Source: a virus
Lineage: Duplodnaviria; Caudoviricetes
Strand: one strand, 5' to 3'
IMG/VR virus record: IMGVR_UViG_3300043411_001213
Coordinates: 1-55,986 of that record
Length of the DNA stretch: 55,986 nt
In this document: piece by piece, positions 1 to 55,986 of the stretch
Layout: each line of letters begins with the position of its first letter
Position numbering within the stretch: the first letter of the stretch is position 1
Notes under the pieces: generated by a model
The model's database searches: none
What the model was told of the DNA's origin: nothing
Seen by the model: only the letters and a program-made list of their open reading frames with translations
Translations under genes and position numbers: made by a program

Positions 1-1
1 G

Positions 2-331
2 CAGAAGAACCTTGACCGGTTCATCGACGATCCCAAATGCAGAATGATGGTTCTCAATCCGGTAGCGGCAGGCCTCGGACTGGACGGCATGCAACACGTC
101 TGTCAGGACGTGTTGTACGTCGAGCCCCCAATCGCTGTGACCCACCTGACACAAAGCCTATCCCGAGTCCATCGAGATGGGCAGCGCCAGGTGGTGACAG
201 TACGCCTCGGACTGGCAGCAGGGACGATTCAGCATCATCTGGTCAAGTCACTCACGGCCAAGGAAGAGCTCGTCAATCCGCTGCAGTTGTCTCGAGCGCG
301 ATTGCGAGAGGCGCTCTTGGGTGGACAATAG
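2..331 (+). CDS. SNF2-like (SF2) helicase, C-terminal part, truncated by window start
   Basis: Frame is open from base 2. It contains AAGLGLD (motif V-like) and QSLSRVHRDGQ (motif VI, QxxxRxxRxGQ). Confidence 0.8.
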   Translation, partial: QKNLDRFIDDPKCRMMVLNPVAAGLGLDGMQHVCQDVLYVEPPIAVTHLTQSLSRVHRDGQRQVVTVRLGLAAGTIQHHLVKSLTAKEELVNPLQLSRARLREALLGGQ

Positions 332-356
332 TGTGATGAGTATTTAGTGGAGGTCA

Positions 357-962
357 ATGATGACTCAGACGAAAGTGTGTTCGAAGTGTGGGGTGGAGAA
401 GGAGGTTGGGGAGTTTCGACCTCTGAAGAATGCAAAGGACGGTTTCCGGTGGAATTGTCGGGAGTGCGAGAGAGCCAAAAACAAGGCGTGGCGCGAAGCA
501 AACCAGGAAAAGGTCAGAGCCAAGAATAAGGCGTGGCGCGAAGCAAACCGGGAGAAGGCCCGAGCCAAAAGCAAGGCGTGGCGCGAAGCAAACCGGGAAA
601 AGGCCCGAGCTGCGAGCAAGGCGTGGGCCGAAGCAAACCGGGAAAAGGCCCGAGCTAAGACCAAGGCGTGGGCCGAAGCAAACCCGGAAAAGGCCCGAGC
701 CAAAAGCAAGGCGTGGCACGAAGCAAACCAGGAAAAGGTCAGAGCCAAAAGCAAGGCGTGGCACGAAGCAAACCAGGAAAAGGTCCGAGCCATGGGTAAG
801 GCGGGGCGCGACGAATTGCGCGACAGTTACGTGAAACACAAGCTCGGTGTGTCCACCGCCCCGTCAGAACTCATCGAACTGAAACGCGAACAACTCAAGA
901 TGCACCGTTTAACCAAACAATTTAATCAACTTCTCAAGGAGAAAAACAATGGCACTGAATGA
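357..962 (+). CDS. Zinc-ribbon protein with 15-aa helical repeats (HNH-associated N-terminus, no nuclease domain)
   Basis: GGAGG RBS; CSKC...CREC Zn motif; about 7 copies of KAWREANREKARAKS-like repeats. Confidence 0.75.
   Translation: MMTQTKVCSKCGVEKEVGEFRPLKNAKDGFRWNCRECERAKNKAWREANQEKVRAKNKAWREANREKARAKSKAWREANREKARAASKAWAEANREKARAKTKAWAEANPEKARAKSKAWHEANQEKVRAKSKAWHEANQEKVRAMGKAGRDELRDSYVKHKLGVSTAPSELIELKREQLKMHRLTKQFNQLLKEKNNGTE
483..797 (+). repeat. 45-bp coding tandem repeat, 7 copies plus a partial 8th
   Basis: AAGGCGTGG starts at 483, 528, 573, 618, 663, 708 and 753; a degenerate copy starts at 798. Confidence 0.95.
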
Positions 963-1224
963 AGTATTGCGCACCTCCGGCGACATCCGCCGCTTCCTGG
1001 CCCAGACCATGTCTGAAATTCGCAGTGGTGACCTATCGATCGATAAGGGCATGACGATTGCCGCCCTCTCGAAAGAGATCACGGCCAATATGCAGACCGA
1101 GGTGAATGTCGCCAAGGTGCGGGTGCAAATGCTCGCTACCGGCAAGAACATGGGCGACGTCACGCAAATGGGCAAGCTGGTGATCGAGGACGAAGGCAGC
1201 ACCCCGATGCTGTCCGGGAAATAG
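949..1224 (+). CDS. Hypothetical protein (91 aa)
   Basis: AAGGAG RBS; overlaps the upstream gene end; phage-like codon use. Confidence 0.75.
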   Translation: MALNEVLRTSGDIRRFLAQTMSEIRSGDLSIDKGMTIAALSKEITANMQTEVNVAKVRVQMLATGKNMGDVTQMGKLVIEDEGSTPMLSGK

Positions 1225-1409
1225 ACACAAAGTGCGCAAGTGGCCAGTCAAATCTGATTACGCCACTTGCGCACCATGTGTCTGGGGACTACACTCCAGC
1301 CTCCGATCCTTGGCAGGATCATTTATCGAGGGAGCAGAAGGAACCCCAGTGCAGTGCCCTCCCACTGTCTGCCAACGCATCTACGATGTGACTGGGGTTC
1401 CTTCTGCTC
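1223..1409 (+). other. Structured intergenic region with three hairpins
   Basis: Inverted repeats 1223-1229/1277-1283 plus 1232-1244/1262-1274; 1305-1310/1315-1320; perfect 19-bp pair 1332-1350/1391-1409. Confidence 0.7.
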
Positions 1410-1429
1410 TGTTTCAGGAGAAGAATAAG

Positions 1430-2140
1430 ATGAGTTGGACCTCTATTGAGGACCGTGTCGGTCAGAAATTTAACATGTTGACGGTGCTGGCTGTGCACTC
1501 GAAAGGTTTTCGAACAACGGAAGGCAGGTATGTTCAGGCGAGACTGTTGTGTCGCTGTGATTGCGGGACAGTGAAAGACATCCCTGCGGGCGCTGTCACT
1601 GGAGGTTATACAAAGTCTTGTGGGTGCTTAGATCGAGATATTTTAGTGGCGAGGAACACGACCCATGGTATGAGCAGTTTGCCGGAATATAAGTTATGGA
1701 AGGACATGAGGGCTAGGTGTAACAACCCCAGCAATAAGTTTTATTTTCGTTATGGCGGGAGAGGTATTTCGGTTTCCCCAGAATGGCAAAGTAGTTTTGA
1801 GAATTTCTACAAAGACATGGGGCCGAGACCTGCTCGTCGTATGTCTATAGAACGAATCGAAAATGACGGCCATTACTGTAAATCGAACTGCAAGTGGGCA
1901 ACGCCAATCGAGCAGGCAAACAACAGGAGCTCAACCAGGCTTGTCACATACAAAGGTAGTACGCAAAGCCTGTCAGCATGGTGCCGAGAACTAAATATTA
2001 ACCTTTCGACGGTAACGGGTAGGCTCGATGTTCACGGCTGGAGCGTTGAAGATGCATTCGGGACTCCAACCCGCAAGGGGTTCGTCGAACGAAATAAAAC
2101 AAAGAACGCAGTTGCGCCCGTCGATGAGGGTATTTTATGA
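1430..2140 (+). CDS. Free-standing HNH homing endonuclease
   Basis: AGGAG RBS before ATG 1430; CRCDCG, TKSCGC, MRARC, YGGRGI and ERIENDGHYCKSNCKW motifs; more AT-rich than flanking genes. Confidence 0.85.
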   Translation: MSWTSIEDRVGQKFNMLTVLAVHSKGFRTTEGRYVQARLLCRCDCGTVKDIPAGAVTGGYTKSCGCLDRDILVARNTTHGMSSLPEYKLWKDMRARCNNPSNKFYFRYGGRGISVSPEWQSSFENFYKDMGPRPARRMSIERIENDGHYCKSNCKWATPIEQANNRSSTRLVTYKGSTQSLSAWCRELNINLSTVTGRLDVHGWSVEDAFGTPTRKGFVERNKTKNAVAPVDEGIL

Positions 2141-5073
2141 CAATGTATTTTTACTACCAGGAGACCCCGCGCTCTGTGTGGCTCCCTGCGCTCGCCAGTG
2201 AGCGTGCAAACATCATTCGTACAAAAAAGCCGGCGCTGTGCACTGTGCTTGACGTGGATTCAACGTTTGAAGACGGTATGACACAAGAGCAGCGGGCGTC
2301 TGTAAAGCACGCAGGTCCGCTGTACTTCGATGTGGATTGTCCAGATATTGATACGGCAATCGAGCAGACTAAAAAGTTGCTCACACTGATCAAGAGCAAG
2401 GGGGTCGACCTTGAGATGCTCAGGTGTTACATGAGTGGAAAAAAGGGGTTCCACATCCTAGTGGATCACGCCATCTTCATGCCAAGAGTTCCTGCGGGTG
2501 GAATACATAACCTGCCGACCATTTACAAAGAAATGGTCTGGGCCTGTCTCTTTACTGACGGCGTTGACATGAGGGTGTTCAGCCAAGGTCGTGGTCGGAT
2601 GTTGCGCTCCCCAAATGTGCAGCGCGATGACAATGGAGCGTACAAGGTCAGCGTCACGGCTGATGAAATCTTCAACCTTACGCCGGAAACCTACGCCCAA
2701 CTCTGCGCTTCGCCGCGCAACGAGGTACCGGTCGAGCCCCCGAAGTTTTGCCCGGAGCTCGGCCTTGCCTTCAGCGTGGCCCAGGACAAGGTCGTCAAGG
2801 CGGCTGCTCGGCGCAAGACGAAGAAGAACCAGTGCGATGACCTGAAGAAATTCGGCGGTGCATGGCCAGAGACCCTGCAGTTGGTGATCAACGGCCTTGG
2901 CCTGCGTGAGGACGTGGGCTTCAATCAGGTCGCGCTTCAGGTTTGTATCACGGCATGCACCCTCGGCATTGATGAGGAAAAGCTGCTTGCCGACTGCTCC
3001 GGCCTGATCGAAACCCACAAGGGTGACTCGTCCCGCTACGGCACCCCGGGTCGTCGCCGAGCATTCCTCAAGGAGATGTTCCGCTACGTCGACAGCAACC
3101 CGCTCTACGACTTCTCTGCCGGCGGCGTCCTCTCCCTGCTCATCCCCGAAGTCCGTGCCAACTCTGATCTCAGCTTTGGTGAGTGGCAACCAGACGACAC
3201 GACACCGAAGCCGAAGCCGAAGAAGCCTACCAAGCCGAAACCAGCCCCCGCTGAAGGTGCAGCAGAAACGACTACGACCGAAGCCGAAACAACTACGGAC
3301 GAGGACGAAGACGAGGGTGAGCCTGAAGACGACGAACCGGATGACGGCGGGCGTATTCAGATGAGCCGCGGCGGCACATTTTTTAAAACTGAGGACGGCT
3401 ACAAAAATGTGTGTGACCTCGGGTTTTTCAGGCCGATCAGCATGCGCAAACTGAACGGGGAACATATCGGCTACGAGGTCGACACCTATCTGGATGGCAA
3501 GGATGCCGGCAAGAAATTCATTCCGATGAACGCGTTCACATCAAAGGGCCAGTTCAACAACTGGTCCCTCAATCAGGGAGCCTCGATGAGAGCCTCAGAC
3601 ATTCAAACCAGTAGCCTGTCGGATCACTTCCGCAGGCGCAGCAGTAAAAACCCTGTCTATGCCGTTGAGCGCGAGGGGATCGACGTCATTGTTCCTCCTG
3701 GTGCCAAGACCGGTGACCAGATCGATGTAATTTGGGCATCCCCGGAAGGGGTCGTGTGCGAGAACAAGGAGATCAACTACCGTTACCACGGCATCTACAA
3801 CGCCCAAGGGACGTATAAATCGGACCTGATGATGGCCGACGAGTTGTCACTGGCCGACGAGGAATTTGTCAGCAAGCTGCTCGACATCAACACGACAGGG
3901 AACGTGGCGAAGCTCCTCGGTTGGTTCAGTGCTGCGTTCGTCAGTCAGCTGATCCGCAAGAAGTTCAAGCGCTTCCCATCCATGCAGGTCTTCGGACAGG
4001 CTGGCGCCGGCAAGTCGATGACCGTCATCCTCATGAACCACATGCACTACAACCTCGTCGAGCCTCGTCAGTTCTCTGTTGCCGGTCAGACGATGTTCCC
4101 CATCATCGTTGCGGTCGCCACATCGGCGTCTCTGCCGCTGGTGTTCGAGGAGGTCAAGGCCCGTCAGCTGACGAAGACGGCCAAGGACTTTCTGCAGAAC
4201 ATCCTGCGGTCGAACTACACAGCCGACCAACTTCAGCGAGGCAGCCTTGGTCGTGACAAGACAGTGCGTGAGCCAACGGTCACCGACTTCGCCAATGCCG
4301 CACCGATCGTGTTTGTCGGTGAGGCGATCGAGGACCAGAGCGCGATTCTGGAGCGGTGCGTGGTCGTGGCCCTGAGCAAATCCGATCAACGGGGCAAGGA
4401 GGCAAACTTCGAGTTCTGCATGGATCGGGCGACGCAAATGGGTCGCATTGGAAAGCGCCTTGCCCGTGCGGCATTGAGCGTTAATCGTGACGAGCTGCAC
4501 GAAGAGCTGAGCCGGAACTTCAAACAGGTCTCCGGTCTGGCTCAGGCTGCGATGATTGACGGGGCCTCACGCCCGTCATTCAACCTGGCTGTGGTCATCA
4601 CAGGTCTCGAGTTCCTGCGCCTTGCCATCTCCGGTGTCTTTGGCGATAAGTTCGATGGGCGCATCGAAAAGCTCAAGCAGTCCGTGCTCGACAACGTTGC
4701 CGACAACATCCCGAAGAACATGGCAGAAGCGAGTCGTGTTCTGGATACACTGGCCTTCCTCAGTCGGCATCAGGACGTCGCCTATCAGGTGGTTCATGGT
4801 GTCGACTACACAATCAACGAGCCCGCCGGAACGCTCGATCTCAAGCTGCGCAATGCGTACGCCAAGTACGTCAAGTATCAGCGCAGCCTAGGCATGGAGG
4901 TGCTGTTCGACCACGAGAACGCTTTCGTCACTGCGCTGGCCAATTATGGCGGCACGGTGCGCAAGGCCTGCCCTGACAACATGCACTTGTACGACTCACC
5001 ACGAGCCGTCATCTACCGCCTCGACCTCGCCTATTTGGAGCGTGAGGGCGTGGATGGTTTCAAGGAGAAGTAG
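2137..5073 (+). CDS. AEP-type primase fused to a P-loop helicase
   Basis: AEP motifs LYFDVD and SGKKGFHI; Pro/acidic linker; Walker A GQAGAGKS and Walker B-like LVFEE. Confidence 0.8.
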   Translation: MTMYFYYQETPRSVWLPALASERANIIRTKKPALCTVLDVDSTFEDGMTQEQRASVKHAGPLYFDVDCPDIDTAIEQTKKLLTLIKSKGVDLEMLRCYMSGKKGFHILVDHAIFMPRVPAGGIHNLPTIYKEMVWACLFTDGVDMRVFSQGRGRMLRSPNVQRDDNGAYKVSVTADEIFNLTPETYAQLCASPRNEVPVEPPKFCPELGLAFSVAQDKVVKAAARRKTKKNQCDDLKKFGGAWPETLQLVINGLGLREDVGFNQVALQVCITACTLGIDEEKLLADCSGLIETHKGDSSRYGTPGRRRAFLKEMFRYVDSNPLYDFSAGGVLSLLIPEVRANSDLSFGEWQPDDTTPKPKPKKPTKPKPAPAEGAAETTTTEAETTTDEDEDEGEPEDDEPDDGGRIQMSRGGTFFKTEDGYKNVCDLGFFRPISMRKLNGEHIGYEVDTYLDGKDAGKKFIPMNAFTSKGQFNNWSLNQGASMRASDIQTSSLSDHFRRRSSKNPVYAVEREGIDVIVPPGAKTGDQIDVIWASPEGVVCENKEINYRYHGIYNAQGTYKSDLMMADELSLADEEFVSKLLDINTTGNVAKLLGWFSAAFVSQLIRKKFKRFPSMQVFGQAGAGKSMTVILMNHMHYNLVEPRQFSVAGQTMFPIIVAVATSASLPLVFEEVKARQLTKTAKDFLQNILRSNYTADQLQRGSLGRDKTVREPTVTDFANAAPIVFVGEAIEDQSAILERCVVVALSKSDQRGKEANFEFCMDRATQMGRIGKRLARAALSVNRDELHEELSRNFKQVSGLAQAAMIDGASRPSFNLAVVITGLEFLRLAISGVFGDKFDGRIEKLKQSVLDNVADNIPKNMAEASRVLDTLAFLSRHQDVAYQVVHGVDYTINEPAGTLDLKLRNAYAKYVKYQRSLGMEVLFDHENAFVTALANYGGTVRKACPDNMHLYDSPRAVIYRLDLAYLEREGVDGFKEK

Positions 5074-5104
5074 ACAAAATGAAGCCGGGTATCTAGTTAA
5101 AATA

Positions 5105-5136
5105 ATTCTTGACATCTAGGTGCGGATGTCTAGAAT
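5105..5136 (+). promoter_or_regulatory. sigma70-like promoter overlapped by an imperfect palindrome
   Basis: TTGACA (5109-5114)-N16-TAGAAT (5131-5136); ATTCTTGACATC/GATGTCTAGAAT inverted repeat matching 11 of 12. Confidence 0.7.
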
Positions 5137-5182
5137 CTCACTCGCAGCACCAACCTCAATCTCAATCGCACGGAGAATCAAG

Positions 5183-5962
5183 ATGGGCCTCAAAGACCAG
5201 AAAGAATACGCAACCACCCCCGCTTTCGAGCAAATGTCCGAAGCCGCCGCTGAAACCACCACCGCAACCAAGGAAGAAACCGTGAACACCGACACCGCAC
5301 AAGACGCAGGCGCCGCAGCCACCACCGCAATCGCAACCGCCGCAGCATCCTCTTCGGCAGCCGTCGCCGAGTACAAGGCCCCGACCAAGCTGAAGCTGGC
5401 CTTCTCCGACAAGAACGCCGTCTTCGACATCGCAACCGTCGAAGGTCTGGCCATGGCCGTGCCGCGCCTGAAGGGCGAGCAGGGTAGCATTTTCCAGAAC
5501 GAGATCGATCTCGGTTCCCACATCACGTTCGAAATCGTGTCCGTGTCTCCGCGCTGGGTGGTCGGCACTGGCGAGAACGACAAGGAGGCCAAGGACTTCT
5601 TCAAGGTCTCGTACAACAACGACACCCTGTCCGGTGAAGCCACCAAGATCGACGACTATCTCGACTCCCTCAAGGCCCAAGGCTTCGACAAGGCCAAGAA
5701 GTCCTGCTACCTCGACATCTTTGGCTTCATTATCTCTTCGGAGAAGAAGGGTGATGTGCCGGCCGAGCAGCGCGAGCTGTCCTGCCTGCAGTGCTCCCCG
5801 ACTTCGATGGGTGCCTTCACTGCCTTCGCAACGACTCGTGGCCTGCTCGAGTCCAAGGGCATTGCCAAGCCGATCGAGGTGATCGAAGTTCACGCCGAGA
5901 AGCGTGCCAAGGGTGACAACAAGTTCACGAACTTCTCCTTCGCTGCGCCGAAAGCCAAGTAA
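5183..5962 (+). CDS. Highly expressed hypothetical protein, possibly ssDNA-binding
   Basis: GGAG RBS, own promoter, strongly C-ending codons, Ala/Thr-rich N-terminus, located next to the primase. Function inferred from context only. Confidence 0.6.
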   Translation: MGLKDQKEYATTPAFEQMSEAAAETTTATKEETVNTDTAQDAGAAATTAIATAAASSSAAVAEYKAPTKLKLAFSDKNAVFDIATVEGLAMAVPRLKGEQGSIFQNEIDLGSHITFEIVSVSPRWVVGTGENDKEAKDFFKVSYNNDTLSGEATKIDDYLDSLKAQGFDKAKKSCYLDIFGFIISSEKKGDVPAEQRELSCLQCSPTSMGAFTAFATTRGLLESKGIAKPIEVIEVHAEKRAKGDNKFTNFSFAAPKAK

Positions 5963-5972
5963 GGATTTACCC

Positions 5973-6171
5973 CTCATGCCCGATAGACTCGGTCGGCGCC
6001 CCGGGGGCAAACGGGGCGACCCTTTTACCGTCACCGTGGACGGACGGGTCACACGATGAGCCATTCATGCCGCCACAAGCGGGAGAGCGATCTGGCAGGA
6101 TCGACGGCCCAATGAAGCGTTGAACCCTTCGGGGTTCTTCAAGGTGCCCTACCCAGAGCACCTTGAAGAAC
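5973..6171 (+). ncRNA. Candidate structured RNA with tandem junction units and terminal hairpins
   Basis: Nested stems read directly from the sequence (see findings). No known family recognised. Confidence 0.45.
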
Positions 6172-6217
6172 TAGAAGCAACATCAGAAGAATGACAACAA
6201 GGAAAGGTGTAAACAGT

Positions 6218-6883
6218 ATGAGATTTTTCTTCGGTGACGTCGAAACGACAGGCCTGCGAAAACCGGCCAAAATCGTGGAACTGTGCGTTGTTGAGACAGA
6301 CGATCAGTTCAATGTGCTGAATACATGGGAAAGCAGGATCGATCCCGAAGCACCCATAGAGCCTGGAGCCAGTGGTGTGCACGGCCTCACCAACGCCATG
6401 TTGGTCGATGAGCCGACCATAGAGCAGTTCATGGAAATGCACGGTTATCCGTTGCGAACTGACGGCGTGCTCATCGCCCACAATGTCGCATACGACCGAG
6501 AGTTCCTCGGCCCGCACTTCGAATCCTACGAAACAATCTGCACTCTGAAGTGTGCCCGCATCCTTTATCCGGACGCGCCAGATCACAAGCTGCAGACGCT
6601 TCGATTCTATCTCGGCTTGGAAGCAGACCACAGCAAAGCGCACACTGCCGGTGAAGACGTATCGCTGCTCATGCAGCTGGCCAAGAAGATGTGCGAGGAT
6701 CATGATCTGACCCTGTCCGCTCTCCTCGAAGTTCAGACCCGCAAGCGCCGCATACTCAATATGCCTTTCGGGAAACATAAAGGAACCGCCCTGAGCGACC
6801 TGCCGGCAGACTACAGGTACTGGCTCCTGAACAAGGCCGACAATCTTGACGCTGACCTGCGGGCCTCTCTGGAGGCACTGTAA
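6218..6883 (+). CDS. DEDDh 3'-5' exonuclease (DnaQ/ExoX-like)
   Basis: GDVETTG, VHGLT, AHNVAYD, AHTAGED motifs and a C-terminal MPFGKHKG domain. Confidence 0.85.
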   Translation: MRFFFGDVETTGLRKPAKIVELCVVETDDQFNVLNTWESRIDPEAPIEPGASGVHGLTNAMLVDEPTIEQFMEMHGYPLRTDGVLIAHNVAYDREFLGPHFESYETICTLKCARILYPDAPDHKLQTLRFYLGLEADHSKAHTAGEDVSLLMQLAKKMCEDHDLTLSALLEVQTRKRRILNMPFGKHKGTALSDLPADYRYWLLNKADNLDADLRASLEAL

Positions 6884-7074
6884 CAAGCGAGCGACCAGGC
6901 AAGAAGTGGTCGCTCGTTGCACATCTGAATGACCTGATCGCGACATGGGAGCAGTCATGGCCAGAGCGTCGACGAGGGTTGCGACGAAGGCACCCTGAAG
7001 ATCAACGTCTCAACGATCCGACAACCTTCACCGTGACCCGCAGAATCATCTGCCAACAATTTTCAACAACATAA

Positions 7075-7440
7075 ATGCTATCCCTTGACGACGTTGAGTT
7101 CTGGTCTGACGTGCCAGATGAGGTTCTTCCAGAAATCAAGCTGTGGGCCGACGTGATGTTTGTTGGACTCTATGATGCCGCGTGTTACAGAGGCTGCAGC
7201 TTGGGCAAGATAAAGCCCTCGTCCGGTGACAATCGCAAAGCCCGCAGCCAGGCTTGGTGGTGGCTTTTCGATGATGGAAAGAGCGACGTCGGCAGTTTCG
7301 TGTGGTGTTGCCGCTTGTTTGACTATGACCCTACGCAGACCAGAAACAGAGTCATAAACAGGTGGGAGGACATCGTCAAAGAGCAGTTGAAGTTCAGCAA
7401 CAAAATTGGCAAAGGCAGTTCAAATGGCTTATGCGAATAA
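7075..7440 (+). CDS. Hypothetical protein (121 aa)
   Basis: ORF overlapping the next gene; LWADV...SFVWCC..FDYDP pattern resembles common phage hypotheticals. Confidence 0.6.
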   Translation: MLSLDDVEFWSDVPDEVLPEIKLWADVMFVGLYDAACYRGCSLGKIKPSSGDNRKARSQAWWWLFDDGKSDVGSFVWCCRLFDYDPTQTRNRVINRWEDIVKEQLKFSNKIGKGSSNGLCE

Positions 7441-8356
7441 AGATCGACGCAACGCAACATCGGCAGCCCGCAAGGCCAAGCTTGGTCGCACGATAGACTT
7501 CGATTATGTCATTCCAACAGGAAAGAATGTCGGAATGACAGTGCGAGCACTTTTCCTAGACAAGATGGCCAAGTCTCCGGACAAGTGTTGGCACTGGCTT
7601 GGGAAGCTGTTTTCCAACGGGTACGGATCTTTTCAATCGAGAGGGGTTGACCATTTGGCGCACAGAGTGTCTTTTGAGTTATTTCACGGCAGGAAGCCTT
7701 CGGGCTTGTTGATGCATAGATGCGACAACAAGCAGTGTGTCAATCCGGCCCATCTTGCAGAAGGAACTCATGCGGACAATCACAAGGACATGGTACAAAA
7801 AGGGAGGGTGAAGACCTTGCGCGGCACAGCAACCGCCCGCGGGGTGTTGGACGAGCGCGACATTTTAAAGATCAGAGCCCGTCGGGCCGCTGGAGAAATG
7901 TGCAGGGACATTGCAATAGATTACCCAGTCAAAGCAAATCACATTAGCCGTATCACAACCGGGGCACGTCACGCCCACGTCAAGGAGAATAAAAATATGA
8001 CACCGTCTGAGTACATCAAGCTGGCCATGCGTACCAACAACGACATGGGCTATGAGAAAAATCTTGTGCATGCAGCAATGCTTCTTTCTTCCGAATCCGG
8101 GGAAGTGGCCTCCGAAGTAAAGCGCATGTTTGCGTACGGGAAACCGATTGATATCACAAACGTCAAGGCCGAACTGGGGGACGTCATGTGGGGGATTGCC
8201 CTAATGTGCAACACGCTTGGTCTCACCCTTGAGGAGGTCATGCGGGGCAACATTGCCAAGCTCGAGGCGCGTTACCCGGGCCTGCGCTTTGACCCCGACA
8301 AGGCCATCAATCGCGACACCGCTGCTGAATCCGAGGCGATTAACAAGGTGATGTGA
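7424..8356 (+). CDS. HNH endonuclease fused in frame to a MazG-like NTP pyrophosphohydrolase (internal start at 7997)
   Basis: HNH part: CWHWLG, GYG, AHRVSF, HRCDNKQCVNPAHL. MazG part: ESGEVASEVKR...ELGDVMW...NIAKLEARYP. Internal AAGGAG RBS precedes ATG 7997. Confidence 0.8.
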   Translation: MAYANKDRRNATSAARKAKLGRTIDFDYVIPTGKNVGMTVRALFLDKMAKSPDKCWHWLGKLFSNGYGSFQSRGVDHLAHRVSFELFHGRKPSGLLMHRCDNKQCVNPAHLAEGTHADNHKDMVQKGRVKTLRGTATARGVLDERDILKIRARRAAGEMCRDIAIDYPVKANHISRITTGARHAHVKENKNMTPSEYIKLAMRTNNDMGYEKNLVHAAMLLSSESGEVASEVKRMFAYGKPIDITNVKAELGDVMWGIALMCNTLGLTLEEVMRGNIAKLEARYPGLRFDPDKAINRDTAAESEAINKVM

Positions 8357-9231
8357 TGTCACGAGAACTCGACTACGTTGTCGAGCGCCTCACTTTTCTG
8401 CTCCGCATGCATCACAAGGGCAGCAAGGTGAGGCGATTGACATATCGAAGCCTGCCACTACTCACCGACACCATGTTTGACCATGTCAACCTATCCAGCG
8501 TCATGTCTCCGGCAACTCCGAAGACGGCGATCGAGGCTGAGCAGTTGTTCGACGCCTTTCTGTACCCATTGATTGATGGGTCCGGGGATTCGGCGAGCGA
8601 GCTCGAGATTGCCGGGGGCGCTGCTCTAACAGAGTGGGTGATGCGCGGAGTGACGTTTGGAGAGCAGGTTGTGCGCCTGCTCTTCGCTGTTTCGAACGTC
8701 GACGGGGTCAGGCGTGTAATCGATGACAGAACCTTCACGGTCATGTTCGAAGATCGCACGTTCGGCATCCGGGACGGAAAAACAGTTTCCCGCTTCTGCA
8801 CAGGGATTGACATTGATGCCGCCCCGCTGGACATCCTGACACGAACAGAGGAGGTGCGAAGCTTTGACCACAACTTCTGCTCACTCTATCGGGAGGCGTA
8901 CCGACGAGGGCAAAAATGCGTGAATGCGATCGTGACCCTGCACATGTTGAATCCGAAGTTTGGGTTCAAGAAGTTGGCTGATCGAAGTCGGGCATTAAAA
9001 GTGCCGACCGAAGGCAAGATCGGCAGTTGGGAACGAACCCTGCTCACTTCCAGGGACCCAGTTGTTGAAATGTACCGAAAGCTTGTGCCGGTGTGGATGA
9101 CCTCTGGAGAATTCAGGCGGGTGTTCGGAAGCATTGAAAAACGCAAGATAAAACCGTCCGAAATGGACATCGCAACCCTCATCACCAAAATGCATCACCA
9201 CTTCCATAAGAATAAGGAAAAACAACAATGA
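8353..9231 (+). CDS. Hypothetical protein (292 aa)
   Basis: Long ORF overlapping both neighbours; no motif recognised. Confidence 0.7.
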   Translation: MMSRELDYVVERLTFLLRMHHKGSKVRRLTYRSLPLLTDTMFDHVNLSSVMSPATPKTAIEAEQLFDAFLYPLIDGSGDSASELEIAGGAALTEWVMRGVTFGEQVVRLLFAVSNVDGVRRVIDDRTFTVMFEDRTFGIRDGKTVSRFCTGIDIDAAPLDILTRTEEVRSFDHNFCSLYREAYRRGQKCVNAIVTLHMLNPKFGFKKLADRSRALKVPTEGKIGSWERTLLTSRDPVVEMYRKLVPVWMTSGEFRRVFGSIEKRKIKPSEMDIATLITKMHHHFHKNKEKQQ

Positions 9232-9767
9232 ATCTTATCGGAATCACCGGCAAGGCCCGTAGCGGCAAGGATACTGCAGCCCGTCACCTTGTCGTGAATC
9301 ACGACTTTGTCCGTCTCGCTTTTGCCGACCCGCTCAAACAGGCGGCACAGGAGATCTTCGGTCTCACCGCAGAACAGACGTGGAGCGATGACCTCAAAGA
9401 AGTCATGATCCCGCGCTGGGGTATGACCCCCCGCAAGATATTCCAACTGCTCGGCACCGAATGCATGAAGCCTTTCTTCGGTGAGGACATGTGGATCAAG
9501 CGACTGGACATCAACTACGACATCCTCAAGGACAGCGACAACGTCGTGGTCACGGACGTACGCTTCGACCCGGAGGCTGACTACATCCGCAGCAAGGGTG
9601 GCATCATCGTCGAGGTTCGCCGCGGCGACGGCCTCGCTGGCGAAGCTGGCAGCCACGCTTCCGAACGAGGTCTGCGCCTGCCACCCGACATGATCATCGA
9701 CAACTTCGGCACGATCGAGGATCTCCACGACGCCGTCGACGGCCTGATCACTATGTTCGGTGCCTGA
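9228..9767 (+). CDS. Deoxynucleoside monophosphate kinase
   Basis: IGITGKARSGKDT, FADPLK, RKIFQLLGTE and TDVRF..E motifs. Confidence 0.9.
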   Translation: MNLIGITGKARSGKDTAARHLVVNHDFVRLAFADPLKQAAQEIFGLTAEQTWSDDLKEVMIPRWGMTPRKIFQLLGTECMKPFFGEDMWIKRLDINYDILKDSDNVVVTDVRFDPEADYIRSKGGIIVEVRRGDGLAGEAGSHASERGLRLPPDMIIDNFGTIEDLHDAVDGLITMFGA

Positions 9768-10029
9768 CATGCACATCGAAGACAATGAGAAGTGTGCCGA
9801 CCCGCTGGATCACGCGAGCAAGATCGCCGATCAACATGCGAGTGACAAGGTCAAGGAGATCAGCCGTCTTGCTGCCCCAGAACAGGTTCAGAACCCTGAT
9901 GGGTCGTGGCCTGTGACGGAATGCGTGACATGCGGGGATGACCTGATCCCGGCACGCCTGGCCCACGGTTTTATCCGCTGTGTCCCGTGCAAGAGCAAGC
10001 TGGAAAGGCTCAAAAATGGACTGGGTTAA
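9760..10029 (+). CDS. TraR/DksA-like C4 zinc-finger protein
   Basis: DPLDHA (DxxDxA coiled-coil tip) and CVTC...ARL...CVPC zinc finger. Confidence 0.75.
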   Translation: MPDMHIEDNEKCADPLDHASKIADQHASDKVKEISRLAAPEQVQNPDGSWPVTECVTCGDDLIPARLAHGFIRCVPCKSKLERLKNGLG

Positions 10030-10321
10030 AGCAAAGCTTGTTCGTGCTGCTGCGATCAAATCGATGCAGGACCAGCTTGAGCAGGCAGAACCGATTGGTC
10101 TGCCTCTCTGGCTGGTGTCGCTGATGATGACCCCGGTGTTCCTTGGCACGATCGCAATTGCCCTGTTTCGAATGATCTTCGGCATGATCGTGTCGATGCT
10201 TGAACACGCGTTCTGGTTCATCGCCTCGCCGTTCGTTTCGATCTACTTGTGGTGCGACCTCGTGATCGTGTCGTGGTGGTACTTCGGCTGTTTGTGCCGG
10301 AAATTTGCAGGAGAAAAATAA
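10016..10321 (+). CDS. Hypothetical membrane protein
   Basis: Long hydrophobic stretches; overlaps both neighbours. Confidence 0.6.
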   Translation: MDWVKAKLVRAAAIKSMQDQLEQAEPIGLPLWLVSLMMTPVFLGTIAIALFRMIFGMIVSMLEHAFWFIASPFVSIYLWCDLVIVSWWYFGCLCRKFAGEK

Positions 10322-13233
10322 TGACAACACTGCTGGTTGATGTTTCAAGTCTGCTCTGGCAATCGCTGCTTGTTGGCGAGAGCAAGGAGCATGGGTGTAA
10401 GGTCGAATTCAACGGCAAGACGGTGAACGTCAACGGATGGGAACACGGTTACGATTGCGCCATGAGCCACCTGACCGTGGTCATGGGCGAGGTCGAGGTC
10501 ACGTCCCGTAACACCATCTTCGTCGTTGAAGGCAAGATGTCGAAGGCTCGGCGCAAGGCTATCTACGGGGGCTACAAGGACACGCGTGAATCCCGCCCGC
10601 CGGAAGCCTATGTCGAGTTCGAGAAGTGCAAGGAAGCGCTGGTCAAGGAATTCGCCGCTCGCGGTGCCACGATCGTCACCCAAGACGGTGCCGAGGGTGA
10701 TGACACACTGGCCTACCTGACGTCAGTCATTGAGGGCGACATCGTCATCCTGACCCGTGACGGTGACATGACGACGCTGGTCGACGATCGTGTCAGCCTG
10801 TACCAGAATGGTCGCCTGACCAAGGAAAACAAGTACGGCCCGTTCCCCTGCAAGTTCACGCCGATCTACAAGGCGTTGATCGGTGACGGTGACGAGTACA
10901 AGGGTGCCAAGGGGTTCGGCCCCAAGGCATTCCTCGACTTCCTCGTATGGGCCGGAGACCCGGGCCTTGCCGCATTGGAAGGCATGATCAAGCGCCGCAC
11001 CCTGCAAGAACTGGCAGAGGACGTGGCTGAGTTCAAGCCCCTGCAGAAAATCATCGACAGCGAGCAACACGTCTATGAAAGCTACGAGTGCGCCCTGCTC
11101 CACCCTGAGTGGGTCAATCACCCTCGCCAGCCGTTGCAGGTGGTGCGCGGTGACAGTGCCGAATGGTGGGACAAGCTGAACCCACCGGCAGCACCGAAAT
11201 ACACTGCACCGAAGAACCACGCCATTTTTGACTGCGAACTGATCGGCACCGTTAATCCGGTGTTTCTCGTTTGCATGCACGTGCTGGAAACCGGCGAGCG
11301 GCAATCCTTCTGGTGGCACGTCGAAGGTGACATGGATCGTCTGCAGGCACAGCTCGAACGCCAGGACCTGATCTGGGTCAGCTTCAACGGCATTCACTTC
11401 GACCAGCCCATCATGTCGGCAGCGCTCGGTGGCAAGACCCCGACCATGCTCAAGTCCATCGCCAATGAACTGATCCACGGCGATGGCAAGGCGTGGCAGA
11501 TATACGACCAGTTTCGCTTCGACAAGGTTGAGTTTGATCATATCGACCTCATGGAAGTCAGCCCGGGCGTCAAGATTTCTCTGAAGACCTTTGCCGGTCG
11601 CATGGGATACCCGACGATGGTTGACATGCCGTTCGACCACAACAAGGATCTCAGCGCTGAAGAATGTGTTGTGCTGGAGAACTACTGCCAGAACGACCTT
11701 GGTGTCACTGAGTGGCTGTTCAAAGCGCTGCGTTCGGAAGTCGAACTACGCAAGGAGATGAGCGAGGAGCACGGCATTGACCTGCGTTCGAAGTCTGACG
11801 CGCAGGTTGCCGAAGCGATTCTCAAGAAGGTGGCCAACATCAAGGGTCGCGCTGGACACACCCCGAGCTACGTCACCTACACGGCCCCGAAGTTCATCGA
11901 GACCTATAGCCAGACCATCCAAGGCATCGTTGAGCGGGTCGAAGCCACCACGTTCCTGATCAACCCGGCGAACGGCATGGTCCAGTCTCCGGAGTTTCTC
12001 GAGGAGCCGGTGCAACTCGGTCACGGCACCTATCAGATGGGGGTCGGCGGACTGCACTCGACACACGACAAGTGCCTGTACGTGGAAGCGGACGAGGAAA
12101 TGTGCATCTCAGACTTCGACGTCGCTTCGTACTATCCGAACATCATGCTCAAGGCGGGTCTGACGCCGCGGCTTGATGGTGGGGCTGGCGATCGGTTCAT
12201 TGCCGCGTATCGGGATATTTACGATCGTCGTATCGATGCCAAGCGATCTGGAAATAAGAAAATTGCGAATTCTCTTAAAATTGCGCTAAATGGCACGTTT
12301 GGCAAACTCGGCTCGCCCTATTCATCTTTCTATTCACCGGACCTGATGTTGGCCGTGACCATGACCGGGCAGTTGAACCTTATGTGCTTGATTTTCGACC
12401 TGGAATTCAATCCTGAGATCAAGGTTTTGTCGGCCAACACTGACGGCATAGCTATTCACTACCCTGCTCGATTGCGCGATCGGGTGCTCAAGGTCGTGCT
12501 TGAAAATGCCAAGCGTACCGGGTTCGAGTACGAGGAGACTCGTTACGCCAAGATCGCTATGAAAGACGTCAACAACTATCTGGCGGTTACGGTCGATCTG
12601 CCGACGGCGACCCTGATCTCTGGGGTCGACGGCATCATCGAAAAGGCCCCCGGCTATGTGAGCGTCAAGCGCAAGGGTCTCTATGCCAGCACCGGTTTGA
12701 TGAAAAACCCGACGATGGAGGTCTGCAGCAACATGGCAGTCGATTATCTGAAGGACGGAATCCTGCCGGCTGATGCCGTTAAGAAGTACGGCAACATGCG
12801 CGACTTCGTCGCTATCCGCAACGTCAAGGGTGGCGGCATCCAGTACGACCAGATCGTTGAGGTCGACGACTGGGTGCTGGTCAACGACCTTGGCACCAAG
12901 GACAACGAGTGGAAACGCCAGGCATGGATCGATGCCGGTCTGGATCGCGCCCCGGTCAAGCGCAAGTCGTGTCCTGCCCCCGTTGAAATTGGGGTCGGTG
13001 GCGAGGCTTTTGGCCGGATCGCCCGCTGGTACATGCAGAAGGACGGCAAGATGCCAATCAACTACGTCGGCTCTGGCAATCGGGTTCCGAAAACCGAAGG
13101 CGCGAAGCTATGCATGACGTTGCCTGATTCGCTGCCTGACGACCTCGACCTTGATTGGTATGTTTCAGAGGCGTTGTCGATCCTGAAAGATATCGGTGTC
13201 AATCTTGAATCACAAGGAGAAGAACAAGAATGA
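10321..13233 (+). CDS. Family B DNA polymerase with N-terminal 5'-3' (FEN/T5-like) nuclease and proofreading domain
   Basis: 5' nuclease: LLVD, YKDTR, EGDD, RDGDM, GAKGFGPK. Exo I-III: FDCE, FNGIHFD, YCQND. PolB: DVASYYPNI, KIALNGTFGKLG, NTDGI. Confidence 0.88.
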   Translation: MTTLLVDVSSLLWQSLLVGESKEHGCKVEFNGKTVNVNGWEHGYDCAMSHLTVVMGEVEVTSRNTIFVVEGKMSKARRKAIYGGYKDTRESRPPEAYVEFEKCKEALVKEFAARGATIVTQDGAEGDDTLAYLTSVIEGDIVILTRDGDMTTLVDDRVSLYQNGRLTKENKYGPFPCKFTPIYKALIGDGDEYKGAKGFGPKAFLDFLVWAGDPGLAALEGMIKRRTLQELAEDVAEFKPLQKIIDSEQHVYESYECALLHPEWVNHPRQPLQVVRGDSAEWWDKLNPPAAPKYTAPKNHAIFDCELIGTVNPVFLVCMHVLETGERQSFWWHVEGDMDRLQAQLERQDLIWVSFNGIHFDQPIMSAALGGKTPTMLKSIANELIHGDGKAWQIYDQFRFDKVEFDHIDLMEVSPGVKISLKTFAGRMGYPTMVDMPFDHNKDLSAEECVVLENYCQNDLGVTEWLFKALRSEVELRKEMSEEHGIDLRSKSDAQVAEAILKKVANIKGRAGHTPSYVTYTAPKFIETYSQTIQGIVERVEATTFLINPANGMVQSPEFLEEPVQLGHGTYQMGVGGLHSTHDKCLYVEADEEMCISDFDVASYYPNIMLKAGLTPRLDGGAGDRFIAAYRDIYDRRIDAKRSGNKKIANSLKIALNGTFGKLGSPYSSFYSPDLMLAVTMTGQLNLMCLIFDLEFNPEIKVLSANTDGIAIHYPARLRDRVLKVVLENAKRTGFEYEETRYAKIAMKDVNNYLAVTVDLPTATLISGVDGIIEKAPGYVSVKRKGLYASTGLMKNPTMEVCSNMAVDYLKDGILPADAVKKYGNMRDFVAIRNVKGGGIQYDQIVEVDDWVLVNDLGTKDNEWKRQAWIDAGLDRAPVKRKSCPAPVEIGVGGEAFGRIARWYMQKDGKMPINYVGSGNRVPKTEGAKLCMTLPDSLPDDLDLDWYVSEALSILKDIGVNLESQGEEQE

Positions 13234-13793
13234 TGAACAACATCATGTTGGATCTGGAAACCATGGGCAACGGCCCGATGGCGGCCATCGTCGCCATCGG
13301 CGCCGTTGAGTTCGACATTGGCACTTGCGAGCTTGGGCGTGAGTTCTATCGCGTCGTTGATCTGGAGTCGTCCATGCGCCTCGGCGGTGTTGTGGACGCA
13401 TCCACCGTCATGTGGTGGCTGGGTCAAAGCCTTGAGGCCAGATGCGGTATCAACCCGAAATTCGGCAAGTGCTCGCTCTCGAACGCATTGATTGATTTTC
13501 GAGGTTGGGTGATGCAAGGCGTTGAAGACTTTGACGATGTACTGATGTGGGGCAACGGAGCCACATTCGACAACGTGATCCTGTCCTCGGCCTATCGAAA
13601 CGCCGAACTGGAGCGCCCGTGGCGTCACTGGGGTGATCGCTGCTATCGCACGGTGAAGTCGTTCTTCCCGCAGACACCGATCGAGCGCATTGGCGTACAT
13701 CACAACGCACTCGACGACGCGAAAAGTCAGGCTCTGCACCTGATCGAAATGATCGGTCAGAAACCTGACATTTCCGACCAAAGTGTGCAGTGA
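13230..13793 (+). CDS. 3'-5' exonuclease (DEDDh, RNase T/exoVIII N-domain-like)
   Basis: MLDLETMG, WGNGATFD and HNALDDA motifs. Confidence 0.85.
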   Translation: MMNNIMLDLETMGNGPMAAIVAIGAVEFDIGTCELGREFYRVVDLESSMRLGGVVDASTVMWWLGQSLEARCGINPKFGKCSLSNALIDFRGWVMQGVEDFDDVLMWGNGATFDNVILSSAYRNAELERPWRHWGDRCYRTVKSFFPQTPIERIGVHHNALDDAKSQALHLIEMIGQKPDISDQSVQ

Positions 13794-14011
13794 TGCAGAC
13801 CCGCCTGATGTCCCTGATCGAGACCCTGACAAACATCGCAGTCGGTCTCGTCATCAGCCTGATCTCTCAGCTGGTGATCTTCGGCGCCTACGGCATTGAG
13901 TTGTCGTTCGGGCAGAACGTCCAGATCGTGCTGTGGTTTACCGCCATCAGCATCGTCAGGAGCTATGCATTGAGGCGCGTTTTCAATCGTTTCGTCAGGA
14001 AGCCATCATGA
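13790..14011 (+). CDS. Small two-TM hypothetical protein
   Basis: SLIETLTNIAVG...SIVRSYALRRVFN; overlaps neighbours. Confidence 0.7.
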   Translation: MMQTRLMSLIETLTNIAVGLVISLISQLVIFGAYGIELSFGQNVQIVLWFTAISIVRSYALRRVFNRFVRKPS

Positions 14012-14484
14012 AAAAGTACTCTTTGGAATGGTGGCAGGCCCAGCCCCCGGAGAAGGTCGGCAAGGAGACCGAGAAGATCGTCGAGAAGCTGTTCATCGAG
14101 TGGAATCACAGTCAGGCATTCGCCTGGCACCGCATGCCAGACGCTCGTGCCGCCCGTGGTCGACTCGCTGCCCAGCCTGCTGACTATCTGTACCGGTGCG
14201 GCGAACACGCAGGCTTCATAGAGGTCAAGGCACTGAAACACGAGTACCGGCTGCCCAAGGATCGGGTCAGCCAATTGCCGACGCTTCTCAAGTGGAACCT
14301 CGCTGGCAGCGACGACCTGATCCTAGTGTTTCACTACATGATCGGGAAGTGGCGCTGGATGTTTCCGCACCAACTCGAAACAGACGTCCCATCTTGGGAC
14401 TTGTCCTGTTTCGTGACGTTTGACAGTGCCGAGGAGGCGCTGAAATCAACTGGTTATTTCAACGTAGGAGAACAAGAAGAATGA
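14008..14484 (+). CDS. RecU-like Holliday junction resolvase (PD-(D/E)xK)
   Basis: QPADYL...FIEVK...QL pattern; lies next to the ligase. Confidence 0.65.
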   Translation: MKKYSLEWWQAQPPEKVGKETEKIVEKLFIEWNHSQAFAWHRMPDARAARGRLAAQPADYLYRCGEHAGFIEVKALKHEYRLPKDRVSQLPTLLKWNLAGSDDLILVFHYMIGKWRWMFPHQLETDVPSWDLSCFVTFDSAEEALKSTGYFNVGEQEE

Positions 14485-15350
14485 GCCAATTCAAACCCCT
14501 TTTGTCTGCCACCATCGAGGACACCGCATCGCTGCGCTACCCAGTGCTGGTCAGCACCAAGCTCGACGGCATCCGATGCCTCGTCATTGACGGCGTGGCG
14601 TGTAGCCGCAACCTGAAGCCAATCCGCAATGCGTATATTCAGAAGTGCATCGGCAAGCCCGAGTACAACGGCCTCGACGGCGAGCTCATCGTCGGCAACG
14701 TCTTTGCCAAGGACTGTTACCTGAAGACCAACTCCGGCGTGATGTCTGCCGACGGCGAGCCCGACTTCAAGTTCCACGTCTTCGATCGTTTCGATATGGG
14801 CCCGTTCCACTTCCGCACCCGCTTCGAGCGGATTCCAAACCTGCCGTTCGTCGAGATCGTGCCGCATTGGGAAGTCTCCTCGGAGATTCAACTGCTCGAT
14901 CTCGAGGCCGAGTTGCTGGCCAAGGGCGCGGAAGGCGTCATGGTTCGCAGCATTGACGGCGCCTACAAGATGGGCCGCAGCACAATCAAGGACGGCATTC
15001 TGGGCAAGCTGAAGCGCTTTGCCGATGCCGAGTACAAGGTTATTGGTTTCCAGGAAAGGATGCACAATGCCAATGAAGCCACAGTCAATGCTCTCGGCCA
15101 CACTGAGCGTAGCAGTCATAAAGAAAACAAGGTCGGTCGGAATGACCTGGGAGCCCTCATTTGTGAAACGCCTGATGGGCAGCAGTTCAACTGCGGGACA
15201 GGTTTTGACGACACCCTTCGCACTGAAATTTGGACGAACCGGGACGCGTACATGGGCAAGTTTGCCAAGATCAAGTCGTTCCTGATCGGGGTCAAGGACC
15301 TGCCCAGATTCCCCGTGTTCTTGGGGTGGCGTGACCCGATCGACGCATGA
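14481..15350 (+). CDS. ATP-dependent DNA ligase
   Basis: KLDGIRC, LDGEL, EGVMVR, KLKRF, GTGF and PRFPVF motifs. Confidence 0.93.
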   Translation: MSQFKPLLSATIEDTASLRYPVLVSTKLDGIRCLVIDGVACSRNLKPIRNAYIQKCIGKPEYNGLDGELIVGNVFAKDCYLKTNSGVMSADGEPDFKFHVFDRFDMGPFHFRTRFERIPNLPFVEIVPHWEVSSEIQLLDLEAELLAKGAEGVMVRSIDGAYKMGRSTIKDGILGKLKRFADAEYKVIGFQERMHNANEATVNALGHTERSSHKENKVGRNDLGALICETPDGQQFNCGTGFDDTLRTEIWTNRDAYMGKFAKIKSFLIGVKDLPRFPVFLGWRDPIDA

Positions 15351-15425
15351 CAAAACTCTGGACAATTACCGCATTGGTGTGCAGTATAGACACCAATGCG
15401 TTTCTCGTTTCCACGAAAGGATAAA

Positions 15426-15683
15426 ATGAGCAACAAATTCTATGCCCAGAAAGGGCGCAGAGCGAAGGTCGCCACGCCGCCACCGGACACCGTGGAGTGC
15501 GAGGTGGTTCGCTTCGTTCTCAAGAGCGCCCAGCACCTTGACCTGAAGCTCGAGACGGTCGAGGAAATCACCGACGAAATCGGCGGCGAACAATGCATGT
15601 GTATCTGCGGCTGCAAGGCGTCCGGTGAGCGGGTTATCGTGCCGTGGCACAACGTGGATTACATTGAGGAGATGGAAGCATGA
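15426..15683 (+). CDS. Hypothetical protein
   Basis: AAAGGA RBS before ATG 15426. Confidence 0.65.
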   Translation: MSNKFYAQKGRRAKVATPPPDTVECEVVRFVLKSAQHLDLKLETVEEITDEIGGEQCMCICGCKASGERVIVPWHNVDYIEEMEA

Positions 15684-15850
15684 AACTGTCAGAACAAATC
15701 GAGATGCTCGCAAGCCACCCGATGTACGTGCATTATTTTCGTATCGATAGCGACGGTGTTCAACTCGACGGCACATTCAATCTGGCGCAACTGGAACTGC
15801 TGGTGAGCCACATCAAAGAACATGGCTACAAGGAGATGGAAGCATGCTGA
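15680..15850 (+). CDS. Small hypothetical protein (56 aa, not in the ORF track)
   Basis: MKLSEQIEMLASHPMYVHYF...EMEAC; GGAG RBS; ATGA overlap; flanked by a 16-bp direct repeat. Confidence 0.6.
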   Translation: MKLSEQIEMLASHPMYVHYFRIDSDGVQLDGTFNLAQLELLVSHIKEHGYKEMEAC

Positions 15851-16878
15851 TCATCAACGACCTACACATCGGTGTCACCCGCCAAGGCGGCACCACGCCG
15901 CAATCCCAACAGGCCCTGCGCGACCACCTTCGCGGCAAGGTTACCGAGTTAATCACCACCGAGTGGAACGAGGTCACGGTCAACGGTGACCTCTTCGACG
16001 GCTTTACGGTTGACGTTCTCGAAGTGGTTCGCACCTACGAGATGTTCGCCGACTGGCTGCACACCACCGGCGGCACGCTGAACCTGATCGCCGGCAACCA
16101 CGACTGGAATCCCCGTGGCGACAAACTGTCGTCGTTCCACCTGCTCTGCCACTTCCTGAAGTCCCACTTCGGTGAGAAGGTCCGCGTCTTCGACGATGGC
16201 TTTGCCCACGTCAGTGGCAATATCTGCTGCATTCCGCACATGCCGAATCAGGAACTGTTCAATATCGAGATTGACAAGGCGATCGAGAACGGTGGTGACG
16301 GCGGTTGGCTGCTTCTGCACTGTAACTACAAGAACACCTTCGCCGAGAATTCTGACCACAGCCTCAACCTGAATGACGACCAGATCGGCAAGTTGATCGT
16401 GGCAGGGTGGAAGCTGGTACTGGGTCACGAGCATCAAGGTTACGAGTTGCGTGGTGGTCGCGTGATCGTGGCCGGGAACCAGTTTCCGACCTCGATCTCT
16501 GACTGCATCGGCGAGAAAGGCAAGCGCTGCCTGCGCACCAACGGCGACGACATGGAGTTCGTCAAAACGTGGTCGCCGGCCGGTGAATATGTCGAGGTCG
16601 ATTGGCGAGACATGAGCATCGGCGATGCCGACTTTATCCGCGTCGTCGGTGAAGCGTCTGCTGTTGAAGCTGCCGACGTGATCAGTGCTATCTCCAAGCT
16701 GCGCCAGCAAGCAAATGCGTTCGTTATCACCAACGCCGTCAAGATTGCCGGCAACGAGGCGATGGCTGACATGGCCGAGGTCTCGCTCGAAAACGTGAAA
16801 GCTTACGACGTCATCGCAGCCATCATGGAACAGCTTGACGAGCGTGAGGCTGAAGTTGTGAAAGGACTGATGGCGTGA
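15844..16878 (+). CDS. SbcD/Mre11-like metallophosphoesterase nuclease
   Basis: DLH, GDLFD, GNHD, H and GHEH motifs; lies upstream of the SMC-like ATPase. Confidence 0.85.
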   Translation: MLIINDLHIGVTRQGGTTPQSQQALRDHLRGKVTELITTEWNEVTVNGDLFDGFTVDVLEVVRTYEMFADWLHTTGGTLNLIAGNHDWNPRGDKLSSFHLLCHFLKSHFGEKVRVFDDGFAHVSGNICCIPHMPNQELFNIEIDKAIENGGDGGWLLLHCNYKNTFAENSDHSLNLNDDQIGKLIVAGWKLVLGHEHQGYELRGGRVIVAGNQFPTSISDCIGEKGKRCLRTNGDDMEFVKTWSPAGEYVEVDWRDMSIGDADFIRVVGEASAVEAADVISAISKLRQQANAFVITNAVKIAGNEAMADMAEVSLENVKAYDVIAAIMEQLDEREAEVVKGLMA

Positions 16879-17627
16879 TTGAAGTAACTGTTCGATTCGG
16901 CGGTAAACCGGTCACGTTAATGATCAAAGATCATGGGATACCGCTCGGCACAGACAAAACTGCCGCTGAAATTTTCGAGGCTATGAGAAACAGCTTCCAC
17001 ATGACAAAACAGCGTTGCTACAACGAGAAATGCCCCGACTACCGCTATTACGGCGGGCGCGGTATTGTGGTGTGTGATCGATGGCTTGAGAGCCCGCTCA
17101 ATGTGTTGGCTGACATGGGGTTACGACCAAAAGCCTATACGCTGGAAAGGAAGAACAATGACGGCCCCTATTCGGTTGACAACTGCAAGTGGGCAACACG
17201 GGCCGCGCAAGGTCTGAATACGCGCCAAACAAAGTTGATCACCTATTGCGGAGAGACGCTCCCCGTTGCCGAGTGGGAAAGGAGGTCCGGCTTTAAGCCT
17301 GGCACTCTCAAAGCACGATTAGGGCCTCTCGGTTATAGCGTCGAAGAGGCGTTCTCGAAACAGGTCAAGTGCGGAGAACTGCTTTCAGGTAGGGAGTACC
17401 CGCATCTTGTAGATCAGTCGTGGCGAACTGTGGAGGCGATGCACGCTAACCCTCAGAAGCCTGTGCTTAGCAATGAGCAGATCGAGCATGTACGTCGCCT
17501 CCACTCTGAACTTGCAATGACATTCACAACAATCGGAAAACTATTTGGTGTTTGCACTCAAACTGCCTCAGAGGCGGTTCGTGGTGTTGGCACTTACGAG
17601 AGGATTGAATATGCTGCTGCGGCTTAA
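16875..17627 (+). CDS. HNH homing endonuclease between the SbcD- and SbcC-like genes
   Basis: KQRC, YGGRGI, LERKNNDGPYSVDNCKW motifs; C-terminal HTH-like segment. Confidence 0.85.
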   Translation: MIEVTVRFGGKPVTLMIKDHGIPLGTDKTAAEIFEAMRNSFHMTKQRCYNEKCPDYRYYGGRGIVVCDRWLESPLNVLADMGLRPKAYTLERKNNDGPYSVDNCKWATRAAQGLNTRQTKLITYCGETLPVAEWERRSGFKPGTLKARLGPLGYSVEEAFSKQVKCGELLSGREYPHLVDQSWRTVEAMHANPQKPVLSNEQIEHVRRLHSELAMTFTTIGKLFGVCTQTASEAVRGVGTYERIEYAAAA

Positions 17628-19740
17628 ACTAACAAATTTCCGCAAGGTTCGCTCTGACGTGATGGAGTTCACACCAGGAATCAATTGCATCCGTGGTGCA
17701 AATGAGATATCCAAGACGACCCGAATTGAAGCTATTGCCTATGCCCTGTTCGGTAGCAAGGCGCTGCGCACCACGCTGGAGCAGACCGTCACCTGGGGCG
17801 AGGACGTGAAGTCGCTCATGGTCGACCTCGAACTCACCAGCGGCGGCATCGACTACGTCTTCAGCCGCAGCAAGGCTGGCGCCGAAGTCATCAAGGGCAA
17901 CACCGTCTTCATCACTGGCCAGAACGAGGTCAGCACCTTCGCTGCCACTCTGATCGGTGCCGACCAAAGCATCGCCTCTAACCTGATGTTTTCAGGGCAG
18001 GGGAACATCCGCGGCGCTCTTGAAGAAGGCCCCAAGGCGTTGTCGTCTCTGATCGAGGACCTTGCCGGTTTCACTGTCTTCGACGATATCCTTGAGCGTG
18101 CTCAAGAGAAACTGGCACTGGGCAGCCCCGCCCTGCTGGAGGAGCGCCTGAAAGGTGCTGAGTCCACGTTGGCGGCCGCGACCGAGTCCCTGCCGGTGAA
18201 GCCTGATGACGAAGCCTACCAAGCCTCGGTGACCGCCATTGCCAACAAGATGGCCGAGATCGAGTCGGGCATCCCTGAACTGAAGCGTGTCGCCGACGCT
18301 GCAGCCGAGAAGTTTTCTGCTGCCTCACAGGAGTTCAACGCCAACAACGTACTGGTCGCCGACATCGAACGGGCCGCTGCGCAGGTCGTACAGTGCGAAG
18401 GTCAGGCCGCCGGCTTCCGCGCCAATGCCGATAAGGTGGCACCTGATGTTGAAGGCTTGAAGGCTCAACTGCTGGAATCCGAGCAGTGGGACGCCCGTCA
18501 CGCGGCATATCAACTGTTCCTGCAGTTGAACCACAGCGTTGAACGGTTCGAGGGCACGATCACTGAGTTCATCCTGCACAAGGACAAGGTCTCTGGCGAA
18601 TTCAAGCGCAATTGTGACAAGCTGGTCGAGATCGACAACGCGATCAACGCTGCGCTGCGCAGGAGAATCAATCACGACAAGTGCGACAAGTGCGGGCAGG
18701 ATGTCACCCACCTGACACACGTCGTCGAAACCAATGTCACGGTCGACGCTGAGGTTTTGAAGTTGAAGGCCGACCGTGCCGTGGTCTCTGGCGAGATCGA
18801 TATGTTGTCCCCGCTCATGGCCGAGCTCGATGCTTGGCAAGCTGCCGAGAATCAGGATGCACGCATCCTCGCCAAGCTTGGCGGCTACGTGAATATTGAC
18901 AACAACTCTGTGCCTGCCCGTGTTTCGTGGATCGGCAGCGATCCTGGCACTGCCGGCCCGGACACCCGCGCTTACCGCACCGCCCTTGAAACGGCCCAGG
19001 CTGAAGTTCGTGTGATCGAACAGGCGAAGGCCAAGCTGGAACTGGTTCTCGGTCAGTTGGCAGACGCCAAGCAGAAGCATGCTGACCTGAAGGCGAAGCT
19101 TGACGCTTACACTGGGCCGAGCGCCGAAGACATCCTACGTCTGCAGGGCGAGAAGAACGACGCCGCTCTGGCCGTAACGGTCGCAGATGGCAACATCATT
19201 ATCGCTCGACGCGAGTTGGCGGACCTGACGACAGCGCATGAAGCTGGTGTCCGCATGTGGAACCTCGCCCAAGCTCGCGTGAGTGATGCCGAAAAGACCA
19301 TTGCCAGCACCAAGGCCGACCTCGAGTCCCTGTCGTTCAACAACGCTCTTGTCAAGAAGCTGCGCGCCATCCGCCCGATTGTTGCCAATCAGGTTTGGAA
19401 TTCTGTGTTGACCAGCGTCAGTGTCATGTTCAGCCAGATGCGCGGAGAAGAAAGCTGGGTCACCAAGGACAAGGGTGGCTTCTGCGTCAATGGTCAGGCG
19501 GTCGAGTCGCTTTCCGGCAGCACGCTGGATATCCTCGGTGTCGCCCTGCGTGTCGCCCTGATGAAGACCTTCATGCCTGAATGCAGCCTGCTTGTGCTCG
19601 ACGAGCCGGCACAAGGTTGCGACCAAGTCCGTACCGAGGCCCTGCTCGGTTTCATTGCTGCGAGCGGCATTGGGCAAACCGTTCTGATCACACACGAGGA
19701 CGTGTCCGAGTCCGTGGCCGACAACCTGATTGAGATCTGA
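17611..19740 (+). CDS. SbcC/Rad50-like SMC ATPase
   Basis: LKLTNFR, P-loop GANEISKT, coiled coils, CDKC hook, LSGS signature, LDEP and LITH motifs. Confidence 0.88.
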   Translation: MLLRLKLTNFRKVRSDVMEFTPGINCIRGANEISKTTRIEAIAYALFGSKALRTTLEQTVTWGEDVKSLMVDLELTSGGIDYVFSRSKAGAEVIKGNTVFITGQNEVSTFAATLIGADQSIASNLMFSGQGNIRGALEEGPKALSSLIEDLAGFTVFDDILERAQEKLALGSPALLEERLKGAESTLAAATESLPVKPDDEAYQASVTAIANKMAEIESGIPELKRVADAAAEKFSAASQEFNANNVLVADIERAAAQVVQCEGQAAGFRANADKVAPDVEGLKAQLLESEQWDARHAAYQLFLQLNHSVERFEGTITEFILHKDKVSGEFKRNCDKLVEIDNAINAALRRRINHDKCDKCGQDVTHLTHVVETNVTVDAEVLKLKADRAVVSGEIDMLSPLMAELDAWQAAENQDARILAKLGGYVNIDNNSVPARVSWIGSDPGTAGPDTRAYRTALETAQAEVRVIEQAKAKLELVLGQLADAKQKHADLKAKLDAYTGPSAEDILRLQGEKNDAALAVTVADGNIIIARRELADLTTAHEAGVRMWNLAQARVSDAEKTIASTKADLESLSFNNALVKKLRAIRPIVANQVWNSVLTSVSVMFSQMRGEESWVTKDKGGFCVNGQAVESLSGSTLDILGVALRVALMKTFMPECSLLVLDEPAQGCDQVRTEALLGFIAASGIGQTVLITHEDVSESVADNLIEI

Positions 19741-19741
19741 A

Positions 19742-19915
19742 ATGGATATCGAAGAAGCGAAACAAAAGAAAGTTGAACTCGAGAGGGAAATCAGCAAGCT
19801 GATCCACGCCTTTTCTTCGGAAACCGGGCTGATAGTCAGTGAGATGAACCTGATTGACGTTTCGAACGTCAACGGCACCCAATACTATTACTTCAATGTG
19901 AAGGTCGAACTATGA
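19742..19915 (+). CDS. Small hypothetical protein
   Basis: Tightly packed 57-aa ORF overlapping the next gene. Confidence 0.6.
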   Translation: MDIEEAKQKKVELEREISKLIHAFSSETGLIVSEMNLIDVSNVNGTQYYYFNVKVEL

Positions 19916-20121
19916 ACCAAGACGAGAAAGAAATCACCGTTGAGCTACTCACCTGCGAGCACGGGCACAATCATGTGCAACTGAGTGTGGGTGAGGAAGC
20001 AGCTATCCTTGACATCGACAGGGCGCTCGACCTGTTCGATGCATTGGGCGAGTGCCTGGATGCGGCCGGTGCGTTTGACGACGATGACGAGGGTGACTGT
20101 GGGGTACCGAGATGTCACTGA
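19912..20121 (+). CDS. Small acidic hypothetical protein
   Basis: ATGA-coupled 69-aa ORF. Confidence 0.6.
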   Translation: MNQDEKEITVELLTCEHGHNHVQLSVGEEAAILDIDRALDLFDALGECLDAAGAFDDDDEGDCGVPRCH

Positions 20122-20603
20122 ACAAGTTCCTGAAATTTTGGCCGATCGTTGAGGCTGTTGCGTCGATGAGCAAGGATCCAAGCACTCGTGTTGGGGCCCT
20201 TGCTTTAGATGACAACATGAACATCATTGCGACCGGATTCAATGGGTTCCCTCGAGGTGTGAAAGACGACATCTCGCGCTACATGGATAGAGATACAAAA
20301 TTAAGACTCGTCTCCCACGCAGAACAGAACCTGATCGCACAAGCCGCTTACGGCGGGAGAACGCTGAAAGGCAGCACGATACTGGTGTCTAGTTTGTACC
20401 CATGCGCAAATTGCGCCAAATCAATAATTCAGGCTGGTGTTGTGCGCGTCATGTCCCCGGAACCAGATTCAAGCGATAGGTGGCTTGAAGAGTCCAAATG
20501 GGCAAAGTTAATGTTTGACGAATCCTCTGTGGAGCAAATTTATGTCAGGAAGATTGAAACAGTTGACGGGTCTGCGATTTGGTCGATTGTTGGTGATCGC
20601 TAG
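20112..20603 (+). CDS. dCMP deaminase
   Basis: SKDPSTRVGA, GFNGFPRG, HAEQN and PCANC motifs. Confidence 0.92.
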   Translation: MSLNKFLKFWPIVEAVASMSKDPSTRVGALALDDNMNIIATGFNGFPRGVKDDISRYMDRDTKLRLVSHAEQNLIAQAAYGGRTLKGSTILVSSLYPCANCAKSIIQAGVVRVMSPEPDSSDRWLEESKWAKLMFDESSVEQIYVRKIETVDGSAIWSIVGDR

Positions 20604-20703
20604 ATCCGGCACTCACGTATCGCCGAACGGCTGCAGCAAACCGCTTTGGCGGTGTCTGTGTGATTGCGGCGGCAGACCCTCTAAAGCGAAGGACAGTAAA
20701 TGA
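20542..20703 (+). pseudogene. Truncated HNH endonuclease N-terminus
   Basis: LTGLRFGRLLVI...WRCLCDCG resembles the N-terminus of 1430-2140, then stops. Confidence 0.7.
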
Positions 20704-20903
20704 ACAAAACATTTCTCACCGGGCATGCCGCCGCATGCCGAGAGCTCGCCGAGGCCCTCGGCATTGATCCGCACAGCTGTAGGGGTTTCACGCTGACTGT
20801 TGATGCAGGTCAACCAGTGGTTCTGGAAATCCGCACTTTGGTGCGTAGCGTTGATGAGTTGACGAATGTCCTCAAGAAATTTGAAGTGAAGGAGAAAGAA
20901 TGA
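20700..20903 (+). CDS. Hypothetical protein (67 aa)
   Basis: AAGGA RBS; ATGA overlaps at both ends. Confidence 0.65.
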
Positions 20904-21706
20904 AACAGTACCTCGACCTGCTCGAACACGTCATCACCAATGGTGTCGACAAGGGTGATCGCACCGGCACCGGCACGCGCTCGGTATTCGGTTACCAGAT
21001 GCGTTTCGACCTGAGCAAGGGCTTCCCGCTCCTGACCACCAAGAAGCTGCATCTGAAATCCATCATCCATGAGCTGCTCTGGTTCCTGAACGGTGACACG
21101 AACGTGAAGTACTTGCAGGACAACGGCGTTCGCATCTGGGATGAGTGGGCGGATGAGAACGGCGACCTTGGCCCGGTCTATGGGCGCCAATGGCGTAACT
21201 GGAACTCGTGGAACGCCAGCGCCTTCATGGTGGGCCGGGACCAGATCGCCGAACTGGTCAAGGGCATCAAGGAGAACCCGAACAGCCGGCGCCACATCGT
21301 CACGGCTTGGAACCCGGACGAGATTGACCACATGGCCCTACCACCATGCCACTGCCTGTTCCAGTGCTACGTTGCTGACGGCAAGCTGTCGGTACAACTG
21401 TACCAGCGCTCGGCCGACATCTTCCTCGGGGTCCCATTCAACATTGCGTCCTACGCTCTGCTAACCATGATGCTGGCACAGGTCTGCGATCTTGAGCCTG
21501 GTGAATTTATCTGGACTGGTGGCGATACGCACCTGTACTCGAACCATTTCGATCAAGCGAGATTGCAGCTGACCCGCACCCCGTTCGATTTGCCGACGAT
21601 GTATCTCAACCCGTACGTTACCGAGATTGACGGGTTCAAGTTCGACGACTTCACGTTAGCGAACTACGAATGCTATCCGAATATCAAAGCGACCGTCGCA
21701 GTATAG
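20900..21706 (+). CDS. thyA: Thymidylate synthase
   Basis: [40 protein letters not shown] and HLYSNH motifs. Confidence 0.97.
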
Positions 21707-21866
21707 GTGCATAAATAAGAGCCGTTCTCAACAACAGGCTTTCACAATCGCTCTTAGAGCGACGATCGTTACCCCACCACGTAGGGTGACCTCAGAAAAC
21801 CATCGGAGATCGTTGTAGCGCAAGCGAATGCGGTTTCCGATGGTGAGGACTAGGAGAATAATAAAA

Positions 21867-21938
21867 ATGTTCCTCGAAGATACCGATGTCATAAAATTGA
21901 CTGGGTTTCGGCAGAAGAAGCAGCGAAGTAGACACTAA
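21867..21938 (+). pseudogene. Truncated DUF4224/excisionase-like N-terminus
   Basis: AGGAG RBS followed by MFLEDTDVIKLTGFRQKKQ and a stop after 23 aa. Confidence 0.45.
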
Positions 21939-21953
21939 CATGCGCTCCGCAAG

Positions 21954-22424
21954 TCACACACTGCTCCGCAATCGTATTTGGCAGACAACCTTGCACCTGC
22001 CTTGTTTGATGGAGAAGAGGTTCCAGCCAACGAACAATTCAAGGTGCTTGTTGCCGATCGAAACGAAGCGGCGATATAACCAATAACCGTCCGGTCTCTT
22101 CCAATAGACAGCGTCCATGTTTTGCGACCAACACCACGCACTGTCACCGACACAGCCGAGCACGTAGTAACTGACATAGTTACCACCGTTGCGCCAGAGC
22201 CACCTCGTTCTGTTCACGAACGAGAGCGGGTCACCTCCCCACAAGCGCAATCTCTTCCAACCTGGGTCACCGGTCAGGTCGTTGTCGATTGTTTCCAGCC
22301 AGCGCAGGTGCGTCAGGTGGCGCTTGTCGTCTGTCGAGAATAGCCATACGGCGAACGGCGCCAGAAGATACGCTGCTGCAGTGATGACAAACATTGCCGG
22401 CAGACGGACGATGTACCTGATCAT
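21954..22424 (-). CDS. Hypothetical membrane protein, last gene of the late arm
   Basis: N-terminal TM; WLETIDNDLTGD..W and WLWRN pattern. Confidence 0.7.
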   Translation of the reverse strand: MIRYIVRLPAMFVITAAAYLLAPFAVWLFSTDDKRHLTHLRWLETIDNDLTGDPGWKRLRLWGGDPLSFVNRTRWLWRNGGNYVSYYVLGCVGDSAWCWSQNMDAVYWKRPDGYWLYRRFVSIGNKHLELFVGWNLFSIKQGRCKVVCQIRLRSSV

Positions 22425-22810
22425 AGCGTGCTCGCAAGCACGAACAACTCGTCAAGCTGCGTCTCGGTCAGCCCGAGCGCCGTTGAGGCCCCGAGCAAGA
22501 TCGGATCATCCCGGCGCCACGTCATTGCTTTGGCGATGAAGGCCCGCTCGACAAACGTTCTGGACGGAGAGTTCGCCCACGCCTCGTAAGCCGAGGACAT
22601 CCCGGCCGCATCAATGGCCAGCAGGCCTTGAAGCGCTGTGATGGCTGGCGGTACAGCAACGACCGCTGTCGGCTTCGAAAATGAGCCGTCAGCGTAACCG
22701 TCACCGATACCGAAGCCGTCCTGCAATTCAACTAAGCCTGGTAGCGCATCCAGCGTATCAACCACGACCACATTCACGACCACGCCGTTTTCAATCTGTG
22801 CTGCTCGCAT
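22421..22810 (-). CDS. Tail-fibre-associated (assembly-like) protein
   Basis: Directly follows the fibre gene; IENGVVVNVVV, GIGDGYADGSF and LGLTETQLDELF segments. Confidence 0.6.
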   Translation of the reverse strand: MRAAQIENGVVVNVVVVDTLDALPGLVELQDGFGIGDGYADGSFSKPTAVVAVPPAITALQGLLAIDAAGMSSAYEAWANSPSRTFVERAFIAKAMTWRRDDPILLGASTALGLTETQLDELFVLASTL

Positions 22811-22820
22811 ATCGATCTCC

Positions 22821-24575
22821 TTACCAGATTACCGTCACGACGACCTTGCCGTTGGCGCCCGCGCCGCTGGTGCCAGTTTCAGAACCACCACCGCCGCCGC
22901 CAGGAGCCGTTCCTGCTGTCGCTGCGTTTGCGTCATAAGCACCAGCGCCACCGTTGCCGCCAAAGCTGCTAACCCCGCCGTTGCCAGGCGCATTAGCGGC
23001 ACTCACGCCGCCGCCGCCACCACCACCGCCACCGCTGATGCTATAGCCGCCATTTGCCCCAGGCCGTGAGGTCTGAGCACCACCACCACCGCCACCAGCG
23101 TTGTCGCCAAACAGGCCCGCGATGGCGTTTGTCGCGATGGCAGCACCAGCCCCGCCGTTGCCGCCAAGCGCGGCAACGTGAGCACCAGCCCCCTGACCGG
23201 CGGTAGTTTGCCCGCAACCACCACCACCACCGCCACCGCCGCCCGGCGAAACTGGCGCGTCGTTTGTTGATGAAGCGGCGGCAAGTCCGCCACCACCGCC
23301 GCCCTGCGCAACGACAAGCGAACCGAAAGAACTCGCGCCGCCAGCGTTACCGTGCGTACTGGCCGTTGTCTGTGCGGAGCCGCCAGCGCCAACAGTGGTA
23401 GCGACCGTCGCTGCCAGAGCCGACAATGGCACAATCTTGGACCGATACAAGCCGCCGCCACCGCCACCTCCAGCCGCATTGTTTGCCCCTTTTCCGCCAC
23501 TACCGCCGCCACCCCAAACCTCAATGATGGCTATCGCATCTGCTGGAGCGCCGCCAGGCTTTGTCCATGTTCCGCTTGACGTGAAGGTTTGAACATTGCG
23601 CGTTCCCCCGCTGACCGTGCAATTAAGCAGCCCACCAGAAAACGCCAGCCCGGTGCCAAGATTTCCGGAGTCGATCAACGAACGCCACGCGCTCCACGCC
23701 CCGGAACCACCGACATTTGACGGGTCACCCGACCGGGTATAGAGGTGACCTGTTGCGTAATCTCCGTACAACTGCGTGATGGTATTGCCAGCGCCATGAG
23801 TAACCAGCAACTGCCCATAAGATGGGCCGGGGCCGTTTACTAGGCTTGTCCCGCAACGATAGAACCCGGAGCTCGTTACTGTGTTTAGATCTGTACTGTT
23901 AGCAACCGATCCGTTTGTGATCCCGGTTACCGTCGACGCATTGCCCGAACACGATGCCGCTGTCGTGGCGTTGGCCACAGGCGTCGAGCCAATCGCCGCA
24001 ACAATCTCCGCAGCGGTCGCCGCCGTCATTGCTGATGCGCCGTTCCCCTTGACCAGCCCGGTCAGCGTAGCGACACCCGTGCCACCATTTGCCACCGGCA
24101 GGACGCCGGACACATGGCCGGTCAGCGTCACCTTGCCGTAAGCCGGAGCCGCGCCGACACCACCGGAAAGCAGCACGTTTCCGGTCGCCACATCGGCCAG
24201 TTTGCCGAGCACGTTGGTGGCCGAGGCGAAGACAATATCGCCGAGCGCATAGGTAGTCATCCCGGTGCCGCCATTCGCTACCGCCGCCGTGCCGGTGATG
24301 TTGCCGGCTGTCGTGGCGCTGCCGGCTGTCGTGGCCGTCGCCGCATTACCGCTGATGTTGATCGCGTACAGCGACGACATGTCGGACCACGTTGACCCGT
24401 TGAACTTCTGCCACTTGTTCGACGCACTATTCCAGCGCAATGCGTTGGTCTGCACATTGGTTGGCGTGCTGGTCGCCGGGTCGTAGCCAAGCGCAAGATC
24501 GTCGAGTCGCCCATCGATCTCGGCAATCATGTTGCCGTAAACACTGGCAACAGTCGGTTTATTGTGATCAGCCAT
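22821..24575 (-). CDS. Tail fibre with knob-like insert and Gly-rich C-terminal domain
   Basis: Start MADHNKPT; VANGGTG repeats; DLNTVTSSGFYR...LYTRS; FTSSGTWTKP...GGGGSGG. Confidence 0.8.
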   Translation of the reverse strand: MADHNKPTVASVYGNMIAEIDGRLDDLALGYDPATSTPTNVQTNALRWNSASNKWQKFNGSTWSDMSSLYAINISGNAATATTAGSATTAGNITGTAAVANGGTGMTTYALGDIVFASATNVLGKLADVATGNVLLSGGVGAAPAYGKVTLTGHVSGVLPVANGGTGVATLTGLVKGNGASAMTAATAAEIVAAIGSTPVANATTAASCSGNASTVTGITNGSVANSTDLNTVTSSGFYRCGTSLVNGPGPSYGQLLVTHGAGNTITQLYGDYATGHLYTRSGDPSNVGGSGAWSAWRSLIDSGNLGTGLAFSGGLLNCTVSGGTRNVQTFTSSGTWTKPGGAPADAIAIIEVWGGGGSGGKGANNAAGGGGGGGLYRSKIVPLSALAATVATTVGAGGSAQTTASTHGNAGGASSFGSLVVAQGGGGGGLAAASSTNDAPVSPGGGGGGGGGCGQTTAGQGAGAHVAALGGNGGAGAAIATNAIAGLFGDNAGGGGGGAQTSRPGANGGYSISGGGGGGGGGVSAANAPGNGGVSSFGGNGGAGAYDANAATAGTAPGGGGGGSETGTSGAGANGKVVVTVIW

Positions 24576-24576
24576 T

Positions 24577-27500
24577 TTAGTAACCTCGGACGGTCCAGGA
24601 TGCGGTGCCGCTGACGCGGGTACCGGCGCTGTTGAAAAGAAGAATCTTGAAACTGGTCGGGTTAGGCGAATCCGTAAAGTCATAGATCGCCGTGATTGGG
24701 GACGTACCGGCCGCCGTCACCTGAATGGCCTCGACATCGATGAATTCAGGCGTGCCGCCGACATCGCGGGTGTCGGTGATATAGATGGTCGTGCCGCCGC
24801 TATCGGAGGACAGGCAGGCTTTCGACCCGCTGATCGTCTTCAGCTTGGCATCGAGCCGGGTATTGATGCCGGTCAGGTTGATCAGCGCATGGTCATCACC
24901 AGAAACAGCGATGCGCACCTTGACGTAGCGATAATTGGTACTGAAAACCTGTGTCGTGTCTGGGTGATCGACCCACGACGAACCGAATTCGCTAAGGCTG
25001 ATCGTCACCGATACGGTTGGCGTCCCGGCGATCACCGTATAGTTTGGCGAGACAGTCACCTTGCAGGCGCCCAGCGTCGTGCCAACGTCGATCGTCTCTT
25101 CGTAATAGCCCGGAGAATTTGCGGGCTGAATGAAGATCGGATAACCCGCGGTGATCTGGTCCTGCGGCGTGCTCCACGAATGATTCGTGAAATGCTGCGC
25201 CACCGTCTCTGTCGTGTTGATCGGCATAACTACACCGCCGACACCGGTGTCCAGCTTGGCGTTTGAGAACGATACCGCCGTCACATTGCCAGCCACGGCA
25301 AACGTCGAATCGTAGTCGCCACGCAACACATAATCCGGCGGCTGCGAGACGGTGACTGCCAGCGTTTTCGGTGTGCCGTAGTTGCCCGCCGAATCAATCC
25401 CGGTCACCGAGTAGGTGTAGGTGCCGGCCACTGTCTCGAACAGGCTCGTGAACAGGCCTTGTTTCGTGCCCACGACCTCGGCGCCGCGCTTGATTTCATA
25501 CTCGGAAATCGGCAGCGATGCCTTGGCGTCCGTCCAGTACAGCAGGACGTTGTTATCCACGACTTCTGCCGTCAGAACCGGTTGTACCGGAGCTGTTATC
25601 GTCAAAGACGTCATGGAAGCGACCCCGACATTGCCGGCAATGTCAACCGCCGCCACCCAGAACTTGCGCTCACCGGCCCAGGCAACCGGCGCCTGATAGA
25701 CCGTCGAATAAGGACGACCCACGACAGTGCCCGCTGCCCACGAATCGCCGTAGCGAATTTCGTAGTAGTCGATCAGGAACATTGCGGTCGGCGCTGACCA
25801 GCGCAGCACACAGTCCGCGCCGGAAATGGCTACAGTAGGCGACACCGAACCCGGTGCTGCAATCGGCACCGTCAGGCTAGTTGGAGTCATGCTCAGGTTG
25901 CCGCTGGTGTCTCTAGCCACCACCCAGTACGGGGCGCCGCCAGCACTGGTCACGGCCATTCGCAATTCATTGGCTGCCGGGGTGGCGATCTCGGTCGCCG
26001 TCGCCCATGTGGCGCCACGCTTGACGACGTAATTGGCCAGATCAACCGCTGAAACAGCGCCCCACTTCAGGATGAGGGCGCCGGTTTCCAGTGCGTAAGT
26101 CAGGCCGGACACATTCGGCGGCGGGTTGGTCTTGCCGGTGACGTAGATCGCGGTTTGCGTCAGCCAATCACCTGTTCGCCCATCCTCTCCGATGAAGCGA
26201 ATCCGAATGTCGAAGGTCTGCCGTTCAACCAGCGGCCCGATGCTGACTGATCCGGCCTTGGCCTCGACCAGCGGCACCGTCTTCCACACTGCGTTGATCG
26301 AGTCGGTCAGACGATACTGCGCTTCAACACGGCTGATCGTCTGCGCCAATGGTTCGACCGTCGAGGCGTTGAGGCCGCTGCTCGTGTTCCACTTGACCAG
26401 AATATTGGCCTGGAACCCGCTACCGACGACAGTCAGCGCCCCTTCATCGGCGATCAGGCTGGTGATGATCGGCACTTGATTGATTGCCAGTCGCACCAAC
26501 GGAGGCGGCAAAGTGATCTGGCTTTCCCAGCCGCCGAACGGCAGCGTCTCGGCATCGAAGACGGCAGGCGCGTAGTCGCAGAGCAGCAGGCGAGCCTGCA
26601 GACCGGGAAGCGGTTCGACGGACTTGACCAGGCAATCGACGGACTCCATGTTCAACTCGCCGAACATGAACTGGTCGCCAGCGGCTGGCTTGTTGGTGCT
26701 GATTGCGGTCGTGAAGCTGAGCGTATCGAACAGGCCGGTGGCGCCGGTGATGATTGCCGTGTTGGTGACATTGCCGGCGGTGCGCCAGCGCAGGGTGTAG
26801 TCCTTGCCGCTTTCCATCTGCATCGGTTCATCGACCACGACGCCAGTGACGTCGCCGACCACTGACTTGATGCGGCCGGAACCGAGACCCCACATGGGAA
26901 TGCCGTTATTCGCCTTGATTCTGTCACCACGCGTGCAGATGACCGATTCAATGTCGGAATACAGCTCGTATTCCTCCGGTCGCAGGATGATCTGCTTCAT
27001 GTGATGACGGCCGTTCTTCCACACCGGCCCAGGGCTGCCGTCATCTTCGACCGGCTGCGTCACACCAGAAAGGTCGATCGACTCGAACAGCGTGGCATTC
27101 GACTCGTTGTAGCCGTCGGCGTAAATGATCATTTCGTCCGGCTGGTAGTCCTTCCGGCGATTGATAAACCGGCAGCGCAGCGCGTGCGGCAGCTTGGGTA
27201 GCAGGCGGACGCCCTTGAAGCCCCAGGAATTGCTCGGCGTGAAGTGCTGTGCGATCTGGGTCTTCGGTTCATCGATGACGATTGACCATTTGCCGTCCGG
27301 CATCGAGACAGAGGCGCGGCCGGCGGCGGCGATTTCGTTGATTACATCGCGTACCGGACGCTGGCCGGTGATCACGTTCTCGTACAGAAAGCCGTGCGCG
27401 TCGCAGAACTCTGAAAAGTGCTGCAGCGATGGCAGGTCAATCTGGGAATACGGCACCGGCTTGGCGTTGGCGGGATGCGTCAGGACGTAAAGAATCAGCG

Positions 27501-29688
27501 ATGCCGGGTTGTTTCGGCGATCGGCAGCGCCAGGCGAGCGCCATTCGACACCGTCCCAAATCAACTGCTTCGACGAGACCGTGCCGGTCAGGCCTTCCAG
27601 CGTGCCGTTGAGCTGATCGGTCGCCCGGATTTTCAGGGCCGTCATCGCCATCGGTTTCGGCGGATTAACCGGGCGAACGTTGTCCGAATATTCCGTGATC
27701 GCCAGCAGCATGACCTTGTCGGCGGCGCCTTCGGTCGTCGTTTCGGCATTGGTCCGCTTCAGGCGCACTTCGTACTGGCCGGGCTCGGCATTGAGATTGA
27801 TGTCGATGATCTTGTCGAACGGGTCGCGGGTGGCGTCCCGGTAAATATTGAAATCCTCGACTTCGGCGCTGGTGATCGAGAACCAGCGCGAGACCAGCGT
27901 GCGGGTGTAGGGGCCGCCGAGCGGGGCGTCTTCGACGATGTTTTCGGTGACGGTCGTCACCGTGATGTCGAAGCCGGTATAGAGCGCCGTATTGTGCTGG
28001 CTGGACATGGCGCCGTTGGCAATGGTATAGACCAGCACTTCGTTGTCGGCCGGCGTGTTCGGCAGCGGAATGGTTGATGAGCCAATGGCTTGATACTGGG
28101 TTGGCTTGTACACGAGCTTGTTGCGATCGCGCAACACGACGATGCCGGCGCCGGCCGGGTAATAGCCTGTTTCCGGATCTCGGTAGCCGATCAGGGTCTC
28201 AGGCATGCCAGGCACGTTAGCGAAATTGTCTTTCCACGGCTCATCAACCGGCACCCAGATGCCGGACGAATTGAAGTAGCCGAGCCGGCGGTATTCGAAA
28301 ACGACCGTCACAGACTGAGGGCGCAGGTCGCCCATGTTGTCGTTGTAATGGTCGATGTTGGTCAGACCCTGCGGGAAGGTCAGCAGGAAACTGAGGCGGT
28401 TGAGGTTTGTTGAAGCGGTGGTGCGCGTCAGGAATGTCTCGGTGATCTCGGCTTCCGGGCGCTCCTGCGTGATGTCCGAGCCGTAAACGTTGAGCAGGTC
28501 GCGGACTTCCTGACGATCCCAGTCGAGATGGCCATCAACGAACTCGTTGGCATCCCCCTGGATGCTATAGACCGTCACGTCGGCATAGTCGGTCAGCGGC
28601 GTCTGGCCGATGCGCAGGTTGCTGATGTCGAGCGGGCCATAGCCCCAGACCAGCAGCATGTGCAGGAAACGGTCAGAACCGTCCGAAGACATGAACGTAT
28701 TGGCGCCGAGCGGCGGGGTAAAGTCGTGCGTGCCGAGCACGATGGGGATCGCGCCGTAAGGCGTCGCTGTATTGGCGCCGCCGGCAAGCATGTATTGCGG
28801 TTTCGGCGCGGGCGAACCGCTCGGGCTGTTGGCCGGTGCCAGCGCATTGACCAGTGCATTACCGAGCAGGGAGACGGCACCTTGAGCAACCGCCCCGGCG
28901 ACGCCGGACGAAATGCCGGTGCCAAGCCCCCAGCCGGTCGGCGCGGCGCCCGCTGCGGCGCCACCCTGCCAGGCGCCGGCAACGGCACCACCGGCCCACC
29001 AGGCGACGACCATGATCAGCGCGGAGGTGATCAGGCTCTCGTCCTGCGACTTGCCCGGGAACATGCGGAATTCGACGCGGTCGCCATCGTTCAGGCGGCA
29101 GGATGGCCAGTCGACTTGATCGACGCGAATGCCGTTGACGAAGGCAACGCCATGGCGCGAGAAGCCGTCCGGCACGCCGGCGCAGTGGGCGTCGATAGCT
29201 TCGGCCAGCGTCGAACCGGCGACGGCCGTGCCGTCAATGCGCTGCATTTTCAGCGGATGCGGACAGCCGGAGACGGTGACGCCGTCGGCCTTCGGCGTGT
29301 AGCGGTAAAAGCCTTCAATGCGATGCGACCAGCGGGTGGATGCGTATTTTTCGGCAACGACATCGGCGTCAGCACGGGCGTGGATGAAGTAGCCCGGCGC
29401 GATGACGACCCCGACGTGAATCGGCTCGCCGGCCAGGCGCATCAGGACAATGTCGCCGACTTCCGGCACGCGGACACGCTCCCAGTTTTCCCGGTGCGCG
29501 GCCATGTATTCGGCAAGCTCGGCATCCGCACGACTGCCGCGATCGATACCGTCATGACCTGGCAACTCGATGTCAAACTCGTTTTGATAGATCAGGCGCA
29601 CGAGCCCCCAGCAATCGGCGCCCGCTTCCGTGCGCCCGCCGTCGACGTAGGGGATGCTGATGTAGCGGTTGGAATCGAAGGCGCGCAT
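24577..29688 (-). CDS. Tail tip/host-specificity protein, NlpC/P60 (K)-I-J fusion
   Basis: N-terminal ADCWGLV...HVGV...FIHA; ubiquitin-like I segment; YGAIPIVLG, NPA and FnIII repeats of J. Confidence 0.85.
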   Translation of the reverse strand: MRAFDSNRYISIPYVDGGRTEAGADCWGLVRLIYQNEFDIELPGHDGIDRGSRADAELAEYMAAHRENWERVRVPEVGDIVLMRLAGEPIHVGVVIAPGYFIHARADADVVAEKYASTRWSHRIEGFYRYTPKADGVTVSGCPHPLKMQRIDGTAVAGSTLAEAIDAHCAGVPDGFSRHGVAFVNGIRVDQVDWPSCRLNDGDRVEFRMFPGKSQDESLITSALIMVVAWWAGGAVAGAWQGGAAAGAAPTGWGLGTGISSGVAGAVAQGAVSLLGNALVNALAPANSPSGSPAPKPQYMLAGGANTATPYGAIPIVLGTHDFTPPLGANTFMSSDGSDRFLHMLLVWGYGPLDISNLRIGQTPLTDYADVTVYSIQGDANEFVDGHLDWDRQEVRDLLNVYGSDITQERPEAEITETFLTRTTASTNLNRLSFLLTFPQGLTNIDHYNDNMGDLRPQSVTVVFEYRRLGYFNSSGIWVPVDEPWKDNFANVPGMPETLIGYRDPETGYYPAGAGIVVLRDRNKLVYKPTQYQAIGSSTIPLPNTPADNEVLVYTIANGAMSSQHNTALYTGFDITVTTVTENIVEDAPLGGPYTRTLVSRWFSITSAEVEDFNIYRDATRDPFDKIIDINLNAEPGQYEVRLKRTNAETTTEGAADKVMLLAITEYSDNVRPVNPPKPMAMTALKIRATDQLNGTLEGLTGTVSSKQLIWDGVEWRSPGAADRRNNPASLILYVLTHPANAKPVPYSQIDLPSLQHFSEFCDAHGFLYENVITGQRPVRDVINEIAAAGRASVSMPDGKWSIVIDEPKTQIAQHFTPSNSWGFKGVRLLPKLPHALRCRFINRRKDYQPDEMIIYADGYNESNATLFESIDLSGVTQPVEDDGSPGPVWKNGRHHMKQIILRPEEYELYSDIESVICTRGDRIKANNGIPMWGLGSGRIKSVVGDVTGVVVDEPMQMESGKDYTLRWRTAGNVTNTAIITGATGLFDTLSFTTAISTNKPAAGDQFMFGELNMESVDCLVKSVEPLPGLQARLLLCDYAPAVFDAETLPFGGWESQITLPPPLVRLAINQVPIITSLIADEGALTVVGSGFQANILVKWNTSSGLNASTVEPLAQTISRVEAQYRLTDSINAVWKTVPLVEAKAGSVSIGPLVERQTFDIRIRFIGEDGRTGDWLTQTAIYVTGKTNPPPNVSGLTYALETGALILKWGAVSAVDLANYVVKRGATWATATEIATPAANELRMAVTSAGGAPYWVVARDTSGNLSMTPTSLTVPIAAPGSVSPTVAISGADCVLRWSAPTAMFLIDYYEIRYGDSWAAGTVVGRPYSTVYQAPVAWAGERKFWVAAVDIAGNVGVASMTSLTITAPVQPVLTAEVVDNNVLLYWTDAKASLPISEYEIKRGAEVVGTKQGLFTSLFETVAGTYTYSVTGIDSAGNYGTPKTLAVTVSQPPDYVLRGDYDSTFAVAGNVTAVSFSNAKLDTGVGGVVMPINTTETVAQHFTNHSWSTPQDQITAGYPIFIQPANSPGYYEETIDVGTTLGACKVTVSPNYTVIAGTPTVSVTISLSEFGSSWVDHPDTTQVFSTNYRYVKVRIAVSGDDHALINLTGINTRLDAKLKTISGSKACLSSDSGGTTIYITDTRDVGGTPEFIDVEAIQVTAAGTSPITAIYDFTDSPNPTSFKILLFNSAGTRVSGTASWTVRGY

Positions 29689-30257
29689 CAGAAGAGCCCC
29701 GGGAAGGTGCTGGGCGTCATCGTGTGACAGGGGAACGGCTCAGAGGCGTAGGACTCGACAGAGAGAATGCCGGTGACCGAATCGGCGTCATAGCCGATGC
29801 CGTTGAGTTCGAGGCCATCGATGCTCAATTCCGGTGCGCTGACGTCTTCGCCATTCGAAGCCGACGAGGCACCCTGCAACACGAGCTGGATGCGGATGGT
29901 CGGTGGGCCGTTCAGACTGCGGACCAGCGGCGTGATGAAGCGCGTCGCGTTGTAAATCGTCAGTTGGCAGCGCAGGCCACCGCTGGTTTCATCAGTGGGC
30001 AGCGTGACGGCGAACGGCACGAAGAGATGGTCAATGCCTTCCGAGGTGACACCATGGGCGACATCGTCATCGGTGCTCAACGAGGTCAGTTGCTTGGTGT
30101 AGCCATCGGCCAGATAAATCGGGGTATCGATATTGGCACCGTAGAGTTTAAGCAGCGTGATAACGTTCTCGTTGCAATCCCGCGATAAGAAGGCCTCAAG
30201 CGCTCGAGCCGAAATATTTCTCACGGCAGAATCTCCATGGCCAGCGAGACGTGCCAC
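29688..30257 (-). CDS. Minor tail protein (gpL/DUF1833-like)
   Basis: Position; FVPFAVTLP and C-terminal EPFP..TMTPSTFPGLF. Confidence 0.75.
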   Translation of the reverse strand: MARLAGHGDSAVRNISARALEAFLSRDCNENVITLLKLYGANIDTPIYLADGYTKQLTSLSTDDDVAHGVTSEGIDHLFVPFAVTLPTDETSGGLRCQLTIYNATRFITPLVRSLNGPPTIRIQLVLQGASSASNGEDVSAPELSIDGLELNGIGYDADSVTGILSVESYASEPFPCHTMTPSTFPGLF

Positions 30258-30586
30258 ATGTCGCCGCCCAGCGGTGTCAGGTCGTAATACTTACCATCGC
30301 TGCCCGGCACGATCCGCGCTTCGACAGAGGTGTTTAGGCGCGGGTGCGTGAAGTTGAAGCGGCGCACTCCGAACAGCGTGTTTTTGACAAAGTCTTCCAA
30401 AGTCACCACCTGGGCAGAGGTCATAGCGAATGAGCATTGGATCGGCGTCGGTAGCGCGCTGCGCCGGCGCGTCTTGGCCGGGCCGTTATCCATCGGCGTA
30501 CGAAGGGTGCTGATGTTCAGCGATTCGGCAAAGCCGCCGAGCAATGGCGTTTGGGGCAGGCTGGTCGGCCAGGTGTAGGCGGCCAT
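30221..30586 (-). CDS. Distal tail protein (gpM-like)
   Basis: WPTSLP, RTPMDNGPAKTRRR and FNFTHP; follows the tape measure gene. Confidence 0.75.
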   Translation of the reverse strand: MAAYTWPTSLPQTPLLGGFAESLNISTLRTPMDNGPAKTRRRSALPTPIQCSFAMTSAQVVTLEDFVKNTLFGVRRFNFTHPRLNTSVEARIVPGSDGKYYDLTPLGGDMWHVSLAMEILP

Positions 30587-30590
30587 GGCG

Positions 30591-33500
30591 TTACCTCGAG
30601 ATCATGCGCGGGGCGCTCAGGGAGCGGTTGAATCGGCTGCCGGAACGCTGTGCCTCACCGCCCATCGCGTCAGCCAAGTCAAGGATCATCGAGCGACGAC
30701 CACGGCTGTCGATTTCCTCACGCTGTCCGGTGACGGTGTGCGGGGTCCCGTTGTTGTTGATGACCAACGAGAAGCCGCTGGAAGAGGCTGCCTGAACGCC
30801 CAACTTGCCGTCTGGTCCGCGCTTCAGCGGCATGATCGCTTCGGGACCCGCTTCGCCGAATACGCCAGCACCGTGTGCAAACGCGAAGAACTTCGGCGTG
30901 TCGTGGATCTGGTTGGCGTAAGCGTGCAGGCCTGGAGACTGCATCACACCGCCCATGGCAAAAGTTTTGTTGACGGACGGGCCGAGCGAGTCAGGACCTT
31001 TCGGGGACGACGATCCGAAGCCGAAGGCATTACCAAGAAGACCGAGCATGTTGGCGCTCAATGCCTTCATCTGCATCCTGACCATGTCCTTGATCATGCT
31101 GCTGACGAGATCGCCGAACGACATTTTGCCGGTCATCACGAACTCAGTCAGGGAGTCGGCCATGCTGTCGGACATCTTGTTGAAGATGTCACCAGCAGCC
31201 TTGGACATGTCGGTGATGTTCTTCAGGTTCTCGTCGTACGCCTTCTGCCAGCCACCCACGAAGGAAAGTTGGCGGGCGGCTTCTGCGTCGTCGAGTTTGG
31301 CCTTTGCATTGGCCTCGTCTTTTTGAGCGTTTGCAACATCAGGTGAGATTGACCCACGATCGAGGTTTTGTTGAATATCCTGAACAGCGCGCAGGCGCTG
31401 CTTTTCGATCCGCAACTGCTGAACTTCAAGGGTGGTTTTCCCAAGATACTCAATCTCGTTTTGCAGATCTTCGCTATAGCGTGCACTGGAGCGGGAAATG
31501 TCTTCAATCGCATTCTTTTCCGCAACTCGCATTTTGGTCAATTCGAGTTTTGCAGCCGCAGCCTGCTTAGCGATCTCCGCTTCCTTCTCTTGCAAATCGT
31601 TCCACGTTTTCAGAACGAGAGTAGAGTCCTCTCTCTGCACGGCCTCGGCAAGCGCAGCTTCGAGAACTTCTTTTTGAGTTTGAAGCAGGTTGCGGTTGGC
31701 TTCCTGCTTCGCATGGGCTGCTTCTACAGAAGAGATCGATTGTTCCGCAAGCTTTTGTTCAATCTCAAGAAGAGCGGCGTCTGTGCGCAACTTTTCGCGA
31801 TTCAGGTTCGACGACAGATTGTCATTGAACTTCGCACGCTCATCTTTTTGCGTGGAACGATCACCCCTCCCCTGCGGCTCCCACTTGCCGTCACCGGACC
31901 CGAGCAGGCTCTGGCCTGTTGCGTTCAACCGGCGATCGAGCTCCTTCTGGACAGCGCGAATGTCAGAACCACTCAGCTTTTTACCTTCGTAAGCATTGAG
32001 AAGCGTTTCGACAGCGGACGTGTCGACCTTTTTCTTGGCCGCATCGGCGTCGGCCTGGATATCCTTGAGGCGCTCGCGCCCTGTCTGAATAACAGAAGTC
32101 AGGTTGGCTGCGTCGTAGCGAATCTGATTGTTTTCAAGGTCTCGCAGTTTTCCGCGAGCCTTTGCTTCAGCCTCAACAAAGGCTGAATACTCACGCTCAG
32201 CCATGAAACGTTCGCGATAGCTGAGCGTTTCATCGTTCTTGCGGTCGATCGCGTTGTCGCGATTCTTGACGATGTCCGTGAGTTCCCTCTCGGCAGCGCT
32301 GGTATCCACTGCCTTACCGGACAATTGCAAGCGGTTTTTCTTCTCGAGAAGTTCGATTTCTTCGCGAAGCTTCCTGCTTTCACGATCCAGAGAATCGACA
32401 AACGTGTTGGCAGCATCAACAGCTGCCGGCATTTTCAGGACGTATTCGTTGATGGCGTATGCGAGACCGCCAAGGCCAACAACAACGGCGGTGATCGGGC
32501 TGGTCATCACGCTCAGCACTCGGCTGAGCATTCCGACACCGGTGGCCCCAGCCGCCACGCCAGCAGCGCTACCAGCCGCAAGCAGGCCGGCTCTCAGGCC
32601 TGCGAGTCCGCCTCCGGCAAGTGCTGCTTCGGCAGAGACAATAGCCATCGTTACGCCGAGGCCGCGGATCGCACCCGTAGCCATGTTTATGCCGCCAACA
32701 AGCAATCCGATACCTTTCCAGACCAGCCAAGCTTCGCCAAAACGAATGAGGGTCGGTGTAGCTTCAACGAGCACGGTAGCCAACTTGGACACGCTCTCAA
32801 CGATGCCGTTGATGGCCTCCTTGAACTGCGCCGAATCGGCGAGATTGCGCAGGGCCACCGCCAGATCCTTGGCCGCACCCTCGGATTTCTCGAAAGCCCC
32901 GATAAGGTTTGCCTGCATGGTGTTGAACGCCTGCTTGAACATTGCCGAAGCAGTCGATTCGAGTTGGGCACCAACTCGACGCATGAACCCGTCAGATTCG
33001 CTGATGGATTGATTGAGTTTGTCCCACTCTTCGCGGGTTTTACCCAACATCGCGATTGCTTCTTTGGCCCCGCGTTCACCGAACAAGGCCTGCAGGATAT
33101 TGACCTGCGACGCCTTGTCATACCCGGCAAGGATGCCCTTCAACTGATAGATGATTTCAGGGAAAGACTTCATGTTCCCCTGCGCATCCTTAGTCTCAAT
33201 GCCAAGTTGCTTGATCACCTTCGCCGCACCAGCGGTCGGTGCATACAACTCCTTCAACATGTTGCGCAACGCCGTGCCGGCAGCCGTGCCGCTGATGTTT
33301 ACCTTGGCCAGCAGCGTAAGTGCAGTCGCAGTGTCTTCCATGGACGCACCGTACTGCTCACCAACAACCGACGCCGTCTTCATGGCCTCGGTCATGCCCT
33401 GAACAGAAGTCTGCGAAAGTGCCGCAGCCTTGGCGAACACGTCGCCAATGTGAGCCATGTCACCAACGCCGAGATTGAAGGCGTTCATCACACCGGTGAG

Positions 33501-35018
33501 CGTGATGGCCGCTTGCTCCATGTTCATTTCGCCGACCGTCGCAAGGCTCATGGCCTGCGGAAGAGCGAGTAGCGAGTCAGTCGCACTCAGGCCAGCCTGA
33601 GACAGGATGCGCAGGCCGTTCGCCAATTCGACCGGGCCGTACATACTGGTCTTCGACAGAGACAACGCAGCCTTCCCAATGCCGGCGATAGACTCAGCGG
33701 TTTCACCACCGAGCGCCTTCACGAAGGTTAGTTGATAGGCGAATTCTGAACCGGCCTTGGCCGCCGCCACGAAGCCGCCAGATAGCGCGGCGCCGGCCAT
33801 CAACGGGACGGTGGCACCGTACGTCAGCCACAGGGCATTGAGGCCGCCAGCAAGACCACGGGCGGCGCTGTGCGCTTCCCACATGTGCTTGGGGAGGCCG
33901 CGGATCTTTTCTTCATGAGCCACAGCGGCACTAGCTGCCGTTTTATGAGAAGAAGCAACATTGGTGTTCGCCAACCTCAACTGTTCCAGTTGAGGGATGA
34001 GACCGACTATGCCTCGACCATAACGTGCGGTCGCGGTGTCGGCATCCAACAGGCTCGCTGCCGAAACCTTGTCGACGATGCTCTGCTGACCACTCGGCCC
34101 GGCATGTAGAAAATTACCGTAAATTTTTTGAGACGCATCGCCCTTACGACGGTTGCTTTCGGCCAGTTTCGCAGCGTCAGAATTGATGGCCGCGTAATGC
34201 GCCTCAAGCAGAAGCTTGGTCTCTGCCCGTTGCTTTGCAAGGTTCTTGGCAATGGAATCGGAGGCGAGCTCTTCAGGGGTCCAGGCTCTGGAATTGACTG
34301 CGCTCGCAGCCGAAGCCTTTCGAGATGCCGCGGCCACCGCAGCGATCGTGCTCGCGTCCTTTGAAACTCCAGCGTAATGCGCCTCAAGCAGAAGCTTGGT
34401 CTCTGCCCGTTGCTTAGCAAGGTTCTTAGCAATGGAATCGGAAGCGAGCTCTTCAGGGGTCCAGGCTCTGGAATTGACAGTCTGTCGAGCGACCTTGGCC
34501 GCTGCAGCATTCATCTCTGAAATCTTGGCAAGGTTCAACGCGTGAGCCTCAACCCACGCCTTGTCGTATTGAACAGACGCCTCGAACGCTTTCCGAGCTT
34601 CGGCAGTGACCTGCCCAGCAAAATTGCGATCAATCTTGAATGACCACGAAACTTGTTGATTTGCCAGACCGCGGGTTGCCGAGGCGATGCCCTCGAGCTG
34701 CTTCTTTACGCTTTCGGCCGCATCACCGAGACCCTGCTTTAGCTTGTAGCTGAATCCGGTGAAACTCTGGCCGTAAGAAGCCGACAGCGTGCTTGCACTG
34801 CCAGCCAATTTGGCGTTGAGCACTGCCACTTCAGTTTCAAGCGTCTTGATCTTGCCGATAGACGAATCGACATCGCGGCCGACGTTGCTCAGGCTGATCT
34901 TTACTTCGTGCGTACCATCGAGCTTGTTGAGGCGCTGCTCAAGTGCGTTCAGCTTCTCATCTGCTGAACCTGTGTTGACCTCAAGGGTCAGCGTGGCCGC
35001 TGCATTCACTCCACTCAT
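30591..35018 (-). CDS. Tape measure protein
   Basis: 1475 aa, Ala-rich helical, TP901-like core, C-terminal FAMGG...GEAGPEAIMPL. Confidence 0.92.
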   Translation of the reverse strand: MSGVNAAATLTLEVNTGSADEKLNALEQRLNKLDGTHEVKISLSNVGRDVDSSIGKIKTLETEVAVLNAKLAGSASTLSASYGQSFTGFSYKLKQGLGDAAESVKKQLEGIASATRGLANQQVSWSFKIDRNFAGQVTAEARKAFEASVQYDKAWVEAHALNLAKISEMNAAAAKVARQTVNSRAWTPEELASDSIAKNLAKQRAETKLLLEAHYAGVSKDASTIAAVAAASRKASAASAVNSRAWTPEELASDSIAKNLAKQRAETKLLLEAHYAAINSDAAKLAESNRRKGDASQKIYGNFLHAGPSGQQSIVDKVSAASLLDADTATARYGRGIVGLIPQLEQLRLANTNVASSHKTAASAAVAHEEKIRGLPKHMWEAHSAARGLAGGLNALWLTYGATVPLMAGAALSGGFVAAAKAGSEFAYQLTFVKALGGETAESIAGIGKAALSLSKTSMYGPVELANGLRILSQAGLSATDSLLALPQAMSLATVGEMNMEQAAITLTGVMNAFNLGVGDMAHIGDVFAKAAALSQTSVQGMTEAMKTASVVGEQYGASMEDTATALTLLAKVNISGTAAGTALRNMLKELYAPTAGAAKVIKQLGIETKDAQGNMKSFPEIIYQLKGILAGYDKASQVNILQALFGERGAKEAIAMLGKTREEWDKLNQSISESDGFMRRVGAQLESTASAMFKQAFNTMQANLIGAFEKSEGAAKDLAVALRNLADSAQFKEAINGIVESVSKLATVLVEATPTLIRFGEAWLVWKGIGLLVGGINMATGAIRGLGVTMAIVSAEAALAGGGLAGLRAGLLAAGSAAGVAAGATGVGMLSRVLSVMTSPITAVVVGLGGLAYAINEYVLKMPAAVDAANTFVDSLDRESRKLREEIELLEKKNRLQLSGKAVDTSAAERELTDIVKNRDNAIDRKNDETLSYRERFMAEREYSAFVEAEAKARGKLRDLENNQIRYDAANLTSVIQTGRERLKDIQADADAAKKKVDTSAVETLLNAYEGKKLSGSDIRAVQKELDRRLNATGQSLLGSGDGKWEPQGRGDRSTQKDERAKFNDNLSSNLNREKLRTDAALLEIEQKLAEQSISSVEAAHAKQEANRNLLQTQKEVLEAALAEAVQREDSTLVLKTWNDLQEKEAEIAKQAAAAKLELTKMRVAEKNAIEDISRSSARYSEDLQNEIEYLGKTTLEVQQLRIEKQRLRAVQDIQQNLDRGSISPDVANAQKDEANAKAKLDDAEAARQLSFVGGWQKAYDENLKNITDMSKAAGDIFNKMSDSMADSLTEFVMTGKMSFGDLVSSMIKDMVRMQMKALSANMLGLLGNAFGFGSSSPKGPDSLGPSVNKTFAMGGVMQSPGLHAYANQIHDTPKFFAFAHGAGVFGEAGPEAIMPLKRGPDGKLGVQAASSSGFSLVINNNGTPHTVTGQREEIDSRGRRSMILDLADAMGGEAQRSGSRFNRSLSAPRMISR
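34192..34478. repeat. 107-bp internal duplication in the tape measure gene
   Basis: 34192-34298 and 34372-34478 lie 180 bp apart with 3 mismatches and encode the same peptide. Confidence 0.9.
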
Positions 35019-35040
35019 TGGCCACGCTCCTTGTTGGTCA

Positions 35041-35358
35041 TTACGACGACTCTCGCATCTGTTTCAAGGCCTCTTGCTCCATCACCTGAATGCAGTTGAG
35101 AAGCTCTAGCCTGTCACGTTTTTTGATACCGTGAAGTTTACTAACATCGATCACTGAAGGGTAGGACAACCCTATCGCCCCTGCCGGCCCGCACACCCAT
35201 TGCGTGCTCAATTTCGAGAACAACATGAAGGCGTCGTAGTTTTCAGGCCAAATATCGGTGATCGACGTGTCCTCGACATCCTCACGGGTGATGCCGATTG
35301 CTGCCAGTTCAGCCTCGGAGGGCCCGGGTGCGTACATCCGGGCCGCGAGGTCGATCAG
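35041..35358 (-). CDS. Tail assembly chaperone, frameshifted C-terminal part (T of G-T)
   Basis: IWPEN...TQW...GLSY...IQVME; reached by a -1 shift at A AAA AAC. Confidence 0.8.
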   Translation of the reverse strand: MIDLAARMYAPGPSEAELAAIGITREDVEDTSITDIWPENYDAFMLFSKLSTQWVCGPAGAIGLSYPSVIDVSKLHGIKKRDRLELLNCIQVMEQEALKQMRESS

Positions 35359-35672
35359 TTTTTTGAGCGTCCTTCCAGGAGAGCCCGGTTGTACGCTTCA
35401 AAAATAGCGCGGGATGCGCCAGGGTAGGCGTCGAGCAGGGTGGCGAGTGCTTCGGGAGAGTATTTCTCATCGACACCAGACCAGCCAGCAATCAACTCAC
35501 CAAGTGCGTCCGCGTCCTCGCGTGCGTTCTCGCCCTCGCCCAAGGAGTCGATGTACGACTTCAGTGCCTTACGGCCCTTGTGCTTGAACTCGAACGTGAT
35601 TTTGCCTTCCCCATCAACAGTGGGGATGGCAACTTCAGCTTTGAACGTCGGATTGGGTTGCAGTTTGAACAT
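35355..35672 (-). CDS. Tail assembly chaperone G
   Basis: MFKLQPNPTF...GW..VDEKYS; lies between tail tube and tape measure genes. Confidence 0.85.
   Translation of the reverse strand: MFKLQPNPTFKAEVAIPTVDGEGKITFEFKHKGRKALKSYIDSLGEGENAREDADALGELIAGWSGVDEKYSPEALATLLDAYPGASRAIFEAYNRALLEGRSKN
35358..35364 (-). other. -1 programmed frameshift slippery site AAAAAAC
   Basis: TCA AAA AAC TGA; the -1 frame continues KLIDLAARMYAPGP into the T ORF. Confidence 0.8.
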
Positions 35673-35771
35673 TTGTTTTCGCCTTGATAAAGCGCCCTGA
35701 GTTGAAGTTCCACCGGCCTGACCTCAAGGCGCGAAAGTCCGGGTTGCAACCCGTGGCCGGTGGGAACACTG

Positions 35772-35803
35772 AAAACCGCGGACTAAACACAGCCCGCGGT
35801 TTT
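35772..35803 (-). terminator. Intrinsic terminator after the tail tube gene
   Basis: AAAACCGCGG...CCGCGGTTTT inverted repeat. Confidence 0.65.
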
Positions 35804-35811
35804 GTCAGCTA

Positions 35812-36465
35812 TCACGATGCGTAACGAACCGGTTCAGCCGCATAGGACAGGCTGATCTGGGAAGTCATTGCTTCGTTGATGGTGACGGACGGCACGCGCT
35901 GCAGCGACCAATAAGCGTTCGCGACCAGCTTGGAGCCATTCGGGAAGGCCATGAGCAGGCCGTACGGACTGCGAGCGTCAGAAGCAGCGGACACGTCGGC
36001 GTACCACGTCAGCGTCGGGTCATCGTAAACGTCGATGTTCATCGAAACGGCATTGCGAATGGTTGGAACCTGCTTGGCAACCACGTCGTCGATGGCAGTG
36101 ACGTTGGCGAATTGCATGTCACCACCGGAAGCGGACAGGCCCTTGACTTGAGACAGGGCGGTCCATGCGCCGATCTTGCGAATCGAACCAATGCCGGTGC
36201 CGGCCGGATACTTACTGGTGTCGGTAGTGTTGATGCCTTCAAGGTAAAGCGTGGAGCCAGTGGTGCCGGCACCAGCACGAACGACGCGCTTGTCGAGCAA
36301 ACCCCAACCGGAGGTGATTTCGAAAAACTCACCAACAGCAATGCTGTGGGCAGACGCGGTCGTGGCGACTGCGGTGGATGCGTTGGTCAGGGTGCTAACG
36401 GCGATCGAGGCGGCGTAGGTTTTCGCAACCTGCATCGACACACCAGTAGAAAGGGTAATAGCCAT
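35812..36465 (-). CDS. Major tail (tube) protein
   Basis: AAGGAG RBS; SGWGLLDKRVVR, GIGSIRKI, SGGDMQF segments; position. Confidence 0.85.
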   Translation of the reverse strand: MAITLSTGVSMQVAKTYAASIAVSTLTNASTAVATTASAHSIAVGEFFEITSGWGLLDKRVVRAGAGTTGSTLYLEGINTTDTSKYPAGTGIGSIRKIGAWTALSQVKGLSASGGDMQFANVTAIDDVVAKQVPTIRNAVSMNIDVYDDPTLTWYADVSAASDARSPYGLLMAFPNGSKLVANAYWSLQRVPSVTINEAMTSQISLSYAAEPVRYAS

Positions 36466-36555
36466 GGTGAAACTCCTTACAGTGCACTGTGAATTTGTCT
36501 GCGCGAATGCGCAGAAGTCACTTAGCCTGGGGAGGCCTCCTGACTAAGTGCTTGG

Positions 36556-36585
36556 ATGGTACGAAATAAAATGTACTTATGGAAG
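36556..36585 (-). promoter_or_regulatory. Putative late promoter (tail tube)
   Basis: CTTCCAT-N17-TACCAT. Confidence 0.65.
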
Positions 36586-36596
36586 TATCAGCGATA

Positions 36597-37010
36597 TCAA
36601 TAGGTGGAGTTGAAACTAAACTCGACCTTCAACTCTTCTGAGACCCATCCGTCTCGCGGAACCCGCTTGCCTGGCCGCGGCACAGCGCACTGCACACCGC
36701 TGACCTTTACGAGTTTGAACAGACTCGTCAGGTAATCGAACATTGACAGCTTCGTGCGCGTACCCGTGCCCTCTTTCGTGAACAAGGTCAACACCACTTC
36801 CCCAGTCACCTCATGACTCGGCGACGCATCGATGTCGTACTGGAAGGCGTCCATGAAATCGATCTCAACACGCAGGAAACAGTCTCCGACACTGTTCATA
36901 TCTATCTTCAGAGTGTTGTCATAGAAGATACGGTTGGACGGGTAGGTGGTCGTCCAGCCGGTGTTGATATGGGCGACGAGCGCGTCACGGGCAGAAACGT
37001 AGGTGCTCAT
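36597..37010 (-). CDS. Tail terminator-like protein
   Basis: Position upstream of the tube gene; 137 aa. Confidence 0.6.
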   Translation of the reverse strand: MSTYVSARDALVAHINTGWTTTYPSNRIFYDNTLKIDMNSVGDCFLRVEIDFMDAFQYDIDASPSHEVTGEVVLTLFTKEGTGTRTKLSMFDYLTSLFKLVKVSGVQCAVPRPGKRVPRDGWVSEELKVEFSFNSTY

Positions 37011-37537
37011 AGTTGCGACGTCCTCAAGGTGGTCAATTTCATGGCGTCAATGATCTTGTAACGATTGCGCACGAAGTAAGCGCCCCGCTGCACCACGCGA
37101 TCGGCGTTCGGGTTGACCGGGCGGAAGTCGATCTGCCCGTTCTCGATCTTCCAGGCGTAGGCTTCTTCGTGGCTGGACGAGTTCGACAGAAAGATCGGCG
37201 TGCCTAGCGGTGCCTTGCGGGCTCGGGCCGCGCCGGCAACCGCATGCATCTTGGCAAAGTCGATCGCCTCCTCGTCGCCCTTTTCATACGGCTCAACCTC
37301 GTCGCCACGCAACGAGGCATTTGCCTCTTTCTGATAGAAATTCAGCGGGTCATCACGGGCAACAAACGATGGTGTGTACGGTGTCAGCTGCCAATTGGCG
37401 ACAAACTGCCCGGAATACTGCGGGCTCTGATACAGGATCTCGTTCAGTGCCGTTTCGGCAAGGCCAACGGCTGCCTCCTGCGCCGCCCGCTTGGTCTGCG
37501 CAATGAAGCCGGCTATCTGGTCAGTGAACTTACTCAC
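37007..37537 (-). CDS. Neck protein (HK97 gp10-like)
   Basis: GTG start at 37537; SPQYSGQFVANW and IFLSN...YAWKIE segments. Confidence 0.65.
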   Translation of the reverse strand: MSKFTDQIAGFIAQTKRAAQEAAVGLAETALNEILYQSPQYSGQFVANWQLTPYTPSFVARDDPLNFYQKEANASLRGDEVEPYEKGDEEAIDFAKMHAVAGAARARKAPLGTPIFLSNSSSHEEAYAWKIENGQIDFRPVNPNADRVVQRGAYFVRNRYKIIDAMKLTTLRTSQL

Positions 37538-38367
37538 GCTCGCCTCATGTGCAGGCTGACAGTGGTACCCTCGTCCTGCACAGACAACACACGCCACACA
37601 CCATCAGACAATGTCAACAAATCAGACGGGGCTACGCTCGGCATCGCCGTTTTCAGCGCCATCACCTGAATGTCACCGCGCTGGTAGGTTTCGTCGGCTT
37701 TGGTCAGGTAGTGGAAGTGCTCTGACCACTTGACGCGAAGCACGCGTACGCTGGAATTTGAAGCGCTATACGTGTCGGTCACCGGATCATAGGTGCGGTC
37801 ACCGTAGGTCACCGTCTCGAACGCAGGCTCGTCAAGTTCGTTGGCCAGCGCAATGCGCAAACCGCTTGTGCTGATGTACGACTGCTTCACCAGGAACCAC
37901 TTGCCGTCCAACTGGATCAAGCTGTCGGCAGGTGCCGACTCGCTGCCGGCGAGGAACACTTGATACTGCGGCGGGTAGCGAGAATTGTCGTTGGCCTCGG
38001 GCATGTACTTGCTGAAGACCAAGGCGGCGTAAGCTGTGACCGGTGCGGTCTGGGCAATGGCGCTGGCGATCGAGTGAAGATTGGCAAGGCCCGTGGCCCC
38101 CTGAATGACGTAGGACACGCGGATGACCTCGCCCATCCAATAGTCAGGTGCTCCGTGACCCACGACGTATTGTTCACCGTCGATAGTGATCGCGCCGCGG
38201 GCAGGCATGACGATCTCTGGCGCCGCAGAAACCATCCGCTTCGTAACCGAAGTGCCGTCAATCTTACTGAAGCTCATCGGTTCGTACTGCACCATGAACG
38301 TGGTGGTGCCGTAAGCGTCCTGCGCCTGAACGTTGTCGAACTTGCGAGCCACGCGCTTCAGCTTCAT
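37534..38367 (-). CDS. Head closure/head-tail joining protein
   Basis: Position; YDPVTDT and beta-rich C-terminus. Confidence 0.55.
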   Translation of the reverse strand: MKLKRVARKFDNVQAQDAYGTTTFMVQYEPMSFSKIDGTSVTKRMVSAAPEIVMPARGAITIDGEQYVVGHGAPDYWMGEVIRVSYVIQGATGLANLHSIASAIAQTAPVTAYAALVFSKYMPEANDNSRYPPQYQVFLAGSESAPADSLIQLDGKWFLVKQSYISTSGLRIALANELDEPAFETVTYGDRTYDPVTDTYSASNSSVRVLRVKWSEHFHYLTKADETYQRGDIQVMALKTAMPSVAPSDLLTLSDGVWRVLSVQDEGTTVSLHMRRA

Positions 38368-38846
38368 ACGTTGGTGATCGGATCGGTTCCGAGGCCGACC
38401 TTGGTAAAATAAACTCGCGCAGTCACCGAGGCTGACGAAGATCCAAGTGCTGTGAATGCCTGCATCAACTTGGTCTTGGCCCGGTCATATTCTTTCTTGA
38501 CAGAAGAGATCACGTCTTTGTACGGGTTGTCGAAGCGTGTCGCCTGAGCCTTGCCGTCGGTTTCCTGCTTCAGTGCAAACAACGGCAGACTACCCGACAG
38601 CTGCTTGGCCAATGCAAATGTTGCGAACAACTTGGCGCTGTTCAGGAACCGGAGTTCGGCATCAGTCGGACTGGCGATTGCCGCCGTACTGGTGAATGTT
38701 GCTGGTAGAGTGAGACTGACTTCTTCGAGCTCCATGGTCAGATAGTTCTCGTACACGGTGAGCCCCAACGTACTGTCCTCGATGTCAGTGACGTCGACCC
38801 CAAGCACGGCCCGAACTTCGTCCGGTGTGGTGTATTCGGCGATCAT
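38364..38846 (-). CDS. Head-tail adaptor
   Basis: YTTPDEVRAVLGV; position after the capsid block. Confidence 0.6.
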   Translation of the reverse strand: MIAEYTTPDEVRAVLGVDVTDIEDSTLGLTVYENYLTMELEEVSLTLPATFTSTAAIASPTDAELRFLNSAKLFATFALAKQLSGSLPLFALKQETDGKAQATRFDNPYKDVISSVKKEYDRAKTKLMQAFTALGSSSASVTARVYFTKVGLGTDPITNV

Positions 38847-39025
38847 TCTTCAACGACCAGAACCAGACCGCGATCGATGTTGTCCTGCAGCCACGGGTGC
38901 ATTTCAACAATGCTCGGCGTCTTGGTGATGTTCTTGTTCATGACCAGATCCACGAACAGGTCGAATTTGGAAATGACTTTGACAAGCTCGGGCTTCTGGG
39001 CTTTGGGTGCTTTTTGTTCGGCCAT
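38843..39025 (-). CDS. Small virion-associated protein (60 aa)
   Basis: AGGAG RBS; ATGA overlap with the adaptor gene. Confidence 0.6.
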   Translation of the reverse strand: MAEQKAPKAQKPELVKVISKFDLFVDLVMNKNITKTPSIVEMHPWLQDNIDRGLVLVVEE

Positions 39026-39047
39026 GATTTTCTCCTACGGATGCCCG

Positions 39048-39077
39048 ATTCTATGGCGTCAGGTGTGTTGATGGAAG
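39048..39077 (-). promoter_or_regulatory. Putative late promoter (head completion block)
   Basis: CTTCCAT-N17-TAGAAT. Confidence 0.65.
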
Positions 39078-39084
39078 GTGACAC

Positions 39085-39112
39085 TTGACATTTGGAATTG
39101 CTCATGTAGTAT
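39085..39112 (+). promoter_or_regulatory. sigma70-like promoter of the inserted endonuclease
   Basis: TTGACA-N16-TAGTAT. Confidence 0.55.
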
Positions 39113-39145
39113 TCATCGTGTCACTTGAATGAAAGCATACTAAGA

Positions 39146-41014
39146 ATGAAAAAACTTTCACAGATGGAATTTATCGACAAAGCCTTGAGTCGTGCCAAGC
39201 GCCCTATCGATCTAAGCATGTTCGTCTACGTCAATTCATCAACAAAAGGAGTTGCGATCTGCCCGACTCACGGTGAGTTCCTCATCTCTCCAAACGCCCT
39301 AATGAATCGGATAGGCTGCCCTCACTGCGCTCTGATAGAGCGGTCATACAAGCGGAGAATGACTCATGAGGAATTTATCGTCAGGGCCACTGAACGGCAC
39401 GGCGAGGTGTACGATTATTCACTCGTGAAATACGAGGGGTCTCAGGGGCGTGTGAGGATAATTTGTCCAACTCACGGGGAGTTCTCTCAATCGGCCAACG
39501 CCCACATCGCTGGACAAGGTTGCCCAAAATGCGGCAACGAGCGCGTCGGATTGAGGGTCAGGCTGTCTCAGGACGACTTTGTTTCTCAAGCGCGAAAGAT
39601 ACATGGCGACAGATATGACCTGTCAGAGGCTATCTACCTTGGCCGCACAAAAAAGATAACTGTAATCTGTAAAAATCACGGTGCTTTTTACCCGACGGCA
39701 GGTAACTTCGGCTACCTCGGTAGCGGCTGTCCTGCGTGCGGTAGGGCACGCGTTGGTGCCAAGTCAAGGAAACCTCTATCGCACTATGTTGTTGCCGGAG
39801 CAAAGAGGCACCTCGGCAGATACGGTTACAGCGGGTTATTTTACGAAGACGCAACAGCGTACCTGAAGATCATCTGCCCTGAGCATGGTGAATTCACCCA
39901 GATAGCCAATGACCACCTAAAGGGGGTAGGCTGTGAGAAGTGTGCTCGACCGATCTTTAACACCTCAACATTCATCAACGCGGCAAAGAAGATACATAAC
40001 GGGAAATATGGGTACGACAAGGTACGATATTCCGGAGCCACGGATAAGGTCATCATTACATGCCCAAATCACGGAGATTTCACACAAACCCCAAATATGC
40101 ATGCCAACATGGCTCAGGGCTGCCCTCGCTGTGCCAAGGTCGGGCCAAGCACAGGGCAATTGGAGATATTCGATTTCCTCAACAAATACTCAAAGCCAGA
40201 ACTTGGTTTTAAAATCGGAAGAAAGGAATTGGACGTTTTCATCGCTGAGAAAAACATCGCTGTCGAGTATCACGGTCTAATTTGGCACTCATCAATGTTT
40301 CAGAAAGACTTGACAAGGGACTTCAAAAAACACCAAATTGCCGCCGCCATGGGAATTCGAGTGATCCATGTTTACCAGGATGAGTGGGAACAGAAACGTC
40401 CGATCGTTGAAAAGATATTGCTCAACGCAATCGGGTTTCGCGACGTATCTATTTTTGCCAGATGTACGTCTGTTCGACCGATCGACGAATCAGAAGCATC
40501 TAAGTTTTATGCAGAAAACCATATTCAAGGCGCTGTCGGTGCCCCGTGCGCCACACTGGGGCTATTCTCTGAACAAACGCTCGTCGCTGCAATGTCGTTT
40601 TCAAGGATTACGAGCATGCGTGGAAGGGCGAGATCCAACAGCGAATACGAATTGCGCCGTTATGCAACTTCAACCAATGTTGTCGGCGGTGCTTCAAAAC
40701 TCCTGAAGGCTTTCGTTCGAGCAACCCCAGAGTGCTCTAAGATCATATCGTATAGCGATAATAGAATGTTTGCAGGAGGCATGTACGCACAATTGGGGTT
40801 TGTGCTCGATCACGTTTCAAAGCCCAGTTACAGCTACGTAACTTCAAACTCGAGGCTCGGCAGAATGCCTAAGTCCAGATTCAGGAGGAATGCCCTAGCA
40901 TCAATGCCAGGGTTTACCTTCGACCCCTCAATGTCAGAGCGCGACAATTGTGCTGCCAATGGCTATTATCAAATTCACGACTGCGGAAAGACGCGTTGGG
41001 TGCTGACTCTCTGA
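39146..41014 (+). CDS. Hef-like homing endonuclease: five Zn repeats, PD-(D/E)xK domain and Mom/GNAT-like C-domain
   Basis: Five CxxHGxF...GCxxC repeats; ELDVFI...AVEYHGLIWH; ENHIQG, YELRRY, GGASKL, SYSD, YAQLGF and DCG. Antisense to the late operon and more AT-rich. Confidence 0.78.
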   Translation: MKKLSQMEFIDKALSRAKRPIDLSMFVYVNSSTKGVAICPTHGEFLISPNALMNRIGCPHCALIERSYKRRMTHEEFIVRATERHGEVYDYSLVKYEGSQGRVRIICPTHGEFSQSANAHIAGQGCPKCGNERVGLRVRLSQDDFVSQARKIHGDRYDLSEAIYLGRTKKITVICKNHGAFYPTAGNFGYLGSGCPACGRARVGAKSRKPLSHYVVAGAKRHLGRYGYSGLFYEDATAYLKIICPEHGEFTQIANDHLKGVGCEKCARPIFNTSTFINAAKKIHNGKYGYDKVRYSGATDKVIITCPNHGDFTQTPNMHANMAQGCPRCAKVGPSTGQLEIFDFLNKYSKPELGFKIGRKELDVFIAEKNIAVEYHGLIWHSSMFQKDLTRDFKKHQIAAAMGIRVIHVYQDEWEQKRPIVEKILLNAIGFRDVSIFARCTSVRPIDESEASKFYAENHIQGAVGAPCATLGLFSEQTLVAAMSFSRITSMRGRARSNSEYELRRYATSTNVVGGASKLLKAFVRATPECSKIISYSDNRMFAGGMYAQLGFVLDHVSKPSYSYVTSNSRLGRMPKSRFRRNALASMPGFTFDPSMSERDNCAANGYYQIHDCGKTRWVLTL

Positions 41015-41017
41015 AAT

Positions 41018-41050
41018 AAAAACCCCGGGCATGCCCGGGGGTTTGTTTTG
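41018..41050. terminator. Bidirectional intrinsic terminator
   Basis: AAAAA-CCCCGGGC-AT-GCCCGGGG-GTTTGTTTT between convergent genes. Confidence 0.75.
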
Positions 41051-41061
41051 GCTTTACCTCT

Positions 41062-42237
41062 TTACGCGTACGTCAGGCACTCGAACGCATCATTGAAAAG
41101 TCTGCGACAGATGGTGCCGAAGTCGAAACGCATGGCTGAGCCACGACGGAGCACGAAGTCTTCCTGAGCCTGGTAAGAGGCGTTGGTCGAATTCACACGC
41201 TGAATGGCGTAACGGGTGTCGAGACCGAGGACGGTCTTGGCAGGCCAGCCCACAGACGGGTCGACGATGAACACAGGCAAGTCGGCCATCCAGGTCGGGT
41301 TCGACACACGAACATTGGCGTCGATGCGCGGGCTGTTCGGGTTGTCACCAGTGATGACCGGCTTGCCCGTACGACCTTCAATTGCCATGGCACCAGCGAT
41401 GTCGGTGACAAGGTAATTGATCTTGCGCTTCTTGCTGTTTTGGTACAGCCACAGCATCCAGGCCTTCTGGGTGATGCCGGAGGTGGCAGCGGAGTCCAGA
41501 GACAGAGCCGTGGTGACCTTGCCCAAGGTGGACAGAGAGGCTTGACCCATGTCGGCGTCACCGTTCAGCAGGGTGAGCAGGTTCTGGTTGGCACGATCAT
41601 TGCGCTCGACGGCGACCTGACGGGCGATAGCCAGAGACAGCAAGTCGAGATTGACGTACTTGGTGGCTTGTTCGGACCATTCGATACCCAGAGAGTAGGT
41701 CGGGATACGAACCGACTTTTCGCTCGTGGTAACGGACATCATGGTTGCCGGCTTTGCCAGTTGCGAGGTGACTTGTGAACGGGCAGCTTCCGGGCCAGCG
41801 AAGTTGATTTCCGGCCACAGGAGCCATTCGTCAGCGATGGTGTCGTCCTGAGCAATGATGCGGTCAAATTCGTCCGCGTTCATGTTCAGGTCGGCAACCA
41901 GCTTGTCTTCGACCAGGGCGCCGATAGCAGGCATCAGCAGAACGCGGCCTTGGTTGCTCGGGTTGCGGACGATGGCGCCAGCTTCCAGCAACGGACGACC
42001 ATTCAACACAGCGTCAAGGCTGGAAGCCTTCATGCCGTACTGCTTGTTCGGTTGCAGAACGATGCCTTCGGAGGCGCACATCTGGGAGAAGGCGTCGCCG
42101 AACCTGTCGGCATCGGTCGTGTAGGTGGAATTGACATAGTCGCGGAACGACATGCCGTTTTCCTTAGCGGCCCGGACCATGTCCAGGTTGGCTTCGATTT
42201 GTTGAGTTGCGCCAGAGGCGTCGATAAATGCTGCCAT
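41062..42237 (-). CDS. Major capsid protein
   Basis: 391 aa, AAGGAG RBS, optimised codons, follows protease and decoration genes and precedes a terminator. Confidence 0.8.
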   Translation of the reverse strand: MAAFIDASGATQQIEANLDMVRAAKENGMSFRDYVNSTYTTDADRFGDAFSQMCASEGIVLQPNKQYGMKASSLDAVLNGRPLLEAGAIVRNPSNQGRVLLMPAIGALVEDKLVADLNMNADEFDRIIAQDDTIADEWLLWPEINFAGPEAARSQVTSQLAKPATMMSVTTSEKSVRIPTYSLGIEWSEQATKYVNLDLLSLAIARQVAVERNDRANQNLLTLLNGDADMGQASLSTLGKVTTALSLDSAATSGITQKAWMLWLYQNSKKRKINYLVTDIAGAMAIEGRTGKPVITGDNPNSPRIDANVRVSNPTWMADLPVFIVDPSVGWPAKTVLGLDTRYAIQRVNSTNASYQAQEDFVLRRGSAMRFDFGTICRRLFNDAFECLTYA

Positions 42238-42248
42238 GTTGTTTCTCC

Positions 42249-42716
42249 TTAGCTAACGCGTTCGATCACGGCGTACTGACCAACAGCACCGCTGCCCTCA
42301 AGGGACACGATACGCCAGGCGAAATACATGCCGGTTTGGGTGGTGGCTTTACAAACCTTGGGCGGAACAGTCAGAGCAGTGCCCTTGGCAACAACAGTAC
42401 CGGTGACAACGTAATCGCCGACAGCACAGGTGCCGGTACCTGGGGTGGCTTGAAGGCCGTCCAGGGTGACACGTTTGCGGCCCTGAGAGTTGACCGAGCC
42501 GATCGAGAAGTCATCAGCCGTGTAACCTTCAACAGCGGTAATGAAACCTTCGATCTGATCACCAACGGCGGTCAGGTTGTACAGCGAGTCTCCGATCAAC
42601 TTGACCGGCTTGCCGATTTCAACATCGGTCAGGTAGTTGGCAGAGCCAGAGGCCGAGCCAAGGCGAGCGGTGACCGGTTCGGTACCGATCAGTTCCTTCA
42701 TTTGAAACTTAGCCAT
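42249..42716 (-). CDS. Capsid decoration/cement protein
   Basis: 155 aa, beta-rich, between protease and capsid genes. Confidence 0.65.
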   Translation of the reverse strand: MAKFQMKELIGTEPVTARLGSASGSANYLTDVEIGKPVKLIGDSLYNLTAVGDQIEGFITAVEGYTADDFSIGSVNSQGRKRVTLDGLQATPGTGTCAVGDYVVTGTVVAKGTALTVPPKVCKATTQTGMYFAWRIVSLEGSGAVGQYAVIERVS

Positions 42717-42728
42717 GGTTTGGCCTCC

Positions 42729-44207
42729 TTACTTTGAAAAACGAACCGCATTCACGCGGGCTTTGTGACGCGGGTCGATCTGCGTCTGTTGGTTAGAGGC
42801 CTCGCCCTGAACTGCAGCAACACCACCGACCGGATACTTCTTCTTGAACTGTTCGCTGAGGCGTTCATGTTCAGCGACCAGTGCTTGCGCACTCATGCCT
42901 TCGGCAGCAACCGCCGAGCCGCCGAGAGCGATCATCATGTTGCCCACCGACTTGGCTGCAATAACCAGTAGCGGATCGTGGGTGGCCTTGGCTTCAGCCA
43001 GGGCTTCCTCCAACTTGGAAACCTTGATGCCGGCCTCCAGAATGGCCGCATCCTTGGCAACGATCTGCGAATTCAGCAACTGCACAGTGGCCTGCAAATT
43101 GTCAACTTTTGCGACCTCGGCCGTCAGTTCACCATTCGCGGCGTCGGCTTGCGCCTCGACTTCCGCACCGGCTTCAGCCCCAGCATCGACAACAGCCGCC
43201 GCATCATTTTGTTCCTGAGCTTCTTCGCTTTTGTTATCGACCTCAGCAGACAAGGCTGCCCCGGCCGCCAACGCTGCGATGTCCTGCTCGGTCAGAGCTT
43301 TCTTACCCATGAGAGTGTCCTCGTTCAGAGTGGTTGTGCTGTTTCCGGCGATGCCGGTACCAGATTTGCCGCGATTTTGCAACATTCCATTGGCTGATGG
43401 AAGGCCGTTCCGAATGCCGGAGATCAACCTGTCGAATGAGGTGATGCCGTCGGTCAAGCCAACATCCACCGCAGCCTGCCCGATGAACTCGCGACCTTGG
43501 GCCATGTTCTCTTTGACGTATGCAACAGACTTGCCGCGCATTTCGGCAACAGCCTCATCAAACACATTCGCCGCGGCGTCGACAACCTGTTGAATTTGCT
43601 GCTTGCCGTCAGCACTCAACTTCTCAACACCGTTGGCAAGGGCCTTCCACTTTCCGCTGCGCACCACAGTGGCGCCAATCCCATTCATCTTAAGTTGCTC
43701 GGAACGCTCCATGTGCGTGCTGAGCACTCCGATCGAGCCAACCACAGCAGTCTTGCCCGTGTAAACTTCGCCAGCAGCTGAGCCGAGCCAATAGGCCGCG
43801 CTGCACATCGTGCCATCACAGTAGGCGGTAACTGGCTTGACCCCGTTGATCGTGCGGATGAGCTTGGCCGTGTCCTCGACCCCACTCACAGCACCGCCAC
43901 CGGAATCGATATCAAGCACAATGTGCTCAACAGACGCGTCCTGGAAGGCGCCGATAAGCGCGTCGCGAATCTCCGGATAGCCCGTCATGCCCCAAAATTC
44001 GTTCCAGAAACCGGAATCGTTATTGAGCGACCCCTTGATTGCGATCGTAGCAATGCCGTCCGCAACTTCAAGCAAGCGCGGCTCTTCTTCGTCGTTGTCT
44101 TCTGGATAGGTGCCGGCCGCCAGCCGCGCCGTCTTGCCGTCATCGGCATCGATCGCTGCTTGCAGGCTCTGCTCCGTCCCTGCCCAAATGAGTTCTTGAA
44201 TCGCCAT
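42729..44207 (-). CDS. S49 (SppA-type) prohead protease with C-terminal scaffold
   Basis: LDIDSGGG, CSAAYWLGS, GSIGV and GLTDGI motifs; acidic coiled-coil C-terminus. Confidence 0.9.
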   Translation of the reverse strand: MAIQELIWAGTEQSLQAAIDADDGKTARLAAGTYPEDNDEEEPRLLEVADGIATIAIKGSLNNDSGFWNEFWGMTGYPEIRDALIGAFQDASVEHIVLDIDSGGGAVSGVEDTAKLIRTINGVKPVTAYCDGTMCSAAYWLGSAAGEVYTGKTAVVGSIGVLSTHMERSEQLKMNGIGATVVRSGKWKALANGVEKLSADGKQQIQQVVDAAANVFDEAVAEMRGKSVAYVKENMAQGREFIGQAAVDVGLTDGITSFDRLISGIRNGLPSANGMLQNRGKSGTGIAGNSTTTLNEDTLMGKKALTEQDIAALAAGAALSAEVDNKSEEAQEQNDAAAVVDAGAEAGAEVEAQADAANGELTAEVAKVDNLQATVQLLNSQIVAKDAAILEAGIKVSKLEEALAEAKATHDPLLVIAAKSVGNMMIALGGSAVAAEGMSAQALVAEHERLSEQFKKKYPVGGVAAVQGEASNQQTQIDPRHKARVNAVRFSK

Positions 44208-44231
44208 GAGGCTACTCCATTAGTTTGACTG

Positions 44232-44261
44232 AATCTACCATAAGATTTATTTATACGGTAG
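44232..44261 (-). promoter_or_regulatory. Putative late promoter (protease-capsid), variant
   Basis: CTACCGT-N17-TAGATT with an extended -10 TG. Confidence 0.55.
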
Positions 44262-44266
44262 GAGAA

Positions 44267-44545
44267 TCAAATCGGCTGTGCTACCGTGACGATCACCTTA
44301 TTACCGTAGCCCTTCCACCCCGGCATCTCGACGTATGCCTGAAGGGTCATCGTTCCGGCATGGCTGATGTCACCAACCAGGGTTGTGTAAGTGATCGCGT
44401 CTACACCAAACGGGTCCGCAACCCACTCAACACGCTGCCCGTTAGGCTTGCGCACAATTATTTTTCGAACTGTGGAGGTGGAGATATCGACCCCGCAATT
44501 CAGGACGATTTCGGTCCCAACGTCCCCTACAAATATGGTGGTCAT
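44267..44545 (-). CDS. Small virion protein (BppU N-domain-like)
   Basis: VGDVGT, RKPNG, YTTLVGD...G...QAYV. Confidence 0.6.
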   Translation of the reverse strand: MTTIFVGDVGTEIVLNCGVDISTSTVRKIIVRKPNGQRVEWVADPFGVDAITYTTLVGDISHAGTMTLQAYVEMPGWKGYGNKVIVTVAQPI

Positions 44546-44712
44546 GCTGTTTCTCCAGATTCAATTGTTGATTGAAGGTCAATCACTCGACAAATAGCGC
44601 TAGTGTCAATCAAGCTTGAAGTTAAACTCGACACTTCACGCGCTTCGGTCACGATATGACAAAACTCAACAACGCTCGTCGCTAACACCGAGTTGATTTC
44701 GAATCGATCCAT
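44542..44712 (-). CDS. Small hypothetical protein (56 aa)
   Basis: MDRFEINSVL...; GAGG RBS; overlaps both neighbours. Confidence 0.5.
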   Translation of the reverse strand: MDRFEINSVLATSVVEFCHIVTEAREVSSLTSSLIDTSAICRVIDLQSTIESGETA

Positions 44713-44855
44713 CATTCCACCTCAGAATTTGCAGAAAATCCAGTGACAAGGCTGGACACGAGACGCACGACAAACTTCGTGGTCGTGTTCAGCATTTGCA
44801 ACAGCCAGGACTGGTCACTGAATGCCTCAGTGTCAAATGCGTTCTCGTCAAACAC
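44712..44855 (-). CDS. Small hypothetical protein (47 aa)
   Basis: GTG start, FDENAFDTEAFSDQSW; fills the gap exactly. Confidence 0.5.
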   Translation of the reverse strand: MFDENAFDTEAFSDQSWLLQMLNTTTKFVVRLVSSLVTGFSANSEVE

Positions 44856-45495
44856 TGCCGCGCCATTTGTTTGTGGGAGATCCGGTTCCAATGATAGCGG
44901 AACCGTTCATTTCCCGAGCATCGACTGGGATCAGGGGTGCTGCGGCTCGGAACGCAGCAACAGTAGCCGCAGCAATCGCGTCAATGTCGGCTTGGGTCAG
45001 GGTAAGACCGGATGCGTTGGCGTTTCCGTTGACACCACCGCCTGACCCGGTTCCTGCCCCGGTGCCTGTGCCACCTGCTGCGGTACCCGATGTGCCCGTG
45101 CCACCTGTCGCCGCTCCACCGCTGCCGGTGCCCGTCGAGGTGCCAGTGCCGCCAGATGCCAAGCCATTGACCACGCCAACCTGCACCGTTGCCGTGTCGC
45201 TGCCGCCGAGCACGTTGTCGACGTAGTACTGATAGCCGATGGTGTAGCTGCCATCCGGTGCGCCAGCCAGTTCAAGCGAGCCATTTTCGTAGGCGAAGAA
45301 CGTCCCGGCAGAAGGCGCTGCGGTAATGTGCAGCCGTAACTGCTTGCCGCTATTCGCCAGCGCCTCGTTATAGAGCAGCCCTTCCCCGTTATCCCCGGTT
45401 GCTGTCTCGCTGATGATCTGCGATGCAATGATGCCGACATTCGGCACCCCGAGGATGCGGCGACCACCTGACGACTTGTTCAGGTTGCGTAGCAT
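44848..45495 (-). CDS. Gly/Thr-rich putative virion protein
   Basis: Ig-like beta segment plus GGTGTSTGTGSGG repeats. Confidence 0.6.
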   Translation of the reverse strand: MLRNLNKSSGGRRILGVPNVGIIASQIISETATGDNGEGLLYNEALANSGKQLRLHITAAPSAGTFFAYENGSLELAGAPDGSYTIGYQYYVDNVLGGSDTATVQVGVVNGLASGGTGTSTGTGSGGAATGGTGTSGTAAGGTGTGAGTGSGGGVNGNANASGLTLTQADIDAIAAATVAAFRAAAPLIPVDAREMNGSAIIGTGSPTNKWRGSV

Positions 45496-45963
45496 TTAGG
45501 TCACCGTGCCAGGTTGGTAGTAGACTCCGGTTGAATCAGCAGTGCGAGCCAAGAGGAAACCTGCGCCTGTCGGCAAGCCGGAAAGTGTTAGCACTCCCCC
45601 CGAGCTGGTCGCGGTTGATCCATGCGTGGTGCTGGTTGGAGCAGCCCCGATAGCCCCTTGATACCATGTCCAGTTGACGGTGACAGAAGCCAGCAAACCC
45701 GCCCCGGTATTGTTTTCCATGGCGTCGGTTGTGAATGTTCCTGCGCCAGTTCCTGTTGCCGTTCCTCCCGATCCGCTGCCGGTTGACGTTCCAGTTCCAC
45801 CTGCTGCGCTGCCCGATGTTCCTGATCCGCCCGTTGCGGTTCCGCCCGACCCTGATCCGGTGCTTGTGCCTGCTCCACCGGATGCAAAGGCGTCAGAGCC
45901 GCCGCCAACACCAGCAGGCTCATCGCCATAACCAACCAGCGCATAAGAGCCTAGCCCGTACAT
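45496..45963 (-). CDS. Gly/Ser/Thr-rich putative virion protein
   Basis: GGxGTSTGSGSGGTATG repeats. Confidence 0.6.
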   Translation of the reverse strand: MYGLGSYALVGYGDEPAGVGGGSDAFASGGAGTSTGSGSGGTATGGSGTSGSAAGGTGTSTGSGSGGTATGTGAGTFTTDAMENNTGAGLLASVTVNWTWYQGAIGAAPTSTTHGSTATSSGGVLTLSGLPTGAGFLLARTADSTGVYYQPGTVT

Positions 45964-45965
45964 GA

Positions 45966-46835
45966 TTAGCTCTTGTTAAGAACGAGGTTAGGCTGTCCGC
46001 TGACATCGTTAAACGTGCCGCCTGACTCGTCAACGAACGCACCATACGCAACTAACCGAGACAGCGCAGCGACCGGAGTGCCAGAGCTAGTAATGCCTAG
46101 CCAGCTAGAACAGGCGTTGTACTGCGTCCCGCTGACGCCGATTGATCCGGCATCTACCTGAAAACCAATCATGTACTCGCCAGATGGCACGAACACAGGA
46201 GCGCCGAGCGCCGTTGAGTGTTTAACGCCAGTCCCTGAGATCGCGGTCTGCCCGAAATCAATCGCCATGCGACCCGGCCCGCCGTTCGTGTCGATTTCGT
46301 ACAGCGCCGCACGAAAATTGGCCGCAGAATTTGCCGAGCAGTGAAAAGACAGCCTGTCGATTGAACCCGGCGTATCCCATACCAGCGGGAAAAAGTACCG
46401 ATAAGCTGTGACAATAGTTGATGCCACGATGCCGCCGCCTTGCCCCGGAAGGCAGGCCCGACCACGGATTCCACCTGACGGCAGGCGCGTCAGTTCGTAG
46501 GGCATTGCCGCTTTGACGCCACCGGCCGAAGGGGCACAATAAACATCTACGGTTTCGCCCGTAAAATCCAGCGCGGTCGGCGTGGTTGAGTCATAGACCG
46601 AACCGCTCCATGTCATTTGCGGGATCGTGCGGATCAGCGTGTAGGTGCCTGTCGTGTTGTGCAGTTTTCCGAAACCGCTTTCGCGCTTGATCGCTCCTTT
46701 GATCGAGTAGCGCACCCACTTGTCGATAGACGATGCCGAAAAGGCATCTTGAAGCCCCGGTTCGTTTGTAACTGCCGTCAGCGTAAGATCACCGGAACCG
46801 CCAGAGGCTTGATTGTGTAGAAAGTCGAATTGCAT
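45966..46835 (-). CDS. Putative fibre/virion structural protein
   Basis: N-terminal VRYSI...ESGFG...TLIR..DF anchor-like region; beta-rich C-domain. Confidence 0.55.
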   Translation of the reverse strand: MQFDFLHNQASGGSGDLTLTAVTNEPGLQDAFSASSIDKWVRYSIKGAIKRESGFGKLHNTTGTYTLIRTIPQMTWSGSVYDSTTPTALDFTGETVDVYCAPSAGGVKAAMPYELTRLPSGGIRGRACLPGQGGGIVASTIVTAYRYFFPLVWDTPGSIDRLSFHCSANSAANFRAALYEIDTNGGPGRMAIDFGQTAISGTGVKHSTALGAPVFVPSGEYMIGFQVDAGSIGVSGTQYNACSSWLGITSSGTPVAALSRLVAYGAFVDESGGTFNDVSGQPNLVLNKS

Positions 46836-46837
46836 TT

Positions 46838-48142
46838 TTAAGTCTCCGAAAGTTGTTTGACGCCGATCCAGTGGAAGCGAACCCGTAGTTTTGCTGTAGT
46901 CGAACCGGGGAATATGCGGGCGCGGAAAGATGCGGTGGCACTGGTCATGCCAACCGGAGCCGTGAAGGGGTCAGAATGGAGAACGATTCGCCGTCCAGCC
47001 AGCCAATCACCCCAATGCAGGCCAGTTGGCCCGCCAATCGCCGGGCATGTGCCGGTTCCGCCACCCAACTCATTGAGCAGTTGAAAGCCGTAGTTTTCGC
47101 ACTCGACTACCTCAACGTCGCACAGCGCCTCATGCGCGGTGACGCCTGCGGTGTAGTTGGTTCCGTAATTGGTTGCGGCTAGGTCATGCGCGTCAAATCC
47201 GGAATACGCTGGGCCTGAGTACGTCCATAGTGCCTCGAACCCGTCTGCCGTCTGCGTTCCAATGACCGAACAACCTGCTCCCGGTGCATATAGTTGGAAG
47301 TTGTCGGGGGCCACTCCTGCAGCATTCGTGCCGATTGTCCCGCCTGTTCCGGCCACGGTTGCATTTCGGCTGCATATAACGTGCGCTGGCTTTGGTGCCC
47401 ACGGCGCGTACAAGCCAGCCATTTCGTCAGCGCCGGCAATGCCGAGCTTTAGCGCACCCTGGAGGTTTAGGTGCGTGCCATCCGAGGTATATCCGGACAG
47501 AGGAACCGGGTAGTTGTTGGAGTCTCCCGTGTCGCGGTACGGGTCCGTCCACGGCAGGTTTGCAACGTAGCCACTCGCCGCACGCATCGTTGTCTGAAGA
47601 TCGGCAACGATGGTCTTTTTTACCAACGTGTTGAACGTCACGCACGGAACCGGCTCGCTGGTAATCGCCCCCCACCCCTCGGCAGCAATCAGTGCCTGCA
47701 TGGCCTGATAGTCCGACCAGATGGATACTGCTGCCGTACCGCTGTTGATTGAATTGATCTCAGCGTGTAGCGCAATGACAGCGCGACGACCGCCGACAGC
47801 GGCCCGCATTTGACTGATATACGCCGGGACAGATGCCAGCACTTGCGCAGACGACGCGCCGACCCGCCCATAAAAACCGTTCAGTAGCTTGTTTGCCCAT
47901 GTCGAACCGGGGTCCATCGTCAGCGCAGGGGCTGACACATGGGCATAGTCGAACGGTTTCCGCAGGCAGGCGTTCATCCATTTATGGTGAGCCGCCGCCG
48001 CTTGCCCCTGCCAAGACCATTCCGACTGGTCAACACATTCCCCTGCGACCAGCGAATGCCCGACTGCGCCGAGAATTGGCCGGATGACAGACCGCCCCGC
48101 AGCAATCACGCCACCGGACGAACAGGAGTAGGACTCGCCCAC
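46838..48142 (-). CDS. SGNH/GDSL-like hydrolase with C-terminal beta domain
   Basis: GES, GRVG, EINS and DGTH motifs in SGNH block order. Confidence 0.55.
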   Translation of the reverse strand: MGESYSCSSGGVIAAGRSVIRPILGAVGHSLVAGECVDQSEWSWQGQAAAAHHKWMNACLRKPFDYAHVSAPALTMDPGSTWANKLLNGFYGRVGASSAQVLASVPAYISQMRAAVGGRRAVIALHAEINSINSGTAAVSIWSDYQAMQALIAAEGWGAITSEPVPCVTFNTLVKKTIVADLQTTMRAASGYVANLPWTDPYRDTGDSNNYPVPLSGYTSDGTHLNLQGALKLGIAGADEMAGLYAPWAPKPAHVICSRNATVAGTGGTIGTNAAGVAPDNFQLYAPGAGCSVIGTQTADGFEALWTYSGPAYSGFDAHDLAATNYGTNYTAGVTAHEALCDVEVVECENYGFQLLNELGGGTGTCPAIGGPTGLHWGDWLAGRRIVLHSDPFTAPVGMTSATASFRARIFPGSTTAKLRVRFHWIGVKQLSET

Positions 48143-48150
48143 GGGATGCC

Positions 48151-48549
48151 TTAGAAGTGGGTGAATTCGTGGGTGATAGCAGCCACAGAGTAAGTGCCAC
48201 CAGAGCTTGCTACCGTCGCGCCGAAGTCATCAATTGCCACGATTTTGTTGCCGTCCGTCGTGTCGATGATGGCCGCGCCAGTTGCGCTAATCGTGGTTGC
48301 GCCAGGCCATCCAGCAGGAGTGAATACGATCACCGTTTTGTGGTTCGTCGTATCCGGAGTGACCGTGCAAGTCACATCACAGCCGCCTGCGGTGTAGAGC
48401 GTGCCGGTGACTTCCGTCAGGTGAGCCGATGTCGAATCGGTAGCGCGGTTGTAAGTGCTGATGTCGATCAGCATACATTTCAGCGTGTTGGTTTCGAGTG
48501 CGGCCAACTTGCTGTCAAGGTATGCGTCAGGAATGTGAATAGTTGCCAT
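48151..48549 (-). CDS. Putative virion structural protein (132 aa)
   Basis: AAGGAG RBS; LKCML...EVTGTLYTAGG...DFG pattern. Confidence 0.6.
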   Translation of the reverse strand: MATIHIPDAYLDSKLAALETNTLKCMLIDISTYNRATDSTSAHLTEVTGTLYTAGGCDVTCTVTPDTTNHKTVIVFTPAGWPGATTISATGAAIIDTTDGNKIVAIDDFGATVASSGGTYSVAAITHEFTHF

Positions 48550-48554
48550 TGGTC

Positions 48555-48854
48555 TTACTCCTTGCGGTAAATATGGTTGTTTTGCGTGTGTTCCATTTCG
48601 GAAACGTAAGCAGATGCGCAGTGATACGGGTCGTTGAACAGCCAGTTGATAAATGCTTCAGTGCGCTTGCGGTGGGTTCTGTGTGCCCAAGCCGATATCG
48701 TTTCGTCAGCGTAGGCGCCAGGGAGCAGGCAAGTGGCCAGCCACTGATCCTTGGCGACCAACATCTGCATACCATTGAGAATCCATCCGACTACGAAGAG
48801 AAGGACCCACACGAACCCAATTGCGGCAAAGACGAATGTGATCGAGCTGAGCAT
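48555..48854 (-). CDS. Hypothetical membrane protein
   Basis: N-terminal TM; DETISA...INWLF..HC motif. Confidence 0.65.
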   Translation of the reverse strand: MLSSITFVFAAIGFVWVLLFVVGWILNGMQMLVAKDQWLATCLLPGAYADETISAWAHRTHRKRTEAFINWLFNDPYHCASAYVSEMEHTQNNHIYRKE

Positions 48855-49063
48855 CAGAAGACCGCCCTCACAAACACGCGCCCGTCGTCGTATGTCTTTC
48901 CGTCCGGCGGAACACAGAAATGAACGTCAGTCTTCTCAGTGAGAAAATGCAGCCCGCGGCGATCGAGTGCCAGGCGACTGCCGCGACGACCGTTGGTCAT
49001 GTGTTCTGCGCAGTACGACCACATCTCTTCAACGGTCATACCAAGATCAAGCATTTGACTCAT
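48854..49063 (-). CDS. Hypothetical protein (69 aa)
   Basis: Coupled overlaps with both neighbours. Confidence 0.5.
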   Translation of the reverse strand: MSQMLDLGMTVEEMWSYCAEHMTNGRRGSRLALDRRGLHFLTEKTDVHFCVPPDGKTYDDGRVFVRAVF

Positions 49064-49455
49064 GTTGAAACCCCAAGCAGCTTGGCCATGGCCGGGCCAA
49101 AACCGAGCTTCCAGGCCATCCCAAGGAGGGCTAGGGTAGCCATGAGCTTCACGACGACAAACAGACCACTCACACCGTGCTTGATGGCTTCAGACTTCGC
49201 TGTGTGCCAGAACTCTTCCTCAGCCTGAGCGGCACGGATCTTTGATTCGTGATACTCACAGTGCCCGGTCAGGTCGCCGCTCGGAAAAGCCTCGGTCTTG
49301 AGATCACCGATCAGCTTGTTGATCCAGTCCCTCTCACGATCCTCGTGATCCTTAAGCATTTGCTTAATGTCAATTTCAAGTTGCTCAAGGGTCTTCGAAT
49401 AGACGCGACGATTCGGCCCAGTGTATTGCTCAGTGACGATGATTTCTTGAGTCAT
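49060..49455 (-). CDS. Membrane protein next to the lysis genes
   Basis: YTGPNRR and a C-terminal TM. Confidence 0.6.
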   Translation of the reverse strand: MTQEIIVTEQYTGPNRRVYSKTLEQLEIDIKQMLKDHEDRERDWINKLIGDLKTEAFPSGDLTGHCEYHESKIRAAQAEEEFWHTAKSEAIKHGVSGLFVVVKLMATLALLGMAWKLGFGPAMAKLLGVST

Positions 49456-49883
49456 TTGCTTGCCCCACTCTGTTGCTCAACCCATCCTTGCAGGAAGTTC
49501 AATTGGTTGGTGGTTTCGGCACACCCCGCTGCAAGTTCGAGGGCAGCAGGTATTGGGTAGTCGCTGGCTTCATCAGCTCGGGTGGAGGGGTTGGAAAGTC
49601 CGGGCATTGCACCGGCACCAGGTTGTGCCCGCAGGCGCACAGGGTGACTGCGCAGATAAGCGATAGAGGCTTCATATCCATCTTGAATGTCCTTGGTGAT
49701 CTGTTTCTGTTCTTCGACGAGCTTCTCAGTGGCAGCATTCTGGGCATTACCAAGTGCCGTGACCTGCGCACGGTATTCCGCAAAATCATCCGCAGACTTG
49801 CGCCACAAAGCCCCTGCCAGCAGTGTCGTTGCAAGTAGGATTCCGATCAGCGCAAACCGCCAGTTGGCCATCAACCAGATCAT
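49452..49883 (-). CDS. Rz: i-spanin
   Basis: N-terminal TM, coiled coil, C-terminal C...QL..LQGWV; contains an embedded lipoprotein gene. Confidence 0.8.
   Translation of the reverse strand: MIWLMANWRFALIGILLATTLLAGALWRKSADDFAEYRAQVTALGNAQNAATEKLVEEQKQITKDIQDGYEASIAYLRSHPVRLRAQPGAGAMPGLSNPSTRADEASDYPIPAALELAAGCAETTNQLNFLQGWVEQQSGASK
49499..49675 (-). CDS. Rz1: o-spanin lipoprotein embedded in Rz
   Basis: MKPLSLICAVTLCAC lipobox and Pro-rich CPDFPTPPPELM. Confidence 0.8.
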   Translation of the reverse strand: MKPLSLICAVTLCACGHNLVPVQCPDFPTPPPELMKPATTQYLLPSNLQRGVPKPPTN

Positions 49884-50101
49884 TGCTTAGACTCCACGAA
49901 GGCTTTGAAAATGTACCCGCCAAAAGCGCAGATCGGCGCGGTTACGGCAGCAATGATCGCTGCTATCTCCATGCCGTTACGAGCGTTGCCGGTGGCGAAC
50001 CACATAGCCCAGTCGGAGACTGCCCAGGTCATCCAAATAGCCGTGGTCAACACGACAGTGCGGGTCGGTATGTACTTCGAGACGTAGTCGGTGGCGTTCA
50101 T
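49880..50101 (-). CDS. Holin (2 TM)
   Basis: GGAGG RBS; two hydrophobic helices; lies between lysin and Rz. Confidence 0.65.
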   Translation of the reverse strand: MNATDYVSKYIPTRTVVLTTAIWMTWAVSDWAMWFATGNARNGMEIAAIIAAVTAPICAFGGYIFKAFVESKQ

Positions 50102-50544
50102 TCGACCTCCAACCAAGATTCAATACCGAGCTCCGCCGCGTCATCTATCTGGTCGATAATGCGCTGGACAGTATCTGCACATTTAGCGATACCAGAGCTT
50201 GTCCGCACCTGACCGACGCCAACGCAGCCGAGCAGGTCGCCAGGGCCGTTTGCTCCATGGATTCGTATGCCGGAATAACCGGGGACATCCAGAACAGCGG
50301 GAAGAACGCGCTGAAAGCGGTTGGAGAACGAAGTGATGAGCCGGTATCGGCCACGAGGGATAGCTGTGCGCCCATAAACCTTCCTTTCGGAAATGTCTTC
50401 CAGACTGCGTTCAAGGAACCGGTCCTCGTCCTCCAAGGACTGACAGAAAAACACATTGTCGAGATACACCCGGCCAAGCGTGTAGTTCTCGGCACCGGCA
50501 ACACGGGTCACCGGCTCGCGAACAACTTTGAACACCTGTCTCAT
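50098..50544 (-). CDS. Putative endolysin (DUF5675-like, His/Cys catalytic motif)
   Basis: TLG...SLED...AIPRGRY...IRIHGAN...GCVGVG; occupies the endolysin slot. Confidence 0.65.
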   Translation of the reverse strand: MRQVFKVVREPVTRVAGAENYTLGRVYLDNVFFCQSLEDEDRFLERSLEDISERKVYGRTAIPRGRYRLITSFSNRFQRVLPAVLDVPGYSGIRIHGANGPGDLLGCVGVGQVRTSSGIAKCADTVQRIIDQIDDAAELGIESWLEVE

Positions 50545-52082
50545 GCTTCACCCATGTTCAGAGGAATGACGTTTTCCGCCTTCTTGTTCTGCCCACGCCC
50601 TTGTGCCGGCTGATCGGATTTGATCTTCTGGTTGAGCGTGCTGCCATCGTTGGACGGAGTGGCCGCAGGGTCAGAGCCTGCAGGTGTGGCACCGGCGGCT
50701 GGCGCCTTGAATCGTGTGCCAGAAAGCGGCTTGAAGCCGGCCGGTGGCAACTTGCCAGTCAGCTGCAAACTGGCCTCCTCATCTGTCAGGAAACCGAGAT
50801 CCAGCTGTTCAAGGATCATCATCTGGCGCGTCTGCTTGAAGGCCATCAGTTCGCTTGCCGGCCGAATCTCGATCTGCTCATATTCAAAGCTCACATAGCC
50901 ATCGACACCCATCAGGCGGACGGCCACTGTCAACAGCCGTGAGTAAATCTCGTTCAGCTTTTGGCGAACAGAACTGTCGACCGATCGGATATATAGGGCC
51001 ACCTGCGTCGAAGCGATGTTCGAGCTCGACGAACCGGATTCAAGGCCGAGAACCGACGGTAGGGTTTTGCTACCCGACGCCAGCTTGGCGTTGGCGATAT
51101 CGCGCAGCGTCTCGTAATCGCTGGCGCTACCGGTCGGCACTTCCACTTCGAAACCGAGCGAGTCGAAATAAACAAGTGCGTCTTCCGGTTGCAGCGTGTT
51201 GACCTGTTGCTCAATCTGAGAGATCAGGCTGGCCATTTCGGCGCGAGCCTTCTCCTCGTCCATCTGTGCTTCCGGGGAGAGGTTCTTGCGGAACATCTCC
51301 TCGTCGATCGTCACCTTCAGGCGAGGATGAATGGCGCGACGCATGACGCGGGTCAGGTCAGCCATGAATGTTTCGCTGAAGATGACAGCCTTCAGAGCGG
51401 GTTCAAGCGGTGACGTTGGGTACGGGCTGAGCATGTCGGCGTCAAGCTGGACGATCGCAACAGTCGGCACGTCTAGGTCAAGCTCGTCGCTGCCAACCTT
51501 CTGGATAGGCTTGACACCGTTGCCATCCGGGCGGAACTGTACAACCGTGCTCGAAATCGGCTGAATCCGATACGGCATGCGAGCCTTGTCCAGGACCAAC
51601 TCGGCTGCCATCTGACCGTACATCACCGCATCGCGTGCTAGAGACTCGCTACACGATTTGATCGAGCCGTGACCGGTGTAGCCTTCCAAGGGGTCACCAA
51701 TGACGTCGAACCGTGTGAGCAGGGTCTGCAGGAGCTTGGTAGCCTCAACGTTGAGGACGCCGTCCATGTCACGAGCCACGGCAACGTACTTCTCAGGCAC
51801 ACCGATACGGATCGCCGTGTAAACAGCGTTGCTCAACTCCGGCGAGCTGGCCACAAGATCCTGAAGAACCTTGTGCGTCCCGCTGCCGTTGCGATACGTC
51901 GTGACGTCAGTGTTGACCAGGCGGCGCTCCGGCCGAGTGATCACCGCATCAGCAGGCTTCGTCGTCTGGAAGAACGCCGGCCACGAGCGCATACCGGGCT
52001 TCGCCTTGATGGGAGCCACGGGAGCGAGCTGACTGGCAGCTTCTACCTTGCGGTCAAACAGTGATCTGAAGCGTTCGAACAT
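50541..52082 (-). CDS. Portal protein
   Basis: 513 aa directly after the terminase large subunit. Confidence 0.8.
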   Translation of the reverse strand: MFERFRSLFDRKVEAASQLAPVAPIKAKPGMRSWPAFFQTTKPADAVITRPERRLVNTDVTTYRNGSGTHKVLQDLVASSPELSNAVYTAIRIGVPEKYVAVARDMDGVLNVEATKLLQTLLTRFDVIGDPLEGYTGHGSIKSCSESLARDAVMYGQMAAELVLDKARMPYRIQPISSTVVQFRPDGNGVKPIQKVGSDELDLDVPTVAIVQLDADMLSPYPTSPLEPALKAVIFSETFMADLTRVMRRAIHPRLKVTIDEEMFRKNLSPEAQMDEEKARAEMASLISQIEQQVNTLQPEDALVYFDSLGFEVEVPTGSASDYETLRDIANAKLASGSKTLPSVLGLESGSSSSNIASTQVALYIRSVDSSVRQKLNEIYSRLLTVAVRLMGVDGYVSFEYEQIEIRPASELMAFKQTRQMMILEQLDLGFLTDEEASLQLTGKLPPAGFKPLSGTRFKAPAAGATPAGSDPAATPSNDGSTLNQKIKSDQPAQGRGQNKKAENVIPLNMGEA

Positions 52083-52110
52083 TCGACGTGAACCCCAATT
52101 GGTTGCACGG

Positions 52111-52140
52111 AATGTATCAAAACACTGTTCACCATGGAAG
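52111..52140 (-). promoter_or_regulatory. Putative late promoter (portal-lysis)
   Basis: CTTCCAT-N17-TACATT. Confidence 0.65.
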
Positions 52141-52149
52141 GCACTTTCT

Positions 52150-52184
52150 ACATTAACTAGACACTGTCAACATTAACTAGACAC
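52150..52184. repeat. 15-bp direct repeat ACATTAACTAGACAC, two copies
   Basis: Copies at 52150-52164 and 52170-52184. Confidence 0.85.
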
Positions 52185-53879
52185 GTTGGATTTCACCTTG
52201 AACGTGCTCAACAACGGTATCGAGCCACCGCCACCGGTATCGGACACGCCGAGAATGTGCTTCGCGAGGAACGCGTAGCTCAACGAGAACCAGAAGTGAT
52301 CATTCCCAAGCTCAGACTTGATCCATTTGAACTTGATCTCCTGCGTACGCACGTCCCAGTCCTTGACCCGGCGCATGTCCGTGCAGTGCTCAACGAACTC
52401 CTTGTCCAGCGGGCAATGCAGCACCGAGAACTGACCAGAACGGATATAGGCCATCAGTGCATCGAACGTCTTGTCACGGGCCACGTTGATTTGCCGCAAC
52501 TGCTGCAGGCCCCGTTCGTCGTCCTCGTCACGCTTCTTGATACTAAACAGTTCCACGCCTTTTGTCTGGCTGTAGACAGATGCGTACAGGTTCTGGTCAA
52601 TCGCCTGCAGGGTCAGCACCATATCTGTGTATGGCAGCGAGTCAATCACAGACAGGCGCACGCGATGTTGCAGGCGCAGTTCCTTGTACCGCTCCTTCAA
52701 CATCTGCAGCGGCACCTTCTCCTTGTGAACCACCTGCATGGAACCGTCGTAGCTCGTGTTGGCCACGATGATGTGACAGGTCATGCCCAAGTCCACGCCC
52801 ATGACCGCGGCAGTCGTCCCGGGAAACTGTGAATGCACAATCGTGCCCTGAATCTCTTCAGGCGACAGCACCGACTCCTGCGAGAAATAAGGCAGCCCAA
52901 GGTTGAAGTTGATAAAGTCAGCAATGTTGCTGTACTGGGTCGATGCCTCGATCAGATAAGATGGCGTGATGATCCGCGGCGCATCAAACGGCGCCACCTG
53001 GAACCCCTCAGCCACATGGTTCTCACTCGGATTCTCACAGACCCACTCCCGGTGCTCTGGCGATAGATCCGGTCGACCCCCACAACTCGGACACTCCACA
53101 AACGCGTTGGCGTAATCGATCGAATGCAGGTTGCGCTTTGTGATGTCCTGCAGGTCACCGGTAAAACCGGGTATCTTGATGTGGCTGTAGTAGTCCGGGA
53201 TGAAGAAGTGGCCGCAATGATCACACTTCACGAAATTGAAGTGCCGCCTCGAACGCTGGAATTCGAAGTCAATCCCCTTCCCCGGGATCGTCGGCGTGCT
53301 CAACTTCGTCTTCATCTTGTGCGGCGAGTGCGTCAGGCGCGACTGGTACTGGCTGATCACCAACGGGTCGCTGAAATCCAACTCGTCATGAACTAGTGCG
53401 TCGGCCGGAATCGAGATCGGCGCATTCGAACTGGCAGCCCCTTTCAGGTACAAATAAGACGTGCCCAACTGCTTGACCTCGACGTTGTCCGTGTCAGTCA
53501 ACAGGTCCTTCAGATATGGTGACTCCTGAATCACCGGATTCACTCGCGTCTTCGCCAGCGTGGCTGCGAACGTCGCCGTCGGCAGCGTGTAAATCACGGT
53601 GAAATTCTTGATCATCCCGCACAGTGCCAACGACTTACGCACCGACAACTCAGAGATACCGACCTGCGAACACTTGCGAATGATCGTCTCACGGGCCTTG
53701 CTATCAAGGATCCGCTGCTGATACTCGTGATCCTTGTAGCTGTACGGCTTTCCGCCAATAAACGTGTTCTCGGCAATCCAGCGAGAAATCTCCTCGATCG
53801 CAACTGCCTGAGAAGCACCGGCCTTCAGGCGCTGCAAATGATTCTTGAATGCCTCCAGATCGAAATGAACCCGGCTCAC
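52173..53879 (-). CDS. Terminase large subunit (lambda GpA-like)
   Basis: YQQRIL, RKCSQVGISE, HDELD, STPT, CxxC pairs, GVDLG and NDHF motifs. Confidence 0.88.
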   Translation of the reverse strand: MSRVHFDLEAFKNHLQRLKAGASQAVAIEEISRWIAENTFIGGKPYSYKDHEYQQRILDSKARETIIRKCSQVGISELSVRKSLALCGMIKNFTVIYTLPTATFAATLAKTRVNPVIQESPYLKDLLTDTDNVEVKQLGTSYLYLKGAASSNAPISIPADALVHDELDFSDPLVISQYQSRLTHSPHKMKTKLSTPTIPGKGIDFEFQRSRRHFNFVKCDHCGHFFIPDYYSHIKIPGFTGDLQDITKRNLHSIDYANAFVECPSCGGRPDLSPEHREWVCENPSENHVAEGFQVAPFDAPRIITPSYLIEASTQYSNIADFINFNLGLPYFSQESVLSPEEIQGTIVHSQFPGTTAAVMGVDLGMTCHIIVANTSYDGSMQVVHKEKVPLQMLKERYKELRLQHRVRLSVIDSLPYTDMVLTLQAIDQNLYASVYSQTKGVELFSIKKRDEDDERGLQQLRQINVARDKTFDALMAYIRSGQFSVLHCPLDKEFVEHCTDMRRVKDWDVRTQEIKFKWIKSELGNDHFWFSLSYAFLAKHILGVSDTGGGGSIPLLSTFKVKSNVSS

Positions 53880-54304
53880 ATCAGGCCCGCTTTCGTCGCC
53901 ATGCGCTCGTACTCGGCAAAGAACTCATTCTTGACCGGTTCAGGCAGCGTCTTGATCGCCTCCACCAGGCACGACTCCATCACCTTCAGCGTCTGCTCCT
54001 TGCGCAGGTCCTCCTGCAGCTTCACCAGCTGCCCAAGCGTCGACACTACGGCATTGCACACCTGCGCCTTCTGGTTGGCAGGTGTGTCCATGTCACTGAG
54101 CACCTCATCCATCAAGCCCTTGGTCTTTCGATACTGCGAGACCAACTCCTCCTCCAGATTTAGGTCTGCAATGGCGTCACTCGGCAACCGATCGAGAATC
54201 TCATCAAGGAGCTCGCGCAATTGCGACTCGTTCATCAAATCCAGTGAGGGCGCCTGGTGCTCGAAGAGCGGGGTTTTTCCGGCGAGCTTGTCTTGGTTAA
54301 TCAT
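53876..54304 (-). CDS. Probable terminase small subunit
   Basis: Helical 142-aa ORF coupled (ATGA) to the large subunit. Confidence 0.55.
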   Translation of the reverse strand: MINQDKLAGKTPLFEHQAPSLDLMNESQLRELLDEILDRLPSDAIADLNLEEELVSQYRKTKGLMDEVLSDMDTPANQKAQVCNAVVSTLGQLVKLQEDLRKEQTLKVMESCLVEAIKTLPEPVKNEFFAEYERMATKAGLM

Positions 54305-55352
54305 TGTGCAATTTCCGCTTCCCATCCATCGTCCAAAGCAACAGTTCCGCCAACGCTACCTGATGATTGAAGCCCATGGCACTGACCTCAGACCACGTCA
54401 GGTCGTAAGCTCGCAGGTGCGAGTTGAACAGCCCGGCCAAAATCGCCGGATCGACACCGCGAGAGGCCGCGATTTCGTTCAATGGCGCCTCACCGAGCAG
54501 GACCCCAACGAGCATGCGCACAAGCTGCGCATCTCGCCACGACTGCGGTGTTTCAGGGTATTTCGTCGATTTTCTGATGAAAAGTCGTGAAGATTCAGCG
54601 ATTTTCATCCATTTTTCCGCATAAAACGGCAGTTTTTTGTCAATTTCTTCAGCGTACGCACGCTTAAAGGTGTCCGGAAATGCGGCCAAATCCTGTATTT
54701 TCAGCGGTGAAATCTCTTCAATCTTGCGGAAAATCGTCCTGCTGGAGATGCCCAACTCATCAGCCTTGTCCTTGGCAGAGGCTTTTCCAGCCAAAACATC
54801 CAGCGCTGCCTCGTATGCTGCGGCCTTTCGCTTGGGCAAAGTCGGCTCAGGGCGGGTTCTTTTGATGGCACCAGGGGCGAATCCGTATTTCCGACGGATG
54901 CCGTGGAGCGTGTATTTGGCAATGCCAAGGGCAGCGGCCCCCTGATCGAGGCTGACCACACCGAGTTCAAGCCTTGTCAGCGTGTCGTAGAGGGTCTCCA
55001 GTCGGTCACCCCAATTTGTCAGGATTAGCTTCAGGCTCTTGATCGGCAATTTGAGCATCTTCGACGCATCGTCCGGCGTGATGATCCCCTTCTGCACATT
55101 GAGCAGGGTCGGGATCGTGTCCCGCGGCTTGAGAATGACCTTTGGATCCGCTGACTTATCCGACCCGGTCAGTGGCAGAAGATCGAGGACTTCGACATTG
55201 TAGAAGTTCGCCACTTTGATGATGTGACTGTCCGGGATGCGATTCACCTTGCGCCACCGATAGATAGCTGCCGGTGTCAGCTTCAGCTCTCTGGCCAGCT
55301 TGGTCGGGTTATTGGTCAGGGTCGTGACCGAGGTCAGGTCTGGTGAGGCCAT
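54297..55352 (-). CDS. Multi-HTH DNA-binding protein
   Basis: Cro-like TKLARELKLTPAAIYRW plus further HTH-like segments, e.g. LDQGAAALGIAKYTL and KDKADELGISSRTIFR. Confidence 0.65.
   Translation of the reverse strand: MASPDLTSVTTLTNNPTKLARELKLTPAAIYRWRKVNRIPDSHIIKVANFYNVEVLDLLPLTGSDKSADPKVILKPRDTIPTLLNVQKGIITPDDASKMLKLPIKSLKLILTNWGDRLETLYDTLTRLELGVVSLDQGAAALGIAKYTLHGIRRKYGFAPGAIKRTRPEPTLPKRKAAAYEAALDVLAGKASAKDKADELGISSRTIFRKIEEISPLKIQDLAAFPDTFKRAYAEEIDKKLPFYAEKWMKIAESSRLFIRKSTKYPETPQSWRDAQLVRMLVGVLLGEAPLNEIAASRGVDPAILAGLFNSHLRAYDLTWSEVSAMGFNHQVALAELLLWTMDGKRKLHND
54353..54382 (-). promoter_or_regulatory. Putative late promoter (terminase), variant
   Basis: GTGCCAT-N17-TAGCGT about 50 nt upstream of the small subunit start. 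Confidence 0.45.
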
Positions 55353-55378
55353 CTTCTGTGTCCTTGTAAAGTAGACAC

Positions 55379-55408
55379 AGAGTACTTGCTGGACGCTTAT
55401 ATTGTCAA
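55379..55408 (-). promoter_or_regulatory. sigma70-like promoter for the multi-HTH gene
   Basis: TTGACA-N18-TACTCT. Confidence 0.55.
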
Positions 55409-55513
55409 GAACGTTGGTGTGTTCAGTTTTTCATATATGAAAACGGACCACAAATGTGGTTCGTGTCGGGTTAACCCACACCAAGGTTCTATGTCCTTGG
55501 TTGTAATTGGCAC

Positions 55514-55786
55514 TCAGTGATGGGCTGCGTTGAGTTTCGATTCAAGAATCGCTCGAACCAACCCGGACGTTGAAGTTCCAAGCATCTCAGCATCACGCTT
55601 CAGTTTCGCTTCGGTGCTCGCGTCAAATCTGCATGTTTTGCGATCAGTTTTGACGAACTCGCTAACCTGGCTCAGATCGTACTCTGATACCAAATCTCTG
55701 ATTACGTGTGACAAATTTCCTTTAGCCATGGCGTTTAATGACTCAATGTCATGTTGGGTCAGTGTAATCATCATCGGTGCAGACAT
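55514..55786 (-). CDS. Tandem ribbon-helix-helix-like protein
   Basis: MITLT...NLSHVIRDLV and TCRFD...GTSTSGLVRAIL; GGAG RBS. Confidence 0.55.
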   Translation of the reverse strand: MSAPMMITLTQHDIESLNAMAKGNLSHVIRDLVSEYDLSQVSEFVKTDRKTCRFDASTEAKLKRDAEMLGTSTSGLVRAILESKLNAAHH

Positions 55787-55815
55787 TTCGGTTCTCCAGT
55801 TGAGTTAACGCTTGT

Positions 55816-55844
55816 AGTGTATAGCTGATAGCTTTGTCTGTCAA
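55816..55844 (-). promoter_or_regulatory. sigma70-like promoter
   Basis: TTGACA-N17-TACACT. Confidence 0.7.
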
Positions 55845-55936
55845 GGGTAACTACAAAAGTTTAGAAATGCTAGCGGGATTTTTTGGTGGGTTGGGCACAA
55901 CTCTTAAGGCCCAGGCCGTGGAAAAGCTGGCCCGTC

Positions 55937-55986
55937 TGGGCGTGGGCGTGGGCGTGGGCGTGGGCGTGGGCGTGGGCGTGGGCGTG
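55937..55986. repeat. (TGGGCG)n hexamer run, more than 8 units, reaching the window end
   Basis: Seen directly in the sequence. Confidence 0.95.

Follow-up and report, generated by a model that had tools for sequence, protein, structure and literature searches.

Late promoters of phages Mu (activators C and Mor) and P2/P4 (Ogr and Delta) have a usable −10 element and a poor −35 element, and they need a small phage DNA-binding activator. Activators of this type bind dyad-symmetric sites that lie upstream of the −35 element or overlap it. The Thermus phage P23-45 favours extended −10 (TGn) promoters late. Middle promoters of T4, which depend on MotA and AsiA, keep a −10 element of the host σ70 type, have the −35 element replaced by a phage box, and involve no phage polymerase. 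According to PMC2988021, the MotA box, (a/t)(a/t)(a/t)TGCTTtA, has its centre at −30 and lies 12 ± 1 bp from the −10 element, and about half of the T4 middle promoters carry TGn.

At the sequence level, a similar replacement is seen in an uncultured tailed phage (Caudoviricetes; IMG/VR record IMGVR_UViG_3300043411_001213). The window, i.e. the whole stretch of 55,986 nt that was analysed, is a linear record, ~77% complete, with ~23% of the genome missing. This stretch is present in DNA runs from several studies, and the phage group is widespread and uncultured, occurring in freshwater and wastewater. An earlier note on this DNA had proposed a promoter at each of five virion gene blocks, with the −35 element replaced by T(T/A/G)CCRT. 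On re-reading, the coordinates, minus-strand orientation, sequences and 17-nt spacers of all five sites proved exact. Judging from their spacing, conservation, matrix scores and background frequency, sites 1–4 are genuine, conserved promoter-like elements. A distinct conserved box does occupy the −35 position at these sites, but its CC is not invariant, and variants found in L001 are better described by CTWYCNT. Along with L023, L001 is one of two related uncultured phages that carry the motif, making three genomes with the window. Our main reading, to which we give a probability of roughly 55%, is that sites 1–4 would be virion promoters read by the host polymerase through a σ70-type −10 element, with a phage factor recognising the box.

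The virion-gene arm has four main intergenic gaps, each filled by one of sites 1–4, which all lie on the minus strand and head gene blocks. Site 1 (36556..36585; CTTCCAT-N17-TACCAT, with CTTCCAT-N17-TACTAT in L023) lies 11 nt past the tail-terminator stop codon and 90 nt ahead of the ATG of the major tail protein (36465). Site 2 (39048..39077; CTTCCAT-N17-TAGAAT) lies 22 nt ahead of the ATG of a 60-aa ORF, the first of the head-completion/neck block, and stands back to back with a plus-strand TTGACA promoter. Its counterpart in L001 is CTATCCT-N17-TAGAAT; in L023 both boxes are retained at the same 17-nt distance, spacer identity is 3/17, and a 3-nt indel lies upstream. Site 3 (44232..44261; CTACCGT-N17-(TGg)TAGATT) is 24 nt ahead of the head maturation protease ATG, in a unit that also contains a 155-aa protein and the major capsid protein; it reads CTACCGT/TAGATT in L023 and CTATCGT/TAGATT, with a diverged spacer, in L001. 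Site 4 (52111..52140; CTTCCAT-N17-(TGa)TACATT) sits in the gap between the large terminase stop codon (52173) and the portal ATG (52082), and corresponds to CTTCCAT/TACAGT in L023 and CTTTCAT/TAATCT in L001. Just upstream of it on the same strand (52150..52184), two exact copies of GTGTCTAGTTAATGT flank a TTGACA in an operator-like arrangement. TCTAG-rich sequence around the promoter at 5109 is related to these repeats.

The box is CTTCCAT at three of the four accepted sites, and the −10 element, which ends 22–28 nt from the ATG at sites 2–4, is TAnnnT throughout, usually with C next. TGn directly precedes it at sites 3 and 4 of each of the three genomes, and given this feature these two sites could function without a −35 contact. 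Sites 1 and 2 have no TGn and keep the box, as does an extra site in L023 (position 740), CTTCCAT-N17-TATTAT, which heads a 6-kb cassette of fibre-like genes.

The fifth proposed site, attributed to the terminase block (54353..54382, minus strand; GTGCCAT-N17-TAGCGT), lies inside the 3′ end of the gene for a 351-aa multi-HTH protein. Its letters are codons for SAMGFNHQVAL, a peptide nearly invariant in 44 homologues, and in a natural strain (runs X15/X16) the A at hexamer position 2 is lost to a synonymous change. It also falls outside the refined pattern, CTWYCNT-N17-TANNNT, and is not among the top 15 weight-matrix positions. Site 5 is probably spurious, and we do not count it in the promoter set.

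Matches to the pattern of the earlier note, TDCCRT-N17-TANNNT, number five in the window (the five proposed sites, all on the minus strand) versus a mean of 0.73 in 100 shuffles, none of which reached five; since the pattern was fitted to the sites, this count is by itself circular. Nor is the exact 7-mer CTTCCAT significant, being present in three intergenic regions when 1500 of 2000 shuffles reached three for some 7-mer. With the refined pattern, 14 sense and 0 antisense matches were found over the three genomes (window 5, L023 6, L001 3). Other spacers from 10 to 25 nt gave 0–1 matches per strand, with none at 16 or 18. A weight matrix built solely from the eight L023/L001 sites was run over the whole window, and its top four positions were sites 2, 4, 3 and 1. 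Scores of the sites ranged from 16.8 to 22.5, compared to shuffle maxima with a mean of 14.8 and a highest value of 20.6; an individual score is not far above the shuffle maxima.

None of the five sites passes a σ70 consensus scan in which the −35 hexamer must match TTGACA at ≥4 of 6 positions; TTCCAT agrees with it at two and TACCGT at one. Like canonical σ70 promoters, the sites have a −10 element with T1, A2 and T6, and the spacer is 17 bp in all 14 pattern matches. The contrast in the −35 region is with four further promoters in this genome, each with an exact TTGACA, which the earlier note had placed correctly before regulator or early genes. On the minus strand, TTGACA-N17-TACACT (55816..55844) precedes a 90-aa ribbon-helix-helix-like gene, and TTGACA-N18-TACTCT (55379..55408) precedes the 351-aa multi-HTH gene (54297..55352), which heads the virion arm. 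On the plus strand, TTGACA-N16-TAGAAT (5109..5136), which is 11/12 to consensus, lies before a gene at 5183-5962, and TTGACA-N16-TAGTAT (39085..39112) lies before a 629-aa HNH/Mom-like gene (39125-41014). Exact TTGACA, with spacers of 16–18 nt, before four regulator-like or early genes suggests that the host polymerase reads a standard −35 element. These data support two putative promoter classes, one with exact TTGACA before regulator-like or early genes and one with the conserved box before the four virion blocks.

Between the window and L023, 28 of 28 box positions and 22 of 24 −10 positions are identical, compared to 45 of 68 in the spacers (Fisher P = 1.3e-4). For L001, the corresponding values are 16/21, 15/18 and 20/51 (P = 0.009). 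Both boxes and the 17-nt spacing are thus kept as the spacer sequence drifts, with a looser box in L001 (CTATCGT, CTATCCT, CTTTCAT). One caveat here is that these sites are orthologous to those of the window, and hence their conservation partly reflects shared descent, the motif carriers being three genomes. The motif is restricted to one phage lineage. Equal frequency elsewhere, which the earlier note had named as grounds for rejection, was not seen: 17 terminase relatives (152 kb) gave no match at N17, and 58 other related loci (619 kb) showed no excess, TWCCRT giving two sense and two antisense matches. More distant lineages have other recurrent elements at the corresponding gene junctions, such as the dyad ATAG-N7-CTAT in one sister lineage and TGATCC...TTATGG in another.

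If sites 1–4 are promoters, there would be four successive virion transcription units: portal and a 6.4-kb block of unknown genes from site 4; protease to capsid from site 3; head completion, neck and tail terminator from site 2; and the major tail protein and tail genes from site 1. A terminator-like, GC-rich palindrome flanked on either side by T runs (41023..41040) lies 3′ of the capsid gene, dividing the site 3 unit from the site 2 unit, and a hairpin and T run follow the major tail gene, so that downstream units would need their own promoters. At each promoter, the 7-bp box C-T-W-Y-C-N-T, exactly 17 bp upstream of TAnnnT, would stand in for TTGACA. The −10 element would be read by the host RNA polymerase holoenzyme; with so poor a likeness to TTGACA, the promoters would be weak unaided, until a phage protein made from the TTGACA promoters recognised the box and turned the virion genes on late. 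A lineage-specific, conserved box in the place of the −35 element suggests that the host polymerase is probably redirected to these sites by a phage factor. Such a factor may be an activator, a σ-remodelling factor or a σ whose gene lies in the portion of the genome that is missing here. The sequence comparisons establish the elements, where they lie, their conservation and their confinement to one lineage; promoter activity, late timing, host σ70 use and the existence of the factor are inferred. Contigs from RNA runs were too short and of too low a depth for 5′ ends to be seen.

With T4 middle promoters, sites 1–4 would share the retained −10 element and the exchanged −35 element, as well as frequent TGn (2/4 sites, compared to about half in T4). 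They differ in the box, CTWYCNT at 17 bp from the −10 element being unlike the MotA box, and in preceding virion genes, whereas the T4 class serves middle genes. A six-frame search of the 56 kb of this ~77% complete record for the MotA C-terminal domain (MotCF, PF09158) and AsiA (PF09010) gave no match at E ≤ 1. The combination of a usable −10 element with a poor −35 element recalls promoters of the Mu/P2 type; however, 12 aligned sites share no dyad, unlike those of the sister lineage with ATAG-N7-CTAT. TGn at sites 3 and 4 resembles extended −10 promoters, but the box is retained without it at sites 1 and 2 and at the additional site of L023.

The best candidate for the box reader, though unproven, is the 351-aa multi-HTH protein. 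Relatives share the gene order around it (HTH351–p149–large terminase–portal); a point against the phage-factor reading is that the protein is also present in sister lineages having other motifs. One source (P0035) names a homologue 'Mor family transcriptional regulator', and Mu Mor is a weak fold match (1rr7, Z 4.5), within noise for helical domains. In agreement with the earlier note, which had recognised no RNA polymerase or σ factor, neither is detectable in the 56 kb of the ~77% complete record; the σ70 domains PF04542, PF04545 and PF08281 (Sigma70_r2, r4 and r4_2) had no match in six frames. A complete 82.9-kb relative, G002, has no r2 domain, and its sub-threshold r4-like match (16.2 bits) falls within the HTH351 homologue. 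Because the record is incomplete, a regulator or σ gene may lie on the missing part. A more specific proposal, which we hold only tentatively and judge somewhat doubtful, is an undescribed switching system in which a phage protein, possibly the 351-aa one, would recognise the 7-bp box, set at the canonical −35 distance, and host σ70 would go on reading the −10 element; box and reader would co-evolve, so sister lineages would differ in the box at the same junctions.

Sites 1–4 might instead be ordinary host σ70 promoters with a weak −35 element and no phage factor, the box being kept through kinship and selection on TT (hexamer positions 1–2), and expression relying on the −10 element, plus TGn at sites 3 and 4. 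TTCCAT and TTGACA do both begin with TT, and the three-genome conservation of TGn and the looser box of L001 fit this explanation. So do the σ70-like sequences before the portal gene of distant relatives: TTGCTT-N17-TACACT in L002, TTCGCA-N17-TACAAT in L003 and TTGnnn-N17/18-TAnnAT in L025–L038. We nonetheless regard it as unlikely, since the 7-mer is found again and again, at four places that are not homologous and, in L023, at one more, the box is fully conserved in L023 as spacers diverge, and drift of a weak −35 element would not maintain C at box positions −1, +4 and +5. It would also put expression of the most abundant virion proteins under promoters that do not pass the scan, despite perfect TTGACA elsewhere in the genome. 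Chance, i.e. a pattern fitted after the fact, is a far less probable account; the pattern was designed from the sites and the bare 7-mer test was not significant, but it is opposed by the spacer control and the strand bias, by the matrix from the other genomes, by conservation and by the background loci.

Two further accounts assign the box to another kind of protein, and we consider both improbable. The box could be the operator of a phage repressor, overlapping the −35 element and keeping the virion promoters off early, a negative control in place of polymerase recruitment. Its short conserved sequence does overlap that position, the direct repeats adjoin site 4, and TTGACA promoters stand before the genes for ribbon-helix-helix-like and HTH proteins. 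Against this, the box shows neither dyad nor repeat symmetry, its strict 17-bp distance to the −10 element better suits polymerase geometry than a free-standing operator, and sites 1 and 2, with neither a −35 element nor TGn, would still be unable to recruit polymerase. The other possibility is a phage-encoded σ, its gene lying on the missing ~23% or too divergent to detect. An asymmetric 7-bp box at the canonical −35 distance would make a σ region 4-like target, and the incompleteness of the linear record leaves room for the gene; the domain searches of the 56 kb and of G002 argue against it, as does the host σ70 type of the −10 element, since the known phage σ factors usually come with a −10 element of their own.

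Were the phage-factor reading true, this lineage would hold a second, unrelated solution to the problem solved by MotA/AsiA in T4, retargeting the host polymerase by swapping the −35 contact alone. The system is compact (a 7-bp box, strict 17-bp spacing, four to five sites per genome) and hence directly testable with reporters, and its parts might be used as orthogonal elements for transcription. For the co-evolution of promoter specificity and reader, the sister lineages, with their different boxes at matching junctions, would form a natural series. If no factor is needed, these would be ordinary weak promoters, and the finding merely an annotation aid.

Two other elements were found along the virion arm, both on the minus strand. 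A possible extra site, CTACCCT-N17-TAAACT (35135..35164), lies within the ORF for the tail-chaperone extension, with the tape measure ATG 117 nt further on. It fits the refined pattern in L023 as well as in the window. Its matrix score (13.6) is below the mean shuffle maximum (14.8), and its conservation says little because the sequence is coding. In the leader of the major tail gene (36466..36552), three hairpins start at about the predicted transcript start; the predicted folding energy is −32.2 kcal/mol (z −3.5; 1 of 200 shuffles equally good), and the structure is largely conserved in L023.

The earlier note proposed five late promoters on the minus strand, each with a 7-bp box at the −35 position (mostly CTTCCAT) and a 17-nt spacer to a TAnnnT −10 hexamer. 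These lie upstream of the tail (site 1, 36585–36556), head-completion (site 2, 39077–39048), protease (site 3, 44261–44232), portal (site 4, 52140–52111) and terminase (site 5, 54382–54353) genes. All five are present exactly as described in sequence, strand and spacing, and the window contains five matches to the pattern TDCCRT-N17-TANNNT, precisely these sites and without exception on the minus strand. Across 100 shuffled sequences the count averaged 0.73, and none reached 5. One caveat here is circularity: the same sites had supplied the pattern that was counted. An unbiased 7-mer test of 16 intergenic regions did not single out CTTCCAT, which occurs in three of them; some word reaches 3 in 1500 of 2000 shuffles. 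Given the circularity of the one measure and the unremarkable outcome of the other, other tests were needed.

Comparison with relatives was one such test. Megablast found no deposited phage close to positions 36000–55986, and named phages are at most 36% identical in protein to the terminase, capsid and polymerase, leaving no usable annotated relative. Two uncultured relatives are closer: L023, a metagenome contig with blastn blocks 73–87% identical to the window, and L001, an IMG/VR contig with blocks 65–81% identical and a portal protein 82% identical. Protease and HTH351 (351-aa multi-HTH protein) queries of viral contigs yielded no further close relative, nor did exact matching of a 23-mer taken from where the major tail gene begins. 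The 19 loci related to the major tail protein (≤53% identity) were considered as a test of site 1 and rejected; their upstream regions, mostly hairpin and T-run elements, cannot be aligned, so these loci are uninformative on that site.

Sites 1–4 occupy intergenic gaps of the virion arm (36466–36596, 39026–39124, 44208–44266 and 52083–52172, respectively). Site 1 reads CTTCCAT/TACCAT in the window and CTTCCAT/TACTAT in L023, and is not covered by L001. Site 2 is CTTCCAT/TAGAAT in both the window and L023 and CTATCCT/TAGAAT in L001; site 3 is CTACCGT/TAGATT in the first two and CTATCGT/TAGATT in the third. At site 4, the window has CTTCCAT/TACATT, L023 CTTCCAT/TACAGT and L001 CTTTCAT/TAATCT. 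The spacer is 17 nt at every orthologue in both relatives. Between the window and L023, identity is 28/28 in the box, 22/24 in the −10 and 45/68 in the spacer (Fisher P = 1.3 × 10⁻⁴, box versus spacer); for L001, the corresponding values are 16/21, 15/18 and 20/51 (P = 0.009). At site 2, little of the spacer sequence survives (3/17) and there is an indel immediately upstream, with the 17-nt length still kept; a promoter made of two boxes should leave just this footprint.

These alignments support a conserved element at sites 1–4, proposed as T(T/A/G)CCRT, but not its invariant CC, and for that reason we rewrote the consensus as C-T-W-Y-C-N-T. In an alignment of 12 sites, from which site 5 and a coding pair (35164 in the window, 18291 in L023) were set aside, C immediately follows the −10 in 11. 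We then scanned both strands of the window, L023 and L001 for CTWYCNT-Nx-TANNNT with x from 10 to 25. At x = 17, the gene-sense strand has 5, 6 and 3 matches, respectively, and the other strand none; x = 16 and x = 18 give 0, and all other spacers 0–1 per strand. At the rate for other spacers (0.37 per strand), the Poisson probability of at least 5 matches is 4 × 10⁻⁵. A weight matrix built only from the eight L023 and L001 sites, scored over both strands of the window, ranked sites 2, 4, 3 and 1 as its top four positions (22.5, 20.6, 19.3 and 16.8). Maxima in 20 shuffles averaged 14.8 and reached 20.6; since individual scores do not lie far above such values, the evidence is carried by the set and by no single site. 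Two extra matches were seen. The coding pair, CTACCCT/TAAACT, is conserved within a chaperone extension ORF, while CTTCCAT/TATTAT at L023 740 stands at the head of a 6-kb cassette that is not present in the window and encodes a 1170-aa protein, a lectin-like protein and a fibre-adaptor-like protein. The reading of sites 1–4 as promoters whose upstream box is specific to this lineage has good support from sequence, and we put its probability at about three in four.

The five-site proposal thus holds for four sites, with the corrected consensus; site 5 is not supported as a terminase late promoter. Its sequence, GTGCCAT/TAGCGT, misfits the refined box: G occupies box positions 1 and 3, and the base after the −10 is T instead of C. 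It also falls outside the top 15 matrix positions. It lies within the 351-aa gene (54297–55352, minus strand), in the codons of SAMGFNHQVAL; these residues belong to a C-terminal peptide with almost no variation among 44 homologues, so the protein accounts for the sequence. In a related strain (contigs from sequencing runs X15 and X16), there are two synonymous changes at site 5, one of them A to G at hexamer position 2. Site 5 is probably a chance match, and the terminase genes probably share with the HTH gene a transcript that starts at the 55408 TTGACA promoter. Sister lineages keep the HTH gene, 149-aa gene and terminase in this order.

Regulator and early genes carry exact TTGACA elements with good −10 hexamers, as had been reported: TTGACA-N17-TACACT at 55844 (minus strand) before a 90-aa RHH-like gene, TTGACA-N18-TACTCT at 55408 (minus) before the 351-aa gene, TTGACA-N16-TAGAAT at 5109 (plus) before gene 5183–5962, and TTGACA-N16-TAGTAT at 39085 (plus) before an HNH/Mom-like gene. 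From these four occurrences it follows that the host polymerase uses a standard −35. A sigma70 consensus scan that lists the TTGACA promoters does not pick up the virion sites. The main alternative is that sites 1–4 are plain weak sigma70 promoters helped by TGn, which lies directly 5′ of the −10 at sites 3 and 4 in the window, L023 and L001; it is absent at sites 1 and 2. We judge the need for a phage factor at sites 1–4 to be little better than an even proposition.

In T4 middle promoters the sigma70 −10 is retained and a MotA box, centred at −30 and 12 ± 1 bp from the −10, stands in for the −35; about half of them have TGn (PMC2988021). Sites 1–4 would share this logic of a kept −10 and a replaced −35, whereas the box sequence, the 17-bp distance and the virion gene class differ, as apparently do the proteins. 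Full-text searches of papers on phage promoters yielded none of relevance with a CTTCCAT or TTCCAT motif. Mu C/Mor and P2 Ogr are activators that bind dyad sites, and such activators do not suit an asymmetric box.

In agreement with the earlier note, PHROG and Pfam scans of the record (∼77% complete) found no RNA polymerase or sigma factor. Six-frame searches of the 56 kb, from which ∼23% of the genome is missing, gave 0 matches at E ≤ 1 to Sigma70_r2, r4, r4_2, MotCF or AsiA. In a complete 82.9-kb relative no r2 domain was found, and the sole r4-like match, sub-threshold at 16.2 bits, lies within its 351-aa homologue. The best candidate reader of the box is the 351-aa protein, though we judge this assignment less likely than not to be right. 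Its gene has a consensus promoter and opens the virion arm, and the family comprises at least 91 homologue clusters in metagenomes. The predicted fold is a string of HTH units (pLDDT 91.6). Foldseek returned no match at E ≤ 0.001, and VIA-align gave only generic single-HTH matches (Z 4.5–6.2), of Cro/cI type for residues 6–64, DeoR/TrpR type for 169–244 and LuxR type for 275–342; with single-HTH matches only, we make no claim of a sigma-like or MotA-like fold. The protein also occurs in lineages with other motifs. Among the relatives fetched, its gene always precedes those for the 149-aa protein and large terminase, and it could equally be a DNA-binding protein of the packaging site.

Elements between the genes suggest how the virion arm may be divided. 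A GC-rich palindrome with T runs lies 3′ of the capsid gene, and the major tail stop is followed by a hairpin and T run (35770–35805, minus strand). The major tail 5′ leader (36466–36552, minus) contains three hairpins from about the predicted start (z = −3.5), largely kept in L023. Hairpins bracketing the major tail gene would suit an abundant, stable monocistronic message. Together, the palindrome, hairpin and leader point to four late units, each putatively under its own new-type promoter. Metatranscriptome contigs from four runs are short (depth 2–9). Three end at 36503–36536, near the predicted site 1 start at ∼36549, but contigs cannot show transcript ends; that none of the RNA contigs listed bridges 36537–36621 carries no evidential weight. 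At 52150–52184 (minus), immediately upstream of site 4, a TTGACA lies between two exact copies of GTGTCTAGTTAATGT, and TCTAG-rich sequence resembling this region surrounds the strong 5109 promoter (5089–5135, plus). GTGTCTA is found in 4 intergenic regions, a number reached in 54 of 2000 shuffles. These repeats may be the operator of an early regulator.

More distant relatives lack the motif. At N17 there are 0 matches in 17 terminase relatives (152 kb), and 1 sense and 2 antisense matches in 20 capsid relatives (254 kb); TWCCRT-N17-TANNNT has 2 sense and 2 antisense matches in 58 loci (619 kb), the same as other spacers. A different recurrent element, the dyad ATAG-N7-CTAT, is seen in the sister lineages L025–L038 (terminase 65–71% identical), e.g. 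at L027 7755 and 9428 and at L038 7842, 9492, 9580 and 12347. Before portal it overlaps a TTGnnn-N17/18-TAnnAT promoter, and it recurs downstream of that gene; upstream of sister-lineage terminase genes it was not found. By eye only, a third lineage (L051, L052, L054, L060) has its own recurrent sequence, TGATCC...TTATGG/TTATAG...TAnnnT, at the same junctions, ahead of the portal, protease and major tail genes. L059 and L060, relatives of this phage group, sit in bins labelled Coriobacteriia and Myxococcales, and one, a 78-kb contig, is as long as a complete phage genome; these are probably mis-binned phage DNA, and the labels are therefore no guide to host.

The record of 55,986 bases is classed as linear, with CheckV completeness of ∼77%. 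Its DNA occurs in freshwater and wastewater samples, and DNA sequencing runs X1–X14 contain it. The record closes, at 55930–55986, with a hexamer repeated in tandem (GGGCGT as read on the plus strand), and the 5′ end of its first ORF is open. Read together with the CheckV value, the repeat suggests that the assembly broke there and that an early region is missing; the absent ∼23% presumably lies beyond the right-end TTGACA promoters. The minus strand from 55.3 to 21.9 kb is a siphophage virion arm. It begins with the 351-aa protein, the 149-aa protein, the large terminase and portal, followed by 6.4 kb of family-less ORFs, then protease, a 155-aa protein, major capsid and the plus-strand HNH/Mom-like gene. 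Head-completion and neck genes, tail terminator, major tail protein, chaperones, tape measure, and tip and fibre genes complete the arm. Of the ∼14 ORFs in the portal–protease block (44267–50544, minus), hardly any can be assigned to a family; those that can are DUF5675 at 50098–50544 and a PHROG of unknown function at 48555–48854. This interval is only ∼2.1 kb in L001, and L023 has only parts of the block. The reversed 629-aa gene between the capsid and head-completion genes (39125–41014, plus) has its own TTGACA promoter; it matches DUF723, a treble-clef zinc finger, weakly Mom, and a PHROG of HNH/homing endonucleases. L001 has a different reverse-oriented gene at this place.

The plus strand from 1 to 21.7 kb is a replication and nucleotide-metabolism arm, encoding primase, DNA polymerase, exonucleases, ligase, SbcCD-like proteins, dNMP kinase, dCMP deaminase and thymidylate synthase; several genes for HNH endonucleases interrupt it. 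Searches for a function of the early protein at 8353–9231 gave no usable match. Between 5162 and 6958, the longest ORFs are on the minus strand (5162–6064 and 6149–6958) and are probably not genes. The real genes there are likely plus-strand 5183–5962, downstream of the 5109 promoter and with Pam3 gp34-like and Gp3-like neighbours, and 6191–6883, which matches an RNase T-type exonuclease (E = 1 × 10⁻¹⁸).
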